Source: a virus (Duplodnaviria; Caudoviricetes). From it: a DNA stretch of 64,000 nucleotides. Under the pieces are notes generated by a model. That model made no database searches. It was not told the DNA's origin and saw only the letters and a program-made list of their open reading frames with translations. The stretch spans positions 116 to 64,115 of IMG/VR virus record IMGVR_UViG_3300028833_001955; one strand, written 5' to 3'. Below are positions 1 to 64,000 of the stretch, piece after piece (positions within the stretch are counted from its first letter, which is position 1; the number at the start of each line of letters is the position of its first letter). The position numbers and the translations under genes were made by a program.

Positions 1-615
1 ACTGAGGGCGACTCGGCTGCTGCCGGTTTCCGTAAGTTCAGAGACCCAAATACACAAGCATTGTTTCCAATCAGGGGGAAGATATTGAATGTTAGAGTGT
101 CATCTAAGGATAAGGTTCGTGCAAATGAGGAATTGAAGGGAATTATGGCGGCAATGGGTTTGCAGTTCGGAAAGAGTCCTTTTATTTATCGTGGTACAAA
201 AGTTTTCCAAGACAATTTGAGAATACACGAGATTCATATTTTGACCGATGCAGATACAGACGGTGCAGATATTGCCGGATTGCTCCTGAACATCTTTTCC
301 TACTATTGGCCTGAACTTATCAGGGAACACAGAATTGCAAGAATTGAGACACCGGTTTTGATAGCAAGACAAGGAAGAAAGTCAGAGAAATTCTACTACA
401 AAAGTGAGTTTGACGAATGGTGTAAGAAAAACGACCCGAAGAAATGGGATATAGATTACTATAAGGGTCTTTCGGCATTGGAAAACGATGAATACAAGGA
501 ACTCATCCAGAATCCGAGAATATATTACTATGAACTCGATGACTGTGCATTGGATGAACTTGAAACTTGGTTCGGTAAGGATGCAGATAAGAGGAAAGAG
601 AAATTGTTGAAGTAA
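1..615 (+). CDS. Type IIA topoisomerase B subunit (gp39/60-like), C-terminal part; 5' end lies outside the window
   Basis: Frame 1 reads TEGDSA...FPIRGKILNV...ILTDADTDG...YYKGL, which are TOPRIM motifs of GyrB/topo II. Confidence 0.95.
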   Translation, partial: TEGDSAAAGFRKFRDPNTQALFPIRGKILNVRVSSKDKVRANEELKGIMAAMGLQFGKSPFIYRGTKVFQDNLRIHEIHILTDADTDGADIAGLLLNIFSYYWPELIREHRIARIETPVLIARQGRKSEKFYYKSEFDEWCKKNDPKKWDIDYYKGLSALENDEYKELIQNPRIYYYELDDCALDELETWFGKDADKRKEKLLK

Positions 616-617
616 TC

Positions 618-625
618 CATAAATA
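618..625 (+). promoter_or_regulatory. Late-promoter-like CATAAATA
   Basis: Recurring intergenic octamer, one base from the T4 late promoter TATAAATA, oriented toward the next gene. Confidence 0.7.
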
Positions 626-650
626 CTTCATATAAAATAATTAAAAATAT

Positions 651-1100
651 ATGAAGACCTTGAATATACTTTGGTTAGATGACGAAAGAGACCCAGAGGA
701 ATATTTGAAACAGAAAAGTAAAAGTGGTGCTTTTTTGAGAACAAAATCATTCTATGAAAAGGAAATATTCAAAAAATATGAAGTAAAATTCACTTGGTGT
801 AAAAACTTTGATGAGTTTACTGAATATATAGAAAAGAATGGTTTGCCTGAGTTCATATCATTTGACAGAGATTTGAAAAAAGGAAACAAGATTCCAAAGG
901 GTTCTGAATACCCAAACGGAGAGGACTGTGCAAAGTGGTTGGTAGGTTTTTGTAATGGAAAGAAAGTTGAATTACCAAAATACTTTGTTCACTCTGCAAA
1001 CAAAAATGGTCAAAAAAATATACCAGAGATTATTGGTGTAAAACCAGTTTCAGAAGGTAAGTGTTATATTTTAAATTTTGATGAGTTTATTGAAGACTAA
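651..1100 (+). CDS. Stand-alone receiver-like domain protein (cyclic-phosphate processing receiver type)
   Basis: ILWLDDERDP, ISFDRDL, G.DCAKWL and VHSAN match the receiver-fold pattern. Confidence 0.7.
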   Translation: MKTLNILWLDDERDPEEYLKQKSKSGAFLRTKSFYEKEIFKKYEVKFTWCKNFDEFTEYIEKNGLPEFISFDRDLKKGNKIPKGSEYPNGEDCAKWLVGFCNGKKVELPKYFVHSANKNGQKNIPEIIGVKPVSEGKCYILNFDEFIED

Positions 1101-2442
1101 AAATGTATCAGACTTCCTTAATACGGAAGTCAAGGAATATTCGGTTGATGTAATTGAGAATCGTGCAATACCGTCTGTGATAGATGGATTGAAACCGACA
1201 GCAAGAAAGGTTGTCTATATTGCAGATAAGATATGGAAGACAGGTAACGAGAAACCGATGAAGGTGTTCCAGTTTGTCGGTAAGATGGCGGCAGATGCTT
1301 ACTACCATCACGGTGATGCTTCTGCAAACGATGTCGTGACAGGAATGGGTCAGACATTCAAGAACTCACTCCCACTTCTCGAAGGTATCGGTCAGTATGG
1401 TACTCTCCGTTCAACAACAGCAGGTGCCCCTCGTTATATATCAACGAAACTATCACAGAATTTCAGAAATCTTTACAAGGATTTCGAACTACTCGATAAT
1501 CAAATTGATGAGGGTGTCGAGATTGAACCTAAATATTTTCTTCCGATTGTACCGACAATCATTCTGAATGGTTCATCGGGTATCGCTGTCGGTTTTGCTT
1601 CCAATATTCTAAACCGTAATCCGAAGGATGTAATAGATAATTGCATCAACTATATAGAGGGTAAGAAGATAAAGGAATTAAAACCTTGGTTGGCTGAGTT
1701 TTCAGGTGAGTGGGTTCGTGATACAGAAAACAAGAAAAAGTGGTATATTCACGGTAAGTATGAGATTTCAGACAGAAAACCAGAGATACACGTTACTGAA
1801 CTTCCACCAGACATCACTTTTGAAAAATATGAGTCTTATCTTGATGAACTCGTTGAAAACAAAATACTTCGTGACTACGACAACAATTCATCGTCGAGTG
1901 TTGACTATGTTTTGAAATTCAAAAAGGAAGAGTTTGACAAAATAGTATCTAATAAAGAGAAACTTGAAAAACTTTTGAAGATAAACGACTCCGTTACCGA
2001 GAATCTCACGACGATTGATGAGAATGAAAAGTTGAAGATATTTGACTGTGCAGAGGATATACTTTCATATTTCGTTGATTTTAGAATCAAGTACTATGAA
2101 AAGAGAAAGGAATATTTTATCAACAAATGGAATGATGAACTTGATGTGATAAACATGAAGGCGAAGTTCATTAAATCTATAATTGACAAGAAATTAACAA
2201 TAAACAACAAACCAAAGGATGAGATTGTTTCTTGGTTGTCAAAGAACGATTATAAGTTAATAGACGATAGTTACAACTATCTTTTGTCGATGCCGATATA
2301 TTCACTCACAAAAGAAAAATACGAGGAACTACTTCAGAAAGCGAAAGCAAAAAAAGAGCAGATTATGGAGTTTATGAAGAAGGGTACCAAAGAGATGTAT
2401 CTTGAAGACTTGTATGAGTTGAAGAAAAAAATAAAATCATAA
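1081..2442 (+). CDS. gp52: Type IIA topoisomerase A subunit (gp52-like)
   Basis: RAIPSVIDGLKPTARK, YYHHGD and the active-site GAPRYI motif. Confidence 0.95.
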   Translation: MSLLKTKNVSDFLNTEVKEYSVDVIENRAIPSVIDGLKPTARKVVYIADKIWKTGNEKPMKVFQFVGKMAADAYYHHGDASANDVVTGMGQTFKNSLPLLEGIGQYGTLRSTTAGAPRYISTKLSQNFRNLYKDFELLDNQIDEGVEIEPKYFLPIVPTIILNGSSGIAVGFASNILNRNPKDVIDNCINYIEGKKIKELKPWLAEFSGEWVRDTENKKKWYIHGKYEISDRKPEIHVTELPPDITFEKYESYLDELVENKILRDYDNNSSSSVDYVLKFKKEEFDKIVSNKEKLEKLLKINDSVTENLTTIDENEKLKIFDCAEDILSYFVDFRIKYYEKRKEYFINKWNDELDVINMKAKFIKSIIDKKLTINNKPKDEIVSWLSKNDYKLIDDSYNYLLSMPIYSLTKEKYEELLQKAKAKKEQIMEFMKKGTKEMYLEDLYELKKKIKS

Positions 2443-2445
2443 ATA
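2438..2445 (+). promoter_or_regulatory. Late-promoter-like CATAAATA overlapping the gp52 stop codon
   Basis: Exact octamer, 16 nt upstream of the ATG at 2462. Confidence 0.65.
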
Positions 2446-2461
2446 ATGATATAAACAAATT

Positions 2462-2809
2462 ATGATAAAAGATTTTAAAAAATTTATAAATGAAAATCGT
2501 AATATGGATACATTTCTATTTGATGAAATGGAAAATATTGCAATAGAGATTACTGATGCTAAATATGATGAAAGAGTAACGGATACTTTTACAATTGGTA
2601 ATATATACTCATGTGAAGATTTTATAGATGGGTGTAAAAATTTGATGGAAGATTGTACGGGTTATATCGATGATGCTAGTTGTGATACGGAGTCAAAACT
2701 AATCAAAGTCATGATTAATGATATTGATGATGAAATGGCATGTGAAATTACATTACGTGTTATATATGCTTCTGAAGAACTTTGTAACGCTTTTTATAAT
2801 ATAAAATAA
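2462..2809 (+). CDS. Acidic hypothetical protein with capsid-targeting-like N-terminus
   Basis: Starts MIKDFKKFINE. Confidence 0.7.
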   Translation: MIKDFKKFINENRNMDTFLFDEMENIAIEITDAKYDERVTDTFTIGNIYSCEDFIDGCKNLMEDCTGYIDDASCDTESKLIKVMINDIDDEMACEITLRVIYASEELCNAFYNIK

Positions 2810-2838
2810 AAAAAGAGGAAACTTCTGTTTCCTCTTTT
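2807..2838. terminator. Bidirectional intrinsic terminator
   Basis: AAAAGAGGAAAC-ttct-GTTTCCTCTTTT between convergent genes. Confidence 0.85.
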
Positions 2839-3427
2839 ATTTTTTATAATAATATTGTTTTTTCAAATAATCTGTAATTTTGAAAACTTCATCGTTTGTA
2901 AAACTTCTCATAATTTCTTGAAAATCTGTGAATAGTTCCAATCTTTCTTCTTCAGTATGTGCATCTTCGTTGTACATATCTTCGTATAAGTCATAAATCA
3001 TACACCAAGTTTTTCCAGCGTTTTCCATATCATCATCTTTGACATACTTCTTTGTCAGTTCTACAAGATTTTTTGCCTCAGAATTTTTTTCTACTGAATT
3101 TTTACTTTCGTTAAGTTCGTCTTTATCTTCTTTGTCCCAATCCGGGTCTGTGGCCTTTCTCCAAGACAAATCCGGTTCTTTTTGTTGTGTTTTTTTATCA
3201 AAACCACTTAATGAAGACAAATGTACTCTTGTTAATATTGTTCCTGGACCAGCACCTTTTGGACCGAAGTCAATAAGTTTTATTTTAGCAGTTTTATCGG
3301 TTTTTGAAATTATTCTGCATTTAGTACTTACCCATGTGTTTTTGAAATAATCAAACCATCTATATGTTACAATTCCATTGGAACTTTCATCAGATTCTGT
3401 TATAAAATCACTAAATTTTCTTATCAT
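2837..3427 (-). CDS. Hypothetical protein with capsid-targeting-like N-terminus
   Basis: Starts MIRKFSDFITES and has an internal ELNES. Confidence 0.7.
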   Translation of the reverse strand: MIRKFSDFITESDESSNGIVTYRWFDYFKNTWVSTKCRIISKTDKTAKIKLIDFGPKGAGPGTILTRVHLSSLSGFDKKTQQKEPDLSWRKATDPDWDKEDKDELNESKNSVEKNSEAKNLVELTKKYVKDDDMENAGKTWCMIYDLYEDMYNEDAHTEEERLELFTDFQEIMRSFTNDEVFKITDYLKKQYYYKK

Positions 3428-3454
3428 ATTAAAATTTTTGTATATATATTATAT

Positions 3455-4615
3455 TTATTGTATTTTTTTGAATTTATTCACTTTCAAGAACTCCTTTATG
3501 TTTTCAAGTTCAAATATCTGGTTTGGTCCGATATTGTAGTGAAGAATGTCATCTCTCATCTTGTTGTCCATATCTTTCACCATATTATATCCTTTGAAAT
3601 ATGTCGTCATAGGTTCACCGGATTTTATTTCACAGTCCTTGTTTCGTCTTCTCGGTCTTACGATTATTTTGAAAGCGGTATAATCTGTCATCGTAGGCGC
3701 TTTCTTTTTCACCCAGTCAAACAAGTCACAGAAATCCATTTCAAACATCAAGTATGAAACACAAGTCTTCATTGCAATATTGAACATCACGTTGTCTTTT
3801 TTGTGTTTTACGAGATTCAATGAGTTCCATACGGCGAGACCCTCGTCGTATGTTGAACTTGACTGCAAACCATAAGCAAACAACCACAGACCAGTTTCCT
3901 TTCCGTAATATCTTCTTCCGACATGTCCTTTAATTTCGTGAGCAATAAGACCATCAATGTCGTCTTCTGAAAATCTTGATTTTCTATTTACATTCACCCT
4001 TCCCATCTTGACATTCATTCTTGGAAGCATATTGTCGTCTATTTGAACTTCAAAGTTGTATCCAAGTTCATCAAGAGCATCTTCTATTTCTTCAAGACAT
4101 TTGTCACTTTCTATGTTTCTATCGTTTTTGAAGTCAGGTTTTTTATATGGATTGTTTTTTATACATTCTAATGCCTCTTCATATAAACTTTTATCTACTG
4201 GATTTTTATCGGGTGTTGTATAATCTCCGGTTTCAAGTTGTTTTCTTAACTCCAATCCTTCAAGCATACCTTCTATTTTTTCTAAATAAAACTTAACTAT
4301 GTAGCAATCGTCTTTTATTTTTTTGAACTCATCTTTCAGTTTTTCAAAGTTTTCCATCAGTTTGTTGTCAACGTTTGAGTTTTCTATTTCGAGTTGTGGA
4401 TAATATTTTTGACCCATATTCTTTGCAGAAATAAATTTGTCAAACTCTTCTTTTAAATTTGAACAAGTCGTTGCAACATATTTTGTTCTGAACTTTTCTA
4501 TGAGTTTATGGTATTTTTCGTCGAGTTCAAGAAGTTTTGCTTTAACTTCCGGTGTCAATGTGTAAATACTGTTGGACTCGAGAAGATAGTCGTCAAAATT
4601 TAAAATGTTATTCAT
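3455..4615 (-). CDS. DUF1704/MATCAP-like zinc metallopeptidase
   Basis: AHEIKGH (HExxxH) followed by DEGLA; N-terminus MNNILNFDDYLLES. Confidence 0.75.
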   Translation of the reverse strand: MNNILNFDDYLLESNSIYTLTPEVKAKLLELDEKYHKLIEKFRTKYVATTCSNLKEEFDKFISAKNMGQKYYPQLEIENSNVDNKLMENFEKLKDEFKKIKDDCYIVKFYLEKIEGMLEGLELRKQLETGDYTTPDKNPVDKSLYEEALECIKNNPYKKPDFKNDRNIESDKCLEEIEDALDELGYNFEVQIDDNMLPRMNVKMGRVNVNRKSRFSEDDIDGLIAHEIKGHVGRRYYGKETGLWLFAYGLQSSSTYDEGLAVWNSLNLVKHKKDNVMFNIAMKTCVSYLMFEMDFCDLFDWVKKKAPTMTDYTAFKIIVRPRRRNKDCEIKSGEPMTTYFKGYNMVKDMDNKMRDDILHYNIGPNQIFELENIKEFLKVNKFKKIQ

Positions 4616-4636
4616 TTTAAGAATGTAAATATATAT

Positions 4637-4661
4637 TATTTATGGTTTTTTTGTTATATTT
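4637..4661. promoter_or_regulatory. Divergent promoter pair: CATAAATA (minus, 4637-4644) and TTGTTATATTT (plus, 4651-4661)
   Basis: Both motifs recur elsewhere, and each points at its adjacent gene. Confidence 0.65.
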
Positions 4662-4666
4662 AATAT

Positions 4667-5620
4667 ATGAAATATTTAGAGGATAAAGTAGATTTTATTG
4701 AACAAGAACCTGGTATAGAGGGTATGTTCAAAATGATGGAGAAAGCGGCCCGTATCTGTTACAAAACCGAAAATCTTATCAAAGATGGTTCTGCACATAG
4801 AATAATAGAAGATGTCATAATCCCGTCTGGACATACATCTGTACTTGAATTTGGAACAGTGTATTTGAAGTATAACATATTTCAGATTCACAAATATCTC
4901 AAATATATTTTTGACAGGTATTCGAGAGTCAGATGGAAATTTTCAGGTGTATATGTCACAACTACATATAGAACAATTATGCAAGGCGGTTATAAAGACC
5001 CCGTTGAAGCCATAGAGAACAAATTCGACAAAGACTGGAAGTCTGATTTGAAATATTGGTGTGAACCTACAAAGAATCATCATAAGAGATATTGCTTCAA
5101 GTTCATTATGGATAGAGTTGGAAGTCAGTCTGTTGAAAGACATCGTGGTGTGTGGGGTATTTCCTATGCTCAGGAATCGACTAGATTTATCAATTATGCT
5201 CAAAATAAGTTTGACCAAAGTATTACATTTTCATTACCTTCTAAGTTTTATGAACTTATTGATAAGTTAAATAAAGAAGATATTATACGAAGAAATTGTG
5301 GTGAGACGATGCCTTTTGATTTAAATGAATGGAGTCTTGAAGACAAAATTAGTTTTTTAAGATTTTGTTCGGATGATTGGAACATTTATGAGAAAGCGTT
5401 AAAAGAGGCGGAGAAAAGTTATCTTATCTTGATAAATAAAGGCTGGAAACCGGAAGATGCACGTGGTGTGCTTAGTCTAGACGTAAAGACTGAGTTTATG
5501 ATGTGTGCATATACTTTGGATTGGAAGATGTGGTTGTTCAGAAGACTTGAAAAACATGCTCACCCACATATTCAAAAGATTGCAAAAGTTGTTAATAAAT
5601 ACTTTGAAAATATTTTATAA
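4667..5620 (+). CDS. thyX: Flavin-dependent thymidylate synthase
   Basis: GHTSVLEF, RHR...SYAQESTRF and KPEDARGVL motifs. Confidence 0.92.
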   Translation: MKYLEDKVDFIEQEPGIEGMFKMMEKAARICYKTENLIKDGSAHRIIEDVIIPSGHTSVLEFGTVYLKYNIFQIHKYLKYIFDRYSRVRWKFSGVYVTTTYRTIMQGGYKDPVEAIENKFDKDWKSDLKYWCEPTKNHHKRYCFKFIMDRVGSQSVERHRGVWGISYAQESTRFINYAQNKFDQSITFSLPSKFYELIDKLNKEDIIRRNCGETMPFDLNEWSLEDKISFLRFCSDDWNIYEKALKEAEKSYLILINKGWKPEDARGVLSLDVKTEFMMCAYTLDWKMWLFRRLEKHAHPHIQKIAKVVNKYFENIL

Positions 5621-5624
5621 TAAC

Positions 5625-6044
5625 ATGTGGATTAAAAATTTTATCAATGAGTGTCGTGTGTGGCATGAAGTTAGAATGGTCTATAAAAAAAATAAGGAAG
5701 ATTTCCTCAAACATGGTCTTAAATCGGATTGGTTTGGTCGTATATATAAAGTAATCAACAGGGATGTTAAAGTAGAATTAGGTTCTCAAGAAGATGAAAT
5801 AATTCTACGTGAGGAATTGACTGAAATTCAAAACATTCTTGTGAAACACAATATAATAGACCTTCTTGCATACTCATTGAAGCCTCTTGAAGAGGATGAT
5901 GGAAAAACATTTGAACACGGTTATCTTATAGTTTTTACTCCAGCATACATACTTGAAAAACAATATCTTACATTTAAGAATGTCTTATTGTTAATTATTG
6001 CTTTTTTATCGATTTGTTTTTTAGGGGGACTTTTATGGGGATAA
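5625..6044 (+). CDS. Hypothetical protein with a C-terminal transmembrane segment
   Basis: Likely start MWIKNFINE just after the thyX stop; ends with hydrophobic VLLLIIAFLSICFLGGLLWG. Confidence 0.7.
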   Translation: MWIKNFINECRVWHEVRMVYKKNKEDFLKHGLKSDWFGRIYKVINRDVKVELGSQEDEIILREELTEIQNILVKHNIIDLLAYSLKPLEEDDGKTFEHGYLIVFTPAYILEKQYLTFKNVLLLIIAFLSICFLGGLLWG

Positions 6045-6388
6045 TTGAAGAACTTGAACTTAAAAAATTTAAGAAAACTTTGATACAAAGGGTTGAAAAT
6101 CAAGAATTGGATTTAATTTTCGACCCTTTATTTAATTGTATATGTGACCGAGCAATATATGAGAGAAATCGTAATTTAATTGAATGGAAGTGTGCTATCT
6201 GTGGTGATAAAATATATACAGACAAGAGAAGAAACGATGTTGAAAATTTTGTATGTGAAAAATGTAAAGAATTGTATAACAATAATAACATATCAATAGA
6301 CAGAAGAATTCTCGATTCGAGAACTAAAATGTTCAAGATGATGGAAGATATTTTGTATAATGAGTTAGAAACTAAACTTTTATCTTAA
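6035..6388 (+). CDS. Zinc-ribbon hypothetical protein
   Basis: CAIC...CEKC pair. Confidence 0.6.
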   Translation: MGIIEELELKKFKKTLIQRVENQELDLIFDPLFNCICDRAIYERNRNLIEWKCAICGDKIYTDKRRNDVENFVCEKCKELYNNNNISIDRRILDSRTKMFKMMEDILYNELETKLLS

Positions 6389-6739
6389 ATGGAAAACATA
6401 GAAATAGGAAAGACATATAAGTTAAAACAAGATGGTGAATACTTTTGTATACCATTGCAAAGGTGTGTTAGATTCACTTCACAGGTGTGTGTGGAAGTAA
6501 CAAATAAGTATACGGCGGATTATTTTGACCCACTAAAAAAAGATATTATATATTTTGGAAAACTTATTGATATGAGTGGCTCTGTAGATTATGTTACTGA
6601 AAACGAGATAGAGTTCTCAAAAAATGATGTTGAATGTTCATATAGTTTGAGACAAATGCCTGTGATGATGGTATATCTTCCAAATTTATCTGGAACACTT
6701 CCGAATTTATTCGTTGAAGATACTTATGTGGGGTTGTAA
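6389..6739 (+). CDS. Hypothetical protein
   Basis: 116-aa ORF abutting the previous stop codon. Confidence 0.6.
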   Translation: MENIEIGKTYKLKQDGEYFCIPLQRCVRFTSQVCVEVTNKYTADYFDPLKKDIIYFGKLIDMSGSVDYVTENEIEFSKNDVECSYSLRQMPVMMVYLPNLSGTLPNLFVEDTYVGL

Positions 6740-6793
6740 AGTTTATGTTGTTGAATTTACAGTCCATGCAGATTCTTTATATGTATTTTTGTT

Positions 6794-7924
6794 ATGATAA
6801 AAAATAATTATAAAGCAATAGAATTATTTGCCGGAATAGGTGGCTTTAGACTTGCATGTGACAATCTTGGTATAGATACTGTGTGGGCAAATGATATGGA
6901 ATCAAATGCAGTGAAGGTTTATAAGGATAATTTTGGTGAAAATTCTATTGTACAAGGTGATATAAACACACTTATTGATAAAATACCAGACCATGATATA
7001 TTAACCGGTGGATTCCCTTGTCAACCATTCAGTAGGGCCGGAAAAAAGAAAGGGATAGATGATTATCGTGGTACATTATTTGAGACTATTATAAAGATAG
7101 TCGATAATAAAAGACCAGATTTCTTTGTGCTTGAAAATGTCAATAGTCTTCTTTTTATGCAAAAAGGAAGACATTTCCGGACAATTCTGTCTGCATTGTG
7201 TGATTTGGAATATAAGATAGAATGGAGAGTTTTTAATGCACTGGAATTTGGATTACCACAACATAGGGAAAGAATTATTATAGTAGGTTCAAAGGATAGA
7301 AAGTATAATGAGTCATATCTTATTTCCGATGTTTTGGATTGTTTTTTATGTGATGATGTTGATAAAATTTCAACATATGAGTGTTGGGATAATATTATCG
7401 AATCAAACAATTTCAAAAATTGGGGTATGGCATATAATGGTAGATGTATTACATACAAAGTCGATGAACATATTGAATGTGAAGTTAGTTTGAATGATAT
7501 TCTACAAAAAATGTCAGATATATCTGACATTTATGACTATACGGATGATACCATTAAAAGAATTAAAAACAGTGTATATGTGAATAAATTATGTAATGGT
7601 GTGAGAGTTCTCTATAATCAGAACGGTGGTGCAAGAATGGGATACACTATTTTTGGAACAGACGGTGTATCACCAACATTAACAGCATCAACAAGTAGGC
7701 ATTATGAGAGATATAAGGTTGGTGATAGATACAGGAGACTCACTAATGTTGAATATGCAAGACTTCAAGGTTTTCCTGATGACCACTGTAAGGCAGTATC
7801 ACCATATATACAATACAAATTATATGGAAATGCTGTACCACACCAAATGGTTGAATATGTTTTATCAAAAATAATAAATGATAACTTTGTTAAAATCAAA
7901 ATAAATACAATTCGGTTATTTTAA
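6794..7924 (+). CDS. DNA (cytosine-5) methyltransferase, full length
   Basis: ELFAGIGG (motif I), GGFPCQPFS (IV), ENV (VI), QHRERI (VIII) and YGNAV (X). Confidence 0.95.
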   Translation: MIKNNYKAIELFAGIGGFRLACDNLGIDTVWANDMESNAVKVYKDNFGENSIVQGDINTLIDKIPDHDILTGGFPCQPFSRAGKKKGIDDYRGTLFETIIKIVDNKRPDFFVLENVNSLLFMQKGRHFRTILSALCDLEYKIEWRVFNALEFGLPQHRERIIIVGSKDRKYNESYLISDVLDCFLCDDVDKISTYECWDNIIESNNFKNWGMAYNGRCITYKVDEHIECEVSLNDILQKMSDISDIYDYTDDTIKRIKNSVYVNKLCNGVRVLYNQNGGARMGYTIFGTDGVSPTLTASTSRHYERYKVGDRYRRLTNVEYARLQGFPDDHCKAVSPYIQYKLYGNAVPHQMVEYVLSKIINDNFVKIKINTIRLF

Positions 7925-7953
7925 AAAGAAGGTTTCATAGGAACCTTCTTTTT
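7923..7953 (+). terminator. Intrinsic terminator, followed by CATAAATA at 7964-7971
   Basis: AAAAGAAGGTT...AACCTTCTTTT hairpin. Confidence 0.8.
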
Positions 7954-7990
7954 GTTTTATACCCATAAATACCATATAAAATATATAGAT

Positions 7991-10900
7991 ATGAGTAAGA
8001 TATTTAACGGACAATACACTAGATTGGATGATGATGTGAGTATGCAGCTTGTGAGAACCAATCCACTTTTGACAACAAACACAAAACTTATGTATGATGG
8101 GAAAAATATGTACTTGGAGTCATATAATGCTAATTCACTTCTCGTCACACAAAAATATAAAAATGTGAGTATTAAAGGAACATCTCCGTTTAACAGGGAT
8201 ATTCGAAATTTTCTTCTTGGAACATTTGAGTCCGCTTATGATGTCTTTCAGAAAGAATCTGATTTTTCAATATGTGACAATTATGACAAACAGTTTGAAA
8301 CCATGTACTGGTGTGGTGCAGAAAGTATTGATTCAAAACAGTACCCACAGGAACTTGGTTTTATAGCACCATTGTATCTACGAAAGAAGCTCCCAAACTA
8401 TTTTGTCATATTCAAGGTAGATGGTCCGAGTAATTTTAATCTTACTTTCGATGAGAATGGAAAACCCATTGATGATGAGTTTAATATCAATACTGATATA
8501 ATTAGCAATGCAAAGATAGTCAAGAGTTTTGATTTGAGAGAAGGAACACCAATAGGTAACTACATTAAAAAATATATCGAACAACCAGGTTTTGAGTTCG
8601 ATAAGTCTATATATGTTAATTTTTCGTCAAACGAGATAACATATTATGGTATCGATAAGAAACATGGTGTGATGACTTCTAAGGTTGAGAATTTTAGAAC
8701 AGAACTTCTTGAAAACGATAACACAATACTTCATTCCGATGAATGGATTACGAGTGGTTTCAAAAGAAATAATTTGATTTTCCCATACATCATAAACTTT
8801 GAGTTCCTTTTTGATGATAATGATACTGAGAATTATAAGTTTGCAAGATATTTTGGTTTATATTGTAATGATATAGATTTATTTGAGTTTGAAGCAAAAT
8901 ATAGAAGTAATGCATTCATCGTAAGTAAACCTGAAGAATTATTGGAAAAAACAGTTTTAAATAGAAGTGGTTACAAAAATATAAGACTTGTTTTTGACAA
9001 AACTGAAGAACTTGGAACATACAATTATGATAGAACGGATAAACTCTCATTCTACTATATCAAAGATAAGTTCAACGGAATACACCAAGTGTATGACATG
9101 TATGACAACTATTTTGACATGGATAACACAAAAATAGTTGAGATAACCGACAAAGAATTTGACCTCAGTACAATATGTGGTTTTGAAAACGACAGTGTGT
9201 CATCGTATTGTGAAAGGGTAAATGGTGGTGGTAAATCTGAGTTTGCTTTCACGATAAACAAGAAGTTTAGACAAGGTGAAGAAATAAGATTTTACAAAGA
9301 CGGTACTGTGTATAAGACATTCACAGCAGTGACCGAAGATGATGCAAATCCACTTGGAATTGGACAGTTTGAAGGAACCAAATTCTCGACACGAGGAACA
9401 CTGAAAGATATGACGAAGGCTTTGTGTGATTGTATAAATTCACTTGATGATGAGGAGCATTTCTTTGATGCTATATATAAAGATACAAATGTTGTTTTAA
9501 GGTGTGTATATTCCAATGAAAATGTAGGATTGGATTATGCTATCGTTCCGGACAATTCTTTGATAGTAAACAATCGTATCACTATAAATGGAAACACGAG
9601 ACATCTTGAGGGTGGATGCAGTACAAAGGGGTGTGTTTTCAAGATAAATGCAAGCGATAAAAGACAGTTTACAAATGATAGATATTTGAAAAGTGGAGAC
9701 GATAATAAGAAAAATGCAAAAATCGTATCGTGTGTTCCATTTGTAAATGAGAATGATGAAATTGAGAACGACTACTATGAAGTATCAACGGATGATAACG
9801 GACAATTCGTGTCTGTTTCCAACACAAATATGGTTGAAATAGTTGATAGATTCTATCCAAAGTTCGGTATTTTGAGTTTCTTCCCCGTGTTTGATTTTGA
9901 CTTTGATTTAGTATTTTCAAACTATGGAAGTTGCCGTGCATTTGTTGATGAATGTAAAAAAATGGAAGAGAAATCAAAAGACATGTTTGTGAATGAGAAT
10001 GTTGAATATGAGAGAAGTAGTGTAATGACACTTGCAAACGGATATTTGAGGGATTCGGATGGAAGACCTATTGAAAGTGAGTATGAGTATTTCATGGAAA
10101 ATCTTATTCCTGAGTTATCAACTGAGAATAAAAGTGTTCCTTATGTGAATAAATGGGGATATTATGATGATGAAAAAGATAGTTGTGAAAACTCATATCG
10201 TCTTAATATGAGTAAAGTTTTCGATACGAGTAATCTTTCTTCAAACACATTTACATTTGAACATTCAATACATGAACACACACATTCGATGCCATATTAT
10301 GTGACAAAGGATGAATCAATGTGTAGTGGTGACAATTATCAGTATGTGTATGACAATATTGGAATATATTCATACCAGCAAATCAATGGAAGTACGGTTT
10401 ATGAGTCTTTTCTTAAACGATGTGTTGATATTTTCATGGATACAGATGTTGATAATTTTGAAAAACTCGTCTGTCGAAAAACAGATGATAACAAAAGATT
10501 TACAAAGAAGTATTCGAGAATGAAGTTCGGTGGTGAAGATAGATTCTCATCAACTTTGTTCAGAGGTGTGAAATTCAATATCAAAAAAATAATTGATGAT
10601 AACGAGATATATAGCAGTGATTTCAATGATTATAGATTCACATTTTTATATATACCGATAGAACTTCCGTCGATATATGTGAGCAACAAGGTGTATTTTG
10701 TAAAGAACGACACTTTCAAGTTTATAGTGGGTTTTGTCATAGTTAATACGTTGAGTGGTGGTATAACTACTGACAACTATGAGGACAGTGAATATTACCT
10801 TTACAATACTTATAGTATTGATGATTTCTGTAAAGCATATATATATGGTGGATGTTATGGTCTTCTTGCACTTCCAATAACCAACAATACTGAAAGTGAA

Positions 10901-12442
10901 ACTATCACGGTGACAAATATACCTATAGATGATGTTTTCGGAGTGAAACCCAACAAAATAGGAAGGGTGGATATAAAGCAAGTGAATGTCACAAATCAGT
11001 CTGTTAGGATGATGATGAACAATATTGACGAACCAGATTCGATTGTGAAAGTCATTGTCCACAATCTTGAAAACACAAGAAGATATGAGTATTCCGACAT
11101 TGTTAACAGTGATGGTATTGTCTATATATCTAATGATTTCACATCGACTGATATATATGTTGGAAGTGGAAATATGTTTGTTGATATTGTTTTTCAAAAT
11201 ATCTTTGATGCAAACACCGGTGAGTCACTTGTATTCAAAGACTTTTATAGTGTTTTTGAGTCTTTGTCAACATACAACATCAAGAAGAATATAAACGATG
11301 ACATAATAGTGCATGATGATGTGGTGACAAGTAATGTATCATACTATTCAACGTCTGATGACATATACAAGATAGAAATTGAAGACCCTTATTCGTTCAA
11401 CACATACGATGTCTTCACAAGTACTCCACAGATTGTAATTGAGAGTGGATTCAGTACTCCGTGCTGTTCTGAAATTACATTGAAGGGTAATATTAATGAC
11501 ATAAATTTAAAGACTATAAATCGTTATTCTGGATATTACAATCCGATATTCAATATGGTCGTAGTTTTCGATGACTATAAGTATGGTGGAAATACATATA
11601 AGTTTTCAAATACTAAATTTGACACTGACTATAAAGACATATATGGAAGTTTTGGAAAGATAAGAAATTTATGGTTCCATAAGGTTAATGAAGAAACTCC
11701 AGACAAGATAATCACTATGATGAATCCGTTGTATCCAGCAATTGGACAATTTGCTTTGGATTACAGAGATTATAATGTGTTTGAAAGTAATTGGGATAAA
11801 GACTACTTCACTACACAAGTTGATTTGAATTTGTCAGAATTGTCTTCCGGTACATTGGCGACATTGAACAATCTTTCTATGTTTGGAAGCAAATACATTC
11901 ATGTTCCGGAAGAGATAACGATAGACACGTTCAACGATGATGTTGAATGGGATGACGATTATATCGTAGATTCGAGAAATCTTGATTTTGACATTATGCA
12001 CAAGGAAGTGAATGGAAATAGTGTTAAATTCTATTTGTTTCTGTATAATAGACTCGTTAGATATTTTTCAAAAGAAAGTCCATTGAGAGAAAGTTTTGAA
12101 AAGTATGTTAATCCAATTTACTCATATAAAGACAAGACTACGATAGAAGATGATATAAAGTCTTATGTTGAAAAAAATATTGTAGGATTGTATGATTTGG
12201 ATAGTATTACAATGTGGATAAATGGTAAAAAAGTTGGAATACATGACAGCAAAATAGACAATGATTATGTCACATACATATCTCTTACGAATAACGAAAA
12301 GATGAATAAGAATTTCAAAAGAGTGAATACATTCTCTGTCAATAAACTAACAAACAATAAATTCGACAAACTTATTACATATAATTTGAAAACTGGTTAT
12401 AAAGAAGATTTTGGATTTAGTTTTACGATAAAGAAGATATAA
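7991..12442 (+). CDS. Large virion structural protein (baseplate-like, unassigned)
   Basis: About 1480 aa, Asn/Asp/Tyr-rich, behind a late-promoter motif; no specific family recognised. Confidence 0.5.
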   Translation: MSKIFNGQYTRLDDDVSMQLVRTNPLLTTNTKLMYDGKNMYLESYNANSLLVTQKYKNVSIKGTSPFNRDIRNFLLGTFESAYDVFQKESDFSICDNYDKQFETMYWCGAESIDSKQYPQELGFIAPLYLRKKLPNYFVIFKVDGPSNFNLTFDENGKPIDDEFNINTDIISNAKIVKSFDLREGTPIGNYIKKYIEQPGFEFDKSIYVNFSSNEITYYGIDKKHGVMTSKVENFRTELLENDNTILHSDEWITSGFKRNNLIFPYIINFEFLFDDNDTENYKFARYFGLYCNDIDLFEFEAKYRSNAFIVSKPEELLEKTVLNRSGYKNIRLVFDKTEELGTYNYDRTDKLSFYYIKDKFNGIHQVYDMYDNYFDMDNTKIVEITDKEFDLSTICGFENDSVSSYCERVNGGGKSEFAFTINKKFRQGEEIRFYKDGTVYKTFTAVTEDDANPLGIGQFEGTKFSTRGTLKDMTKALCDCINSLDDEEHFFDAIYKDTNVVLRCVYSNENVGLDYAIVPDNSLIVNNRITINGNTRHLEGGCSTKGCVFKINASDKRQFTNDRYLKSGDDNKKNAKIVSCVPFVNENDEIENDYYEVSTDDNGQFVSVSNTNMVEIVDRFYPKFGILSFFPVFDFDFDLVFSNYGSCRAFVDECKKMEEKSKDMFVNENVEYERSSVMTLANGYLRDSDGRPIESEYEYFMENLIPELSTENKSVPYVNKWGYYDDEKDSCENSYRLNMSKVFDTSNLSSNTFTFEHSIHEHTHSMPYYVTKDESMCSGDNYQYVYDNIGIYSYQQINGSTVYESFLKRCVDIFMDTDVDNFEKLVCRKTDDNKRFTKKYSRMKFGGEDRFSSTLFRGVKFNIKKIIDDNEIYSSDFNDYRFTFLYIPIELPSIYVSNKVYFVKNDTFKFIVGFVIVNTLSGGITTDNYEDSEYYLYNTYSIDDFCKAYIYGGCYGLLALPITNNTESETITVTNIPIDDVFGVKPNKIGRVDIKQVNVTNQSVRMMMNNIDEPDSIVKVIVHNLENTRRYEYSDIVNSDGIVYISNDFTSTDIYVGSGNMFVDIVFQNIFDANTGESLVFKDFYSVFESLSTYNIKKNINDDIIVHDDVVTSNVSYYSTSDDIYKIEIEDPYSFNTYDVFTSTPQIVIESGFSTPCCSEITLKGNINDINLKTINRYSGYYNPIFNMVVVFDDYKYGGNTYKFSNTKFDTDYKDIYGSFGKIRNLWFHKVNEETPDKIITMMNPLYPAIGQFALDYRDYNVFESNWDKDYFTTQVDLNLSELSSGTLATLNNLSMFGSKYIHVPEEITIDTFNDDVEWDDDYIVDSRNLDFDIMHKEVNGNSVKFYLFLYNRLVRYFSKESPLRESFEKYVNPIYSYKDKTTIEDDIKSYVEKNIVGLYDLDSITMWINGKKVGIHDSKIDNDYVTYISLTNNEKMNKNFKRVNTFSVNKLTNNKFDKLITYNLKTGYKEDFGFSFTIKKI

Positions 12443-12474
12443 AAAAAAAGAGGTGAGTACTCACCTCTTTTTTT
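12441..12474. terminator. Bidirectional terminator (perfect palindrome)
   Basis: A-tract, GAGGTGAGTACTCACCTC, T-tract between convergent genes. Confidence 0.85.
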
Positions 12475-14182
12475 AGTCTATTTTGAAAATCCACTTAAAT
12501 ACATTCGATGGTCTTGGTGGAACTGGGAATATGAATGAAGTTGTTCCAGTAATCTCATTTTTTATTATAGTGAATATTCCAGTCATATCTTGTACAGCAG
12601 TTGTGTCTCCAACAAGTATTTCTTTCATTAACAATGCAGCATAATTTCTCTGTGTTGGAATAACCGGTACCAATGGTTCGTCACCACCCGTTGGATTATC
12701 ATCGTCGATATCTATATCAATATCACCACCTCCCCATATTGAACCACCACCTGGTGTAACACTTCCACCACCAGATGTTGAACCTCCACCACCGGATGTT
12801 GAACCTCCATTTATTATTATCGTTCCGGAACCAAAATTATCAAAATTTAAATTTGATGAAGCCGCTTGAACTAAATTTAAGAATCCTATATTTGAAAGGT
12901 AGTTTGGAATTCTGTAATATTTTGTTTCATTATTTGAATCTGTGTATTTAAACCTGATATTTACTCCATCCATATTCGTAGTATATGGCGTCGGTTTACT
13001 TGTTACATTTGACATAATAATAGCAGTATTGAGTGATTCCCAATGCTTCGGTGTCTTTTTTGTTCTAGGATATAGCATAAGTGTATATTTTGGAATACCA
13101 AGATACACTTGTTCATCACCATTATTTGCTTTTATCTCTTTTGAACTCATTATCATACCAGTAACATTTACAGCAGATGACAACCTTATTTGTTTTGTTG
13201 GTGTAACTGACATGACTCCACCGACATCAAAACCAGATGAGTTATCGACCTTTACATAGTTAATACCACTTAAATTACTTATTGATAATGAATTGGTATT
13301 TATAATAGATGATGTTACTGAAGATGTTGTCGAGATATTTCCAGTGACTTTTAATCTGCCTGTTATATCGACGTTGTTTTGAAATTTGGTGTCACCTGAA
13401 ATTTTTATTGAAGATTGTTCAACAGATATGTTATTCACTGAACCATTCGAATTTATCTTTACCTCATCACCAGTAATAGTCACGAGACTTGAACTTCTAC
13501 CACTTCCGGCGTCTCCTATTGTAATTGGTTGCAATGTTCCAATTGTAAGTGGAAGTTGAGATGACATTTTAAATTCAGTATTGTCTGCCTTAATTGAACT
13601 CTGTACACTTCTGTTAGAAATGAAACCAATATCTTCTTTTATACACAAAGTATTTGTTGGTGTATATTGTAATATATCTTTTAATTTTTCACCTTTTGGT
13701 AGGATGAGTTGTGTATATGGAGAACTCATTATCAGAATATTATCAACAACATCAAACTGAGGTGACGCTGCATCCCCTTGTTCACCTCTTTCACCTTGTG
13801 GTCCTTTAAGATTTGTCAAATTGTCTATATTTGAAACAAATGTACCATCTTCTTCACTTTTGGTGATATGACCGATATATCCGTTTGTGAAGAAAACAAA
13901 GTCGTCTTCTTCAAATTCCCTATCTGAGTTTTGGATTATGTACGATGCTTTTTTGTTGTTGAAATTTTTCAACATACTTGGGTCTACACTTTCGTCGTAA
14001 ACATCGAAAACTTGTATTTCGTGACCACGTTTTCCGGTTGCACCTGTTGCTCCAGTTTCACCGTTTGCACCTCTCGGACCACCTCCATTTCGAGCAATTG
14101 ATGAAAAATTATCGTTACACTTTTCCATGAACTGCTTTATGTTGTCGGATTTTTTAATTTCTTCGATATGTATTTCTGACAT
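12473..14182 (-). CDS. Fibre-like protein with collagen Gly-X-Y segments
   Basis: GPRGANGETGATGATGKRG and GPQGERGEQG, a beta-rich middle and a GGGS-rich C-terminal linker; own CATAAATA at 14205-14212 (minus). Confidence 0.65.
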   Translation of the reverse strand: MSEIHIEEIKKSDNIKQFMEKCNDNFSSIARNGGGPRGANGETGATGATGKRGHEIQVFDVYDESVDPSMLKNFNNKKASYIIQNSDREFEEDDFVFFTNGYIGHITKSEEDGTFVSNIDNLTNLKGPQGERGEQGDAASPQFDVVDNILIMSSPYTQLILPKGEKLKDILQYTPTNTLCIKEDIGFISNRSVQSSIKADNTEFKMSSQLPLTIGTLQPITIGDAGSGRSSSLVTITGDEVKINSNGSVNNISVEQSSIKISGDTKFQNNVDITGRLKVTGNISTTSSVTSSIINTNSLSISNLSGINYVKVDNSSGFDVGGVMSVTPTKQIRLSSAVNVTGMIMSSKEIKANNGDEQVYLGIPKYTLMLYPRTKKTPKHWESLNTAIIMSNVTSKPTPYTTNMDGVNIRFKYTDSNNETKYYRIPNYLSNIGFLNLVQAASSNLNFDNFGSGTIIINGGSTSGGGGSTSGGGSVTPGGGSIWGGGDIDIDIDDDNPTGGDEPLVPVIPTQRNYAALLMKEILVGDTTAVQDMTGIFTIIKNEITGTTSFIFPVPPRPSNVFKWIFKID

Positions 14183-14207
14183 ATTTATCGTTCTTTATAT
14201 AGTATAT

Positions 14208-14900
14208 TTATGTGGTTGAATTGTTTTCATTGTCTATTATTTTTGTACATTCTTTTATCCACCATTCTCTAAGTTCTTTCACATGTCTCATTCTATTCAA
14301 GTCAACACTAAACATAAAATCTTCCATTTTCAATAAAATAGATTTATTGTGTCTTGTTGTGATGTACATATCACCAGAACCAACTATTTCTTTAAATTCT
14401 TTCTTAAATTTTTCACATAATTTTGAAAGTTCTGAATCTTCACCAAATTTTATAACCTTATCAATATCTGGAAAAGACTTTTCATCTATTATCACAATAT
14501 AATAATCAGTAAACCCTCTTATATTATTCTCTACGATATCGAGGTCTTTCATAATATGTCTGAGATATTTTATCACAGAATTGTATAGTGTTTCATCAAT
14601 AACCAATCTAAGTCCATATTTTGAAATATTTTGTGACAAAGTTGAATATGTGTAACATAACATGGAGTATTCATTTCCACATTCTATTTCAACACTTTCT
14701 TTGTATTTTTTTGCAGTTTCGGATGAATAAAAAGTACAATTCATGTGTGATAATGTTTTCTGCACTTTATCAAGAAACATTTTTTCATCAAAATTTATCG
14801 GTACTATGACTTTACAACCATCGACATAAAGGTATTTTCCATCTTCGTTTCTTAATGTTTTTTCGAAATATTCGTCTGTTATATTTTTCAAAATACCCAT
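14208..14900 (-). CDS. MGILK-leader protein, family B (no repeats)
   Basis: Starts MGILKNITDEYFEKTLRNED; body aligns by eye with 15742-16461. Confidence 0.75.
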   Translation of the reverse strand: MGILKNITDEYFEKTLRNEDGKYLYVDGCKVIVPINFDEKMFLDKVQKTLSHMNCTFYSSETAKKYKESVEIECGNEYSMLCYTYSTLSQNISKYGLRLVIDETLYNSVIKYLRHIMKDLDIVENNIRGFTDYYIVIIDEKSFPDIDKVIKFGEDSELSKLCEKFKKEFKEIVGSGDMYITTRHNKSILLKMEDFMFSVDLNRMRHVKELREWWIKECTKIIDNENNSTT

Positions 14901-14901
14901 A

Positions 14902-15726
14902 TTATTTCATTTTAGGTTTATATTCGTCTTTTATTGGACAATTATTAAACATATCTTTTGTAAATTTTTCAACTAAATTCCATTCTGATAAATCTCGGTT
15001 GAATGATGTAGCATCATAAAACATATAATTCATATTTGTAACATTTGATACGTCCCAACCATCAATAGGTTGGTTGAATGATGTTGCACCATTAAACATA
15101 TTGGTCATACTTATAACTTTTGATACGTTCCAATTACCAATAGATTGGTTGAATGATGTTGCATATCGAAACATATGACTTATATTTTTAACTTTTGAAA
15201 TATTCCAATCACCTATTGGTTGGTTGAATGATTCTGCATAATAAAACATACCACACATATCTTTAACATTTGAAACATTCCAATTATCAATAGGTTGATT
15301 GAATGATTCTGCACTAAGAAACATACCACTCATATCTTGAACACTACTAACATTCCAATTACCAATAGGTTGGTTGAATGATATAGCATCATAAAACATA
15401 TCACTCATATCTTTAACTTTTGATACGTTCCAACCGGTTATATCCCCGTTGAAAGTACTATATTCTTTAAATAATGCACTCATATTTATAATATCGGAAG
15501 TATCTATATCATTGAAGTCGCCCTCATTACCTCTAACCTCAATCATTCTTTCCAATAATTTTCTTAGATTTTTTAAACCTTTCGGTTTATAACCTCTTTT
15601 ATGAATATTACCATTATTATCGGTAAAAGAAACAATTTCAACATCGAGACCCGTTAAATCTATCTTATCCTCTTCTCTTAATGTCTTACTGAAATATTCG
15701 TCTGTCAATTTTTTAAGTATACCCAT
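14902..15726 (-). CDS. MGILK-leader DUF285/BspA-type repeat protein (7 units)
   Basis: FNQPIGxWxVSxVxxMxxMF repeats and CPIKDEYKPKMK C-cap. Confidence 0.9.
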   Translation of the reverse strand: MGILKKLTDEYFSKTLREEDKIDLTGLDVEIVSFTDNNGNIHKRGYKPKGLKNLRKLLERMIEVRGNEGDFNDIDTSDIINMSALFKEYSTFNGDITGWNVSKVKDMSDMFYDAISFNQPIGNWNVSSVQDMSGMFLSAESFNQPIDNWNVSNVKDMCGMFYYAESFNQPIGDWNISKVKNISHMFRYATSFNQSIGNWNVSKVISMTNMFNGATSFNQPIDGWDVSNVTNMNYMFYDATSFNRDLSEWNLVEKFTKDMFNNCPIKDEYKPKMK

Positions 15727-15741
15727 ATCTATTTCTATTTT

Positions 15742-16461
15742 TTATCCTTCTGAATCATCCTCATCATAATCAAATCCGAAATATGTTCTTGGACCTTGTT
15801 TTTTAATTTCAGACAAAGTATTGTCCCACCATTCAACCATATCTTTTGCATATAAAATTGTTTTAAATTCAATTGGTAAATTAAGTGTGTAATTATAATA
15901 TTTGATTGAATGTAAATCATCTTCGGATATATCTGCCTTTTCTCCAAATTCTTCTATAAAATATTCTATAAGTTCATCATAAGCACTTTGTAATTCAAAT
16001 TCATTCAATTCATCTTCACCACTATATAATGCATCATCTATTCCACCTTCATCAACTAAACAGATATAATCTTTACTTCTTTCGTCATCAATAGGTACAT
16101 CTTCTAAAAGATGTGTGAGTAATTTTATAATCGAGTTGAAAGTTGTTTCATTTGGAATATCTTCAGTTGTTAAATAATTTTCTGATATAATATCCTCATA
16201 TTTTGAGATACAAAGATGATATGAATTACCACACTCGATGTTTATAAATTTACTATTATCTGTTTGTTCATACCAATATTCTGAAACAAATTCAGTAATA
16301 TCGTCGGTATCCAAAACAAGTTCAACGGAATATAAAAAACGTTTTTCATCCCAATCTTGGGGAACAATTACTTCACATCCATGAACTGTAATTTTTTTTC
16401 CATCTTCTTTTCTTACAGTCTCACCGAAATATTCTTCGGTTATAGTTTTAAGTATTCCCAT
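15742..16461 (-). CDS. MGILK-leader protein, family B (no repeats), acidic
   Basis: Starts MGILKTITEEYFGETVRKED. Confidence 0.75.
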   Translation of the reverse strand: MGILKTITEEYFGETVRKEDGKKITVHGCEVIVPQDWDEKRFLYSVELVLDTDDITEFVSEYWYEQTDNSKFINIECGNSYHLCISKYEDIISENYLTTEDIPNETTFNSIIKLLTHLLEDVPIDDERSKDYICLVDEGGIDDALYSGEDELNEFELQSAYDELIEYFIEEFGEKADISEDDLHSIKYYNYTLNLPIEFKTILYAKDMVEWWDNTLSEIKKQGPRTYFGFDYDEDDSEG

Positions 16462-16462
16462 G

Positions 16463-17509
16463 TTATTTCATTTTAGGTTTATATTCGTCTTTTATCGGAC
16501 AATTAAAAAATATATCGCTTGTATATTTTTCAGTTAAATCCCATTTTGATAAATCTTGATTAAATGATGTATCATACTTAAACATAGATTCCATAAATAT
16601 AACTTTTGATACATCCCAATCACCTATTGGTTGGTTGAATGATGTTGCATTATAAAACATACAACTCATATTTTCAACACTACTAACATTCCAATTACCA
16701 ATAGGTTTATTGAATGATATAGCATTATAAAACATATAATTCATATTTATAACTTTTGAAACATTCCAATCACCTATTGGTTGGTTGAATGATAGTGCAT
16801 CACGAAACATCATACACATATATTTAACATTACTAACATTCCATTCACCAATAGGTTGATTGAATGATTTTGCATTATCAAACATATCATTCATATCTGT
16901 AACATTACTAACATCCCATTTTCCAATAGTTTGATTGAATGGTGTACTATAAAACATACGACTCATATCTGTAACCTTTGATACATTCCAATCACCAATA
17001 GGTTGATTGAATGACGTAGCACCATAAAACATATCATTCATATCTGTAACATTACTAACATCCCATTTTCCAATAGGTTGGTTAAATGATTCTGCATTAT
17101 AAAACATACGACTCATATCTGTAACCTTTGATACATTCCAATCACCAATAGGTTGATTAAATGATGTTGCACCATAAAACATATAACTCATATTTTTAAC
17201 ATTTGAAACATCCCAACCAGAAATATCTCCATTAAATCTTTCTTTTTCACTAAATAAAAAAGGCATATCTTCAATATTGGAAGTATCTATATCGTTGAAA
17301 TCACCCTCATCACCCCTCACTTCAATCATTTTTTCCAATAATTTTATTAGATTTTTTAAATCTTTAGGTTTATAACCTCTTCCATGATATTTTTTATTGT
17401 TGTCGGTGAAAGAAACTATTTCAACATCAAGACCCGTTAAATCTATCATGTCTTCTTCTCTTACCGTCTCACCGAAATATTCATTGGTTATAGTTTTAAG
17501 TATTCCCAT
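16463..17509 (-). CDS. MGILK-leader DUF285/BspA-type repeat protein (10 units)
   Basis: 25-aa repeats with an internal duplication of about 50 aa. Confidence 0.9.
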   Translation of the reverse strand: MGILKTITNEYFGETVREEDMIDLTGLDVEIVSFTDNNKKYHGRGYKPKDLKNLIKLLEKMIEVRGDEGDFNDIDTSNIEDMPFLFSEKERFNGDISGWDVSNVKNMSYMFYGATSFNQPIGDWNVSKVTDMSRMFYNAESFNQPIGKWDVSNVTDMNDMFYGATSFNQPIGDWNVSKVTDMSRMFYSTPFNQTIGKWDVSNVTDMNDMFDNAKSFNQPIGEWNVSNVKYMCMMFRDALSFNQPIGDWNVSKVINMNYMFYNAISFNKPIGNWNVSSVENMSCMFYNATSFNQPIGDWDVSKVIFMESMFKYDTSFNQDLSKWDLTEKYTSDIFFNCPIKDEYKPKMK

Positions 17510-17510
17510 A

Positions 17511-18494
17511 TTATTCTATATTAGGTTTCATCTTTGGTTTGTATTCGTCTTTTATTGGACAACCATCAAACATATCTGTTGTATTTTTTTCAACCAAATT
17601 CCATTTTGATAAATCTTGACTAAAAAATGTTGTATAAAAAAACATACGACTCATATCTGTAACATTTGATACGTCCCATTTTCCAATAGGTTGATTGAAT
17701 GATTCTGCACCAGAAAACATATAATTCATATATTTAACATTTGATACGTCCCATTTTCCAATAGGTTGATTGAATGATTCTGCATTATAAAACATACTAT
17801 CCATAGTTGTAACATTTAAAACATTCCAATTACCAATAGGTTGATTGAATGATGTTGCATAAAAAAACATATAACTCATATTTTCAACCCTTGAAACGTC
17901 CCATTTTCCAATAGGTTGGTTGAATGATTCTACAGCATGAAACATAGATTCCATAGTTTTAACGTTTGAAACATCCCAATTACCAATGGGTTGATTAAAT
18001 GATGTATTAAGAAACATATTACTCATATCTGTAACATTTGAAACATCCCAATTACCAATGGGTTGGTTGAATGATGTTGCACCAGAAAACATATAACCCA
18101 TATTCTCAACACTTGAAACGTCCCATTTTCCAATAGGTTGGTTGAATGATGTTGCACCTTTAAACATAAAATTCATATCTTCAACTTTTGATACATTCCA
18201 ACCAGAAATATTACCATTAAATCTTTCTATTTCATAAAATAACGAGTTCATACTTTTAATATTGGAAGTGTCTATATCATTGAAGTCACCATCATTACCT
18301 CTAACCTCAATCATTCTTTTCAATAATTCTTTCAAGTTATCTTTATCTTTAGGTTTATAACCTCTTCCATGATATTTTTTATTGTTGTCGGTGAAAGAAA
18401 CTATTTCAACATCAAGACCCGTTAAATCTATCATGTCTTCTTCTCTTACAGTCTCACCGAAATATTCTTCGGTTATAGTTTTAAGTATTCCCAT
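17511..18494 (-). CDS. MGILK-leader DUF285/BspA-type repeat protein (9 units)
   Basis: Start placed at MGILK (18494) by homology to its paralogues. Confidence 0.9.
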   Translation of the reverse strand: MGILKTITEEYFGETVREEDMIDLTGLDVEIVSFTDNNKKYHGRGYKPKDKDNLKELLKRMIEVRGNDGDFNDIDTSNIKSMNSLFYEIERFNGNISGWNVSKVEDMNFMFKGATSFNQPIGKWDVSSVENMGYMFSGATSFNQPIGNWDVSNVTDMSNMFLNTSFNQPIGNWDVSNVKTMESMFHAVESFNQPIGKWDVSRVENMSYMFFYATSFNQPIGNWNVLNVTTMDSMFYNAESFNQPIGKWDVSNVKYMNYMFSGAESFNQPIGKWDVSNVTDMSRMFFYTTFFSQDLSKWNLVEKNTTDMFDGCPIKDEYKPKMKPNIE

Positions 18495-18498
18495 ATTA

Positions 18499-19419
18499 TT
18501 ACATCTTAGGTTTATATTCATCTTTTATCGGACAATCATCAAACATATCTGTTGTTTCTTTTTCAGTTAAATCCCATTTTGATAAATCTTGATTGAAGGA
18601 TTTTGCACTATTAAACATCCAATTCATACTTTCAACATTTGAAATATCCCAATCACCTATTGGCTGGTTAAACGATGTAGCACCATAAAACATAGCATTC
18701 ATTTTTTTAGCATTTGATACATTCAACTTATTAAGTGGTTGATTGAATGATTCTGTACTATTAAACATACCATCCATATATTGTACTTTGGATGTATCCC
18801 AATTATCAATGGGTTGATTGAATGATATTGCACCATAAAACATATAAGACATACTAAATACGTTTTCTGTTTTCCATGAATTTAGTTTTTTATCAAAATT
18901 ATCACAAGTACTAAACATAAATCCCATAGTTCTTACTTTCGAAACATTCCAATCACCGATGGGTTGGTTAAATACATGGCAACCAGAAAACATTGCATAC
19001 ATGTCCGTCACATTAGATACATCCCATTTTGTTATATCAGAATTAAATGATTCTGCATCACGGAACATAGATTCCATATTTGTAACTTTTGACACATCCC
19101 AACCCGAAATATTTCCGTTGAATGTTTTAAATGGAAGTTTAGTATAGTCTTTTTTCTTACTGTCCCATCTTGAACCAAAAATATATGACATATCTGTAAT
19201 ATTTGACACATCAATGTCGTTTAAGTCGGCATTGTCACCTCTTACCTTTATTAATTTTTCCACCAATTTTTCTAATTTATCATGGTCTCCATCGGGTATA
19301 TAAAAACCATCTTCATGTACGGTCCCATTTTTATCTGTAAATTTATGTCTTTCTATTCCATCTTCTTGTCTTTCAGTTTTACCGAAATATTCGTCGGTTA
19401 TATTTTTTAGAATACCCAT
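18499..19419 (-). CDS. MGILK-leader DUF285/BspA-type repeat protein (8 units, divergent)
   Basis: Leader MGILKNITDEYFGKTERQED; first gene of array 1. Confidence 0.9.
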   Translation of the reverse strand: MGILKNITDEYFGKTERQEDGIERHKFTDKNGTVHEDGFYIPDGDHDKLEKLVEKLIKVRGDNADLNDIDVSNITDMSYIFGSRWDSKKKDYTKLPFKTFNGNISGWDVSKVTNMESMFRDAESFNSDITKWDVSNVTDMYAMFSGCHVFNQPIGDWNVSKVRTMGFMFSTCDNFDKKLNSWKTENVFSMSYMFYGAISFNQPIDNWDTSKVQYMDGMFNSTESFNQPLNKLNVSNAKKMNAMFYGATSFNQPIGDWDISNVESMNWMFNSAKSFNQDLSKWDLTEKETTDMFDDCPIKDEYKPKM

Positions 19420-19443
19420 ATAATATTTATTGTGTTTTTATTA

Positions 19444-19460
19444 TATTTATGCCATAAATA
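19444..19460. promoter_or_regulatory. Back-to-back late-promoter pair TATTTATG-C-CATAAATA
   Basis: Inverted octamers with a 1-nt spacer between divergent genes. Confidence 0.7.
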
Positions 19461-19480
19461 TAGTAAAATACAAATAAAAT

Positions 19481-19750
19481 ATGAGAATTTTAAAACTTCC
19501 AGTGAATGAATATTGGTATAATTTGATTCTTTCTGGAGAGATTACTCACGATTATCGAGAAATAAAACCTTATTGGATAAAACGACTTGAAAATAAAGAA
19601 TATGATATTGTTGAATTTTATCATAGATTTAAAAAAGATATAACACCTATAAGATATAAATTTGAATGGATTAAGAAAGGAAGGCTTGTTAATTACAATA
19701 TGGATGCCTATATAATAAAATTCGGTGAAAAAATAAAAGAGGAACTATAA
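19481..19750 (+). CDS. ASCH-domain-like small protein
   Basis: LKLPVNEYWYNLILSGEITHDYREIKPYWIKRL resembles the ASCH N-terminus (G.K..E.R pattern partly diverged). Confidence 0.6.
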   Translation: MRILKLPVNEYWYNLILSGEITHDYREIKPYWIKRLENKEYDIVEFYHRFKKDITPIRYKFEWIKKGRLVNYNMDAYIIKFGEKIKEEL

Positions 19751-19774
19751 AGTCCCTCTTTTTTTGTTATATTT
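19739..19774 (+). terminator. Imperfect terminator whose T-tract runs into a TTGTTATATTT promoter-like site (19764-19774)
   Basis: GAGGAACT-ataa-AGTCCCTC followed by a T-run. Confidence 0.55.
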
Positions 19775-19779
19775 AGGTT

Positions 19780-20499
19780 ATGGAAAAATATACAGAAGAA
19801 AATCCTTTAAAGGTTTTTACAACATTTTCAGGATATGACAGTCAATGTCTCGCCTTGAAGAAAGCTGGAATCCCTTTTGACCTTGTTGGATGGAGTGAGA
19901 TAGAAAAACGTGCAATTATGGCACACAACGCTTTGTTCCCTGAATACAAGGATAGGAACTATGGTGATATTTGCAAGATAGATTGGGAAAACGTGCCGGA
20001 TTTCGACCTCTTCACATACAGTTCGCCATGCACATCATTTAGTATTGCTGGACAAATGCTCGGTGGTGAAGAAGGTAGTGGTACAAAATCGTCACTTTTG
20101 TGGGAATGCAAGAAAGCTATTGAAATTAAGAAACCGAAATATCTGATGCTTGAAAATGTTAAGATGTTGGTTTCTAATAATTTTATCAACACATTTAAGA
20201 AATGGATTAGTTTTTTGGATTCTCTCGAATATATATCAAAATGGAAGGTTTTGAATGGAAGAGATTATGGAATTCCTCAAGACCGGAGTCGTGTTTTCTT
20301 GGTTTCCATACTCAATCCAGAACAGGATTTTGATTTTCCGAGAGGAAAACCACTTAAAACAACGGTTGAAGATTTTATGCTTACGAAAGCCGAACTCGGT
20401 AAAGAGTTGTATGACAAATTGTGTGTTAAAAAAGAAATAGTTGACAATTATGTGAAATACAATGAGCATTTTTTAAAATTTGCAGTGAAACAAAAGTAA
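19780..20499 (+). CDS. Split C5 DNA methyltransferase, N-terminal catalytic part
   Basis: FTTFSGYDS (motif I variant), SSPCTSFS (IV), LENV (VI) and QDRSRVF (VIII). Confidence 0.88.
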   Translation: MEKYTEENPLKVFTTFSGYDSQCLALKKAGIPFDLVGWSEIEKRAIMAHNALFPEYKDRNYGDICKIDWENVPDFDLFTYSSPCTSFSIAGQMLGGEEGSGTKSSLLWECKKAIEIKKPKYLMLENVKMLVSNNFINTFKKWISFLDSLEYISKWKVLNGRDYGIPQDRSRVFLVSILNPEQDFDFPRGKPLKTTVEDFMLTKAELGKELYDKLCVKKEIVDNYVKYNEHFLKFAVKQK

Positions 20500-20503
20500 T
20501 TAT

Positions 20504-20962
20504 ATGGATGTAAAAAAAGTCAAAAAAGGAAAACAGAATCAATATGTTAACCAAATTGTAAAAGATTATGACGAAGTGTGTATGTGTGGAAAAAATCTTT
20601 TCGGAGAATCAATAGATGATATTGATATTGGAAAAAAAGCACATCTCATACAACTTGGTAATATGAGGGAACAAAGAAAAAATTTCGGAAATCCTCAAGA
20701 TGGACGTGTGTATTCAGCAAAAGGGAGTTGTCCTACATTAACATTGTGTATGCCACTCAAATTTCTCATTGAAGACAACGGTGAATACAAGGTGAGGGAA
20801 CTAAGTGGATTTGAATCAATGAGATTGATGGGTGTTGATGATAATGATATTCAAAAAATAGTTGATGCTGGATTAAGCAATAACCAGTTGACACAATTGG
20901 CTGGAAATAGTATTGTTGTGAATATAATGAGTGAATTTTTTAAAGAAATGATTAAATGTTAA
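20504..20962 (+). CDS. Split C5 DNA methyltransferase, C-terminal part
   Basis: [12 protein letters not shown] (target-recognition-like), ESMRLMG (IX) and QLAGNSIVV (X). Confidence 0.85.
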
Positions 20963-20984
20963 ATTTTTTAAAAATAGAAAAGAA

Positions 20985-21821
20985 ATGAAAGTGTTTTTAG
21001 GAGGGACTTGTGCTGAGTCCAGATGGCGTGAATATATCATGCCCAAACTTTTGTGTGATTATTTTAATCCAGTAGTCGATGACTGGACACCGGAGTGCCA
21101 ACAGTTGGAGGAACTTGAAAAAACAATCTGTGACCATCATTTATACGTTATCACACCAAAAATGAAAGGTGTCTATTCAATTGCAGAAGTGGTTTCAGAT
21201 TCCGTAAAAATGAAAGATAGGTGTATCTTTTGTGTAACAAAAGAGGATGATGATTTTGATTTTCACAAACACGAGAAAAAAAGTCTTGATGCAACGGCAA
21301 GATTAGTAGAGTCCAATGGTGCAATTGTGGCAAATAGTTTGGACGAAGTTGTATCGATTCTTAACAATCGATATATTCAAGAGAATTATACTCCCGTCAA
21401 AATCATTAACAACAGTGGGTATCCATTGCCTAAATATGAGACAAAGTTGTCAGCTGGTATGGATTTGAGAACTAATATTGATTCACCATATACATTGAAA
21501 CCCATGGAAAGGTATTTGTTCCCGACAGGTCTCTACATCCAGTTGAAAAAGGGATATGAGGCACAGATAAGACCGAGAAGTGGTCTTGCCGCCAAACATG
21601 GGATTACGGTGTTAAATGCACCTGGAACAATTGATGCAGACTATACCAATGAGGTGAAAGTGTGTCTTATCAATATGTCGAATGAAGATTTTACCATTAA
21701 TCCGGGTGATAGAATTGCCCAAATGGTTGTTACAAAACATGAAAGTGTTCATTGGTGTGAAGTCAGAGAACTTGATGAGACAGAACGAAAGGGTGGTTTT
21801 GGACATACTGGAATAAAATAA
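20985..21821 (+). CDS. dut: Nucleoside 2-deoxyribosyltransferase-like domain fused to a trimeric dUTPase
   Basis: N-half: VFLGGTC..SRWR...YFNPVVDDW...YSIAE. C-half: [21 protein letters not shown] and RKGGFGHTG. Confidence 0.88.
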
Positions 21822-21832
21822 AAAAAAAATGA

Positions 21833-21870
21833 AAAAACGGTCAGAAATCCTGACCGTTTTTGTTATATTT
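21833..21870 (+). terminator. Intrinsic terminator overlapping TTGTTATATTT (21860-21870)
   Basis: AAAAACGGTCAG-aaatc-CTGACCGTTTTT. Confidence 0.8.
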
Positions 21871-21895
21871 AGTTTAAATGTTTTAATTGTAAAAT

Positions 21896-22504
21896 ATGAA
21901 GAAACACTATATTTACGTTAGATGGTTGTTTGACAAACCATATGTTGGAAGATGTTGTGGATACAGTCCGATGGAGGCTGTGGAAAAAAGAGCCGGTAAA
22001 AATGGTTCCGGATATATGTCGAACCCAAAATTCATGAATGCCATATTATTGGCAGAAAATGGATTTAACGATGTTAGGACAGAAATTCTATGTGAGTGTA
22101 AAACCATAGAAGACGCCATACAAGCAGAAACAGATTATATAGTTAAGTTAGACAGTGTAAGAAATGGGTATAACTGCAATTATGGAGAGGGTGATAGGAA
22201 TGAGTCAATGCTGAAACTTTCCGGAGTACCATTTGAAATAAAGAAAAGAAAACAACCGAAAACTAAATGTGAGAATGGTTCTTTGGTTAAACTTAGTGAG
22301 TATTGCAAAGAACACAATCTTTTCGGAAAAGAAATAATAGATGATGTCGCTATCACAATCTTTGGGATTTCACCATCATCATTGACACATCTTCAGTATG
22401 AGAAAAGTGACCCGAGTGGAAATAGAAGAAGTGTTGATTTTTACAATAGATATCACATTAAGGATTATGTGAGAAACGAATTTATAATAGAACCACTTTT
22501 TTAA
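21896..22504 (+). CDS. Free-standing GIY-YIG-like (Seg-type) endonuclease
   Basis: HYIYV...PYVG, then a conserved R, AIQAET and GYNCN. Confidence 0.65.
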   Translation: MKKHYIYVRWLFDKPYVGRCCGYSPMEAVEKRAGKNGSGYMSNPKFMNAILLAENGFNDVRTEILCECKTIEDAIQAETDYIVKLDSVRNGYNCNYGEGDRNESMLKLSGVPFEIKKRKQPKTKCENGSLVKLSEYCKEHNLFGKEIIDDVAITIFGISPSSLTHLQYEKSDPSGNRRSVDFYNRYHIKDYVRNEFIIEPLF

Positions 22505-22523
22505 TAAAAAATAATAATTTAAT

Positions 22524-23492
22524 ATGACAGTAAATAATATTGATTCTATTCTCTGGACTGAGAGATACAGACCAACGTGTCTTGACGAACTTATCGTGCC
22601 GAAACATATAAAAGAGTTGTTGAGTAAAGGTGTGATACAATCCATGTTGTTTTATGGAACCGCCGGTATTGGAAAAACTTCAGCGGCCAGGGCAATTACG
22701 AAACAATTCAAGCACAACACCCTTTACTTGAATATGTCCGAAACTACTGGTGTGGATACGATACGTGAGACCATTATGGATTTTGCAATGAACAATTCCG
22801 TGTTACACTATGATAATCCAATCAAAGTGGTGATTATGGATGAGATGGACGGTATGAGTCTACAAGCATATAATGCTCTACGTGCAACAATGGAAAAATG
22901 TGCAAGAAATACACGTTTTATCGGCACATGCAATTATATCGAAAAGATTCCGGCACCAATTCAATCACGTTTCCAACTTGTAGATTTCAACTTTACGAGT
23001 GACGAGATGAAAGAAATAAAGATTGGCCAATTCAAAAGAGTTTGTGAAATTTGTACAAAAGAAGGTTTGAAAATAACCCGTGAGGCGGCTCTTAAAATGG
23101 TTGAAACATTCTTTCCTGATTTTAGGTCTGTTGTCAACCATCTTCAAAGATACAAATTGGAGGGAAAGGAGTCTGTTGATGTAGATGATATCAAAGATAA
23201 TATAAGTGAATATTCAGAACTTTATGACATGATTTTAACAAAAGACGACCCTGTTGAGAACTACAAGTTTGTTATGAAGAACTATTCAAATACAGTTGAT
23301 GAAACAATCGCTGCACTTGGTAATCCGTTTGTTCAATATATTATGAAAAACAGACCAAACGCTATTCCAAAGATACCAATTATTGCAATCTTGAACGCCA
23401 AATATCAAATGAACTTGAAACAGTCAATAGACCCGGTTATTGTTCTGTTGGCAAACGTCTATGAATTACAGCAAGAAATCCAAAGTAACTAA
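22524..23492 (+). CDS. gp44: Sliding-clamp loader AAA+ subunit
   Basis: WTERYRP, GTAGIGKT, MDEMD and IQSRF. Confidence 0.92.
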   Translation: MTVNNIDSILWTERYRPTCLDELIVPKHIKELLSKGVIQSMLFYGTAGIGKTSAARAITKQFKHNTLYLNMSETTGVDTIRETIMDFAMNNSVLHYDNPIKVVIMDEMDGMSLQAYNALRATMEKCARNTRFIGTCNYIEKIPAPIQSRFQLVDFNFTSDEMKEIKIGQFKRVCEICTKEGLKITREAALKMVETFFPDFRSVVNHLQRYKLEGKESVDVDDIKDNISEYSELYDMILTKDDPVENYKFVMKNYSNTVDETIAALGNPFVQYIMKNRPNAIPKIPIIAILNAKYQMNLKQSIDPVIVLLANVYELQQEIQSN

Positions 23493-23495
23493 AAT

Positions 23496-25460
23496 ATGGG
23501 TGAAATATATAAAGATATTGAAAAAAATCCAGAAAATAATACTACTGAAATCCAAGTGAATATAGGTGAGGTTATACAAGAACCACAGTTTGAGATAAAG
23601 TTCAGAGATGATGAAATTAAGAGAGTTAGGAATATAATAGAAAAGAATAGCAACCGTTCTGTTTTACTTATTGGTGATTATGGATGTGGTAAACGTAGTA
23701 TTATAGAGGGTCTTGTTGAAATGTTTAAAAATGAAAATTCTGAAGACGATTATAGAATTGTGAATTTTGATTTTTTGAGCGTTTTGAAAGTTTCAAATAA
23801 TAAAAAAGAGTTTGAGGATGGTCTGAAAAAGATATTCAATGGATTTGTTATAGATAATGAAAGAATCAATATCATCAATATAAATAATCTTGGACATTTG
23901 GTTCATTATAATTGTTTTGATAATTTTGGATATATGTTTCTCAATGAGGTGATATATCAAATAGAAAAATGTGGTCTGAGAATAATAGCAACCACAACAA
24001 ATAAAGAATATTCTGAATTAGAGACACATTTTTCTAAAATTCTTGATTATTTCACCAAAATCAAACTTACTGAACTCACAAAGGAACAGACTTGTGAAAT
24101 TATTGAAAATGAATTATCAACACTTGAAAGTATATATCAAGTAAAACTTCCAGAAAATACATGTAAAATTGTTTGTGAAAATGCTGATTCGTATGTAAAG
24201 AATGGTGTATTCCCGAAGAAAGCGGAAGACTTGCTTGAAGAGGTTTTTTCGTTTATATCACGTAAATATTCAAACGATGAGACTTTGGATAAAATGAAAT
24301 CTGAATTATCCAACCTTAAAACGGAACTCATAGAAGCAGTTAATTCTGGTGACTACGAAAGGTCTAATGAAATTGATAATAAAATTGAGAAAAAACAAAA
24401 GTCTATAATTGATTATAATTTAAATAAGGATATTATAGATGCAACCGAAACCGATATTCTTGAAGCAATCGGGTTCATTCTCAATATTCCTATGACGAAA
24501 TTATCAAAAGATAAGACTCTTTTCTTGAAAAATCTACCAGACGAAATCAAGAAAGACATCATCGGTCAGGATGAGACCGTCGACAAGATTGTCAAAAACA
24601 TCAGAAGAAATCATCTTGGTTTAAGAAAGAAAGCACATTCCGCTGGTAACTATATGTTCATCGGTTCCACTGGTGTCGGTAAGACTGCATTTGCAAAATC
24701 ACTTGCAAAGAACTTGTATGGAAGTGAGGAGAGTATTTTGAGATTTGATATGTCCGAGTTCCAACAAGAGATTGACGTTACTAAACTTCTTGGTTCAGCA
24801 CCCGGTTATGTCGGATACAAAGAAAGTGGACTTCTTGTGAAGGGTCTTGCAAAGAAACCCGAATGTGTTTGTCTGTTCGATGAAATTGAAAAGGCACATC
24901 CAAAGGTTTATGATGTTCTTCTTCAGTTACTTGATGAAGGAAGCATTACCGGTTCAGATGGTGTAAAGGTGGATGGTAGTAAGGCTCTCATAATTTTTAC
25001 TTCAAATATCGGTGTGAAGTCTGCAAAGGAACTTTCCAATCCAATGGGTTTTACTGATAACTATGAAGAGTTGAAAAATAAGCGAGAGGAAAATATTATG
25101 GTGAAAGCACTCAAAAAAAGATTTTCTCCTGAGTTTATAAACAGACTTGATTCAATTTGTTACTTCAATAATTTAAGTCGTGGTGTTCTTGAAACTATCT
25201 TGGATAAAGAAATGAATGAAATGAACAAGGGAATCAATAATATCACAAAAAAAGAAGTGGAATTAAGTAGTGAAGTAAAGAATTGGATTTTGGATAAGGT
25301 TGAACTCGAACATAATGGTGCTAGACCTATTATAAGACTTCTTGAACAAGAAATTGAGGAAGGTGTTGCAAATCTTGTTGTTAACGATTCTGAAATATTA
25401 AATAATGATGGTGACAAATTGTTCGCTGTCTTAGAGAATGATAAAATAATACTAAAATAA
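23496..25460 (+). CDS. ClpC/ClpA-like AAA+ unfoldase with no N-domain and a degenerate first ring
   Basis: D2: GSTGVGKT, RFDMSEF, GSAPGYVGY, FDEIEKAHP and GARP; UVR-like AVNSGDYERS. Confidence 0.9.
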   Translation: MGEIYKDIEKNPENNTTEIQVNIGEVIQEPQFEIKFRDDEIKRVRNIIEKNSNRSVLLIGDYGCGKRSIIEGLVEMFKNENSEDDYRIVNFDFLSVLKVSNNKKEFEDGLKKIFNGFVIDNERINIININNLGHLVHYNCFDNFGYMFLNEVIYQIEKCGLRIIATTTNKEYSELETHFSKILDYFTKIKLTELTKEQTCEIIENELSTLESIYQVKLPENTCKIVCENADSYVKNGVFPKKAEDLLEEVFSFISRKYSNDETLDKMKSELSNLKTELIEAVNSGDYERSNEIDNKIEKKQKSIIDYNLNKDIIDATETDILEAIGFILNIPMTKLSKDKTLFLKNLPDEIKKDIIGQDETVDKIVKNIRRNHLGLRKKAHSAGNYMFIGSTGVGKTAFAKSLAKNLYGSEESILRFDMSEFQQEIDVTKLLGSAPGYVGYKESGLLVKGLAKKPECVCLFDEIEKAHPKVYDVLLQLLDEGSITGSDGVKVDGSKALIIFTSNIGVKSAKELSNPMGFTDNYEELKNKREENIMVKALKKRFSPEFINRLDSICYFNNLSRGVLETILDKEMNEMNKGINNITKKEVELSSEVKNWILDKVELEHNGARPIIRLLEQEIEEGVANLVVNDSEILNNDGDKLFAVLENDKIILK

Positions 25461-25467
25461 TTTAACT

Positions 25468-25851
25468 ATGAAAGTAGCAGTTTGTGGTAATGATATACAT
25501 GAAGTTACGAATGTTGTATCAAAACTTGAAAAAATTTTGAACACGGAAGCTGTCACTCCGAAAATTATGTCGGAACACCCAATTGTCGAGATGGCCGCTG
25601 AAACCTATGGTCAAAACAAGAGAAAAAATGTAGTGTATGTCGGATGTGTTTTGACATATTTGGTAAATGTCGATGAAAAGTTTTTTGATGTATACGAACA
25701 AATCGTACTAACGTCACTCTTAAATCTAGACAAAGTGTTTGTTGTAACAAACAATATGGATGAAAATGAACTCAGTATATATAAGTATTACGGTTCATTG
25801 ATGGATGGTAAGATAATGTTTGTATCAAATGTAAATGACGTTATTTTATGA
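25468..25851 (+). CDS. Hypothetical protein
   Basis: 127-aa ORF with an ATGA overlap into the next gene. Confidence 0.6.
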   Translation: MKVAVCGNDIHEVTNVVSKLEKILNTEAVTPKIMSEHPIVEMAAETYGQNKRKNVVYVGCVLTYLVNVDEKFFDVYEQIVLTSLLNLDKVFVVTNNMDENELSIYKYYGSLMDGKIMFVSNVNDVIL

Positions 25852-27494
25852 AATTAAAAAAGGTTAGTTGGAAGAATTTCAAATCATATTCCAATATAAT
25901 GACCGAGATTGATTTTTCCGATACCGCTTCACTTAACTTAATCGTTGGTGTTAACGGTACCGGAAAATCAAGTATTGCTGAATGTATAACGTATTTGTTG
26001 TATGGAAAAATTGAAAATTTCACAGCATCCGATATACCGAATAGGACAAACAAAAACTTCTATGGAAAAATAGAACTTGATTGTGATGGTCATTGTGTTG
26101 AAATAGAACGTGGGTTGTTACCGTCATTATTCAAAGTAAAGATAGATGGTACTGAAGTAGATACCGCCGGTAAGACAAACGTACAAGCGATGTTGGAAGA
26201 TAATTACTTCCGTATTCCATATTCGGTGTTTAAGAACATCATAGTTCTGTCGATAAATGATTTTAAGTCACTTGTAAATTTGAGTCCGGCCGATAAAAGA
26301 AATATCATCGACCGTATCTTTGGATTCACCATTTTTAACGAGATTTTGAAAAAGGTGAAAGAAGATGTCAAAGGTGTCGATAACGAATTGTCTGAAAATT
26401 TCGGTTCTTTAAGAACAAACAATAGTTCGATTGATAGAATCACCAACCAAGTCGAGGAACTTAAAAGCAATATTGTGTCACAAGATGAATTAAAGAGTAT
26501 TGCATTAAGTATAAAAAAGGCAGAAGAGGATGAAAAAACAAACGACAATAATATACGTAAGTTGCAAGACAAACGTGAGGAAATAAGAACTACAACACTC
26601 GAAAAAAATGGTGATATTCGTGAGGCCAAGAACAGAATATCCGAAATAGATGAAAAGGTCAGACTCATAGATTCCGGTAGATGTCCAAAGTGTGGGAGTT
26701 CATTGAATACGGAAGAATTTCTTTCAGAAAAGGAGGAACTTTTGAATGAAAGGAAAGAGTGTGAAGACAAGATACGTGTCGTTACTGAAATTATAAACGA
26801 AAGTGTAAAAAAAGTAAAACTTTTGGATGACAATATAGTCAAATTTAGAAACAAGAGTCAGAAGTCTAACATACTCGAATTGAAGTCTGATTTAAAGGGT
26901 AAGATAAATGCCAACAATGCAAAAATAGACCCGTTGATTGAGACGAAAAAGCAGATTGAGGATGATATTATAAAACTCACAGAAGAACAAAACATACTCA
27001 CAGATAAGAAACTTAACTACTCTATTTTGTTGAGAATGTTGGGTGATGACGGAGGAATAAAACAGATGATTGCAAAGTCGTATATCAAAGAATTAAATTC
27101 AATTGTCTCATCCACCATAAACTTTATGAACATGCCATATTCGGTTGTGTTTGACAGTAATTTTAATACAACCATTATGCAAAATGGTTCAAAAGTTAGT
27201 TATAAGACATTGAGTACCGGTGAGAAGAAGAGGGTTGATTTTGCAACAATCATAAGTTTTGTCAAGTTGTTGAAACTTCAATATGGAGAATTGAATCTTC
27301 TTTTTATAGATGAGTTGTTTAGTAACATAGACATAGATGGTGTTGGAGATATGTTACAACTTTTGAAAGATTTAAGTCAAGAATTGAATTTGAATATATT
27401 TCTTATTCATCATGCACGTCTTGAAAATGTGATGTTCGATAATGTTTTCGAAACTACAAAAAAGGACACTTTTAGTCATTTGAATAAATGCTAA
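25848..27494 (+). CDS. gp46: Rad50/SbcC-like recombination ATPase
   Basis: GVNGTGKS, coiled coil with CPKC zinc hook, LSTGEKKR and FIDE. Confidence 0.92.
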   Translation: MKLKKVSWKNFKSYSNIMTEIDFSDTASLNLIVGVNGTGKSSIAECITYLLYGKIENFTASDIPNRTNKNFYGKIELDCDGHCVEIERGLLPSLFKVKIDGTEVDTAGKTNVQAMLEDNYFRIPYSVFKNIIVLSINDFKSLVNLSPADKRNIIDRIFGFTIFNEILKKVKEDVKGVDNELSENFGSLRTNNSSIDRITNQVEELKSNIVSQDELKSIALSIKKAEEDEKTNDNNIRKLQDKREEIRTTTLEKNGDIREAKNRISEIDEKVRLIDSGRCPKCGSSLNTEEFLSEKEELLNERKECEDKIRVVTEIINESVKKVKLLDDNIVKFRNKSQKSNILELKSDLKGKINANNAKIDPLIETKKQIEDDIIKLTEEQNILTDKKLNYSILLRMLGDDGGIKQMIAKSYIKELNSIVSSTINFMNMPYSVVFDSNFNTTIMQNGSKVSYKTLSTGEKKRVDFATIISFVKLLKLQYGELNLLFIDELFSNIDIDGVGDMLQLLKDLSQELNLNIFLIHHARLENVMFDNVFETTKKDTFSHLNKC

Positions 27495-27505
27495 AAGTGT
27501 TTTTT

Positions 27506-27513
27506 CATAAATA
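27506..27513 (+). promoter_or_regulatory. Late-promoter-like CATAAATA
   Basis: Exact octamer upstream of 27538. Confidence 0.7.
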
Positions 27514-27537
27514 AAATATATACAAAGAAAATTAGAT

Positions 27538-30500
27538 ATGACTATAGAAGAATTGTTCAGTAAAGAAGTTGGTGATTATGTTGTGGAGTTAAATAAAAAA
27601 TACCAAAACATAAGTGCTGATGAATTTCGTGACCTTTTAGATGAATTTGTTGATAATCATAAAGTCAATATAATTGAAGAAGAAATTGACTTTGGTTTAA
27701 TAGATGACGATTCTGATGAAGACTCAGATGAAGACTTGGATAAAGAATTGAAAAAAAAATTGGAAAATGACTCCGAGGAAGAATTAGATAAAGAACCAGA
27801 TGAAGAATTAGATAAAGAACCAGATGAAGAGTTAGATAAAGAACCAGATGAAGATAAAAAAGAAGATAAAAGAAAAACTACTATTGTAAAGACTCACGAT
27901 TTAGGCTCTAGAAAATCAGTAAAAACTGTTTTTAGAAGACCAGACTTAGACCCAGACGATGATAGATATGTTCTTAGAAAGGATTCAAAGGGTAGAGTAA
28001 GAAGAAGACCTCTTGTTGATAATTCAAAGGATTCTAAAAGAAATATTCATAAAATTGTAGAAACTTGGTATAATAGATGTATTAAAGAAAAGAATGGTGA
28101 AAATGAAATGGTAGTCACACGACTTAAATATCTTTATACTAGTGAAGTGAAAGACATGTCTGCATTGTTTGCATTTTGTAATGTCCCAAGAATAGATTTG
28201 AGTGAATGGGATACATCAAATGTAGAAAATATGGAAGGTATGTTTTACCGTTCAACTTTCAATAATTCTTCTATCGAAAATTGGGATGTTAGTTCTTGTA
28301 AGAATTTTAAGAATATGTTTGTTGGTAGTAGATTTTCTGGAGACATTAGTAAATGGGTACCGGGTAGTCGAGAAGAGTTTGTTTATGATGATGAGGGGTA
28401 TGTTATTAAAGAAGTAGACCCAAAAACTGGTGAAGAACGTTTAAAGACAAAAAGAGTATTAGCAACCTTACCAAAAGTTGGTGCTCGTTTAACTGAATTG
28501 GAAGTTGAAGGTGATGAAGAAAGAATGGATTTGTTAGATTATGATTATACAGATGAAGATGATGAAGGTGGAGTAAAAGAAAATAAATCAACAAATAAAC
28601 ATATTTTAACGATAGACGAATTTGTAAACGAAGGTTTATATGATAAGATAAAACATGGATTTAAACGTGGTCTTGATATTGTTAAAAAAAGTATTAGAAC
28701 ACTTAAAGTTAAATTGAATGATTTCTTTGTTGTGAATATAAATCCATTTACCGGAACGATAATTAATGCTATTGATATAGATACTACATTGAATTATGTA
28801 AGGGATGAAAATCCGAAAGGTGTTTCTTTGTGTATGAATGGGTTTAATAATGTTGACCTAAGTGACACGAGTAGGTATGGATGGATTAAAAAAGGTTCGG
28901 TTGAAGCAAGAAATTATGTTACATTTATGAATATGTTGTTTGATTCGGATAGTTCAAGTGTGATATCTGAAGCGAAAATTCCTTTAATATCTAAGGGGTC
29001 GGGTCTTGAACTTCCAAATATAACGACTAGTGGACTTATTCGTAAAATTAGAGATGTTATGATTAATACACCTTCAGAAACTGGTAGAAGTACTGCAAGA
29101 ACACTTGTTGTTTATGGTGCTCCTGGTATAGGTAAGACATCTATACCAAAATCAATAATAAAAGAATATAACAGAGAAGTTTCTGCTTATAACGAAACCG
29201 AAGAAGGGAAGAAAAATCCAAAAGGAAAGAAAGCAATAATTGTAATTGAGTGTGGTGATTTGGAACTTGGTGGTTTTAATATCCCAATGCCACAGATGAC
29301 AAATCTTAAAGATGTTGTTTTCTCAAACACCGCTGTAAAAAATAGTTTGATTAGAGGTGGATATACTGATAGTGATTTTGCAGAATGTGAAAAAATATCT
29401 CATATGAGAACATTTGAATCACCAAAAACTTGGTTACCAGTATATTATACGGGTGGAACTAAAGAAGAAAGAGTTGCAGCACAAGCAGTTGCAAATGGTA
29501 GACATATTGAATCAATGGTTTATAACAAAAAGACAAAAAAATTTGATGAAATAATAGAAGAAACAACTGAAGGAGGTATAATCATTTTCGATGAATTTTT
29601 GAGAGCAGACCCAGAATTGTTTAAAACAATATGCCAACTTGTACAAAACAGAACAATCGGACATGGTGAATATAGACTCGGTTCTATGTGGGGTATTATC
29701 TGTTGTTCAAATAGACCTTGTGATGATGATGAGGTGAAAGCACACTATGACCAGCAATCTGTTGCTATGTCAAATCGTTTCTTAGATGGTGCATATAATT
29801 TCGTACCAGATTTTTATGAATGGTTGGATTGGGCAAAGAAGGATGGTCATTTCGATGACTATACGTTAAGTTTTATAGCACAAGATACACCTGGTAATAA
29901 AGAAGAATACACGGTTGGTGAAAAGGGTGGTGAAAAGGATATTACGATATATGCTAACTGGCATAACGCCGATGTTGAGAAATTTTCAAGTGGTGCTGAA
30001 CCGATACCTACGACACCTCGTGGTTGGGCAGCCATTATGGAATGGGTGGAAGACCGTAAAAGAGTAGATGGTGTATCAAGTATTTTTGATATAGATATGA
30101 ATGATTTGAGATTACAAGCATGTGGTGTTATTGGTAGAGAAATTGGAAACGCTTATGTGGATTATATGGAAGACCAAAAAAAATTGGTGTATAGTGGTAA
30201 AAAACCACCAACAAGTAAATTCTTTGAATCGGAGATTCCAGGTGATGAGATAGATGTAAATGCATATAAAGTGAGTGAAGCAATAAAAGACATAGAACAA
30301 TATGTACGAAATAATTTTACGAGAAGTGATATAGAAAGTGCTGATACATCAATAGGAGAATCGTTTCTCATTATGGCAATGAATTTAGATAAATTTTATG
30401 CTAAATCAGTTATGCCAACAGATATAAAAATGTTACATAATAATATAGTGAGAAACATATTCAAGATTAGAAAGGATAAAAAGGATAAAAATATCATTAT

Positions 30501-30570
30501 AAATATGAGACCTTATCTTGAATATATTGGAGACCCCAAAAGATATGATGTTAATTTGCTTGATAGTTAA
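27538..30570 (+). CDS. Multidomain protein: acidic N-terminus, DUF285-type repeats and MoxR-like AAA+ ATPase
   Basis: DLSEWDTSNVENMEGMF repeats; YGAPGIGKT, IIFDEFLRAD, SNRP, MSNRF and TPRGW. Confidence 0.8.
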   Translation: MTIEELFSKEVGDYVVELNKKYQNISADEFRDLLDEFVDNHKVNIIEEEIDFGLIDDDSDEDSDEDLDKELKKKLENDSEEELDKEPDEELDKEPDEELDKEPDEDKKEDKRKTTIVKTHDLGSRKSVKTVFRRPDLDPDDDRYVLRKDSKGRVRRRPLVDNSKDSKRNIHKIVETWYNRCIKEKNGENEMVVTRLKYLYTSEVKDMSALFAFCNVPRIDLSEWDTSNVENMEGMFYRSTFNNSSIENWDVSSCKNFKNMFVGSRFSGDISKWVPGSREEFVYDDEGYVIKEVDPKTGEERLKTKRVLATLPKVGARLTELEVEGDEERMDLLDYDYTDEDDEGGVKENKSTNKHILTIDEFVNEGLYDKIKHGFKRGLDIVKKSIRTLKVKLNDFFVVNINPFTGTIINAIDIDTTLNYVRDENPKGVSLCMNGFNNVDLSDTSRYGWIKKGSVEARNYVTFMNMLFDSDSSSVISEAKIPLISKGSGLELPNITTSGLIRKIRDVMINTPSETGRSTARTLVVYGAPGIGKTSIPKSIIKEYNREVSAYNETEEGKKNPKGKKAIIVIECGDLELGGFNIPMPQMTNLKDVVFSNTAVKNSLIRGGYTDSDFAECEKISHMRTFESPKTWLPVYYTGGTKEERVAAQAVANGRHIESMVYNKKTKKFDEIIEETTEGGIIIFDEFLRADPELFKTICQLVQNRTIGHGEYRLGSMWGIICCSNRPCDDDEVKAHYDQQSVAMSNRFLDGAYNFVPDFYEWLDWAKKDGHFDDYTLSFIAQDTPGNKEEYTVGEKGGEKDITIYANWHNADVEKFSSGAEPIPTTPRGWAAIMEWVEDRKRVDGVSSIFDIDMNDLRLQACGVIGREIGNAYVDYMEDQKKLVYSGKKPPTSKFFESEIPGDEIDVNAYKVSEAIKDIEQYVRNNFTRSDIESADTSIGESFLIMAMNLDKFYAKSVMPTDIKMLHNNIVRNIFKIRKDKKDKNIIINMRPYLEYIGDPKRYDVNLLDS
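27781..27852 (+). repeat. Three tandem 24-bp repeats encoding ELDKEPDE
   Basis: gaattagataaagaaccagatgaa twice, then gagttagataaagaaccagatgaa. Confidence 0.95.
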
Positions 30571-30586
30571 ATATAATATATCTATT

Positions 30587-30632
30587 AAAATGGTTGGAAA
30601 TTTATTTCCAACCATTTTTTTTTACATAAATA
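30587..30632 (+). terminator. Intrinsic terminator followed by CATAAATA (30625-30632)
   Basis: AAAATGGTTGGAAAT-tt-ATTTCCAACCATTTT. Confidence 0.85.
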
Positions 30633-30680
30633 AATTATAAAAAATATTGTTATATGAATGTTATATATAATGACATATAT

Positions 30681-32525
30681 ATGAAAATATATGGAAGTAA
30701 ATTAAACGAAGAAATAACAGATTTGTCATCCGGAAATACAGAAGTATTATTAAAATTAGGAACATTACCAATGTATGTTCCATCACTTGATAAAGTTATG
30801 GATGTTGATTTGAAAACAATTGTAAATGCAGTAAATGGTGCTCTTGGAGATATAGCATCTGATTATCGTTTTATGTATCAATATATAAAACGAAGTAAAC
30901 CAATGTATGTGCTAGCAAATCCTATGGATAAAAACTGTTTTCATAAGACAATGGCTGTTGATGGTAACGGTAATTTGTGGATGAATGTTTATTTTATATA
31001 TAATAATCTTGATTGTGATAAAAATAAAATTCGTGGAATTTTATTTCACGAACTTATGCATAATTTTTTAAATCATTTAGAACGTTCTGAAAAAGTAATG
31101 TCAGTCGATGATAGGGAATCGTTATATAAAATCAGCCCGACAATGTTTGAAAATGAAATGTTGAAGCAAAATTTATGCCAAGATTATGAAGTTAATTGTA
31201 ATATGGTTGCAGACAATGTTGTTTCGAAAGATTTTTGGAAAGAATTGGGTGGTATGTTTGATGAGAAGTATTTTGGAAAAATGTGGGAAGAAATCTATTA
31301 TGAACATGGAGATGAAATTTTAAAAGACTATTTTAAATTTAATGGAAAAAAATTACCGGAAGAGTATTTTGAATTAGTCAAAGCAATTCTTGACGCTATG
31401 AAAGTTCTACGTGACCCAAAATCTTCAGATAGAGATAAAGATATAGCAGCAAGTAAGTTAAAAGATACACTTTCTAAATTGTATGGTAGTAAAACCAAAA
31501 AAGAAAAAATGACGATAAGAAAAAGACTTCAATTACTTCAAAAAACAAGAATTAAGGAAATTGGTGAAATTGGACAACTCCTTAAAAATGTTATTGATGA
31601 TTTGGAAGTTTCACCAAGAAGTATGACTCCGGAAGATTTGGAAAAATTCACAACCGATGTTGAAAACCTATATGACGAAATGATGGAAAATGTTTCTAGT
31701 ATAGCTGAAGAATTTCATAACTCTGAGCACGTTATGAGAAAAGACATTAAAGATTGTATGGAAAAACTTTTGAATGGTGTTGTGACAATAAATGAAAATA
31801 AAGAATTAAGCAAAGATGAAATTGATGATATTTCTGATGAAATAATCTATGCAATAGATAGACTTGTTGCAGATAATATAAAGAAAAAAGAGATTGAAAA
31901 AGAAAGAGTGGAAAAAGAAAAAGAAAAAGAAAAACGGAGAAAAGAAGAGTATGAAAAGGCAGTAGAGAAAGCGAAAGAAAGACATATATTGGCGTCATAT
32001 AGAGCAAGAATAGATGATTTAAAAACAATACATTTACATAAAAGAGCAAGTGGTAAAACATCTAATATATGTGAAGAACTTATAAATATTCTTGATATTT
32101 TGTTGAAAGAATCATCGATAGAAAAAATTGGTGAAAAAATAAAAGAAATTGGTTTTGATAAAATTAAAGAAACTATTGAATCTTTGAAGGAATCATTATT
32201 TGAAGATTTAATGAAACTTCTTAAAAAGAAAGTTCTATTTGACAGAGACGAGGATTTTTTAAAAGATATTTGTGACAGTTTCTATAATGATAGTATTGAC
32301 ATGTTTAAATCTTTCGAGGAAGGTTTATCAGAGACAGAAATTGGAAGTAAGATAAAAATTGCAATATCTTCAATAAGACGAATCGGCAAGGAGTTACATA
32401 GACAATCCAAAGTTAGACCAAGTAAGGAATATAAAGAAGCATATGATGAAGAATATAATAAATTGAGAAAAATTTATATGGAACTTGGTGAAAAGGGTCT
32501 TAAAAAAGAACTCGGAATTTCATAA
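30681..32525 (+). CDS. DUF2201-N-like HExxH metallopeptidase domain plus long helical region (alternative start 30654)
   Basis: TMAVDG, FHELMHNFLNH and NLCQDYEVN. Confidence 0.75.
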   Translation: MKIYGSKLNEEITDLSSGNTEVLLKLGTLPMYVPSLDKVMDVDLKTIVNAVNGALGDIASDYRFMYQYIKRSKPMYVLANPMDKNCFHKTMAVDGNGNLWMNVYFIYNNLDCDKNKIRGILFHELMHNFLNHLERSEKVMSVDDRESLYKISPTMFENEMLKQNLCQDYEVNCNMVADNVVSKDFWKELGGMFDEKYFGKMWEEIYYEHGDEILKDYFKFNGKKLPEEYFELVKAILDAMKVLRDPKSSDRDKDIAASKLKDTLSKLYGSKTKKEKMTIRKRLQLLQKTRIKEIGEIGQLLKNVIDDLEVSPRSMTPEDLEKFTTDVENLYDEMMENVSSIAEEFHNSEHVMRKDIKDCMEKLLNGVVTINENKELSKDEIDDISDEIIYAIDRLVADNIKKKEIEKERVEKEKEKEKRRKEEYEKAVEKAKERHILASYRARIDDLKTIHLHKRASGKTSNICEELINILDILLKESSIEKIGEKIKEIGFDKIKETIESLKESLFEDLMKLLKKKVLFDRDEDFLKDICDSFYNDSIDMFKSFEEGLSETEIGSKIKIAISSIRRIGKELHRQSKVRPSKEYKEAYDEEYNKLRKIYMELGEKGLKKELGIS

Positions 32526-32548
32526 AAATACATAAAAATATATAAATT

Positions 32549-34729
32549 ATGAATATTTTTGAAAAATTGGATGATTTATTAGAATCCATAAAACTAAATG
32601 AAAGTAAAATTAAAAAGAAAAAAGACATAATATATGACGATATTCCAATATCGAAAGAAATGGAAACATCTGAACAAGCAAAAGATTTTGTTAGAGAATA
32701 TTTTAAAAAAATAATAGAAGGTGATACCAAGGATAAAGATGGTGCTGGTTCCACTCCAACTGATATTCCGGCAACACCACCACCACCACCAGTTTCAACA
32801 CCTATTGATGATGGTGGTGATGAATCAAAAAATTGGGAGACAGAATCTCTTGTTTGGGATGACGATGATGAAACTTTGAAGAGTTTAAAAATGGAATTTG
32901 ATTATGATGACGATGATGATGACGTGGATTCCAAAATAAGTGATGAGGAAAGATATGACGATTTTATGGATAAACCATCTAAAAAGAAAGGTGGAGGAGG
33001 TGGTAGAGGTGAAGGTGGTAGAGGTGAAGATGGTGATGATAATGATGACACATATGAAGGTGATTCAACAACCGGTGATGATGGTGGTGAAAGAAGTGAT
33101 GATTATACCGACGATGAAACCGGAGGTGGTGGAGAATCGTCTTCTGATAAAACCGATGGTGATAGTAGTGATGATACCGGTGGTGATAAGTCATCTAGTA
33201 GAAAATCTACTGATGATACTGAAAGTTCAAGTGGTAAAGATGATGATAGTGGTGAAAGAAGTGATGATTATACCGACGATGAAACTGAAGGTAGTGGGGA
33301 ATCGTCTTCTGATAAAACTGGTGGTTCTAGTGGTGATGATACCGATGGTGACGGGTCATCTAGTGGAGAATTTACTGACGGTAGAGATGATACCGAAACA
33401 AGAGGAACTGATGATACTGAAAGTTCAAGTGATAAAAGTTCTGATGATGGTATGAAAATTGACGGAACTGAAACTGATGGTACTGAAAGTTCAAGTGGTA
33501 AAGATGATGATGGTATGAAAATTGACGGAACCGATGGCACTAGTATGGAAAGCATGTCCGATGATGAATTAAAAAGTGCTATTAAAGATTGTATTGACGA
33601 ATTAAAAGAAAGACATGAATCCGAAAAAAGTAGTTTGAACGAACTTACGGATATGTTAAATGATGATAGTACCACAACTGAAAATATAGACGATAAGAAA
33701 AAAGAAATTGATGAGAAAGATGAATTATCTAAAAGTAGAATGGATAAGTTAAATTCTTTAGTTGGAAGACTTGAAGATTCTATATCCAAAGAAGATATGG
33801 AAAAAGAAATAGAAGCATCAAAACTTTCTGATGAGGAAATAGATGAATTAAAAAAGGCCACTATTGATACGGCTTCAACAGACACTCTTCCAAAAGGTGA
33901 GGAATTGGATACTATAAAGAAAGATGCTATGAATGAACTTGATAAAAAGTGCAATGGTGATTCAAAATTGTCAGATAGTATCTTATATCATTCGTTAAAA
34001 GCAACAAAAATAGATGATGCCGACTGGAAAATAATAATGGAAAAAATCCTTAAAAATAAGTCTAAAAATTCAGAAAATGGTGATGCTAAAAGTAAAAAAA
34101 TAAGACTTGGTGATAAAAATCATATTTGGAGAGGCGATGTAAGATATGGATATAAAAAAGTTAGGGGAGGAAATTCTGAGGTTCAGTCTATATATTGTTT
34201 CATTGATTATTCTGGTTCTGTGAGTAGTCAACCAGGTCTTATTATGTCATTCATTGGTAAAGTTATTGAAATTTGTGAAAAGTTGAATTACACAGACCTC
34301 AAATTATATACTTTTGGTGATATTTTATCTACTCCAATGGTTATCAATAAAAAAATGCTGAATGAATATGGTGAAGAAAAAGTTCTTACAAAATCAATAG
34401 AATTTTTTAATCTTCGAGAAAATTATGTTGGTGGGTCGATAGAAAATTTTTCTGTTGTTGCATATGAGATAAACAAAATTAAAAAAGAAGATAAAAATGC
34501 AATAATATTCATATTCGGAGATGGTATGTGGACATTTTATGGTAATACCGAACCTCCTACGAGATTAAAAGAAATATGTCCTAGATGGATTAATGACATT
34601 GTTCCATTTATATTTTTTATAAAAACAGAAAAATGGTATAAAGAATTACTAGGAAAAGAAATATCTTTATTGAAAGATATTGTTGGTATTTCTGATATTA
34701 TAGTTACACAAGCAGCAAAAATGGAATAA
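32549..34729 (+). CDS. vWA-domain protein with a long acidic, low-complexity linker
   Basis: FIDYSGS MIDAS motif and IFIFGDG; D/G/S/T-rich segment upstream. Confidence 0.8.
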   Translation: MNIFEKLDDLLESIKLNESKIKKKKDIIYDDIPISKEMETSEQAKDFVREYFKKIIEGDTKDKDGAGSTPTDIPATPPPPPVSTPIDDGGDESKNWETESLVWDDDDETLKSLKMEFDYDDDDDDVDSKISDEERYDDFMDKPSKKKGGGGGRGEGGRGEDGDDNDDTYEGDSTTGDDGGERSDDYTDDETGGGGESSSDKTDGDSSDDTGGDKSSSRKSTDDTESSSGKDDDSGERSDDYTDDETEGSGESSSDKTGGSSGDDTDGDGSSSGEFTDGRDDTETRGTDDTESSSDKSSDDGMKIDGTETDGTESSSGKDDDGMKIDGTDGTSMESMSDDELKSAIKDCIDELKERHESEKSSLNELTDMLNDDSTTTENIDDKKKEIDEKDELSKSRMDKLNSLVGRLEDSISKEDMEKEIEASKLSDEEIDELKKATIDTASTDTLPKGEELDTIKKDAMNELDKKCNGDSKLSDSILYHSLKATKIDDADWKIIMEKILKNKSKNSENGDAKSKKIRLGDKNHIWRGDVRYGYKKVRGGNSEVQSIYCFIDYSGSVSSQPGLIMSFIGKVIEICEKLNYTDLKLYTFGDILSTPMVINKKMLNEYGEEKVLTKSIEFFNLRENYVGGSIENFSVVAYEINKIKKEDKNAIIFIFGDGMWTFYGNTEPPTRLKEICPRWINDIVPFIFFIKTEKWYKELLGKEISLLKDIVGISDIIVTQAAKME
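33060..33545 (+). repeat. Imperfect coding repeats (GERSDDYTDDET x2, TDDTESSS x2, DDGMKIDGT x2)
   Basis: Near-identical DNA copies such as ggtgaaagaagtgatgattataccgacgatgaaac. Confidence 0.85.
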
Positions 34730-34730
34730 A

Positions 34731-34760
34731 AAAAGAGAGAGTCAATTGACTCTCTCTTTT
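34731..34760. terminator. Bidirectional terminator (perfect 30-bp palindrome)
   Basis: AAAAGAGAGAGTCAATTGACTCTCTCTTTT between convergent genes. Confidence 0.85.
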
Positions 34761-34769
34761 TATTTTACG

Positions 34770-35627
34770 TTATGTTGTCATGATATACCAAGCACCACTC
34801 ATATCCTTCAATTCCTGTATGATTGCTTCCTTTTCAGCACTACCTTCGTTGGCGATTGCCTCTGCATTGATTGATACATTACCAGGAAGATTGTATGTAA
34901 ATGAGTTGAGTATTCTACCCAATTGGTTCTTGCAGTCTGCAATTACGTATCTTCTAAACATTTCGTCATTATACAAATCACAATCTGGAACTCTCACAAG
35001 AACATCAAGTACAACATCGTCTTTTGGAAGTTCACCAAGGAATCTCAGATTGTTGGTCAGACGGTTGTATCTGAATGAAATCATATTCTGGAATATCTGT
35101 CTAGACATATCCAAGAATGCTTCTGTACAGATGTAGTACATCGTGTTGTCTGCTGATATTGCCATTGTTCTGTCATAGACCGACTGATACACCATTCTGT
35201 GCAACGAAATATCACCGGATGTCTTACCGAGAAGACCCGAGTTCCAACCGGCTTCACCACTCCATCCACCGATTTCATATACACCAACGACTGAAATCAC
35301 ACCCTCGGGTAGTTTATAAGTGCCACGACGGTCTTTCAAAACCTCTTTGTCACCCTCACCTTTCATATTGGCGACACCGTGACCGAACTGTTTCTTCAAT
35401 ATCTCTGTGTGTGGAATTGCAATGAACATTTCTTCATGAGCATCCTCATACATTTTATAGAATAATTGTTTTGCATTTTTGGCAAGCTGTGCTATTGATT
35501 CTCCCGGTATGTTGAAAGGAAGAGAGCAGTTGACTGACATTTCAGATTGAACACTTTCAATAAAATCATTCAAACATTCAACGGCTTCTTCATCCGTACA
35601 ATCCACTAAACTACTTACTTTACTCAT
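34770..35627 (-). CDS. Neck/head-completion protein, gp13-like
   Basis: C-terminal YNLPGNVSINAEAI...EKEAIIQEL resembles T4 gp13; CATAAATA upstream. Confidence 0.65.
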   Translation of the reverse strand: MSKVSSLVDCTDEEAVECLNDFIESVQSEMSVNCSLPFNIPGESIAQLAKNAKQLFYKMYEDAHEEMFIAIPHTEILKKQFGHGVANMKGEGDKEVLKDRRGTYKLPEGVISVVGVYEIGGWSGEAGWNSGLLGKTSGDISLHRMVYQSVYDRTMAISADNTMYYICTEAFLDMSRQIFQNMISFRYNRLTNNLRFLGELPKDDVVLDVLVRVPDCDLYNDEMFRRYVIADCKNQLGRILNSFTYNLPGNVSINAEAIANEGSAEKEAIIQELKDMSGAWYIMTT

Positions 35628-35649
35628 AAAAAATAAAATTTATATATTT

Positions 35650-35674
35650 TATTTATGGATTTTTTGTTATATTT
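35650..35674. promoter_or_regulatory. Divergent pair: CATAAATA (minus, 35650-35657) and TTGTTATATTT (plus, 35664-35674)
   Basis: Same arrangement as at 4637-4661. Confidence 0.65.
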
Positions 35675-35708
35675 ATTTTGTAGTTAAAATAAATAGTATC
35701 TTTATAAA

Positions 35709-36353
35709 ATGAGTATAAAATTATACAACGGAATTAAGTTCAAGTCTAATAAACTCAGTACTGTCATACGACAATTACACTCCCTAAAAGAAGAGTCAAT
35801 AAAGAAAGTACAAGAATCTTTCGAAAATCCAGAATCACGAAATTTTCTAAGTATGTGTATTTTCTATATGATATGTGAAGAAAACGGGGAATCTTTTACT
35901 TATGAAAAAGATGGAAAAAAGATTCCATGTCATTGGATATTCGAAAGAAAATTAAGAGAAAAAATAAGAGAACCCTATTGTAACATTGGGTTTTTTTGTA
36001 AGTTCTCCGTGACTATTTTTGAAAGAAAGAATAAATTATACGGTACATTTTTTGACCAAACAAATAAAAACTATAAACAATTGTTTGATAAAGATATTGC
36101 TGTTGATTATCACTATCAAAATCAGACGGATAAACCAGATGAAATATCTTGGAGAGATTGGCGGTTTAGAGAAAAGGTTTGGGAAGATATTTTTGACGAT
36201 ATTTCTGTTTTATGGATTTCATCCGAAGCAGGTGTAGTATATAATATTGTTACAGAAGATGATATCAATATCTCAAAAGAAATATTTGAAAAAGTAATAG
36301 AAAAATGTAAAGAATTAAAAGAAAAGAAAAAGGAGAAATCTGATGAACAATGA
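35709..36353 (+). CDS. Hypothetical protein
   Basis: 214-aa ORF; includes DYHYQNQTD and WRFREKVW segments. Confidence 0.65.
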   Translation: MSIKLYNGIKFKSNKLSTVIRQLHSLKEESIKKVQESFENPESRNFLSMCIFYMICEENGESFTYEKDGKKIPCHWIFERKLREKIREPYCNIGFFCKFSVTIFERKNKLYGTFFDQTNKNYKQLFDKDIAVDYHYQNQTDKPDEISWRDWRFREKVWEDIFDDISVLWISSEAGVVYNIVTEDDINISKEIFEKVIEKCKELKEKKKEKSDEQ

Positions 36354-36843
36354 CATATACGAAAATTTAACTATTTGTGAGATTCTTGAAATGGCCAAAA
36401 AGATGCTTCTGTATAATTCAGCATATTTTGACACTGATGTTGACCAGACCCATTATCAGTACTTTATTTGGCAGACAAGGAAAAAAATATCAGATATAAT
36501 GCTGAATGTGGACACACCTATTTTTCAAGTCACATACGACGCTTTGATTCATCGGACATCTTATCTGAATTATGTTTACAAAACCGTAGACTCCTATGGT
36601 CTCACTCCACACGAACTGAATATGAAACGGGAGGAAAAAATGGAAGAGGAGGAAAAGAGATTCAAAGATGTTCCCGTTTCTGGTTATGACGATTTCGGAA
36701 TTGTAAAATTCAATATAAATATGACAATAGAAAAAACAAGTATCGAGTGTTTACGTAATTATGTTGCTTCCGGTGGAAATATTTCCGCTTTTCTTTGGTA
36801 TGATTTCACAAATAATAATAAAATTCCTATAATAACTTGGTAA
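36343..36843 (+). CDS. Hypothetical protein
   Basis: 166-aa ORF overlapping the upstream stop. Confidence 0.6.
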   Translation: MNNDIYENLTICEILEMAKKMLLYNSAYFDTDVDQTHYQYFIWQTRKKISDIMLNVDTPIFQVTYDALIHRTSYLNYVYKTVDSYGLTPHELNMKREEKMEEEEKRFKDVPVSGYDDFGIVKFNINMTIEKTSIECLRNYVASGGNISAFLWYDFTNNNKIPIITW

Positions 36844-36844
36844 A

Positions 36845-37468
36845 ATGAAGATAGCGATTGATATTGATGGTGTTCTACGTAATAGTGTAGAGACTATGTT
36901 ACGTATTTATAATCAAAATTTTAACGATAATATGACAGAAGATGAGTGGAAGTTTTATTCGGTAAAAGAAACCTTTCCACAAATAGAAGAAAAATTGGGT
37001 ATAACCGCCCATGATTTTTTCTTCTCAAGACATAATGGTGAACAAGTAAATAGGTACTCGGATACATATCCAGGTGTGATTGAGGCAATGCAGAAAGTCC
37101 ACGACGAAGGACATTCGTTGCACATCATAACATATCAGCCGTCATACAAAAATAAGTTGCATACACTTATGTGGCTTGAAGATACTAGGATTCCTTATGA
37201 CACAGTTACATTCTGCACCAAGAGGGCGAAGAATTTACCTGATGTTGATGTTATTATAGATGACAATCCAATATATTTTCAAAATGTAAATGCTGACCGC
37301 TGTATTCTCATTAACAGACCATATAACAAGGATATGGAACAATATTCTTGTGTTGACACCGGTGAATATGTATATACCAAGCACGGAAAGACAAAGATAG
37401 AAAGATTCGATTCGATTGTAGATTTTTTCGAAACTTTGGAACCTTGTGAAGAAAAAAAATTGTTCTAA
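36845..37468 (+). CDS. HAD-family 5'(3')-deoxyribonucleotidase (NT5C-like)
   Basis: IAIDIDGVL, IIT, K and IIDDNP motifs. Confidence 0.85.
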   Translation: MKIAIDIDGVLRNSVETMLRIYNQNFNDNMTEDEWKFYSVKETFPQIEEKLGITAHDFFFSRHNGEQVNRYSDTYPGVIEAMQKVHDEGHSLHIITYQPSYKNKLHTLMWLEDTRIPYDTVTFCTKRAKNLPDVDVIIDDNPIYFQNVNADRCILINRPYNKDMEQYSCVDTGEYVYTKHGKTKIERFDSIVDFFETLEPCEEKKLF

Positions 37469-37470
37469 AA

Positions 37471-37500
37471 AAAAAGGATGGAAGAATTTCCATCCTTTTT
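37471..37500. terminator. Bidirectional terminator
   Basis: AAAAAGGATGGAA-gaat-TTCCATCCTTTTT. Confidence 0.85.
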
Positions 37501-37501
37501 C

Positions 37502-38101
37502 TTATTTATCTTCATCTTCATTTTTGGCGTTATGCCACCATTTTGGATAGTCTTTATGGTTTCCCTCATAACTTGAATCACAGAACATAAGTCGAACATC
37601 TGTATCCGTCTGTACATCCCATCCAGATATGTCACCATTTGTACCGGAAAATTCAGACCCCATAAACATTTGATACATATTTTTTACATGTTGAACATTC
37701 CATTTGGATAAATTACCATTAAATCTTGAATTTAAAAACATTCTTTCCATGTTTTCGACATTAGATACGTTCCAACCAGATATATCACCATTGAAACTAG
37801 AATTTGGTGGTGTAGAAAAGTAACCAGGATAGTCATAATCAATTCCAAACAATTCTGTCATGTCATCAATATTTGAAACATCTATGTCGTTCAAGTCACA
37901 TTTATTTCCACGTCTTTTTATCAATTCATGTATGAGTTCTCTTAAAAGAAAAATACTCCCATTTGGAATATAATATCCAATATGTTCATTTCCGTTATTA
38001 TCTGTGAATCTCTTTCTTTCAATTCCCTTAATATCAATTTTGTCTTCCTCTCTTTCAGTCTCACCGAAATATTCTTCAGTTATGGTTTTAAGTATTCCCA
38101 T
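37502..38101 (-). CDS. MGILK-leader DUF285-type protein (about 3 divergent units)
   Basis: Start placed at MGILK by homology; FNGDISGWNVSNV repeats; distinct C-cap. Confidence 0.85.
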   Translation of the reverse strand: MGILKTITEEYFGETEREEDKIDIKGIERKRFTDNNGNEHIGYYIPNGSIFLLRELIHELIKRRGNKCDLNDIDVSNIDDMTELFGIDYDYPGYFSTPPNSSFNGDISGWNVSNVENMERMFLNSRFNGNLSKWNVQHVKNMYQMFMGSEFSGTNGDISGWDVQTDTDVRLMFCDSSYEGNHKDYPKWWHNAKNEDEDK

Positions 38102-38121
38102 ATTATCCAATTTTTATTTTC

Positions 38122-38898
38122 TTAGAAAAATCCAAAGGTGTTATTTTTTGAGTTTTTTGGTCTATATTCGTCTTTTATGGGACAAATTTTAAACATACCC
38201 ATCATACTTGTAACGTTTGATACATTCCAATTACCAATAGGTTGGTTGAATGATTCTGCATTAAGAAACATAAATCCCATATTTTCTACTTTCGAAACAT
38301 CCCAATCACCAATAGGTTGGTTGAATGATTTTGCTCCAGCAAACATAGAATACATATTTTCAACATTACTAACATCCCAATTACCAATAGGTTGGTTGAA
38401 TGATTTTGCACCATGAAACATAGATTCCATAATTGTAACTTTTGAAACGTCCCATTTTCCAATAGGTTGGTTAAATGATTCTGCATAATAAAACATACTA
38501 TTCATTCTTTTAACACCACTAACATCCCAATTACCAATAGGTTTATTGAATGATGTTGCACATTCAAACATATACTCCATATTTGTAACTTTTGAAACAT
38601 TCCAACCAGAAATATTACCATTAAATTTTTCTTTTTTATGAAATAAATAACACATATCTTTAATATCGGAAGTATCAATATCATTGAAGTTACCCTCATT
38701 ACCTCTAACCTCAATCATTCTTTCCAATAATTCTCTTAAGCTACCTGTATCTTTAGGTTTATATCCTTTTTTATGAAATATTTTATTATTGTCGGTGAAA
38801 GAAACTATTTTAACATCAAGACCTTTTATGTCTATATCGTCTTCTTTTCTTATTGTTTCACCGAAATATTCTTTAGTTATAGTTTTTAAAATACCCAT
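38122..38898 (-). CDS. MGILK-leader DUF285/BspA-type repeat protein (6 units)
   Basis: Repeats plus CPIKDEYRPK. Confidence 0.9.
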   Translation of the reverse strand: MGILKTITKEYFGETIRKEDDIDIKGLDVKIVSFTDNNKIFHKKGYKPKDTGSLRELLERMIEVRGNEGNFNDIDTSDIKDMCYLFHKKEKFNGNISGWNVSKVTNMEYMFECATSFNKPIGNWDVSGVKRMNSMFYYAESFNQPIGKWDVSKVTIMESMFHGAKSFNQPIGNWDVSNVENMYSMFAGAKSFNQPIGDWDVSKVENMGFMFLNAESFNQPIGNWNVSNVTSMMGMFKICPIKDEYRPKNSKNNTFGFF

Positions 38899-38902
38899 AT
38901 TA

Positions 38903-39646
38903 TTACATCTTAGGTTTATATTCGTCTTTTATCGGACAATCAAAAAATATTTCGAATGTATCTTTTTCAGTTAAATCCCATTTTGATAAATTTTGATTGA
39001 ATGATGTTGTACTAGAAAACATACGCTCCATAAATTCAACATTACTAACGTCCCAATTACCTATTGGTTGATTGAATGATTTTGCATTATTAAACATATT
39101 ATACATATTTGTAACTTTTGAAACATTCCAATTACCTATTGGTTGGTTGAATGATTTTGCATCACGAAACATAAACTTCATATCTGTAACTTTTGAAACA
39201 TCCCATTTTCCAATAGGTTGGTTGAATGATGTTGCACCAGAAAACATAAAACTCATATTCTCAACACTTGAAACGTCCCATTTTCCAATAGGTTGGTTGA
39301 ATGATGTTGCACCTTTAAACATAAAATTCATATCTTCAACTTTTGATACATTCCAACCAGAAATATTACCATTAAATCTTTCTTCTCTATAAAATAAAAG
39401 AGACATATCTTCAATATATGAAGTGTCTATATCATTGAAGTCACCCTCGTAACCTCTTTTCTCAATCATTCTTTTCAATAATTCTTTTAAATCTTCATCT
39501 TTCGGTTTATAACCTCTTCCATGATATTTTTTATTATTGTCTATAAAAGAAACTATTTCAACATCGAGACCAGTTAAATCTATTTCATCTTCTTCTCTTA
39601 CCGTCTCACCGAAATATTCATCGGTTATAGTTTTAAGTATTCCCAT
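38903..39646 (-). CDS. MGILK-leader DUF285/BspA-type repeat protein (6 units)
   Basis: Repeats plus CPIKDEYKPKM. Confidence 0.9.
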   Translation of the reverse strand: MGILKTITDEYFGETVREEDEIDLTGLDVEIVSFIDNNKKYHGRGYKPKDEDLKELLKRMIEKRGYEGDFNDIDTSYIEDMSLLFYREERFNGNISGWNVSKVEDMNFMFKGATSFNQPIGKWDVSSVENMSFMFSGATSFNQPIGKWDVSKVTDMKFMFRDAKSFNQPIGNWNVSKVTNMYNMFNNAKSFNQPIGNWDVSNVEFMERMFSSTTSFNQNLSKWDLTEKDTFEIFFDCPIKDEYKPKM

Positions 39647-39647
39647 A

Positions 39648-40400
39648 TTATTTCATCTTTGGTTTATATTCTTTTTTGATAGGACAATTAATAAATATAT
39701 CATTTATATATGTAACTTTTGAAACATCCCAATTACTAATAGGTTGATTGAATGATGTTGCATTAAAAAACATATAACCCATATTTATTACTTTAGAAAC
39801 ATTCCATTTTCCTATTGGTTGGTTGAATGATTTTGCATTAGAAAACATATAACTCATATCTTTAACACTTGAAACGTCCCAATCACCTATTGGTTGGTTG
39901 AATGATTTTGCACCAGAAAACATATAACTCATATCTTTAACACTTGAAACGTCCCAATCACCTATTGGCTGGTTAAACGATGTAGCACCAATAAACATAT
40001 GATTCATATTTTTAACTTTTAAAACATTCCAATTACCTATTGGCTGGTTAAACGATGTAGCACCATAAAACATACCATCCATATATATAACATTTGAAAC
40101 ATCCCAACCGGTTATATCACCATTGAATGCTTCATTATAGTTAAATAAATAACACATATCTGTAATATCTGAAGTATCTATATCGTTGAAATCACCCTCA
40201 TCACCCCTCACTTCAATCATTTTTTCCAATAATTTTTTTAAATTAATTTTATCTTTAGGTTTATAACCTTTTCCATGATATTTTTTATTGTTGTCGGTGA
40301 AAGAAACTATTTCAACATCAAGACTCGTTAAATCTATCATGTCTTCTTCTCTTACAGTCTCATCGAAATATTCTTCTGTTATAGTTTTAAGTATTCCCAT
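39648..40400 (-). CDS. MGILK-leader DUF285/BspA-type repeat protein (6 units)
   Basis: Repeats plus CPIKKEYKPKMK. Confidence 0.9.
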   Translation of the reverse strand: MGILKTITEEYFDETVREEDMIDLTSLDVEIVSFTDNNKKYHGKGYKPKDKINLKKLLEKMIEVRGDEGDFNDIDTSDITDMCYLFNYNEAFNGDITGWDVSNVIYMDGMFYGATSFNQPIGNWNVLKVKNMNHMFIGATSFNQPIGDWDVSSVKDMSYMFSGAKSFNQPIGDWDVSSVKDMSYMFSNAKSFNQPIGKWNVSKVINMGYMFFNATSFNQPISNWDVSKVTYINDIFINCPIKKEYKPKMK

Positions 40401-40404
40401 ACTA

Positions 40405-41151
40405 TTACATCTTTGGTTTATATTCGTCTTTTATTGGACAATTATCAAACATGCTTGCTGTATACTTTCCATTTAAATTCCATTTTGATAAATCTTGGTT
40501 GAAAGATTTTGCGTTCTCAAACATATGACTCATATTTTTAACACGTGAAACAACCCATTTTCCAATAGGTTGGTTGAAAGATTCTGCATTAAGAAACATA
40601 CCACTCAAATTTGTAACTTTTAATACTTTCCAATCACCTATTGGTTGGTTGAAAGATTCTGCATTAAGAAACATACCACTCAAATTTGTAACTTTTAATA
40701 CTTTCCAATCACCTATTGGTTGGTTGAATGATTTTGCATCACTAAACATATATTTCATATTTTTAACATTTGAAACGTCCCAATTACATATTGATTGATT
40801 GAATGATACTGCATCTTTAAACATATAACTCATATCTTCAACACTTGAAACACTCCAACCAGAAATATCCCCGTTGAACGTTTCATTGTTTTCAAATAAC
40901 GATTTCATATCTTCAATATCAGAAGTATCTATATCATTGAAGTCACCCTCATCTCCTCTCACTTTAATCATTTTTTCCAATAATTTTTTTAAATTATTTT
41001 TATCTTTCGGTTTATATCCTCTTCTATAGATATTTCCATTATTATCTGTAAATGAAACTATTTCAACATCAAGACCTTCTATGTTTATTATATCTTCTTC
41101 TCTTACCGTCTCACCGAAATATTCTTCTGTTATAGTTTTAAGTATTCCCAT
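40405..41151 (-). CDS. MGILK-leader DUF285/BspA-type repeat protein (6 units)
   Basis: First gene of array 2; contains an exact 75-bp duplication. Confidence 0.9.
   Translation of the reverse strand: MGILKTITEEYFGETVREEDIINIEGLDVEIVSFTDNNGNIYRRGYKPKDKNNLKKLLEKMIKVRGDEGDFNDIDTSDIEDMKSLFENNETFNGDISGWSVSSVEDMSYMFKDAVSFNQSICNWDVSNVKNMKYMFSDAKSFNQPIGDWKVLKVTNLSGMFLNAESFNQPIGDWKVLKVTNLSGMFLNAESFNQPIGKWVVSRVKNMSHMFENAKSFNQDLSKWNLNGKYTASMFDNCPIKDEYKPKM
40568..40728. repeat. Exact 75-bp tandem duplication (one repeat unit)
   Basis: Copies start at 40568 and 40643 and encode FNQPIGDWKVLKVTNLSGMFLNAES twice. Confidence 0.95.
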
Positions 41152-41169
41152 ACTATTATTATTATATTT

Positions 41170-41214
41170 TATTTATGTAGTTTATTGCATTTCAAGAAAA
41201 AATTTGTTATATTT
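41170..41214. promoter_or_regulatory. Divergent pair: CATAAATA (minus, 41170-41177) and TTGTTATATTT (plus, 41204-41214)
   Basis: The late-like site faces array 2. Confidence 0.65.
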
Positions 41215-41220
41215 AATAGT

Positions 41221-41925
41221 ATGAAAATAATACTTGATGAACTAACACCGAAAGAATTTTTCTCGAATGGAGGAATCGTTAAAATCCAAATCGACCCAAA
41301 TTTATTCAAACAAAAAAAGAATAAGTTTCTTTTTTATGAATATAGGGGATATATTCGTTTTTTAAGGGAAATTTATCTTAAATATATGTCCATCTATTCC
41401 GATATGACTCCACAAGAGGTGTATGGAAAAGTAAATTCATTGATAAAACTCCAATGTACAATAGGAACAAAGGAATATACGATAGACCCTAATTTTGATG
41501 GTGTCGGTTCCTTAGAATTTTGCAATTTTTACTATTGTTATGACAATGATTTTTTTGAAAAATCCACCCAGCAGAAAATAGACGTTTATAAGATGGAAAA
41601 TGTAAATTTTTCCACCATAGATATAAACGACAGTAATTGGAATATATATGAAAAACAAAGACTTGAACGTGGATTTGATGATTCCGAGTTGTGGTGTTTG
41701 AACAATACAATATCAAATTTTATACTTCCAAGATTGAAGGCGTTTAAAGAGAAACACTACAGTACTCCGGAAAATATGACAAGTGACGAATGGGACAATA
41801 TTCTTGAAAGAATAATAATCGCTTTTGAAATTGTAAGAAAAGACGACCCGACAGAAGAAGAGATGTATAAAATGGAATGTGGATTGAAACTTTTTGCAAG
41901 ATATTTGAAAAATATGTGGGATTAA
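41221..41925 (+). CDS. Hypothetical protein
   Basis: ATG start chosen; C-half reads ERGFDDSELW...FILPRLKAFK. Confidence 0.65.
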   Translation: MKIILDELTPKEFFSNGGIVKIQIDPNLFKQKKNKFLFYEYRGYIRFLREIYLKYMSIYSDMTPQEVYGKVNSLIKLQCTIGTKEYTIDPNFDGVGSLEFCNFYYCYDNDFFEKSTQQKIDVYKMENVNFSTIDINDSNWNIYEKQRLERGFDDSELWCLNNTISNFILPRLKAFKEKHYSTPENMTSDEWDNILERIIIAFEIVRKDDPTEEEMYKMECGLKLFARYLKNMWD

Positions 41926-41928
41926 ATT

Positions 41929-42555
41929 ATGGAAAAAGAAAAATTTTTAATTTTGAATCGCTGGAGAACACCCGATGGAACGATTCTGACATCTAGATAC
42001 AGACATGAATATGTTGAACACACAGACAAAAACGGAGAATATTACTTTGTTGACGGAGGTTCTGACTATATTCGTTTGTCTGTCAATAATGAAAAGATGA
42101 CAGACATGTGTGTATATTCAGACAGTCCATTTGATGAAATTAGAAGAATTATGGTACGTGGTACGTTCAATGAAGATAACAAACCTATCTTTATTCCTTT
42201 GTGTAATATGTCAAATCCACATCTCGAAAATTGTATAATATACTATTCTAATTTATTCGATGAGAACGGATGTAAAAATAAGTATATGCACTTCTATCTT
42301 CTTGAACTAATTGCAAGATGGTATGCAAACAAGTTTATCACCAATAAAACATACACCATCGAAGACACGACAACTGATAATGTTGAAACTATTTCTGAAC
42401 CATATTTTCCATCCATTGAAGACGTTTTGGATTATGGAATATTGGAAACTGTTGCTAAAATCAAAGAAAATATATCAACAGATATTCATAGTGATAAAAA
42501 GGAAATGATGGAACTTATTATCCATCTATACAATCTATTAAAAAGACAAAAATAA
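41929..42555 (+). CDS. Hypothetical protein
   Basis: Contains FVDGGSDYIR; family not firmly assigned. Confidence 0.65.
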   Translation: MEKEKFLILNRWRTPDGTILTSRYRHEYVEHTDKNGEYYFVDGGSDYIRLSVNNEKMTDMCVYSDSPFDEIRRIMVRGTFNEDNKPIFIPLCNMSNPHLENCIIYYSNLFDENGCKNKYMHFYLLELIARWYANKFITNKTYTIEDTTTDNVETISEPYFPSIEDVLDYGILETVAKIKENISTDIHSDKKEMMELIIHLYNLLKRQK

Positions 42556-42581
42556 AAAAGGGTGATTTCTCACCCTTTTTT
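42554..42581. terminator. Bidirectional terminator
   Basis: AAAAAAGGGTGA-tttc-TCACCCTTTTTT; contains the TGA stop of the minus-strand gene. Confidence 0.85.
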
Positions 42582-43091
42582 ATTTTCTATACTTTCTATG
42601 AATAATTTATTGTAAATTCCACCATAGAATTTTGTCTTACTAATCACATCCATGACTTCTTTGTTTGTATATTCACCAAATACAACATATTCGTCATTGT
42701 CTATGTCTCTATGTAAAGCGAGTTCGGCGGTTATGTCTATATACTTGTCACCAATTTTGTTGAATGCATGTTCTATCGGGATACCCATGCAACTCATATA
42801 TCCTTCACAATACATTATATCTGGTATATCACACTCAGTCAAAAGATATGAATTTTTGTAGCATTCTTTTTGTCTTGGATGTATTTCCATTTTTATTTTT
42901 CTTATTTCATCCTCAGAAAAAATACTATATATTGATGTGCATCTTATTATTTTTGAATCAGATAACATTTTTTCATACATTTGCTTTTGATACCCGCTTG
43001 TTATCTGGGTAAGTTTTTCGAGAAAGGAAATTATATCTCTTCCGTTTGAATCATTTTTCTCGTTTATGAACTGTATAAATTTTTTTACCAT
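42570..43091 (-). CDS. Cys-His (papain/transglutaminase-like) candidate with capsid-targeting-like N-terminus
   Basis: Starts MVKKFIQFINE; CYKNS...YCEGY...IEHAFN...DIT. Confidence 0.5.
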   Translation of the reverse strand: MVKKFIQFINEKNDSNGRDIISFLEKLTQITSGYQKQMYEKMLSDSKIIRCTSIYSIFSEDEIRKIKMEIHPRQKECYKNSYLLTECDIPDIMYCEGYMSCMGIPIEHAFNKIGDKYIDITAELALHRDIDNDEYVVFGEYTNKEVMDVISKTKFYGGIYNKLFIESIENKKG

Positions 43092-43095
43092 AATA

Positions 43096-43112
43096 TATTT
43101 ATGTCATAAATA
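43096..43112. promoter_or_regulatory. Back-to-back late-promoter pair TATTTATG-T-CATAAATA
   Basis: Same geometry as 19444-19460. Confidence 0.7.
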
Positions 43113-43137
43113 AGATATAATACATCTTATAAGATAA

Positions 43138-44799
43138 ATGCCTACATATACTTATAACAACGGTAATTTTTCATCGACAACAAACATTGTGAATGGAGTT
43201 GCATACACACAGAATATTATGATGCTGAACTCAACCGGCAATGGTTGTGGTGATTCTCCATGCCCACAAGGATATTCACTTTATTTCCCTTGTCTTAAAA
43301 ATATAACAAGAGGTGAAGATGTCTGTTTTGACTTTTATGTTGTCGACAATGTTACAAAGGATGTTGTCGATTTGAGAAAGGTCGACGCCCTTTCTATAAC
43401 TCTAACCGGAAATTTTGGATGCACACTCGGTACATATACATACCCAAGTGACGACGGATATATTAGACCATTACAGAAAATTGAATACAAACACATTTTG
43501 GAAGAAGGATTCAAGGAAAGGGGGAAATTCAACCTCAACGTGGTTTCTGTTGATACTGATTTGGAAGAAATATCAGAATCAAACATCAATGGAAAAATAG
43601 GTCCTTATTACGAGGGTGATACTGTCGTATTGGAAGCATACGATACAGAATCATATATTTTTGTCGGATGGGTTGATTTAGATTCAGAACTCGACGACGA
43701 ATGTGATGATTATTATTATTCTACAAATCATAGAATTGTTTTCAAGATATATTCCGATAAAAATATTGCAGCAATATATAGAAAAAGGGAAACATACACA
43801 ATTGAATTTGACACAAAAAATTCACTGTTCAACTATTATTATAGAAACAAAGAATATGAACTTCTCGAAAACAGGATAACCGTTAAGGAAGGGGAGTTCA
43901 TCATCGTAAGGTCTATTCCGGTTAATTGTATTTTTTCAAAATGGAACTTATCTGGTTTAAAAGAATGTTGGCACACAGATGAAAAAAATATTGTCATGCA
44001 GATTTGTGTTAAATCAAATATCAGATTGAAGATAGATTCAATAGATATTCATTCCGACTTGGATTGGGACGATGACAGTGATAGTGAAAACATGAATCCA
44101 TATGATTTGAATTTTGTGAATTTTACAATGCAGTCTTTGATTTCATTGTGTGGAATAGACATAAACAAAGGTGTTGTTGGTGAACATAATCTTGAAAGAA
44201 ATGTTTTGACAAATGACATCGTATTTTCACCAGATACAGATATTTCGAAAATGTTTGTTTCATGTACTCCAACTGACTATAAGAATTTGTATTGCTATCA
44301 TAGTGGAACAAATACTATGTTAAGATTTGGAAATGAGGATGAAAACGGATATTTGTCGTTTTCGAATCCGGTTGTGGAAAATGAAACGGTAATTGAGGTT
44401 TACTGTATGAAATACAACAACGAAGTTTGTTCAATTTCAGTAAAACTTGATGACGATGAGCAACAGGTTAAAGAACTTTATGACTCAAGTGTGAATATCC
44501 TTACTTTTAAATTCGATAAGATTGATTTTAAAACAATAACAATATCGTCTGTCGGTGAAGTATTTCCAGAGGAAAAATCGGGTATCTGTTTTGTTGATAA
44601 AATAATAGTTTCGGATGATACAATCATAGATAAAGGAAAGGCAACATTATGTCTTCCTGGCTCGGTTACATCTACTTTCCATCGTGGTAAGATAACCGCC
44701 ACCGGTGCAATCATGGTGGGTGGAAAAGTATACGGTCTCCCATGCACCATGATTGGAAACGTAAGTGGAAATCCAATAATAAATCAAATAATAATATAA
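43138..44799 (+). CDS. Probable virion structural protein
   Basis: Late-like promoter; beta-rich; LEAYDTESYIFVGW resembles small Ig-like repeat domains. Confidence 0.5.
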   Translation: MPTYTYNNGNFSSTTNIVNGVAYTQNIMMLNSTGNGCGDSPCPQGYSLYFPCLKNITRGEDVCFDFYVVDNVTKDVVDLRKVDALSITLTGNFGCTLGTYTYPSDDGYIRPLQKIEYKHILEEGFKERGKFNLNVVSVDTDLEEISESNINGKIGPYYEGDTVVLEAYDTESYIFVGWVDLDSELDDECDDYYYSTNHRIVFKIYSDKNIAAIYRKRETYTIEFDTKNSLFNYYYRNKEYELLENRITVKEGEFIIVRSIPVNCIFSKWNLSGLKECWHTDEKNIVMQICVKSNIRLKIDSIDIHSDLDWDDDSDSENMNPYDLNFVNFTMQSLISLCGIDINKGVVGEHNLERNVLTNDIVFSPDTDISKMFVSCTPTDYKNLYCYHSGTNTMLRFGNEDENGYLSFSNPVVENETVIEVYCMKYNNEVCSISVKLDDDEQQVKELYDSSVNILTFKFDKIDFKTITISSVGEVFPEEKSGICFVDKIIVSDDTIIDKGKATLCLPGSVTSTFHRGKITATGAIMVGGKVYGLPCTMIGNVSGNPIINQIII

Positions 44800-44802
44800 A
44801 AA

Positions 44803-46266
44803 ATGAATAACATATTGACTATTGAAGAATTTTTACAAGAAGATTATGAGAGTTTAAACGAGGGTCTTTTGACAAATCTTTTTGGAGCCATTTTGAGAAA
44901 AGATATGTGGAGTCTCGTAAAAGGTGAAAATTCTATAAAAAAGGAATTTCGTGAGATAGACGACAAATTGAATGGATTCTATCTAACAAAGGTGAAAAAT
45001 CCAAACGCTTCACAGAATGTCCGTCAGACACTTGTTGAGTGGGCTGGTGAGATATATAAAGCCAAAGTCGAAGCAAAGGAAAAATTTGAAAAAGAAAACA
45101 AAGATGGTGAAGAAACTTTCCCACTTGAAGATATTCTAGGTATGTTCGCCTTTTCAACCGAAAGTGAGTTAAAAAAGGGTGGTGTTACAGACGAGTCGAT
45201 AAAAAGTTTCAGAGAACTTCATAAAGACCTCGATATAGACACCAGGATGGACGAAAATCCTTCGTTAAAGAAAATGGTCGAACAGATAAAGAAAATCGAC
45301 GAGAGATACCAAAAAATGCTCGATGAGTACACATCCGGTTCTGCTGATTTGAGAAGGTGGGCAAAACTATTGAAATCAAATATGGAAATCATCATAGACA
45401 AACTACTTTGTGACAAATATGATGAAAAAAATAGATTCGCCGAAGACTTGAAAAGTGTGAAAAGTAAAAGAAATAAAAAGAATGAAGAAAAAAATTCAAA
45501 AGAGGTAAAACAACAAAAGGATGAACTTATTGACTTGGAAAATAATAGGAAGAAAAGTCTAGAAGATATAGGTGCAGAACCAAACAAAGCATATTCTTTT
45601 ACCGATATGGAAAAATATGCTAAGTTGATGAATTTGAAAGATGTAGAAACCGATTTGGATAATTATATTCCAGAAAGTCTTAAATCAAGTGATTTCCCAA
45701 AAAAAAGAAAAATAAGCATTGACAAATTGATAAAATTAGTTGGAGATGTGTTTGATATAAACCCAGAGAATGAGAAAGATTATGAGAATGTGATTAAAAC
45801 ATTAAAAATAATTACATCGTTTTTTGAAAATCTTGATAAAAATTTCTCAAATGTAGAAGAGTTCTCAAATCCGAAAGGTTTTACACCACAAATATTTACA
45901 TCAGCAATTTTCAATTTTACATTTTATTGTTTTTCTGGAAACGATAATATTTTCAAACATGAAAATGGAGCAGCAATTGATATGATATCGATGTGTTGTG
46001 CTTACAACAATGTACTTTCTGGATTCGGACTTCCATGTCCGAAAGAAGATGAGAAAAAGGACGACAGTGAAAAAAGAAGTGCTTTTGGATTTTTTGTGGA
46101 TGAATTTGAAAAAATCATCAAAAAAGAAAACGACAAAGAAGTTCTCACAAATTTCAAAAAGATAAAAGACTTAATCTTGAAAAAAGCAAATGAAATCTTT
46201 AAAAAAAATAAAGATGAGAACGAAAAAGAAATGAAAGAAGATGAACGAAAAGATAATAATGAATAA
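44803..46266 (+). CDS. Helical Lys/Glu-rich protein with capsid-targeting-like N-terminus
   Basis: Starts MNNILTIEEFLQEDYESLNEGLL. Confidence 0.65.
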   Translation: MNNILTIEEFLQEDYESLNEGLLTNLFGAILRKDMWSLVKGENSIKKEFREIDDKLNGFYLTKVKNPNASQNVRQTLVEWAGEIYKAKVEAKEKFEKENKDGEETFPLEDILGMFAFSTESELKKGGVTDESIKSFRELHKDLDIDTRMDENPSLKKMVEQIKKIDERYQKMLDEYTSGSADLRRWAKLLKSNMEIIIDKLLCDKYDEKNRFAEDLKSVKSKRNKKNEEKNSKEVKQQKDELIDLENNRKKSLEDIGAEPNKAYSFTDMEKYAKLMNLKDVETDLDNYIPESLKSSDFPKKRKISIDKLIKLVGDVFDINPENEKDYENVIKTLKIITSFFENLDKNFSNVEEFSNPKGFTPQIFTSAIFNFTFYCFSGNDNIFKHENGAAIDMISMCCAYNNVLSGFGLPCPKEDEKKDDSEKRSAFGFFVDEFEKIIKKENDKEVLTNFKKIKDLILKKANEIFKKNKDENEKEMKEDERKDNNE

Positions 46267-46298
46267 AAAAAGAGGATTCCATTCGGAATCCTCTTTTT
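46265..46298. terminator. Bidirectional terminator
   Basis: AAAAAGAGGATTCC-attc-GGAATCCTCTTTTT. Confidence 0.85.
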
Positions 46299-46314
46299 GT
46301 TTTTTCTCTTCAAG

Positions 46315-46896
46315 TTACTGAACTGATGGAAGACCGATTGTCTCTTCATCCCAGTAGTCACAAATAAATGTGATTTGAAGTTCGTTTGCCTCGTTGACAT
46401 TGTCATAGTTTCTGTCACCCATACCTGTCATCTGACCCGATGGGAAAATGTCTTTACAAGTAATCTTTCTCCAGACTGAACCGTCACGGTTGTATTCAAC
46501 AATGACCATAGTTCCACAATAGATTGCCTTCAATCCTTGAGAACCCGTTGCAGGGTTGTAAATCAAGTTCGTCCAGTTACGAAGTGCAGTATAGATATAG
46601 TTTTCGTTGGCGTTGTTCAAGTTCAATGAAAATGTGATACCTATTTCCAAGTGTGTCTGGTCTGGACCACCGGCATAGTGTCTTTCTGCAAATTTGAACT
46701 TCTGTACAGCGGTACCTACTGCTGGATTCAACCCGTCAAGTCCGGAAATACTACGTACATGTTCGAGAAGCAATGCTGAATCGGCTGTTACAGCACCATT
46801 CAAAGGTGACATAATCGTGACCTCGAAAAGCGATGGATTCACCACTTCCCATTTATTCATACTGGCTTGACTATTCCTATAATGAGATAATGCCAT
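46315..46896 (-). CDS. gp19: Tail tube protein, gp19-like
   Basis: FEVTI...TFSLN...WTNLIYNPATG...MVIVEYNRDG...IFP...LQITFICDYW; next to the sheath gene. Confidence 0.78.
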   Translation of the reverse strand: MALSHYRNSQASMNKWEVVNPSLFEVTIMSPLNGAVTADSALLLEHVRSISGLDGLNPAVGTAVQKFKFAERHYAGGPDQTHLEIGITFSLNLNNANENYIYTALRNWTNLIYNPATGSQGLKAIYCGTMVIVEYNRDGSVWRKITCKDIFPSGQMTGMGDRNYDNVNEANELQITFICDYWDEETIGLPSVQ

Positions 46897-46947
46897 ATTG
46901 TTTTGGTTATTTTATATATTTGTGAGAAGAAACCTCCTTCTCATCAT

Positions 46948-46988
46948 TATTTATGATTTTATTATTTGAAAAAAATCTTTCATAAATA
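46948..46988. promoter_or_regulatory. Divergent late-promoter-like sites (minus 46948-46955; plus 46981-46988)
   Basis: CATAAATA facing the tube gene and the sheath gene. Confidence 0.7.
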
Positions 46989-47014
46989 AGATATATCAAA
47001 AAAATTATAATAAT

Positions 47015-50000
47015 ATGGCTTTAGATGCAGAATTGAGTAATTTGAAATCAGCTGGTACATATCGTTTTGAGAGAGACCTTAGTACCATTTCAAATGATAC
47101 AACCACATACTCTAATTTGAGATTGGTTGTTGGATTCTCAAAGATTGGTCCATTTAACACACCAATGTTGGTGACAAATTCAGCACAATTTGTGAAACTT
47201 TACGGTCCAATCGACCGTTCCCTTGAAAAGAGGGGTTCTTATTTTCACAGAAGTTGTCTCGTCGCCCTCAGTGCCGGTCCTATTCTTTGCTTGAATCTTT
47301 TGAACCTTGACCCAGACATCGACCAGGTTCCACAGAAGAGTTTTTCTGTCAATACAAAGTACTACAACAAACCACTTGTTACACTGCCATTGATTTCTAT
47401 CTATGACACTGATAAGTTCTGGTTTGCAAGTGAACAAGCATACTTGGACAGTATCGAAAGATACTTGAACAAAAATGCTGCACAGGAACTTCTCAACAAC
47501 GATGGTGACATTGACAGATATAATGGTGACTACACTACCAACATTCTTCATTTCACCAATGTAGGTAAGAAACCCGTTTCTATCCTTGTTAAGAAAGCAA
47601 GTACTTATGCAACAACAGGTTATGAAACAACATTGAATGATTGGTATGGTCAAGGTAATGTTCCCGAATACCTTAATGGAACTTCTTATGTAAGTGACTA
47701 TATGGTTGAGGTTTATGTTATTGCCGGTGACTTTGGTCCAGCAACAATCAAATCAAACGGTATCCCAACAAGTACCGATTTGGATGACGATGGTGAGGCA
47801 GAAATCATCTATCGTTATGACATTAACGACAAAGACGGAAACAATCCATATTCAAGATTCACATCTGATATCATCTATCAGAACTACTTTGACAAGGACG
47901 GTTTCATCCGTAAGGACAGAAGTACTGATACGACTGACACTAAACTTGCTAGATTCTTGAACCTTTCATCTGTGAAACTTCTCGGTAAGTACACCGGTTC
48001 TTTGATTCCTAACTTTGTAACAAAACTCGGTCAGAATATCTGGATTCAGAAACTTGTAAATGATGACACAAGTGTCAACGGTGTTCTTTGTGCAGAAAAC
48101 ATAGAGAACCTTGAAAACATTGAGGAAGTCAATGGTATCATCAATGAGAACATCGACATCATCGGACATAACATTCCGGCTATGTTGAAGACAACAGATG
48201 AAAAATATATAGATTTTAACTTCTTGTCTTATAAAACAGATGTTCCATCCTCTGAAAGATTTTTGTATTTTTCAGCAGATGTTAATAATGACGATTATTT
48301 TATCGACGATGGATTGAGAGATGGTGTCGTTGTCTATAAATATGAAAACAAGGATAATAATCCAGATGCCCCATATAATAGATACAAATGGACAATGTAT
48401 GAAATCATCGTGGAAAATGGTCCATATAAAGGAACACATAAACCGGATGATATCGTAGAAGGTCTACCAGGAGATGAACAAACCACATGGAAACAATGGA
48501 TTAACAGTCATGGTCTTTTGAATGGAAGTCTCACAGAAAATATATATACTTTTGAAAGTGATTTTAATGTCGGTGTTGTCCCAAGTAGAATTAGAGTCAT
48601 AAACGAACACGATGATGAAATTCAAGGACCTGTAAAATATACAGAATCCAATCCTTTGATTACAGACATCACCAAATTTGAAGACAATGAAGTTATCTTT
48701 AATAATGACACTTATCCAATAGAAGTTCTACATACGACAGCAAGACCGGAAAGTCCACTTATTGGTGAAATACGTGGAAACGAAGTACTTGTTCCCGCTG
48801 GTGTAAATATTGTCGCCGGTGACTATGTTATCTCATGTGTACCTGGTATTGAGGATGAAGACGGTGTGTCCGTTACATACCCATTCTCACGTTTGACCCG
48901 TGTTGTAGAGACTCGTGGTGTATATGCAGACACTTCAGATGACAGTGAAGATGCAGTAAGACTCACCAAGGTCGCTATCAAGGTTGTATGTGCAGACATT
49001 GTTGATAAATCAGCAGATGGTTATATCAGAAAGTTCAAGACAATCGACCAATATGCAGAACACTTCCAATGGACATGTCTTAAAGGTTTCCAACTCCGTG
49101 ACGAATTGATGCCAAATGGAACAAACGAGAGACAGAATGAAATCCTTGATGTCCTTCGTGAAGACCCAAGAGTAAACGGAACGAAGTCCAACTTGTTTAA
49201 GACACTCTGTGACCGTGACTATATCCAGTGGAGATACCTTGTAGATACATTCGGATACGGTATTGAGGAATCAAGTAAGGATGTGTATACACTTCTTTGT
49301 AAGAAGCGTCAAAGTGCATTGGCAATCATCAACTGTCCATCACAGGCAGACTTCAAGAAATCAACTGACCCATCATTCGTGAATGCAAGAAATTCAGTCG
49401 AGGCCGAGTTTATTGCAAAGGGTGGTGATTCATCAAAGACTCCTTCGTTCCTCTACACACTTCCATCAGCAGAAAATGGTGCTTCATTCGGTGCATACTA
49501 CTACCCATTCTTGAGAATATCTGATTTGAGTGCAACAAAGAGTGTACCACCTGCCGCCTACGTTTCTAACTTGTATATCTCTAAGTACAATGCAAGTAAC
49601 GCTTGGTCAATCGTCGCCGGTCAGAGAAGAGGTGTTATCTCAGGTAACCAAGTTATCGGTGTTGAAGCAACTCTCGTACATGACAACCGTGACTGGCTTG
49701 AACCAGCAGGTATCAACTCAATCATTTGGGAGAATGGTGTCGGTGTTGAAATTTATGCAAACAAGACTGCAAAACAGAGTCCTAAATCTGCATTGAGTTC
49801 AATCCACGTCCGTGAGTGCTGTATTTACATACAGGATAACGTTGAAACGATTCTCCGTAAGTATGTGTTTGAAATGAACACTGCTCAGACTCGTTTGGAA
49901 ATTAAGACTTTGGTTGATAATTTCTTAGAGGGTGTGAAAGCAGACGGTGGTGTTTATGAATACAAAACCGTTATGGATACATCAAATAACACACAAGAAG

Positions 50001-50122
50001 TTATTGACAACAATATGGGTGTTATCGACATTTATATTGAACCAGTTAGGGGTCTTGAGATACTCACACAGAGATTGACTGTTATGAAAACTGGTGGTAT
50101 CGCCGCCGGTGCATTTGAGTAA
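47015..50122 (+). CDS. gp18: Contractile tail sheath protein with a large internal insertion
   Basis: SAGTYRFERD...GFSKIGPFNTP; C-terminal VPPAAYV, AGQRRGVI, IHVRE, FEMN and IYIEPVR. Confidence 0.92.
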   Translation: MALDAELSNLKSAGTYRFERDLSTISNDTTTYSNLRLVVGFSKIGPFNTPMLVTNSAQFVKLYGPIDRSLEKRGSYFHRSCLVALSAGPILCLNLLNLDPDIDQVPQKSFSVNTKYYNKPLVTLPLISIYDTDKFWFASEQAYLDSIERYLNKNAAQELLNNDGDIDRYNGDYTTNILHFTNVGKKPVSILVKKASTYATTGYETTLNDWYGQGNVPEYLNGTSYVSDYMVEVYVIAGDFGPATIKSNGIPTSTDLDDDGEAEIIYRYDINDKDGNNPYSRFTSDIIYQNYFDKDGFIRKDRSTDTTDTKLARFLNLSSVKLLGKYTGSLIPNFVTKLGQNIWIQKLVNDDTSVNGVLCAENIENLENIEEVNGIINENIDIIGHNIPAMLKTTDEKYIDFNFLSYKTDVPSSERFLYFSADVNNDDYFIDDGLRDGVVVYKYENKDNNPDAPYNRYKWTMYEIIVENGPYKGTHKPDDIVEGLPGDEQTTWKQWINSHGLLNGSLTENIYTFESDFNVGVVPSRIRVINEHDDEIQGPVKYTESNPLITDITKFEDNEVIFNNDTYPIEVLHTTARPESPLIGEIRGNEVLVPAGVNIVAGDYVISCVPGIEDEDGVSVTYPFSRLTRVVETRGVYADTSDDSEDAVRLTKVAIKVVCADIVDKSADGYIRKFKTIDQYAEHFQWTCLKGFQLRDELMPNGTNERQNEILDVLREDPRVNGTKSNLFKTLCDRDYIQWRYLVDTFGYGIEESSKDVYTLLCKKRQSALAIINCPSQADFKKSTDPSFVNARNSVEAEFIAKGGDSSKTPSFLYTLPSAENGASFGAYYYPFLRISDLSATKSVPPAAYVSNLYISKYNASNAWSIVAGQRRGVISGNQVIGVEATLVHDNRDWLEPAGINSIIWENGVGVEIYANKTAKQSPKSALSSIHVRECCIYIQDNVETILRKYVFEMNTAQTRLEIKTLVDNFLEGVKADGGVYEYKTVMDTSNNTQEVIDNNMGVIDIYIEPVRGLEILTQRLTVMKTGGIAAGAFE

Positions 50123-50139
50123 AAAATCTCAAATATATG

Positions 50140-50186
50140 AAAAAAGTCGTGGAAAACTCCACGACTTTTTTTATTATCCATAAATA
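50140..50186 (+). terminator. Intrinsic terminator followed by CATAAATA (50179-50186)
   Basis: GTCGTGGA-aaac-TCCACGAC followed by T7. Confidence 0.85.
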
Positions 50187-50211
50187 CGATATATAATAAA
50201 TTATATTTTAT

Positions 50212-50517
50212 ATGAAGAAAATTTCAGACGATATATTTGTACTGAATGAGGATGAAAAGATTGTGGTTGACAATCTTTCCGACAAAATCGCCGAAATGAT
50301 TAAGGAAGGAAAATCGACGGATGAGATTCTCCAAGGAGATTTGGATGAAGGTCTTCTCGGTGGTATTGTTGGTGGAGTCGCCGGTGCAACAATCGGACCC
50401 ACTCTCGGAAGAGCAATATGCAAGGCTCTTGGAATAGAACATGGAATACTGTATAACTTTTTAAACAGTAGGGTATTTCTTGCAGCAGTCTGTGGATATA
50501 TGGGATTTAAATATTAA
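50212..50517 (+). CDS. Small protein: acidic N-half plus glycine-zipper hydrophobic C-half
   Basis: LDE-GLLGGIVGGVAGATIGPTLG. Confidence 0.7.
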   Translation: MKKISDDIFVLNEDEKIVVDNLSDKIAEMIKEGKSTDEILQGDLDEGLLGGIVGGVAGATIGPTLGRAICKALGIEHGILYNFLNSRVFLAAVCGYMGFKY

Positions 50518-50534
50518 AACAAAACAATTTAGAC

Positions 50535-50822
50535 ATGAATAATTTGATTAAAATAACAAAAGATACTTGCATTGGGTCTGAATTTATAGGTGTTTATAAC
50601 ACCAACAACGAGACTATTAAAGACTCTGTTGATAGTGTAGAAAACGAATTGGAAACTTTGAGAAATGAAAATAGAACATTGATGAACAGACTTTCCTCTC
50701 TTTCGGCAAATTTTCAGACTATGAAAAACAGTTATGACTCTCTCAAAGATAGTTATGACCAATTAATGATTGCTTTTGATGATATAAGCAATAAGTTAGA
50801 CGATATAATCAATCAAGAATAA
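50535..50822 (+). CDS. Small coiled-coil protein
   Basis: Heptad pattern over most of its length. Confidence 0.65.
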   Translation: MNNLIKITKDTCIGSEFIGVYNTNNETIKDSVDSVENELETLRNENRTLMNRLSSLSANFQTMKNSYDSLKDSYDQLMIAFDDISNKLDDIINQE

Positions 50823-50824
50823 AG

Positions 50825-53800
50825 ATGGCAAGACGAATAAAATTCAATAGAATAAATGGTAAGGATACACTATCCGATTCCATCACTACACTCAATCAAA
50901 ACTTCGAATTACTTGAAGATACACTCGAAACACAAATAGCCAATGGTGTAAGTAGTCTTCAAGTGGATGATGTTGTGTGGAATGTGGCTGGTGCCACCGG
51001 TCCATCATCAACAATAAAGTTGTCAAATGGAAACACAGCAAAAATAAATCCTATTCCAGCAGCCGATGAAAACCAATCCGGTGTCATTACAACCGGAGAC
51101 CAGAATATTTCCGGTATGAAGACATTCAAATCTGGTATTTCCACCGACAATTTGATAGACTCGATGTACCATAATATCATAACGACTGACGGTAACAAAG
51201 TTTATGTCGGTGGTGAGAATGGTATTCAGCTTATATATGATTCCGATGGAAGATTGAGTGATGTGTATTACTCATTTTTAAGAGGAACTGATATATCAGA
51301 AATTATAACGTCATCGGGCAAGGATATTGAGGAATTGAGAAACTATCTTGAATCCATTTTAAATCAGTATAATATAAGACTTGAGCAACAAGAAGACTAT
51401 ATAAATGATGTTGCAAGGGCCATCGCTGAAATAAACAATCTCGATGAATTAATTGAACAACTCGACGGACTCATTGAAAACTATTTTGGTGAACCGGAAG
51501 AGATGCAGACTCTTATAAACACATGGACTGATGAAGGTACTTTGGATTTGCATCTGAGTGATACTTTCACTGATATTGTAAATAGAAAGTGTTATAAATT
51601 CAGAAAAAGTGGGTCAGATTATAAATGGGTGGAAATTGATGAAAGTGAATATTCTGCCGTAGTTAGGGCTCTCTTGAACTCATTGGAGGCAAAATCTGTT
51701 GCTGATGGAAAATGCACCACTTTCTACCAAGACAAAATACCGGCACCTTGTTATGTCGGTGACATTTGGATTGTCAAGAAAGCGTTCTATATGAACGGAA
51801 ACACACAAGTTGAATATATAGAGGGTACTACAAACGTACCTTCAACAACTATTGTCTATCCGAAAGAAACTATGTTGTTTTGTGTACAGGACAACGACAC
51901 CAATATTCCAGACATAACAGTTTGGAATAAAGACTTGTCAACTTATTCGGAAATCCAATTTAAGAAAAACGTTGAAACAAGATTCGGTGAGACGTTTGAA
52001 GCAATAGAAAAAGCACAAAGTGACATAGATGCCATCAATGATGACAATATGTTCAGCGTCTTCGAGAAGAGAGAATTTTTGAGTAAGACATGGTATGTGA
52101 TTTCCGGAAGTTATAACTATAACGAAAATGCAGATATAGAATATGACAGTGATAATAGACCAACAGAAAATCCACAAAATGGTTTCTTGGGAACAAGTAT
52201 GAATGGTTCGTTCTGGAATGCTGTATTGAACTGCATAGGTGACAATACCAACATAGATGCATACAATGTTCCTCTTGGAGAACTTATAACAGCATTCAAA
52301 AATCTCGCTTCTTTCTGTAAATTGAATGGTCTTTTCAACAACACAATAGAATCTACAACATTCGTCACAACAAGGACAAACGAGTTGAACTCTGATAATT
52401 CTAATATTGGTGCAGTTGCAAAGAAAGAATTGGCAGACTTATTGTACAATTACTATCGTGAAGAAGAAGAGTGTAGAAAAAGTTCATACATTTCAGCAGT
52501 AACATCAACTCTTGATGACCTTATCTCACAAGAAGACCATGCTATTCAGAACTGGTATGTCAATGGTGTTCCTGACAGACAAACTGAATTACCTTGGAGA
52601 ATAACTGGTGAGGATGTAAACGAGTATAACAATGAAGACAATAAACACATTAACGATACACTTGTTGATTTAAATTCTACACTTGGTCAGAACATTTATA
52701 AGTTCTCAAAATTAACATCTAAAGATGATTTCCAAAATGAAGAATTATTTGATACACAAAAAGATAAACGTATCTTAAATACATTATTCTATTGGAAGAA
52801 TATAAAATCCAGTGACATAAGTTCTATCATAAACGAACTCGATATAGATGCCATTATTGCTGGTATGGATGGTTCAATAAATGTGTTCAACTGTATACCA
52901 CACGATTATACATATGGTGATATTTGGTTCTTCAATGGTTTTGATGGGAATGACCCAAACATTGATTTTGTGACAAATTCTGACCGTCAAAGATTTATAG
53001 AAGGGTGTATATACTATTGTAACAATACCGACCTCACTGGTTCTGGAAGTGATACAATTCGTGAAAATTTCCTTTCTTCTGATTGGGAAAACGGATATAA
53101 AAAAGGAGATGAGTTCATCACAAGATTCTCAAATATGGCTTCAGACAGTGTTCTCACACCGATAGAGAAAAACCAACTTGTAAGGACTTGGTATGAAATC
53201 GCCGGTGTAAATTTGTTCGGAAACGACGGAAATGCAAATGATAACATACTTGAAGATATTTTCAACGATGATAACAGTAACGACGGTAGTTTCCGTTTCG
53301 TTATCAACGAGTGTGCATCTGCATTAGGAACACCTATAACAAGTTTTGTTGATTTTCAAAACTTCATCTCAACTACTGAAAATTCTGATTCAGATATAAA
53401 CGATGTCATTGAAGTTGTTAATAATCTTGTAAAGAAATTTAAAGACATAGAAACCGCCCTTATACTTTGTGGTTGTTTAGATACAAGTGTTGACACAATT
53501 CTTAAAGATGTTGAATTTAGTGGTTTTGTGAATCTCACAAGATATAATGGTGTGTGGAATCAAAGTATTCATATCAACATGTTGAGTGATGTGTTTGCAA
53601 CATATTATATGGAAGAAGACAATCTTAAAACTCTTGTTCATCAATTGAAAATAAATGAATTGGAAGATGAGTTAACAAGTAGAATCAATTCCATAGATGA
53701 TATGTCAAGACTTGCTAAAGAAGCCGCTGACGCTGCATTGGAGGGCATTGGTGATATAAATTCTGACGGAGTTTTCTCTGTGTCGGAAAAGATGTCATTC

Positions 53801-56800
53801 TTGAACAACACTTGGCGTAAGATTGCAGGAAGCAAGACATATATACCAAATAGTAATGCCGTAGATGGACATGGAAAACCAATCGCTGGTTATCTCGGTA
53901 CGACCCAACAAGGAACATTCTGGCTCGCCATTGAAAATATGAGAGTGTCACCCGAACCACCAATTGTCACAAAGTTTAAAACTCTCGGTGATATATGTGA
54001 TAATTTTGGTTTATTTGACCAAAGCATTTCTTCATCAAACTTCACTGTAGAAAATTCAAAAGATGCTTTGTATGACGCTTTGTTTGAATACTATAATGAA
54101 GAAGAATTGTTGAGAAAATCTGCATATGCAGCAAGTGTCAATGAGGTGTTGGATGATTTGAGGGCTCAACTAGATGGTAAAATAAACACATATTATGGTG
54201 ATGGGATACCTCCAAGTACATCTGAGGGATTGAATAAACTATGGTCAGATAGTTACGATAACCACATAAACGATGAATATAAAAACACACAAGATTTTTC
54301 AACACTTTATATTTTTCGTAAAATTACTGACAACACTGAAATTGATGAAAATGTAGATATTCAAATAGAAGAAACTGGTTATTATTGGAAGTCTATTGAT
54401 ACTTCAAATATTTCAAATATAATCAGTGAGTTTGAGGATGCTTACAACGAGGCTTTGGCTGCCGTTGATGGTATAATACAGATATTCGGAGAAAGTGATT
54501 TACCAGATGAATATGGATATGGTGATATTTGGTTTTTCGGTGGAATCAGTAAAATAAATGACAATATTGAAAATGCAGACCTCAGTTCATTTGTTGAAGG
54601 TAATATCTATTATTGTAATGCAATCCCGCCAACAGGAGATAGTGATGACTTAAAATGGCATGAATTTGACCCATCACATTGGACAGTAGGTTCCAATTCC
54701 GGTGATATGACCCACAGACTCGCCCACATGACATCTGACGACTGGTTATCTGTCGTCGAGAAACAGCAACTTCTCGACATGTGGTATGAAATTACTGGAA
54801 AAAGGTTTTCTGAATTTGGTTCAAATGCAGAAAACGTGACAAGTACCATAATGTCGATGCAGTCAAATAGTGGTTCATATTATACACTCGTGAGACAATA
54901 TGAAAATACCCTTGACGAATATCAAGAGTACAATGGTGGTGATTCGGAAACCAGTGACACACCAGGTGGTGAAATACCACAACCAGAGGAAGATTATTCA
55001 ATAGTTATTAGGAATGCAAGAGTATTGTGTGGTAGTGTCGATATTACGGAGAATATTGGAGTCATATGTGAAAAAAGTGAAGACATTTCTTACTTTTCAC
55101 ACATAAGACTTGATTATAGAGAACCATACTATATCATTGGGTACAATGACGGAACTCCACATTTCTCAGATAACAATTTTGAATTTTCCGTCACAAAAGA
55201 CACTAATGTTAATATATTGCATGTATTCGGTATAAGTGTTGTTAATGGAAATGATGAAAAGGTAGAAAATTTCGGAAATATTGAAATATCTTCCGAAAAC
55301 CAAGGTGATAAGAAATCAATAGATATAACTTTTACACAATATGAACCTATAAATTATTCTATCAATGATGGTGAATACATACAATTGGAAAATGGCGAAC
55401 CAATACATTTTGAAATCGAACTTAGTGAGATAGAAGCCTATAAAAAATTGATTATAAGAATAGATGAAGATGGTGGAGAAAATGGTTCATCTTTGGAAAT
55501 TGAAACAACCAAGACAAATCTTGACAACGCCCTTAAAAATATATTCAGGATTCTTCTCGCTGTCGGATGTAGTGAAAATCCACTTACAGACACTGATTTG
55601 AAACTTGTTGATATTCCTTCAAGTTTGAACGCCTATGGTGTTGGAAAAATATCGTCAAAACCAACTATCATTGCCGATATATTCAACAGATATTATGCAG
55701 AAGAGGAGAACTTATCTGTTGAATTAACTGAATTGCAGATAACAACTTCTTTAACCAACCCTACAACGGTACAAGAACTCGCTGAAGGTGTCGGTGGTAA
55801 AGGATTCATTCTTTCATCTTTGATACAACTCGAATACAATGACGAGGTTGTCGGAGGTTTGGACGGTGTTACTGCCAACAACGATAATGTAGGTATGTGG
55901 TTCGGGGGTACTGTTGAAAACGCCTTGAAGACTTTGAATGGAACACTTGTTAACAACGAGCAACCAGTTCCTGTGATAGTGACCAAAAATGGTTTAGGAA
56001 GTAAAATTGGTCCATTCAAGATAGGTGAAAGTCGTTCCAACGAACATGTGTTTATAGGTGACGAAACATCCGGTAACGTCACTGTAATCAATACAGACTA
56101 TATTTCGATGGGCGCTTCATATTCAGATTCTGATACTAAAAATGAAGCAAAGAATAATGCAACCATATACCTTGATAGAAATGGTATTGGAAGTAAAATC
56201 GGACCATTGAAAATCGGAAGTGACAATCAAATCTTTATCGGTAATGAAAATACTGGTAACGTTACGATAATAGATACTGATTATATTTCTTTGGGTGCAG
56301 AATACAATAGCTCGAATACAAAAATAGGTGCAAAAGAATCACCAATCTTCTTGGATGTTAATGGAGTTGGAAGTAAAATCGGTCCATTGAAAGTTGGAAG
56401 TTCTGAACAAATATATACCGGAGATGAGAATACCGGAAATGTCACGGTGATAGACACTGGTTATATTTCAATGGGTGCATCATATTCTGACTCCGAAACA
56501 AAATCAGATGCAATGGAGAATGCAATGATATTCCTTGACAGTGACGGTGAGGGAAGCAGAATTGGACCATTGAAAATAAAGAAAGACTCTGACAACAAGA
56601 TTTTGACATTCGGACAATCGAGACCGGTATTCAAATATAAGAGAAGAGTTTCAGACAGTAAATATTTCAGAACATTATGTACTGCAACATCTGATACTTC
56701 TATCGACAATCACAATTTCAATAGTACCGATTTAAACAAAGACATACAATATGGTACAGATGCTGTTGATTGGGAAACTATTGGTGGTGATACACACGAT

Positions 56801-56833
56801 GTTGAACCAGTCGTAGACCCAAATATTTCATAA
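50825..56833 (+). CDS. Large tail fibre/host-attachment-like protein with nested repeats (2002 aa)
   Basis: DG.I..(F/Y)...GDIW motifs, four D..(F/L)S..EK...TW segments and three ~60-aa GSKIGP repeats. Confidence 0.6.
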   Translation: MARRIKFNRINGKDTLSDSITTLNQNFELLEDTLETQIANGVSSLQVDDVVWNVAGATGPSSTIKLSNGNTAKINPIPAADENQSGVITTGDQNISGMKTFKSGISTDNLIDSMYHNIITTDGNKVYVGGENGIQLIYDSDGRLSDVYYSFLRGTDISEIITSSGKDIEELRNYLESILNQYNIRLEQQEDYINDVARAIAEINNLDELIEQLDGLIENYFGEPEEMQTLINTWTDEGTLDLHLSDTFTDIVNRKCYKFRKSGSDYKWVEIDESEYSAVVRALLNSLEAKSVADGKCTTFYQDKIPAPCYVGDIWIVKKAFYMNGNTQVEYIEGTTNVPSTTIVYPKETMLFCVQDNDTNIPDITVWNKDLSTYSEIQFKKNVETRFGETFEAIEKAQSDIDAINDDNMFSVFEKREFLSKTWYVISGSYNYNENADIEYDSDNRPTENPQNGFLGTSMNGSFWNAVLNCIGDNTNIDAYNVPLGELITAFKNLASFCKLNGLFNNTIESTTFVTTRTNELNSDNSNIGAVAKKELADLLYNYYREEEECRKSSYISAVTSTLDDLISQEDHAIQNWYVNGVPDRQTELPWRITGEDVNEYNNEDNKHINDTLVDLNSTLGQNIYKFSKLTSKDDFQNEELFDTQKDKRILNTLFYWKNIKSSDISSIINELDIDAIIAGMDGSINVFNCIPHDYTYGDIWFFNGFDGNDPNIDFVTNSDRQRFIEGCIYYCNNTDLTGSGSDTIRENFLSSDWENGYKKGDEFITRFSNMASDSVLTPIEKNQLVRTWYEIAGVNLFGNDGNANDNILEDIFNDDNSNDGSFRFVINECASALGTPITSFVDFQNFISTTENSDSDINDVIEVVNNLVKKFKDIETALILCGCLDTSVDTILKDVEFSGFVNLTRYNGVWNQSIHINMLSDVFATYYMEEDNLKTLVHQLKINELEDELTSRINSIDDMSRLAKEAADAALEGIGDINSDGVFSVSEKMSFLNNTWRKIAGSKTYIPNSNAVDGHGKPIAGYLGTTQQGTFWLAIENMRVSPEPPIVTKFKTLGDICDNFGLFDQSISSSNFTVENSKDALYDALFEYYNEEELLRKSAYAASVNEVLDDLRAQLDGKINTYYGDGIPPSTSEGLNKLWSDSYDNHINDEYKNTQDFSTLYIFRKITDNTEIDENVDIQIEETGYYWKSIDTSNISNIISEFEDAYNEALAAVDGIIQIFGESDLPDEYGYGDIWFFGGISKINDNIENADLSSFVEGNIYYCNAIPPTGDSDDLKWHEFDPSHWTVGSNSGDMTHRLAHMTSDDWLSVVEKQQLLDMWYEITGKRFSEFGSNAENVTSTIMSMQSNSGSYYTLVRQYENTLDEYQEYNGGDSETSDTPGGEIPQPEEDYSIVIRNARVLCGSVDITENIGVICEKSEDISYFSHIRLDYREPYYIIGYNDGTPHFSDNNFEFSVTKDTNVNILHVFGISVVNGNDEKVENFGNIEISSENQGDKKSIDITFTQYEPINYSINDGEYIQLENGEPIHFEIELSEIEAYKKLIIRIDEDGGENGSSLEIETTKTNLDNALKNIFRILLAVGCSENPLTDTDLKLVDIPSSLNAYGVGKISSKPTIIADIFNRYYAEEENLSVELTELQITTSLTNPTTVQELAEGVGGKGFILSSLIQLEYNDEVVGGLDGVTANNDNVGMWFGGTVENALKTLNGTLVNNEQPVPVIVTKNGLGSKIGPFKIGESRSNEHVFIGDETSGNVTVINTDYISMGASYSDSDTKNEAKNNATIYLDRNGIGSKIGPLKIGSDNQIFIGNENTGNVTIIDTDYISLGAEYNSSNTKIGAKESPIFLDVNGVGSKIGPLKVGSSEQIYTGDENTGNVTVIDTGYISMGASYSDSETKSDAMENAMIFLDSDGEGSRIGPLKIKKDSDNKILTFGQSRPVFKYKRRVSDSKYFRTLCTATSDTSIDNHNFNSTDLNKDIQYGTDAVDWETIGGDTHDVEPVVDPNIS
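55990..56585 (+). repeat. Three ~60-aa coding repeats plus a partial fourth (GSKIGP...GNVT.I.T.YIS.GA.Y)
   Basis: Visible in both translation and DNA (ggaagtaaaat(c/t)gg(a/t)ccatt). Confidence 0.85.
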
Positions 56834-56860
56834 AATCCATAAACAATAAAATACAGAAAA

Positions 56861-58099
56861 ATGACAATCACTTGTGGATATAATAACATAGAACTTATAA
56901 GAAGACCTTTTAAGAAAATGTCTTCAAGCCAAAACCAATCTTCAAAAATGAGGGTTGAAGAATTAGGAGATTTCAATCTTATCCCTTTAGAGACTGATTC
57001 TTTTTATAATGTGGAAAATCAAGTTTTTCCGAAAGATGGAGACACGGGTCAGATATACACTATATCTGACCCAGATGTCGGAGTACTCGTTCCACACATT
57101 GTGAAATTCGGTAGATTTCCATTGACATATAAAACCGTTGATGTTGATGATTGCATCAATATACCGGATTTCAATACAAGTGTTATAAGTCAAACAAATA
57201 TCACAAATTCATCAATATTGTTGAACAATACGATATATAATGTCTTGGATTTTATATTTATACAACCTATTTTCTTAAAGACTAACAATGTCTGGTATTC
57301 TTATGTTCCTAGATATAAAATCAACGATAGTGACATGGTTTTCGAGAAAATTGAGATAACAGATTTCAACAATATGTTTGAAGAGGATGATGATTTGGAA
57401 ATAAATGATGTTGTAATTTCTGACCAAAATGTTTCCGACATGAATTTTGCTCAATTTGGTATTGGTAAGAATGGATTATCTCTTAAAAACGGAATATCAT
57501 ATACGATAGATAGTGGTGGAAATGCCGATTTCAACATTGGTAATATAAAGAGTGATGCTCAACCATTTGCAAAAATAAAGATGAAGATTGACAACCAACC
57601 AATCACCATAAATAAAAAACTTGAAGTAAATTCATATAAAAAAGGTGATGTGTTGTCAGGAACTTCATTCACTTCATTGCTTGGAACAGTAATACAAAAT
57701 GTCATTGATGAATATACGAATAAATATATTGATTGTGACACAGATGGTAATGTGCAAACAAAGAATGCAAATACAAATGGTAATTCATATTATTCATCTT
57801 ATGACATAAACAATACAAACAATAATACGATTTATGTAAGATTTAAAAATACAAATACACGTAAAAATCCGACATTTCGTCTAAATGATATAGATAATGA
57901 CACATATCTTCGTCAAATAATGTATAATGGTATATATGGTAATGATTTAATTAACATTCCAGAAGGATACTATAAGGTAACTCCTTTTGAAAATGCAAAT
58001 ACAAGAGTATGGAAATTTGAATCTGACAAACTAGTAAACTCAGTAAATACGTTCTTAAAAAAGACTTCGAGTTTTGACATTCTTATAGTAAAAAAATAA
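56861..58099 (+). CDS. Probable tail/baseplate-associated protein
   Basis: Asn/Ile-rich, lies directly after the fibre gene; CATAAACA variant at 56838. Confidence 0.45.
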   Translation: MTITCGYNNIELIRRPFKKMSSSQNQSSKMRVEELGDFNLIPLETDSFYNVENQVFPKDGDTGQIYTISDPDVGVLVPHIVKFGRFPLTYKTVDVDDCINIPDFNTSVISQTNITNSSILLNNTIYNVLDFIFIQPIFLKTNNVWYSYVPRYKINDSDMVFEKIEITDFNNMFEEDDDLEINDVVISDQNVSDMNFAQFGIGKNGLSLKNGISYTIDSGGNADFNIGNIKSDAQPFAKIKMKIDNQPITINKKLEVNSYKKGDVLSGTSFTSLLGTVIQNVIDEYTNKYIDCDTDGNVQTKNANTNGNSYYSSYDINNTNNNTIYVRFKNTNTRKNPTFRLNDIDNDTYLRQIMYNGIYGNDLINIPEGYYKVTPFENANTRVWKFESDKLVNSVNTFLKKTSSFDILIVKK

Positions 58100-58104
58100 T
58101 AAAT

Positions 58105-58154
58105 AAAAAAAGACCATTCCAAGCAAATGGTCTTTTTTTTTTATTTCATAAATA
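58105..58154 (+). terminator. Intrinsic terminator followed by CATAAATA (58147-58154)
   Basis: AGACCATT...AATGGTCT followed by a T-tract. Confidence 0.8.
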
Positions 58155-58184
58155 CATTAAATTAGTTATTTAAATACATATTGT

Positions 58185-59894
58185 ATGTCTGGTTTTACAA
58201 CAGGAAATAATAGAAATAATACGATAAATCCAAATCCGGTAAGAAGGGTTTTGAGAAAACTTTCATCATTCGGTATGAACTACAAGGATGATGTCATAAA
58301 AAATGTCCGTTCCCAAGATTTAGATTTACAAAGACAGGTTTTAAATTCATCTCCAAATTCGGCACAAGTTGGTTCTTTGAATGATGAAGCGGTACAAGTT
58401 TTGTTTGCTCGTATGTCATCTACGGACCCATCTTTGTCAAAAGGTTATTTCAACCTTTCGGAAGAAAATTATGCAAAGAAAAAAGAACAATTAAGAAGAT
58501 ATGCCTTACAGGATGAAATCGAGGAAATACTTGACATCATCTGTGAGGAATGTGTTTGCTTTGATGGTGCAAATAAGTTTGCAAGTGCAGCACTGAACTA
58601 CAAAGTCGACCAAAATATTATGGAAGAATATAATGCAGAGTACAATAAACTCTATAATTATTTTGGTTTTTATGATACGGTTCAAGCAACAGACTATTTC
58701 AGGAAATGGTTAATAGATGGTTTTCTTGCTTTCGAAATTGTTTATAATAAAGAGCAAACTGAAATTATCGGTTTTGTCGAGCTTGACCCGGCAATGCTTA
58801 CACCGGGTATCGACCCTGCAACAAATGAAAAAGTATGGTTTGTTAATCAACAAATGTCACCGAATGGCACAGCGACACAAGATAGGATATTATATGATTC
58901 ACAGATTATATATCTCGCCTATGCAAAAGCGGATGCAGTTTCAAGAATATCTTATGTCGAAAGACTTATTCGTTCATTCAACATTTTAAGAACGATGGAG
59001 GCAACAAGAATCATCTGGGCTGTAACCAATGCAAGTTACAAGACACAATACATAATTCCCGTCGGTTCTGTTCAGTCTCCAAGAGGTCGTCAGACACTTG
59101 CTCAGGCAATGTCTAATTATAAAGAACTTGTAGACTTTGATTGGGATTCCGGTGAAATTAGAACCAATGGTCGTCCTATGCTTCAGTTCTACAAAGACAT
59201 CTTTATGGCTTCTGAGGGTGGTGAGACCCCACAGATACAGAACTTGGGTGGTGATGGTCCAGAAATCTCAGATACAGAAACTTTAAAATACTTCCGTGAC
59301 AAATTACGTCAGGCTTCAAAAATTCCAAACACCCGTTTTGAAAAAGAACAGGGCGAGGGTGTATATACACTTTCCGCCGAAGGTATCAACCGTGAAGAAA
59401 TTAGATTTGCAAAATTCGTAAAAAGGCTTCGTGCAATATTCTCAGAGATTCTTTTAAAACCTCTATACATCCAGATGTGTTTGAAACATCAGGAAATCAC
59501 AACGGATATAAATTTCCGTGTTAATATGGGTCTTGACTGGTATTCAGATTCATTGTTCGAGGAGAACAAGAAGATGGAATATTTACAGAAACAGTCTGAT
59601 TTCATTGGTTCAATTATGAGTACACTCGTTGAAACCGATGCAGAAGGAAATCAAATCCCATACTTTGATTTTGAATGGGCGGTTCGTAAATGGTTTGGTC
59701 TGACAGATGAGGAACTTAAAGAAAATAAGAGATATAAGATGGAAAAAGAACTTCGTGCAGAAGGATACAAAGAGGAAGATATTTCTAAAATTATAGGTGG
59801 AGAACCGAAAGAAAAATTCAAACCAGTGAAGAAAAAGAAAAAGGAAGATGAAGAGGATGAAGAAGGTGGCGGTGGTGGATTCGGTGGTCTATAA
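58185..59894 (+). CDS. gp20: Portal protein
   Basis: EIEEILDIICEE, FRKWLIDG, SYVERLIRSFN.LRTMEATRIIW, YFRDKLRQASKIP..RF and REEIRFAKFV.RLR. Confidence 0.93.
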   Translation: MSGFTTGNNRNNTINPNPVRRVLRKLSSFGMNYKDDVIKNVRSQDLDLQRQVLNSSPNSAQVGSLNDEAVQVLFARMSSTDPSLSKGYFNLSEENYAKKKEQLRRYALQDEIEEILDIICEECVCFDGANKFASAALNYKVDQNIMEEYNAEYNKLYNYFGFYDTVQATDYFRKWLIDGFLAFEIVYNKEQTEIIGFVELDPAMLTPGIDPATNEKVWFVNQQMSPNGTATQDRILYDSQIIYLAYAKADAVSRISYVERLIRSFNILRTMEATRIIWAVTNASYKTQYIIPVGSVQSPRGRQTLAQAMSNYKELVDFDWDSGEIRTNGRPMLQFYKDIFMASEGGETPQIQNLGGDGPEISDTETLKYFRDKLRQASKIPNTRFEKEQGEGVYTLSAEGINREEIRFAKFVKRLRAIFSEILLKPLYIQMCLKHQEITTDINFRVNMGLDWYSDSLFEENKKMEYLQKQSDFIGSIMSTLVETDAEGNQIPYFDFEWAVRKWFGLTDEELKENKRYKMEKELRAEGYKEEDISKIIGGEPKEKFKPVKKKKKEDEEDEEGGGGGFGGL

Positions 59895-59912
59895 TAGCTA
59901 AAAAATGTTTTT

Positions 59913-59920
59913 CATAAATA
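59913..59920 (+). promoter_or_regulatory. Late-promoter-like CATAAATA
   Basis: Exact octamer upstream of the protease gene. Confidence 0.7.
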
Positions 59921-59951
59921 AAGAGATAGATATAAAAAAATTATATATAAA

Positions 59952-61964
59952 ATGAAAGAAAAAAGAGTATTGGTGGTAGAACGCTCGGGTTCTGATATCA
60001 GTTATTCTAACGAGACCGTTACTAATAATCTCGGCAAGCAAGAAGAGTCAATAGTTCTTACCGGTATATTTACAACTTTTAATGAAAAAAATCGTAATGG
60101 TAGAATATATGAAAGTGCAGACTTTCTTCCACATCTTGAAGCATTAAAAGAATCTGTTAAGAACCATACATTACTAGGTGAGTTAGACCACCCACATGGT
60201 TTTGAGATTTCACTGACAAATGCAAGTCATGTGATTGAAAGTCTTGAGTTTGACCCACAAAGAAACGCTGTTGTTGGTAAGATTCGTCTTCTCAACACTG
60301 CAAAGGGTAAGGATGCACAAGCATTGGTTAGAGATGGTATTCCTCTCCATATCAGTTCACGTGCAGCCGGTACCGTCGATGAAAGTGGTCACGTAAAACT
60401 TCAACAATTGTTCACTTATGATTTGGTTGCAGACCCTGGTTTTGCAAACGCTGTCTTATCGAGAGTGAATGAAGGGGTGGATTCAAATCCTATTTCTGAT
60501 GAAACGAGAAGAATTTTGACCGAAATGAAAGAAAATTATGAAAAAGTCAACGAAGGTCTTAATCTTGTTTCTAGTTCTGAAAGTTGTGAGATTTATGAAA
60601 CTAATACAGAACTTGTTCCAGAACCAGGTAAAGAAGGTAAAAAGACAGATGATTTTGGTGGTGAGCAACAAAACAAGAACACCGATAAGGCATCTAATGG
60701 TACAATAGACGATACAAATAACAAAAATAATATGGACGGAAAATATATTTCATTTGAAGATTTTCAGAAATATACTGAAAACCTATCTGAAATCATCGCC
60801 GATTTGCAGTCCGCTATTTCAAATTATAGAAATGAGTTAGAATCAGTGAAAAATGAAAAGGGTGGTACAAAACCAACCGAAACATTCCAGGATGGAAAAA
60901 CTGATAATAGTGCAATTTCAAATTTGGTCACAAATAGTGTTGAAAAAAAGATAAAAGAAGTTGAGGAAAGATATGAGAATCTGAAAAAATATACTATGTA
61001 TCTCGCCGAACAACTCGACAATTCTATCTCACATCAAGACTACCTTGCTGAAAACTGCAACAAGATGATTGAACACCAAGACTACATTGCTGAAAACTGC
61101 AACAAGATTCTTGAGCATCAAGACTACATTGTTGATAACTTGAATGACACAATTGGTTATCAAAACTATCTTGCAGAGATGTTGGATAAGTCTATTGACT
61201 ATTCTAACATGCTTGCAGAAGAGCAAAATAAAAATATCGCTCACTCAGACTATCTCGTAGAGAAGATGAATCAAATGATTGGTCATCAAGACTATATTGC
61301 AGAAAGTTGCAATGAAATGATTGATGAAAACAACAAGTTGAATGAAACCATTCAAAAATTGAAGGATTTCGGTAACTATTTAGCAGAAGGCATGAATAAT
61401 ATTGTCGCTCACAACGATTACATCGTAGAGAGTTTGAACAAGAAAGAAGAAAATGCTTTGAATGAGGAACAGAATAAACAACAAATTGTTGAGGAAAAGG
61501 TTGATGAGAAAGTTGATGAGAAAAAAGAAGAGAAATTCGATTCAAAGAAATATCAGAATGACCTCAATGAAAAACTTGGAAATCTCATATCAACAGTAAA
61601 GACTCAGTATGAAGAGGCAAAGAAGAAAGAAGCCGAACAAATTACAGAGTCAAGAAAAGCCGTTGAAAATGCAAACGAGTTTATGCTTGTTAATTATATT
61701 CCAGAAAGGCTCAAAGAGAGATGGGCAAATCTTTCAGATGAGAGAAAACAAGAAATTTTGGCCGAGTCAAAGATGCTTGTTATCAACAATGCAAATGCAG
61801 CAACTTATTTCTGGAACACTCGTGATATGAGAGAAAAACAAGTTGAGATGAAGAAAGTTGAGGAACAAGTTACTGCAAATCAACAAAACAATACTATAAA
61901 TGAAGGTCTGACAGAAAGACAAAAAATGATGTCCGATATGATTAAATATCGTATGAGAAGATAA
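59952..61964 (+). CDS. gp21: Prohead protease fused to a long scaffold-like coiled coil
   Basis: NRNGRIY, LLGELDHP, ASHVI, ISSRAAG and YDLVADPGF, then about 450 aa of helical sequence. Confidence 0.92.
   Translation: MKEKRVLVVERSGSDISYSNETVTNNLGKQEESIVLTGIFTTFNEKNRNGRIYESADFLPHLEALKESVKNHTLLGELDHPHGFEISLTNASHVIESLEFDPQRNAVVGKIRLLNTAKGKDAQALVRDGIPLHISSRAAGTVDESGHVKLQQLFTYDLVADPGFANAVLSRVNEGVDSNPISDETRRILTEMKENYEKVNEGLNLVSSSESCEIYETNTELVPEPGKEGKKTDDFGGEQQNKNTDKASNGTIDDTNNKNNMDGKYISFEDFQKYTENLSEIIADLQSAISNYRNELESVKNEKGGTKPTETFQDGKTDNSAISNLVTNSVEKKIKEVEERYENLKKYTMYLAEQLDNSISHQDYLAENCNKMIEHQDYIAENCNKILEHQDYIVDNLNDTIGYQNYLAEMLDKSIDYSNMLAEEQNKNIAHSDYLVEKMNQMIGHQDYIAESCNEMIDENNKLNETIQKLKDFGNYLAEGMNNIVAHNDYIVESLNKKEENALNEEQNKQQIVEEKVDEKVDEKKEEKFDSKKYQNDLNEKLGNLISTVKTQYEEAKKKEAEQITESRKAVENANEFMLVNYIPERLKERWANLSDERKQEILAESKMLVINNANAATYFWNTRDMREKQVEMKKVEEQVTANQQNNTINEGLTERQKMMSDMIKYRMRR
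60990..61451 (+). repeat. 14-aa (42-bp) periodic repeat, consensus HQDYIAENCNKMIE
   Basis: Units in register at 61032, 61074, 61116, 61242, 61284 and 61410. Confidence 0.9.
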
Positions 61965-61998
61965 AAAAAAAATAAAAAATAAGAAAGAGGTAACTAAA

Positions 61999-62682
61999 AT
62001 GTTTCAAACTATATTCATCTGGCTAAAAGAATATGGAGTACTTCTTTTACAGTTGATAAAAACTTATGGTAAGAAAGCAGTCTCACTTATACTTTTTATA
62101 GGTGTTATTTTATTAGGAATCAGTTACATTGTGGATTATAAAACAAAAAATTCATTTGAATCTGTAATAAAAGAACAAGAAGAAATCCACAATGAAAAGT
62201 TGATTGAATCTAAAGAAGTATATAGAGACGTAAAACAAAAACTAAGGATAGTTTTAAAATCATTAGATTGTGAATACATCTATTTGATAGAATATCATAA
62301 TGGTTCTGAAAATATGACGACATCATTTCCATTCAGAAAATTCGATGTCACCATGGACATCTGTAAAACTGGAGTACCATATGTAAACACATCACAACTA
62401 AAAGACGAACATATAACAAGATATGACATCTTCGACAACGAAGATTTTGTTGGACAGCAATTCACATATATCAGTAGAGATGATTTGAAAACAGTTGATT
62501 ATAAGTTATACCAATTGATAGAACACAATGAAGATATTAAATGGATTTATACATATAATTTATATTATGGAAATAAACTTCTCGGTGCAGTGATAGTTAT
62601 GTCATATAAACCAATTAGTTTAAAAGTTTTTATAAACCAAATGCATGATTTAGAAGATATTTTTAATTCGATTGGACGGTAA
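61999..62682 (+). CDS. Putative holin of the T4 gpT type (N-terminal TM plus GAF-like domain)
   Basis: TM segment AVSLILFIGVILLGISYIV, then YLIEYHNG and a C-terminal GAVIVMSY. Confidence 0.55.
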   Translation: MFQTIFIWLKEYGVLLLQLIKTYGKKAVSLILFIGVILLGISYIVDYKTKNSFESVIKEQEEIHNEKLIESKEVYRDVKQKLRIVLKSLDCEYIYLIEYHNGSENMTTSFPFRKFDVTMDICKTGVPYVNTSQLKDEHITRYDIFDNEDFVGQQFTYISRDDLKTVDYKLYQLIEHNEDIKWIYTYNLYYGNKLLGAVIVMSYKPISLKVFINQMHDLEDIFNSIGR

Positions 62683-62692
62683 AAAAAATTTT

Positions 62693-62802
62693 CATAAATA
62701 TAGAGAATGTGGGTAAAATACCCACATTCAAAAGCGAAAAAGTATTTTACATAAATACTAATAAGAAAAACTTGAAGTAAATAGAAGCAAAGTACTTCAG
62801 TT
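62693..62802 (+). promoter_or_regulatory. Tandem CATAAATA sites (62693, 62750), each followed by a hairpin, upstream of the capsid gene
   Basis: GAATGTGGGTA-aaa-TACCCACATTC at 62705-62729; an imperfect stem at 62769-62802. Confidence 0.65.
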
Positions 62803-62836
62803 GACTATATACAAAATAAAAAAGAAAAAAAAAATT

Positions 62837-64000
62837 ATGTTACAAAACGTTATTTTGAACGAAGCCGAAACTTTGAAGGCTTGGTCAGGTTTTATTACTG
62901 AGTCAACTGGTGTTACTGATAGAGCTAAGTTGACATGGATGAGCAAATACTGTGCTTATCACGATATGAATGAAAAACAACAGCTCAACGAGTCAGTAGC
63001 TGGTTATGCTCACCTTAACCCAGGTATGAACGTTGGCGGTATGGGCGACATCTATTTCCCAGGTGCTAACCCTAACAATGGTTATGATGGACAACGTGGT
63101 AGTGGTGACAACCCATTCTCACTTCTCCCTCTCGCCGTTCAGGTTGCTGCACAGACAATCGCTCTCGACCTCGTTCCAGTAGTTCCAATGCAGGGTCCTC
63201 TCGGAATCCTCCAATATATGGACTATGTTTATGAAGGTGGTAAGACAAACATCGCTCCTCGTTTCGAGGGTGAATGGCCAATGGGTAACGAGTCTAAGAC
63301 TGCTCCTCTCATGGTTAAATTGACCCTTGCAAAAGAAGATGGTAGTGATTCCGATTCTGAAAAGGATATTGTAAATCACGCCGCTTCTTACAAAGAACTC
63401 CAAGAGGCTTTCAAACCTGGTTACACAACTGAGGTTGGTGAGTACAAACTTATCTTCGTTGCACTTGGTCGTATCGACGGTCGTCCTATCTTCCAGGTTC
63501 AGGAGAAATTGAGAACCAACGAACAGAAATGGAACGGTGGTGAAGGTGCAAGTCAATCACTCGCTGAAACACTTATGGGTGAGAATGCAGAACAGATTGC
63601 TGGTTACTATGTAATCGACATCGACACTGTTAAGGCTCTTGAAGATTTCATCCCTGGTTTCACTGGTGCCGGTTTCAAGAATGGTAATCCAATGTCAGCT
63701 CAGTCTTATGACAGAGCAACTGGTGAATCAACACCAAGCAACATGATGTCATTGAACGTCTTCACCGAGAAGGTAGAAGCCAAGACCATTCAGGTTAAAG
63801 GTACTATCACTCGTGAGCAAATCCAAGACCTCAAGGCTTATGGTATCGACGCTCTTGCACAGGTTGAAGCAGAACTCGTCAATGAATTGACTCAGCACAT
63901 CAACCGTGAGTTGTTGAACAACATCTTTGAACTTGGTTGGAAGAACCACGAGGAAGCTCTTGCTTTCGAGGGTATCAACCTCAACACATTCTTCACAGTT
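62837..64000 (+). CDS. gp23: Major capsid protein, gp23-like; runs off the window, so it is absent from the ORF track
   Basis: MLQNVILNEAE...QLNESV...LLPLAVQVAAQTIALDLVPVVPMQGP...VEAKTIQVK...AELVNELTQHINRE; follows portal and protease. Confidence 0.92.
   Translation, partial: MLQNVILNEAETLKAWSGFITESTGVTDRAKLTWMSKYCAYHDMNEKQQLNESVAGYAHLNPGMNVGGMGDIYFPGANPNNGYDGQRGSGDNPFSLLPLAVQVAAQTIALDLVPVVPMQGPLGILQYMDYVYEGGKTNIAPRFEGEWPMGNESKTAPLMVKLTLAKEDGSDSDSEKDIVNHAASYKELQEAFKPGYTTEVGEYKLIFVALGRIDGRPIFQVQEKLRTNEQKWNGGEGASQSLAETLMGENAEQIAGYYVIDIDTVKALEDFIPGFTGAGFKNGNPMSAQSYDRATGESTPSNMMSLNVFTEKVEAKTIQVKGTITREQIQDLKAYGIDALAQVEAELVNELTQHINRELLNNIFELGWKNHEEALAFEGINLNTFFTV

Follow-up and report, generated by a model that had tools for sequence, protein, structure and literature searches.

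Two gene arrays in a 64-kb stretch of phage DNA, referred to here as the window, raise the question why proteins with different bodies begin with one and the same short N-terminal sequence, and where such a leader might direct them. We have therefore followed the leader through the window, through related phages and through public protein data, and have weighed what it could do.

Organization of the two arrays

As described in the initial annotation, one 20-residue leader beginning with MGILK opens six genes at 14208-19419 and five at 37502-41151. All eleven were found, and all of them lie on the minus strand (Table 1). Their close packing was likewise confirmed, the measured intergenic gaps being 1, 15, 1, 1 and 4 nt in array 1 and 20, 4, 1 and 4 nt in array 2. 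For the last gene of array 2 the longest frame opens at 38110, and the conserved start is at 38101. The junction between neighbouring genes is conserved as a unit, in which the tail CPIKDEYKPKM(K) of the upstream gene is followed by its stop codon, 1-4 nt and the ATG of the next gene. No Shine-Dalgarno sequence was seen at the array genes, which abut. The encoded proteins comprise 199-348 aa; ten of them are acidic, with net charges between -5 and -41, and one has a net charge of 0.

Table 1. Positions of the leader genes, the late-promoter-like motifs and the neighbouring structural genes in the 64-kb window
Feature	Position	Strand	Details
Collagen-like, tail-fibre-like gene directly downstream of array 1	12473..14182	-	own CATAAATA at 14205-14212
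Leader gene, alpha/beta body, no family match	14208..14900	-	230 aa, net charge -5
Leader gene, DUF285 solenoid body	14902..15726	-	274 aa, Pfam E 1.7e-73
Leader gene, very acidic alpha/beta body, no family match	15742..16461	-	239 aa, net charge -41
Leader gene, DUF285 body	16463..17509	-	348 aa, ~9-10 repeat units, Pfam E 4e-134
Leader gene, DUF285 body	17511..18494	-	327 aa; ORF open to 18521, conserved start 18494
First gene of array 1: leader, divergent N-cap and DUF285	18499..19419	-	306 aa
CATAAATA, late-promoter-like motif	19444-19451	-	first base 32 nt upstream of first ATG of array 1
Last gene of array 2: leader and short DUF285 body	37502..38101	-	199 aa, Pfam E 8e-21
Leader gene, DUF285 body	38122..38898	-	258 aa, Pfam match
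Leader gene, DUF285 body; source of DUF285 AlphaFold2 model	38903..39646	-	247 aa
Leader gene, DUF285 body	39648..40400	-	250 aa, Pfam match
First gene of array 2: leader and DUF285	40405..41151	-	248 aa, Pfam match
CATAAATA, late-promoter-like motif	41170-41177	-	first base 26 nt upstream of first ATG of array 2
Prohead protease, T4 gp21 family (Peptidase_S77), fused to long coiled-coil scaffold-like tail	59952..61964	+	39.9 bits, cut-off 27
Major capsid protein, gp23 family, cut by window end	62834..64000	+	Gp23 65.9 bits, cut-off 24.4

The leader is a separable N-terminal module

The consensus of residues 1-20 reads M-G-[IV]-L-K-x-[LI]-T-x-E-Y-F-G-x-x-x-R-x-E-[DE]. Over all pairs the mean identity of the leader amounts to 82%, and outside of it the two non-DUF285 bodies are 29% identical to each other. 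When the profiles of the two protein families of the window were compared with hhalign, they were homologous only over residues 1-29, with 72% identity. In the AlphaFold2 models residues 1-20 have a pLDDT of 43-64 and form only a short helix at about residues 4-11; the bodies of both families are confidently modelled (pLDDT 86 and 89). The leader thus lies outside of both predicted folds, which gives a negative answer to the question, posed in the initial annotation, whether it is an integral part of them. Furthermore, in a comparison of 27 genes G2, I3, L4 (five codons), T8 (three codons) and D20 are invariant, yet they are encoded by varied synonymous codons, which argues for selection on the peptide and not on the DNA.

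A 32-column profile of the leader was then searched against 1.84 billion representative proteins and retrieved 109 protein clusters. The match begins at residue 1 in 104 of these; in the other five the leader begins at residues 3-24 of the called protein, mostly behind an upstream start codon. T8, E10, Y11, F12 and R17 are invariant throughout the 109 clusters, and E19 is present in 106. Bodies of at least 80 aa fall into eight unrelated groups, between which there are no BLAST links, so that the portability suggested earlier for the leader now extends to at least eight unrelated bodies. Pfam and PHROG scans of ten proteins from the six other body groups gave no family above threshold, and a search of the literature for the leader string turned up only unrelated papers. 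A degenerate DNA pattern of the leader matched 36 times in five related phage records, compared with 0 matches for the same pattern reversed; its occurrence is thus far above chance. In a 363-kb relative that is 96% complete, 16 leader matches are distributed over about eight loci. Overall, the leader is a separable module that is strictly N-terminal, selected as a peptide and situated outside of the predicted folds.

Several identities of the leader were considered and rejected. Since it is hydrophilic (mean hydropathy of the first 20 residues -0.6 to -1.1) and no 19-residue Kyte-Doolittle window has a mean above 0.72, the leader proteins have no signal peptide or transmembrane segment, as had been noted before, and a signal peptide or lipoprotein identity is ruled out. 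Eukaryote-type N-myristoylation (M-G-x-x-x-T) was discarded as well: the phage has a T4-type head, its capsid relatives infect bacteria, and position 6 is not conserved in the 109 clusters. Common descent of the whole proteins is excluded by the end of homology at about residue 29, and conservation at the DNA level only by the variety of synonymous codons.

A related explanation denies any function to the peptide encoded by the shared 5' end and takes this end, with the conserved gene-gene junction and an A-rich start region, for a recombination and translation cassette, which would spread by unequal crossing-over and plug new bodies into a translationally coupled operon. The conserved gene-gene junction, the abutting genes lacking a Shine-Dalgarno sequence and the array content, which differs between relatives at syntenic sites in keeping with the variability of the leader loci, would all agree with such a cassette. 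However, codons vary freely at invariant residues, the leader is retained across clusters with widely diverged DNA, and it is also present on single genes and on first-in-operon genes that have no upstream junction. We thus regard a mere cassette as highly improbable.

DUF285 solenoids and other bodies

Nine of the eleven leader genes of the window encode DUF285 repeat proteins and two encode alpha/beta bodies, the same division that the initial annotation had made. In the eight repeat genes that were scanned (of nine), scores for Pfam DUF285 (PF03382) lie between 74 and 440 bits, where the cut-off is 25, with E-values from 8e-21 to 4e-134; the ninth (38903-39646) belongs to the family by its 44-80% identity to other aligned DUF285 proteins. 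The number of repeat units per gene ranges from about two to three up to about ten. According to the models, the DUF285 body is a monomeric solenoid and the non-DUF285 body a globular protein. The fold search with the DUF285 model returned weak LRR rows only (best E 0.09).

The bodies encoded at 14208-14900 and 15742-16461 gave no Pfam or PHROG family match. For the protein from 15742-16461, 37 metagenome homologues were found, and all 14 of those aligned with the two non-DUF285 genes of the window keep the leader. No match to the non-DUF285 body was obtained by tblastn against 50,697 phage records, and fold searches with its model in the PDB (Foldseek), in PDB representatives (VIA-align, best Z 4.6) and in viral predicted structures gave nothing convincing; a search of a protein atlas returned no usable match. 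The earlier label of a library of repeat binders is too narrow, as DUF285 is one of at least eight types of cargo. The same 64-kb window also encodes a ClpC-like unfoldase, a MoxR-like protein and a DUF285-AAA+ fusion.

Promoter motif and gene neighbourhood

Both arrays are preceded by the motif CATAAATA, at the sites reported initially. It is present 22 times compared with 7.9 expected occurrences, an approximately threefold enrichment, and precedes sheath, tube, portal (58185-59894), protease, capsid, adaptor and fibre genes in addition to the arrays. Among ten leader genes of relatives that were examined, five carry it within 60 nt upstream. The DNA-metabolism genes carry a different motif. 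In T4 the late promoter is TATAAATA, the first T of which is poorly conserved (PMC1524935). Because CATAAATA is shared with structural genes and the DNA-metabolism genes differ, we infer that the arrays are probably expressed late, as claimed in the initial annotation.

The arrays adjoin tail-fibre and baseplate genes, not head genes. This neighbourhood suggests another role for the tag, namely to dock proteins to the exterior of the particle, where it would fix an exchangeable set of small binders (DUF285 solenoids and possibly lectin-like bodies) to the tail fibre, baseplate or capsid surface, in the manner of the conserved N-terminal anchors on receptor-binding proteins. The collagen-like, tail-fibre-like gene follows array 1 immediately on the same strand, and in one relative a leader array comes after a baseplate-hub-like gene. 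In addition, surface LRR adhesins head the structural matches of DUF285, weak as these are; faint lectin-like matches (Lcl_C and Fib_succ_major, E 0.016-0.07) were obtained for one further body group, and a late-type promoter is compatible with any structural role. However, the bodies are small, probably monomeric and free of fibre-like or trimeric features, one of them being an alpha/beta protein with a charge of -41. The dispersal over about eight loci in the 363-kb relative, a leader gene beside thioredoxin and NrdG-like genes in another relative, and eight unrelated bodies, which exceed what would be expected of receptor binders, also make docking to the outside distinctly unlikely.

The head module and the question of a protease site

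Judged from the family matches of its protease-scaffold (S77) and its gp23-type capsid protein, the phage has a head of the T4 type, and the protease-scaffold is a candidate both for an enzyme acting on the leader and for its docking platform. In the scaffold-like tail fused to the protease there are about ten Y-[LI]-[AV]-E sites. At the N-terminus of the capsid protein ILNE and FITE are found, conserved as LINE and IIE in LR756500. The capsid N-termini of close relatives are too similar to place the maturation cut, and the comparison with LR756500 yields only two conserved [LI]-x-E candidates.

In six of the eleven leader genes of the window [LI]7-T8 is followed by E9, giving an ITE-type sequence, and the cut sites of T4 Alt are ITE-6 and LTE-619 (PMC5694885). 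Because position 9 varies in the 109 clusters (D in 53, E in only 26, K in 12), the leader family has no constant [LI]-x-E site of the canonical kind, which weakens the earlier proposal of cutting after ITE or EE. A cut after the invariant E10 would place Thr at P3, which to our knowledge is not known for T4-type proteases. Moreover, the conservation of the leader runs beyond any cut at E9 or E10, including Y11, F12, R17, E19 and D20. Closer to T4 are the N-termini of other late proteins encoded in the window, with F-I-x-E at positions 8-11; the MGILK tag could thus be directed to another site. When the leader region (residues 1-70) was modelled in complex with the protease-scaffold, the score was 0.00, which speaks neither for nor against binding.

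What the leader may do

Taken together, the modularity of the tag, a head module of the T4 type and the occurrence of CATAAATA before arrays and structural genes alike argue for the leader as a T4-like capsid-targeting tag on a varied set of cargo proteins, a reading to which we assign about an even chance. Leader proteins would be made late, alongside the structural proteins, and the flexible tag would dock them onto the core of the assembling prohead, probably onto the scaffold-like tail of the gp21-type protease. The docked proteins would then be enclosed in the capsid, and the tag may subsequently be trimmed by the protease. The cargo, varied and with quick turnover, would consist of DUF285 solenoids, the strongly acidic alpha/beta protein and six or more further kinds of body. 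It would reach the host together with the DNA and become active as infection begins. Docking, packaging, cleavage and ejection, as well as any anti-defence role of the leader proteins, are steps that we infer.

The variable position 9, the conservation past the cut, the acidic cargo, the F-I-x-E proteins and the neighbourhood of tail genes count against packaging. In another reading the MGILK leader would be no capsid-targeting sequence (CTS) of the gp21 type but the address of a second, separate sorting route in Lak-related huge phages, beside the F-I-x-E N-termini. Loading onto the tail or baseplate, or a hand-over to AAA+ proteins, would then be conceivable, and there would be two separate tags to two destinations. 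We consider such a second route unlikely.

It is also possible, although doubtful, that the tag acts inside the infected cell and apart from the particle, as a common handle for some factor of the phage or the host, e.g. in recognition by AAA+ proteins (ClpC-like or MoxR-like), as a timed degradation signal, or in sorting to a site of replication or assembly. With its flexibility, its amphipathic helix and its strict confinement to the N-terminus, the leader resembles N-terminal recognition tags, and the window encodes the ClpC-like unfoldase and the DUF285-AAA+ fusion; all 20 residues are conserved with no end at a cut site, and the acidic cargo differs from the T4 internal proteins. On the other hand, the promoter motif is common to structural genes, and packaging agrees better with the T4-type head module and with the likeness of [LI]-T-E to the cut sites in T4; nor do we know of a case in which a single tag on 11-16 late proteins of a phage serves an intracellular purpose.

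Provided that the tag serves as a loading signal, the proteins carried into the cell by uncultured huge phages, which probably infect Bacteroidota, would be readable from the sequence alone. The carried set would then include eleven genes in the 64-kb window, 16 leader matches of the 363-kb relative and, in public data, over 100 protein clusters. Almost all of the leader clusters have no assigned function, and they would form a catalogue of candidate early-acting effectors, e.g. counter-defence proteins. The leader could also provide a 20-residue handle to load foreign proteins into such particles.

Comparison with known systems

The internal proteins IPI, IPII, IPIII and Alt of T4 carry a CTS that is removed by the prohead protease gp21 (Mullaney & Black 1996; PMC3012670, PMC8442874, PMC12373910). 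This tag consists of the ten residues MKTYQEFIAE, and the T4 internal proteins are highly basic (PMC8442874); in Ip1-3 the leader is the sole shared part (PMC12373910). Similarly, the proteins described here look non-essential and have nothing in common but the leader, their genes have a late-type promoter and vary in their loci between relatives, and the phage has genes for a gp21-family protease and a gp23-family capsid protein. In register with MKTYQEFIAE the leader has a hydrophobic position 7 and Glu at position 10, and in many copies its [LI]-T-E is identical to ITE and LTE, the sites at which Alt is cut. However, there is no homology to MKTYQEFIAE, only positions 1, 7 and 10 agreeing by inspection, and the leader is thus an analogue and not a member by descent. 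It has 20 conserved residues instead of about ten, and in the best match to a cut site the Glu varies. Its putative cargo is acidic and larger (199-348 aa), whereas that of T4 is small and basic. The 11-16 leader genes per genome with at least eight body families, and the host, probably a member of the Bacteroidota, also differ from T4.

In SPN3US the paralogous ejection proteins gp53 and gp54 have identical 15-residue N-termini and have diverged in the rest, and the propeptides on ejection and inner-body proteins of phiKZ, 201phi2-1 and SPN3US are often longer than 100 residues and cut at A/S/G-x-E (PMC5694885). These are likewise huge phages with many extra head proteins and a protease that cuts after Glu in a short motif, but they belong to another clade, and the leader described here is attached to unrelated folds and not to paralogues only.

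With the BspA-like LRR surface proteins of bacteria the window shares nine clear DUF285 bodies with a variable number of units of about 25 residues. In contrast to them, the leader proteins have no signal peptide, lipobox or anchor, and their hydrophilic leader of cytoplasmic type is common to non-DUF285 proteins. The giant algal virus Kratosvirus quantuckense has 38 DUF285 genes that arose by tandem expansion (PMC10720644). Similarly, the DUF285 family of the window has been enlarged by tandem duplication.

Phages with multiple receptor-binding proteins on branched tail fibres use conserved N-terminal anchor peptides or domains, and the bodies of these proteins are trimeric fibres or spikes. 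The leader genes resemble them in having one conserved N-terminus and many variable C-terminal bodies in tandem near tail genes, but their bodies are solenoids and globular proteins of small size, and not all of the genes lie together.

If the capsid-targeting reading is true, the principle of the T4 internal proteins would have been reinvented with a different sequence and with much larger acidic cargo, including repeat-protein binders. As this principle is already known, the advance would be one of scale, cargo type and lineage, not of kind.

The phage and its leader genes

The window is nearly the entire 64,115-base virus contig and has a G+C content of about 30-37%. It carries genes of a contractile-tail phage (sheath, tube, portal, head-tail adaptor and a tail-fibre-like protein) together with a T4-type head module, in which a Peptidase_S77 (gp21 family) protease and a Gp23-family capsid protein both score above the Pfam cut-offs. 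No tRNA genes were found in the window, and read in the standard genetic code, the genes treated here contain no stops. The nearest portal and capsid genes are those of uncultured 460-735-kb phages (LR756500, 46% and 42% identity, respectively) and of Prevotella Lak megaphages. The remaining capsid relatives belong to phages of Bacteroidota hosts, except for two Sphingomonas phages.

As described in the initial annotation, eleven genes in two arrays share one N-terminal leader, are spaced 1-20 nt apart and encode no hydrophobic segment, and the motif CATAAATA lies upstream of both arrays. All eleven genes are on the minus strand, and their proteins begin with MGILK-x-[IL]-T-x-EYF-xxxx-R-x-ED. 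Nine have DUF285 bodies (eight genes scanned with Pfam, E 8e-21 to 4e-134; the ninth assigned by alignment), with about 2-10 units instead of the 3-10 counted previously. The two bodies regarded as unrelated indeed lack any family match; apart from the leader, the pair share 29% identity. The net charge is -5 to -41 in ten leader proteins and neutral in one. For the most acidic odd body a confident alpha/beta fold of repeated hairpin-helix units was predicted; fold searches with this model gave no structural match (best Z 4.6) and indicated no function, and a DNA-mimic-type function is conceivable for this protein.

In a further putative late protein of 1010 aa, which does not carry the MGILK leader, about three DUF285 units (PF03382, E 2e-16) are combined with an AAA+ region that has weak AAA_5 and STAND-type matches. 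This protein is followed by a protein with faint putative-metallopeptidase-domain and HNH endonuclease family matches and by a 726-aa protein of unknown function.

Coordinates of the features discussed in the text
Feature	Position	Strand	Remark
Array 1	14208-19419	-	six leader genes
Array 2	37502-41151	-	five leader genes
Odd body gene	14208-14900	-	
Odd body gene	15742-16461	-	net charge -41 over 239 aa
Array junction (among others)	14860-14940		
DUF285/AAA+ protein	27538-30570		putative late
T4-like-tag genes (listed gene starts)	2462, 2837(-), 3455(-), 32549, 42570(-), 44803, 50212	- where marked	N-terminal motif
MATCAP/DUF1704-like protein	3455-4615	-	putative late
TTGTTATATTTA	4651, 19764, 21860, 35664, 41204	+	promoter-like motif
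TTG-start ORF	41185-41925		internal ATG at 41221
Prohead protease	59952-61964		670 aa, S77 domain ~residues 30-175
227-aa protein	61999-62682		between protease and capsid genes

The leader as a separable module

When the alignments of the odd-body family (16 sequences) and the DUF285 family (24 sequences) were compared profile to profile, only residues 1-29 aligned, with 72% identity. Averaged over the 55 gene pairs, the leaders are 82% identical (80% in comparisons between the two families); the mean for residues 21-95 among the DUF285 paralogues is 60%. AlphaFold2 modelled the bodies with pLDDT values of 86.2 and 88.8 and a pTM of 0.83. Residues 1-20 reached a pLDDT of 43-64, with a short helix near residues 4-11 as the sole structure, and the modelled fold begins near residue 22 in the odd body and near residue 29 in the DUF285 protein. 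Thus, the leader is a separable module and not an integral part of the predicted fold in either family; a leader integral to both folds was the outcome named beforehand as refuting a tag.

At the array junctions the next leader starts 1-4 nt past the stop codon, after the C-terminal cap CPIKDEYKPKM(K), which is conserved in 7/9 DUF285 genes. Owing to these shared ends and short gaps the junction forms a conserved stretch of DNA, about 100 nt long, which lends itself well to unequal crossing-over and translational coupling. That the leader is a recombination and translation cassette devoid of peptide function is nevertheless very improbable, because synonymous codons vary at its invariant residues (27 leader genes of the window and its relatives: Gly2 GGT/GGA, Ile3 ATT/ATA, five codons for Leu4, three for Thr8, Asp20 GAT/GAC). 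This variety argues that the peptide is the target of selection.

Distribution of the leader

A leader profile search of the kind proposed in the initial annotation, here with 32 columns and against 1.84 billion representative proteins (E <= 0.001), yielded 109 clusters, in 104 of which the match begins at residue 1. In their consensus, M-G-[IV]-L-K-x-[LI]-T-x-E-Y-F-G-x-x-x-R-x-E-[DE], R17 never varies and 106 clusters have E19; conservation collapses beyond residue 20. Bodies of at least 80 residues (n=86) fall into eight groups without BLAST links: the odd body (26 clusters), DUF285 (25), a group of about 190 aa (13) and five smaller ones. A Pfam and PHROG scan of ten proteins from the six groups other than the first two gave no assignment, and a literature search for the leader string found no paper containing it.

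With a degenerate leader DNA pattern, arrays were detected in four IMG/VR contigs, 85-194 kb in length; a looser pattern added three contigs, one of 363 kb and two short. The 363-kb contig comes from a relative, is 96% complete according to CheckV and has 16 leader matches at about eight loci; in this and four other contigs, 36 forward matches compare with 0 for the reversed pattern. A third leader-bearing body type, 397 aa long, is encoded in one relative by a lone gene next to thioredoxin and NrdG-like genes. At the site syntenic with array 1, the 363-kb relative has leader genes with other bodies, and in the closest relative the array 2 genes and adjoining flank are 88-91% identical in DNA, whereas the capsid protein is 99% identical. 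These comparisons suggest fast turnover.

Promoter-like motifs and timing

CATAAATA occurs at 22 sites in the window compared to 7.9 expected, a number reached in 0/100 shuffles, mostly 24-39 nt upstream of the start codon. It precedes the sheath, tube, portal, protease, capsid, adaptor and fibre genes as well as both arrays, and lies within 60 nt upstream of 5/10 leader genes examined in relatives. In T4 itself the late promoter reads TATAAATA, the first T of which is poorly conserved in T4-like phages (PMC1524935). A second motif, TTGTTATATTTA, has 8 sites compared to 2.4 expected. Five copies are exact: four lie ahead of a thymidylate-synthase-like gene, a gene with the sequence hallmarks of a DNA methyltransferase and two genes of unknown function, and one is located inside the TTG-start ORF, 5 nt before the internal ATG. 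In three cases the motif ends 4-5 nt ahead of an ATG, suggesting leaderless or nearly leaderless early or middle transcripts. As CATAAATA is common to arrays and structural genes and resembles the T4 late promoter, and no TTGTTATATTTA was seen ahead of the arrays in the window, it is reasonable to infer that the arrays are expressed late.

Head module and possible cargo loading

Behind its S77 domain the protease has a coiled-coil-like tail of 470 residues, with repeats of about 14 residues (HQDYIAENCNKMIE-like) and about ten Y-[LI]-[AV]-E motifs. Read by eye, the repeats would be a scaffold with T4-type cut sites, and the protein resembles a fusion of protease and scaffold that would be processed into small fragments. 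Between the protease and capsid genes, where T4 encodes its scaffold, lies the gene of a 227-aa protein whose N-terminus is hydrophobic and membrane-like; this protein is kept in two relatives (G003 and the 363-kb G005). The capsid N-terminus contains ILNE and FITE, conserved in LR756500 as LINE and IIE. In the leader, invariant [LI]7-T8 is followed by Glu in 6/11 window genes, giving the same tripeptide as in T4 Alt and the phage's own capsid N-terminus. A canonical cut is not conserved, since position 9 varies (D 53, E 26, K 12 of 109 clusters), and cleavage after invariant E10 would need Thr at P3.

By analogy, the closest working model is the capsid-targeting sequence (CTS) of T4. T4 Ip1-3 have only an N-terminal leader in common, which directs packaging (PMC12373910; PMC3012670), and the T4 tag MKTYQEFIAE is cut once by gp21 (PMC8442874). 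T4 Alt is cut at ITE-6 and LTE-619, and the diverged SPN3US ejection-protein paralogues gp53 and gp54 have identical 15-residue N-termini (PMC5694885). Based on these precedents, the protease tail, the capsid N-terminus and the [LI]-T-E likeness, we propose that the leader may dock proteins onto the prohead core, that these would then be enclosed in the capsid, the tag possibly being trimmed, and that they would be delivered with the DNA.

We give this whole reading an even chance, in view of the variable position 9, the Thr at P3, the conservation up to residue 20 and the negative charge; an intracellular handle or degradation signal appears doubtful as an alternative. The neighbourhood also lowers our confidence: array 1 adjoins the fibre-like gene, and in one relative a baseplate-hub-like gene adjoins a leader array. 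That the leader serves for docking to the outside of the particle, at the surface of the tail or capsid, is, in our judgement, unlikely.

The same caution towards loading and delivery arises from seven other window proteins with a more T4-like N-terminus (M, 5-9 residues, a hydrophobic residue and [ILV]-x-E, within about residues 7-13; FINE, FITE, YLLE, DLLE, FINE, FLQE and VLNE), compared to about 1.2 expected by chance according to our frequency-based estimate. Several of their genes lie behind CATAAATA. They are candidates for a second capsid-targeting class in the same phage, in which case two tags might each have a destination of their own. One of them, with YLLE at residues 10-13, matches the MATCAP/DUF1704 carboxypeptidase family (PF08014, E 2e-16). 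In G005, a protein with a T4-like tag, starting MIKNFEEFINE (L027:1-764, minus strand), is encoded directly after the gene of a head-module membrane-like protein and near the capsid gene.

Comparison with known systems

The main interest lies in scale and, if the tag is a loading signal, in the prospect of listing candidate cargo of uncultured huge phages from sequence. The DUF285 bodies genuinely belong to that family, but the export signals of the bacterial surface proteins are missing from them. The leader system and the T4 Ip/CTS system would be alike by function. However, the leader is not homologous in sequence to the T4 tag and is twice as long, and its cargo is acidic and larger, whereas the T4 internal proteins are basic. 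Thus, it is not a member of the T4 system by descent.
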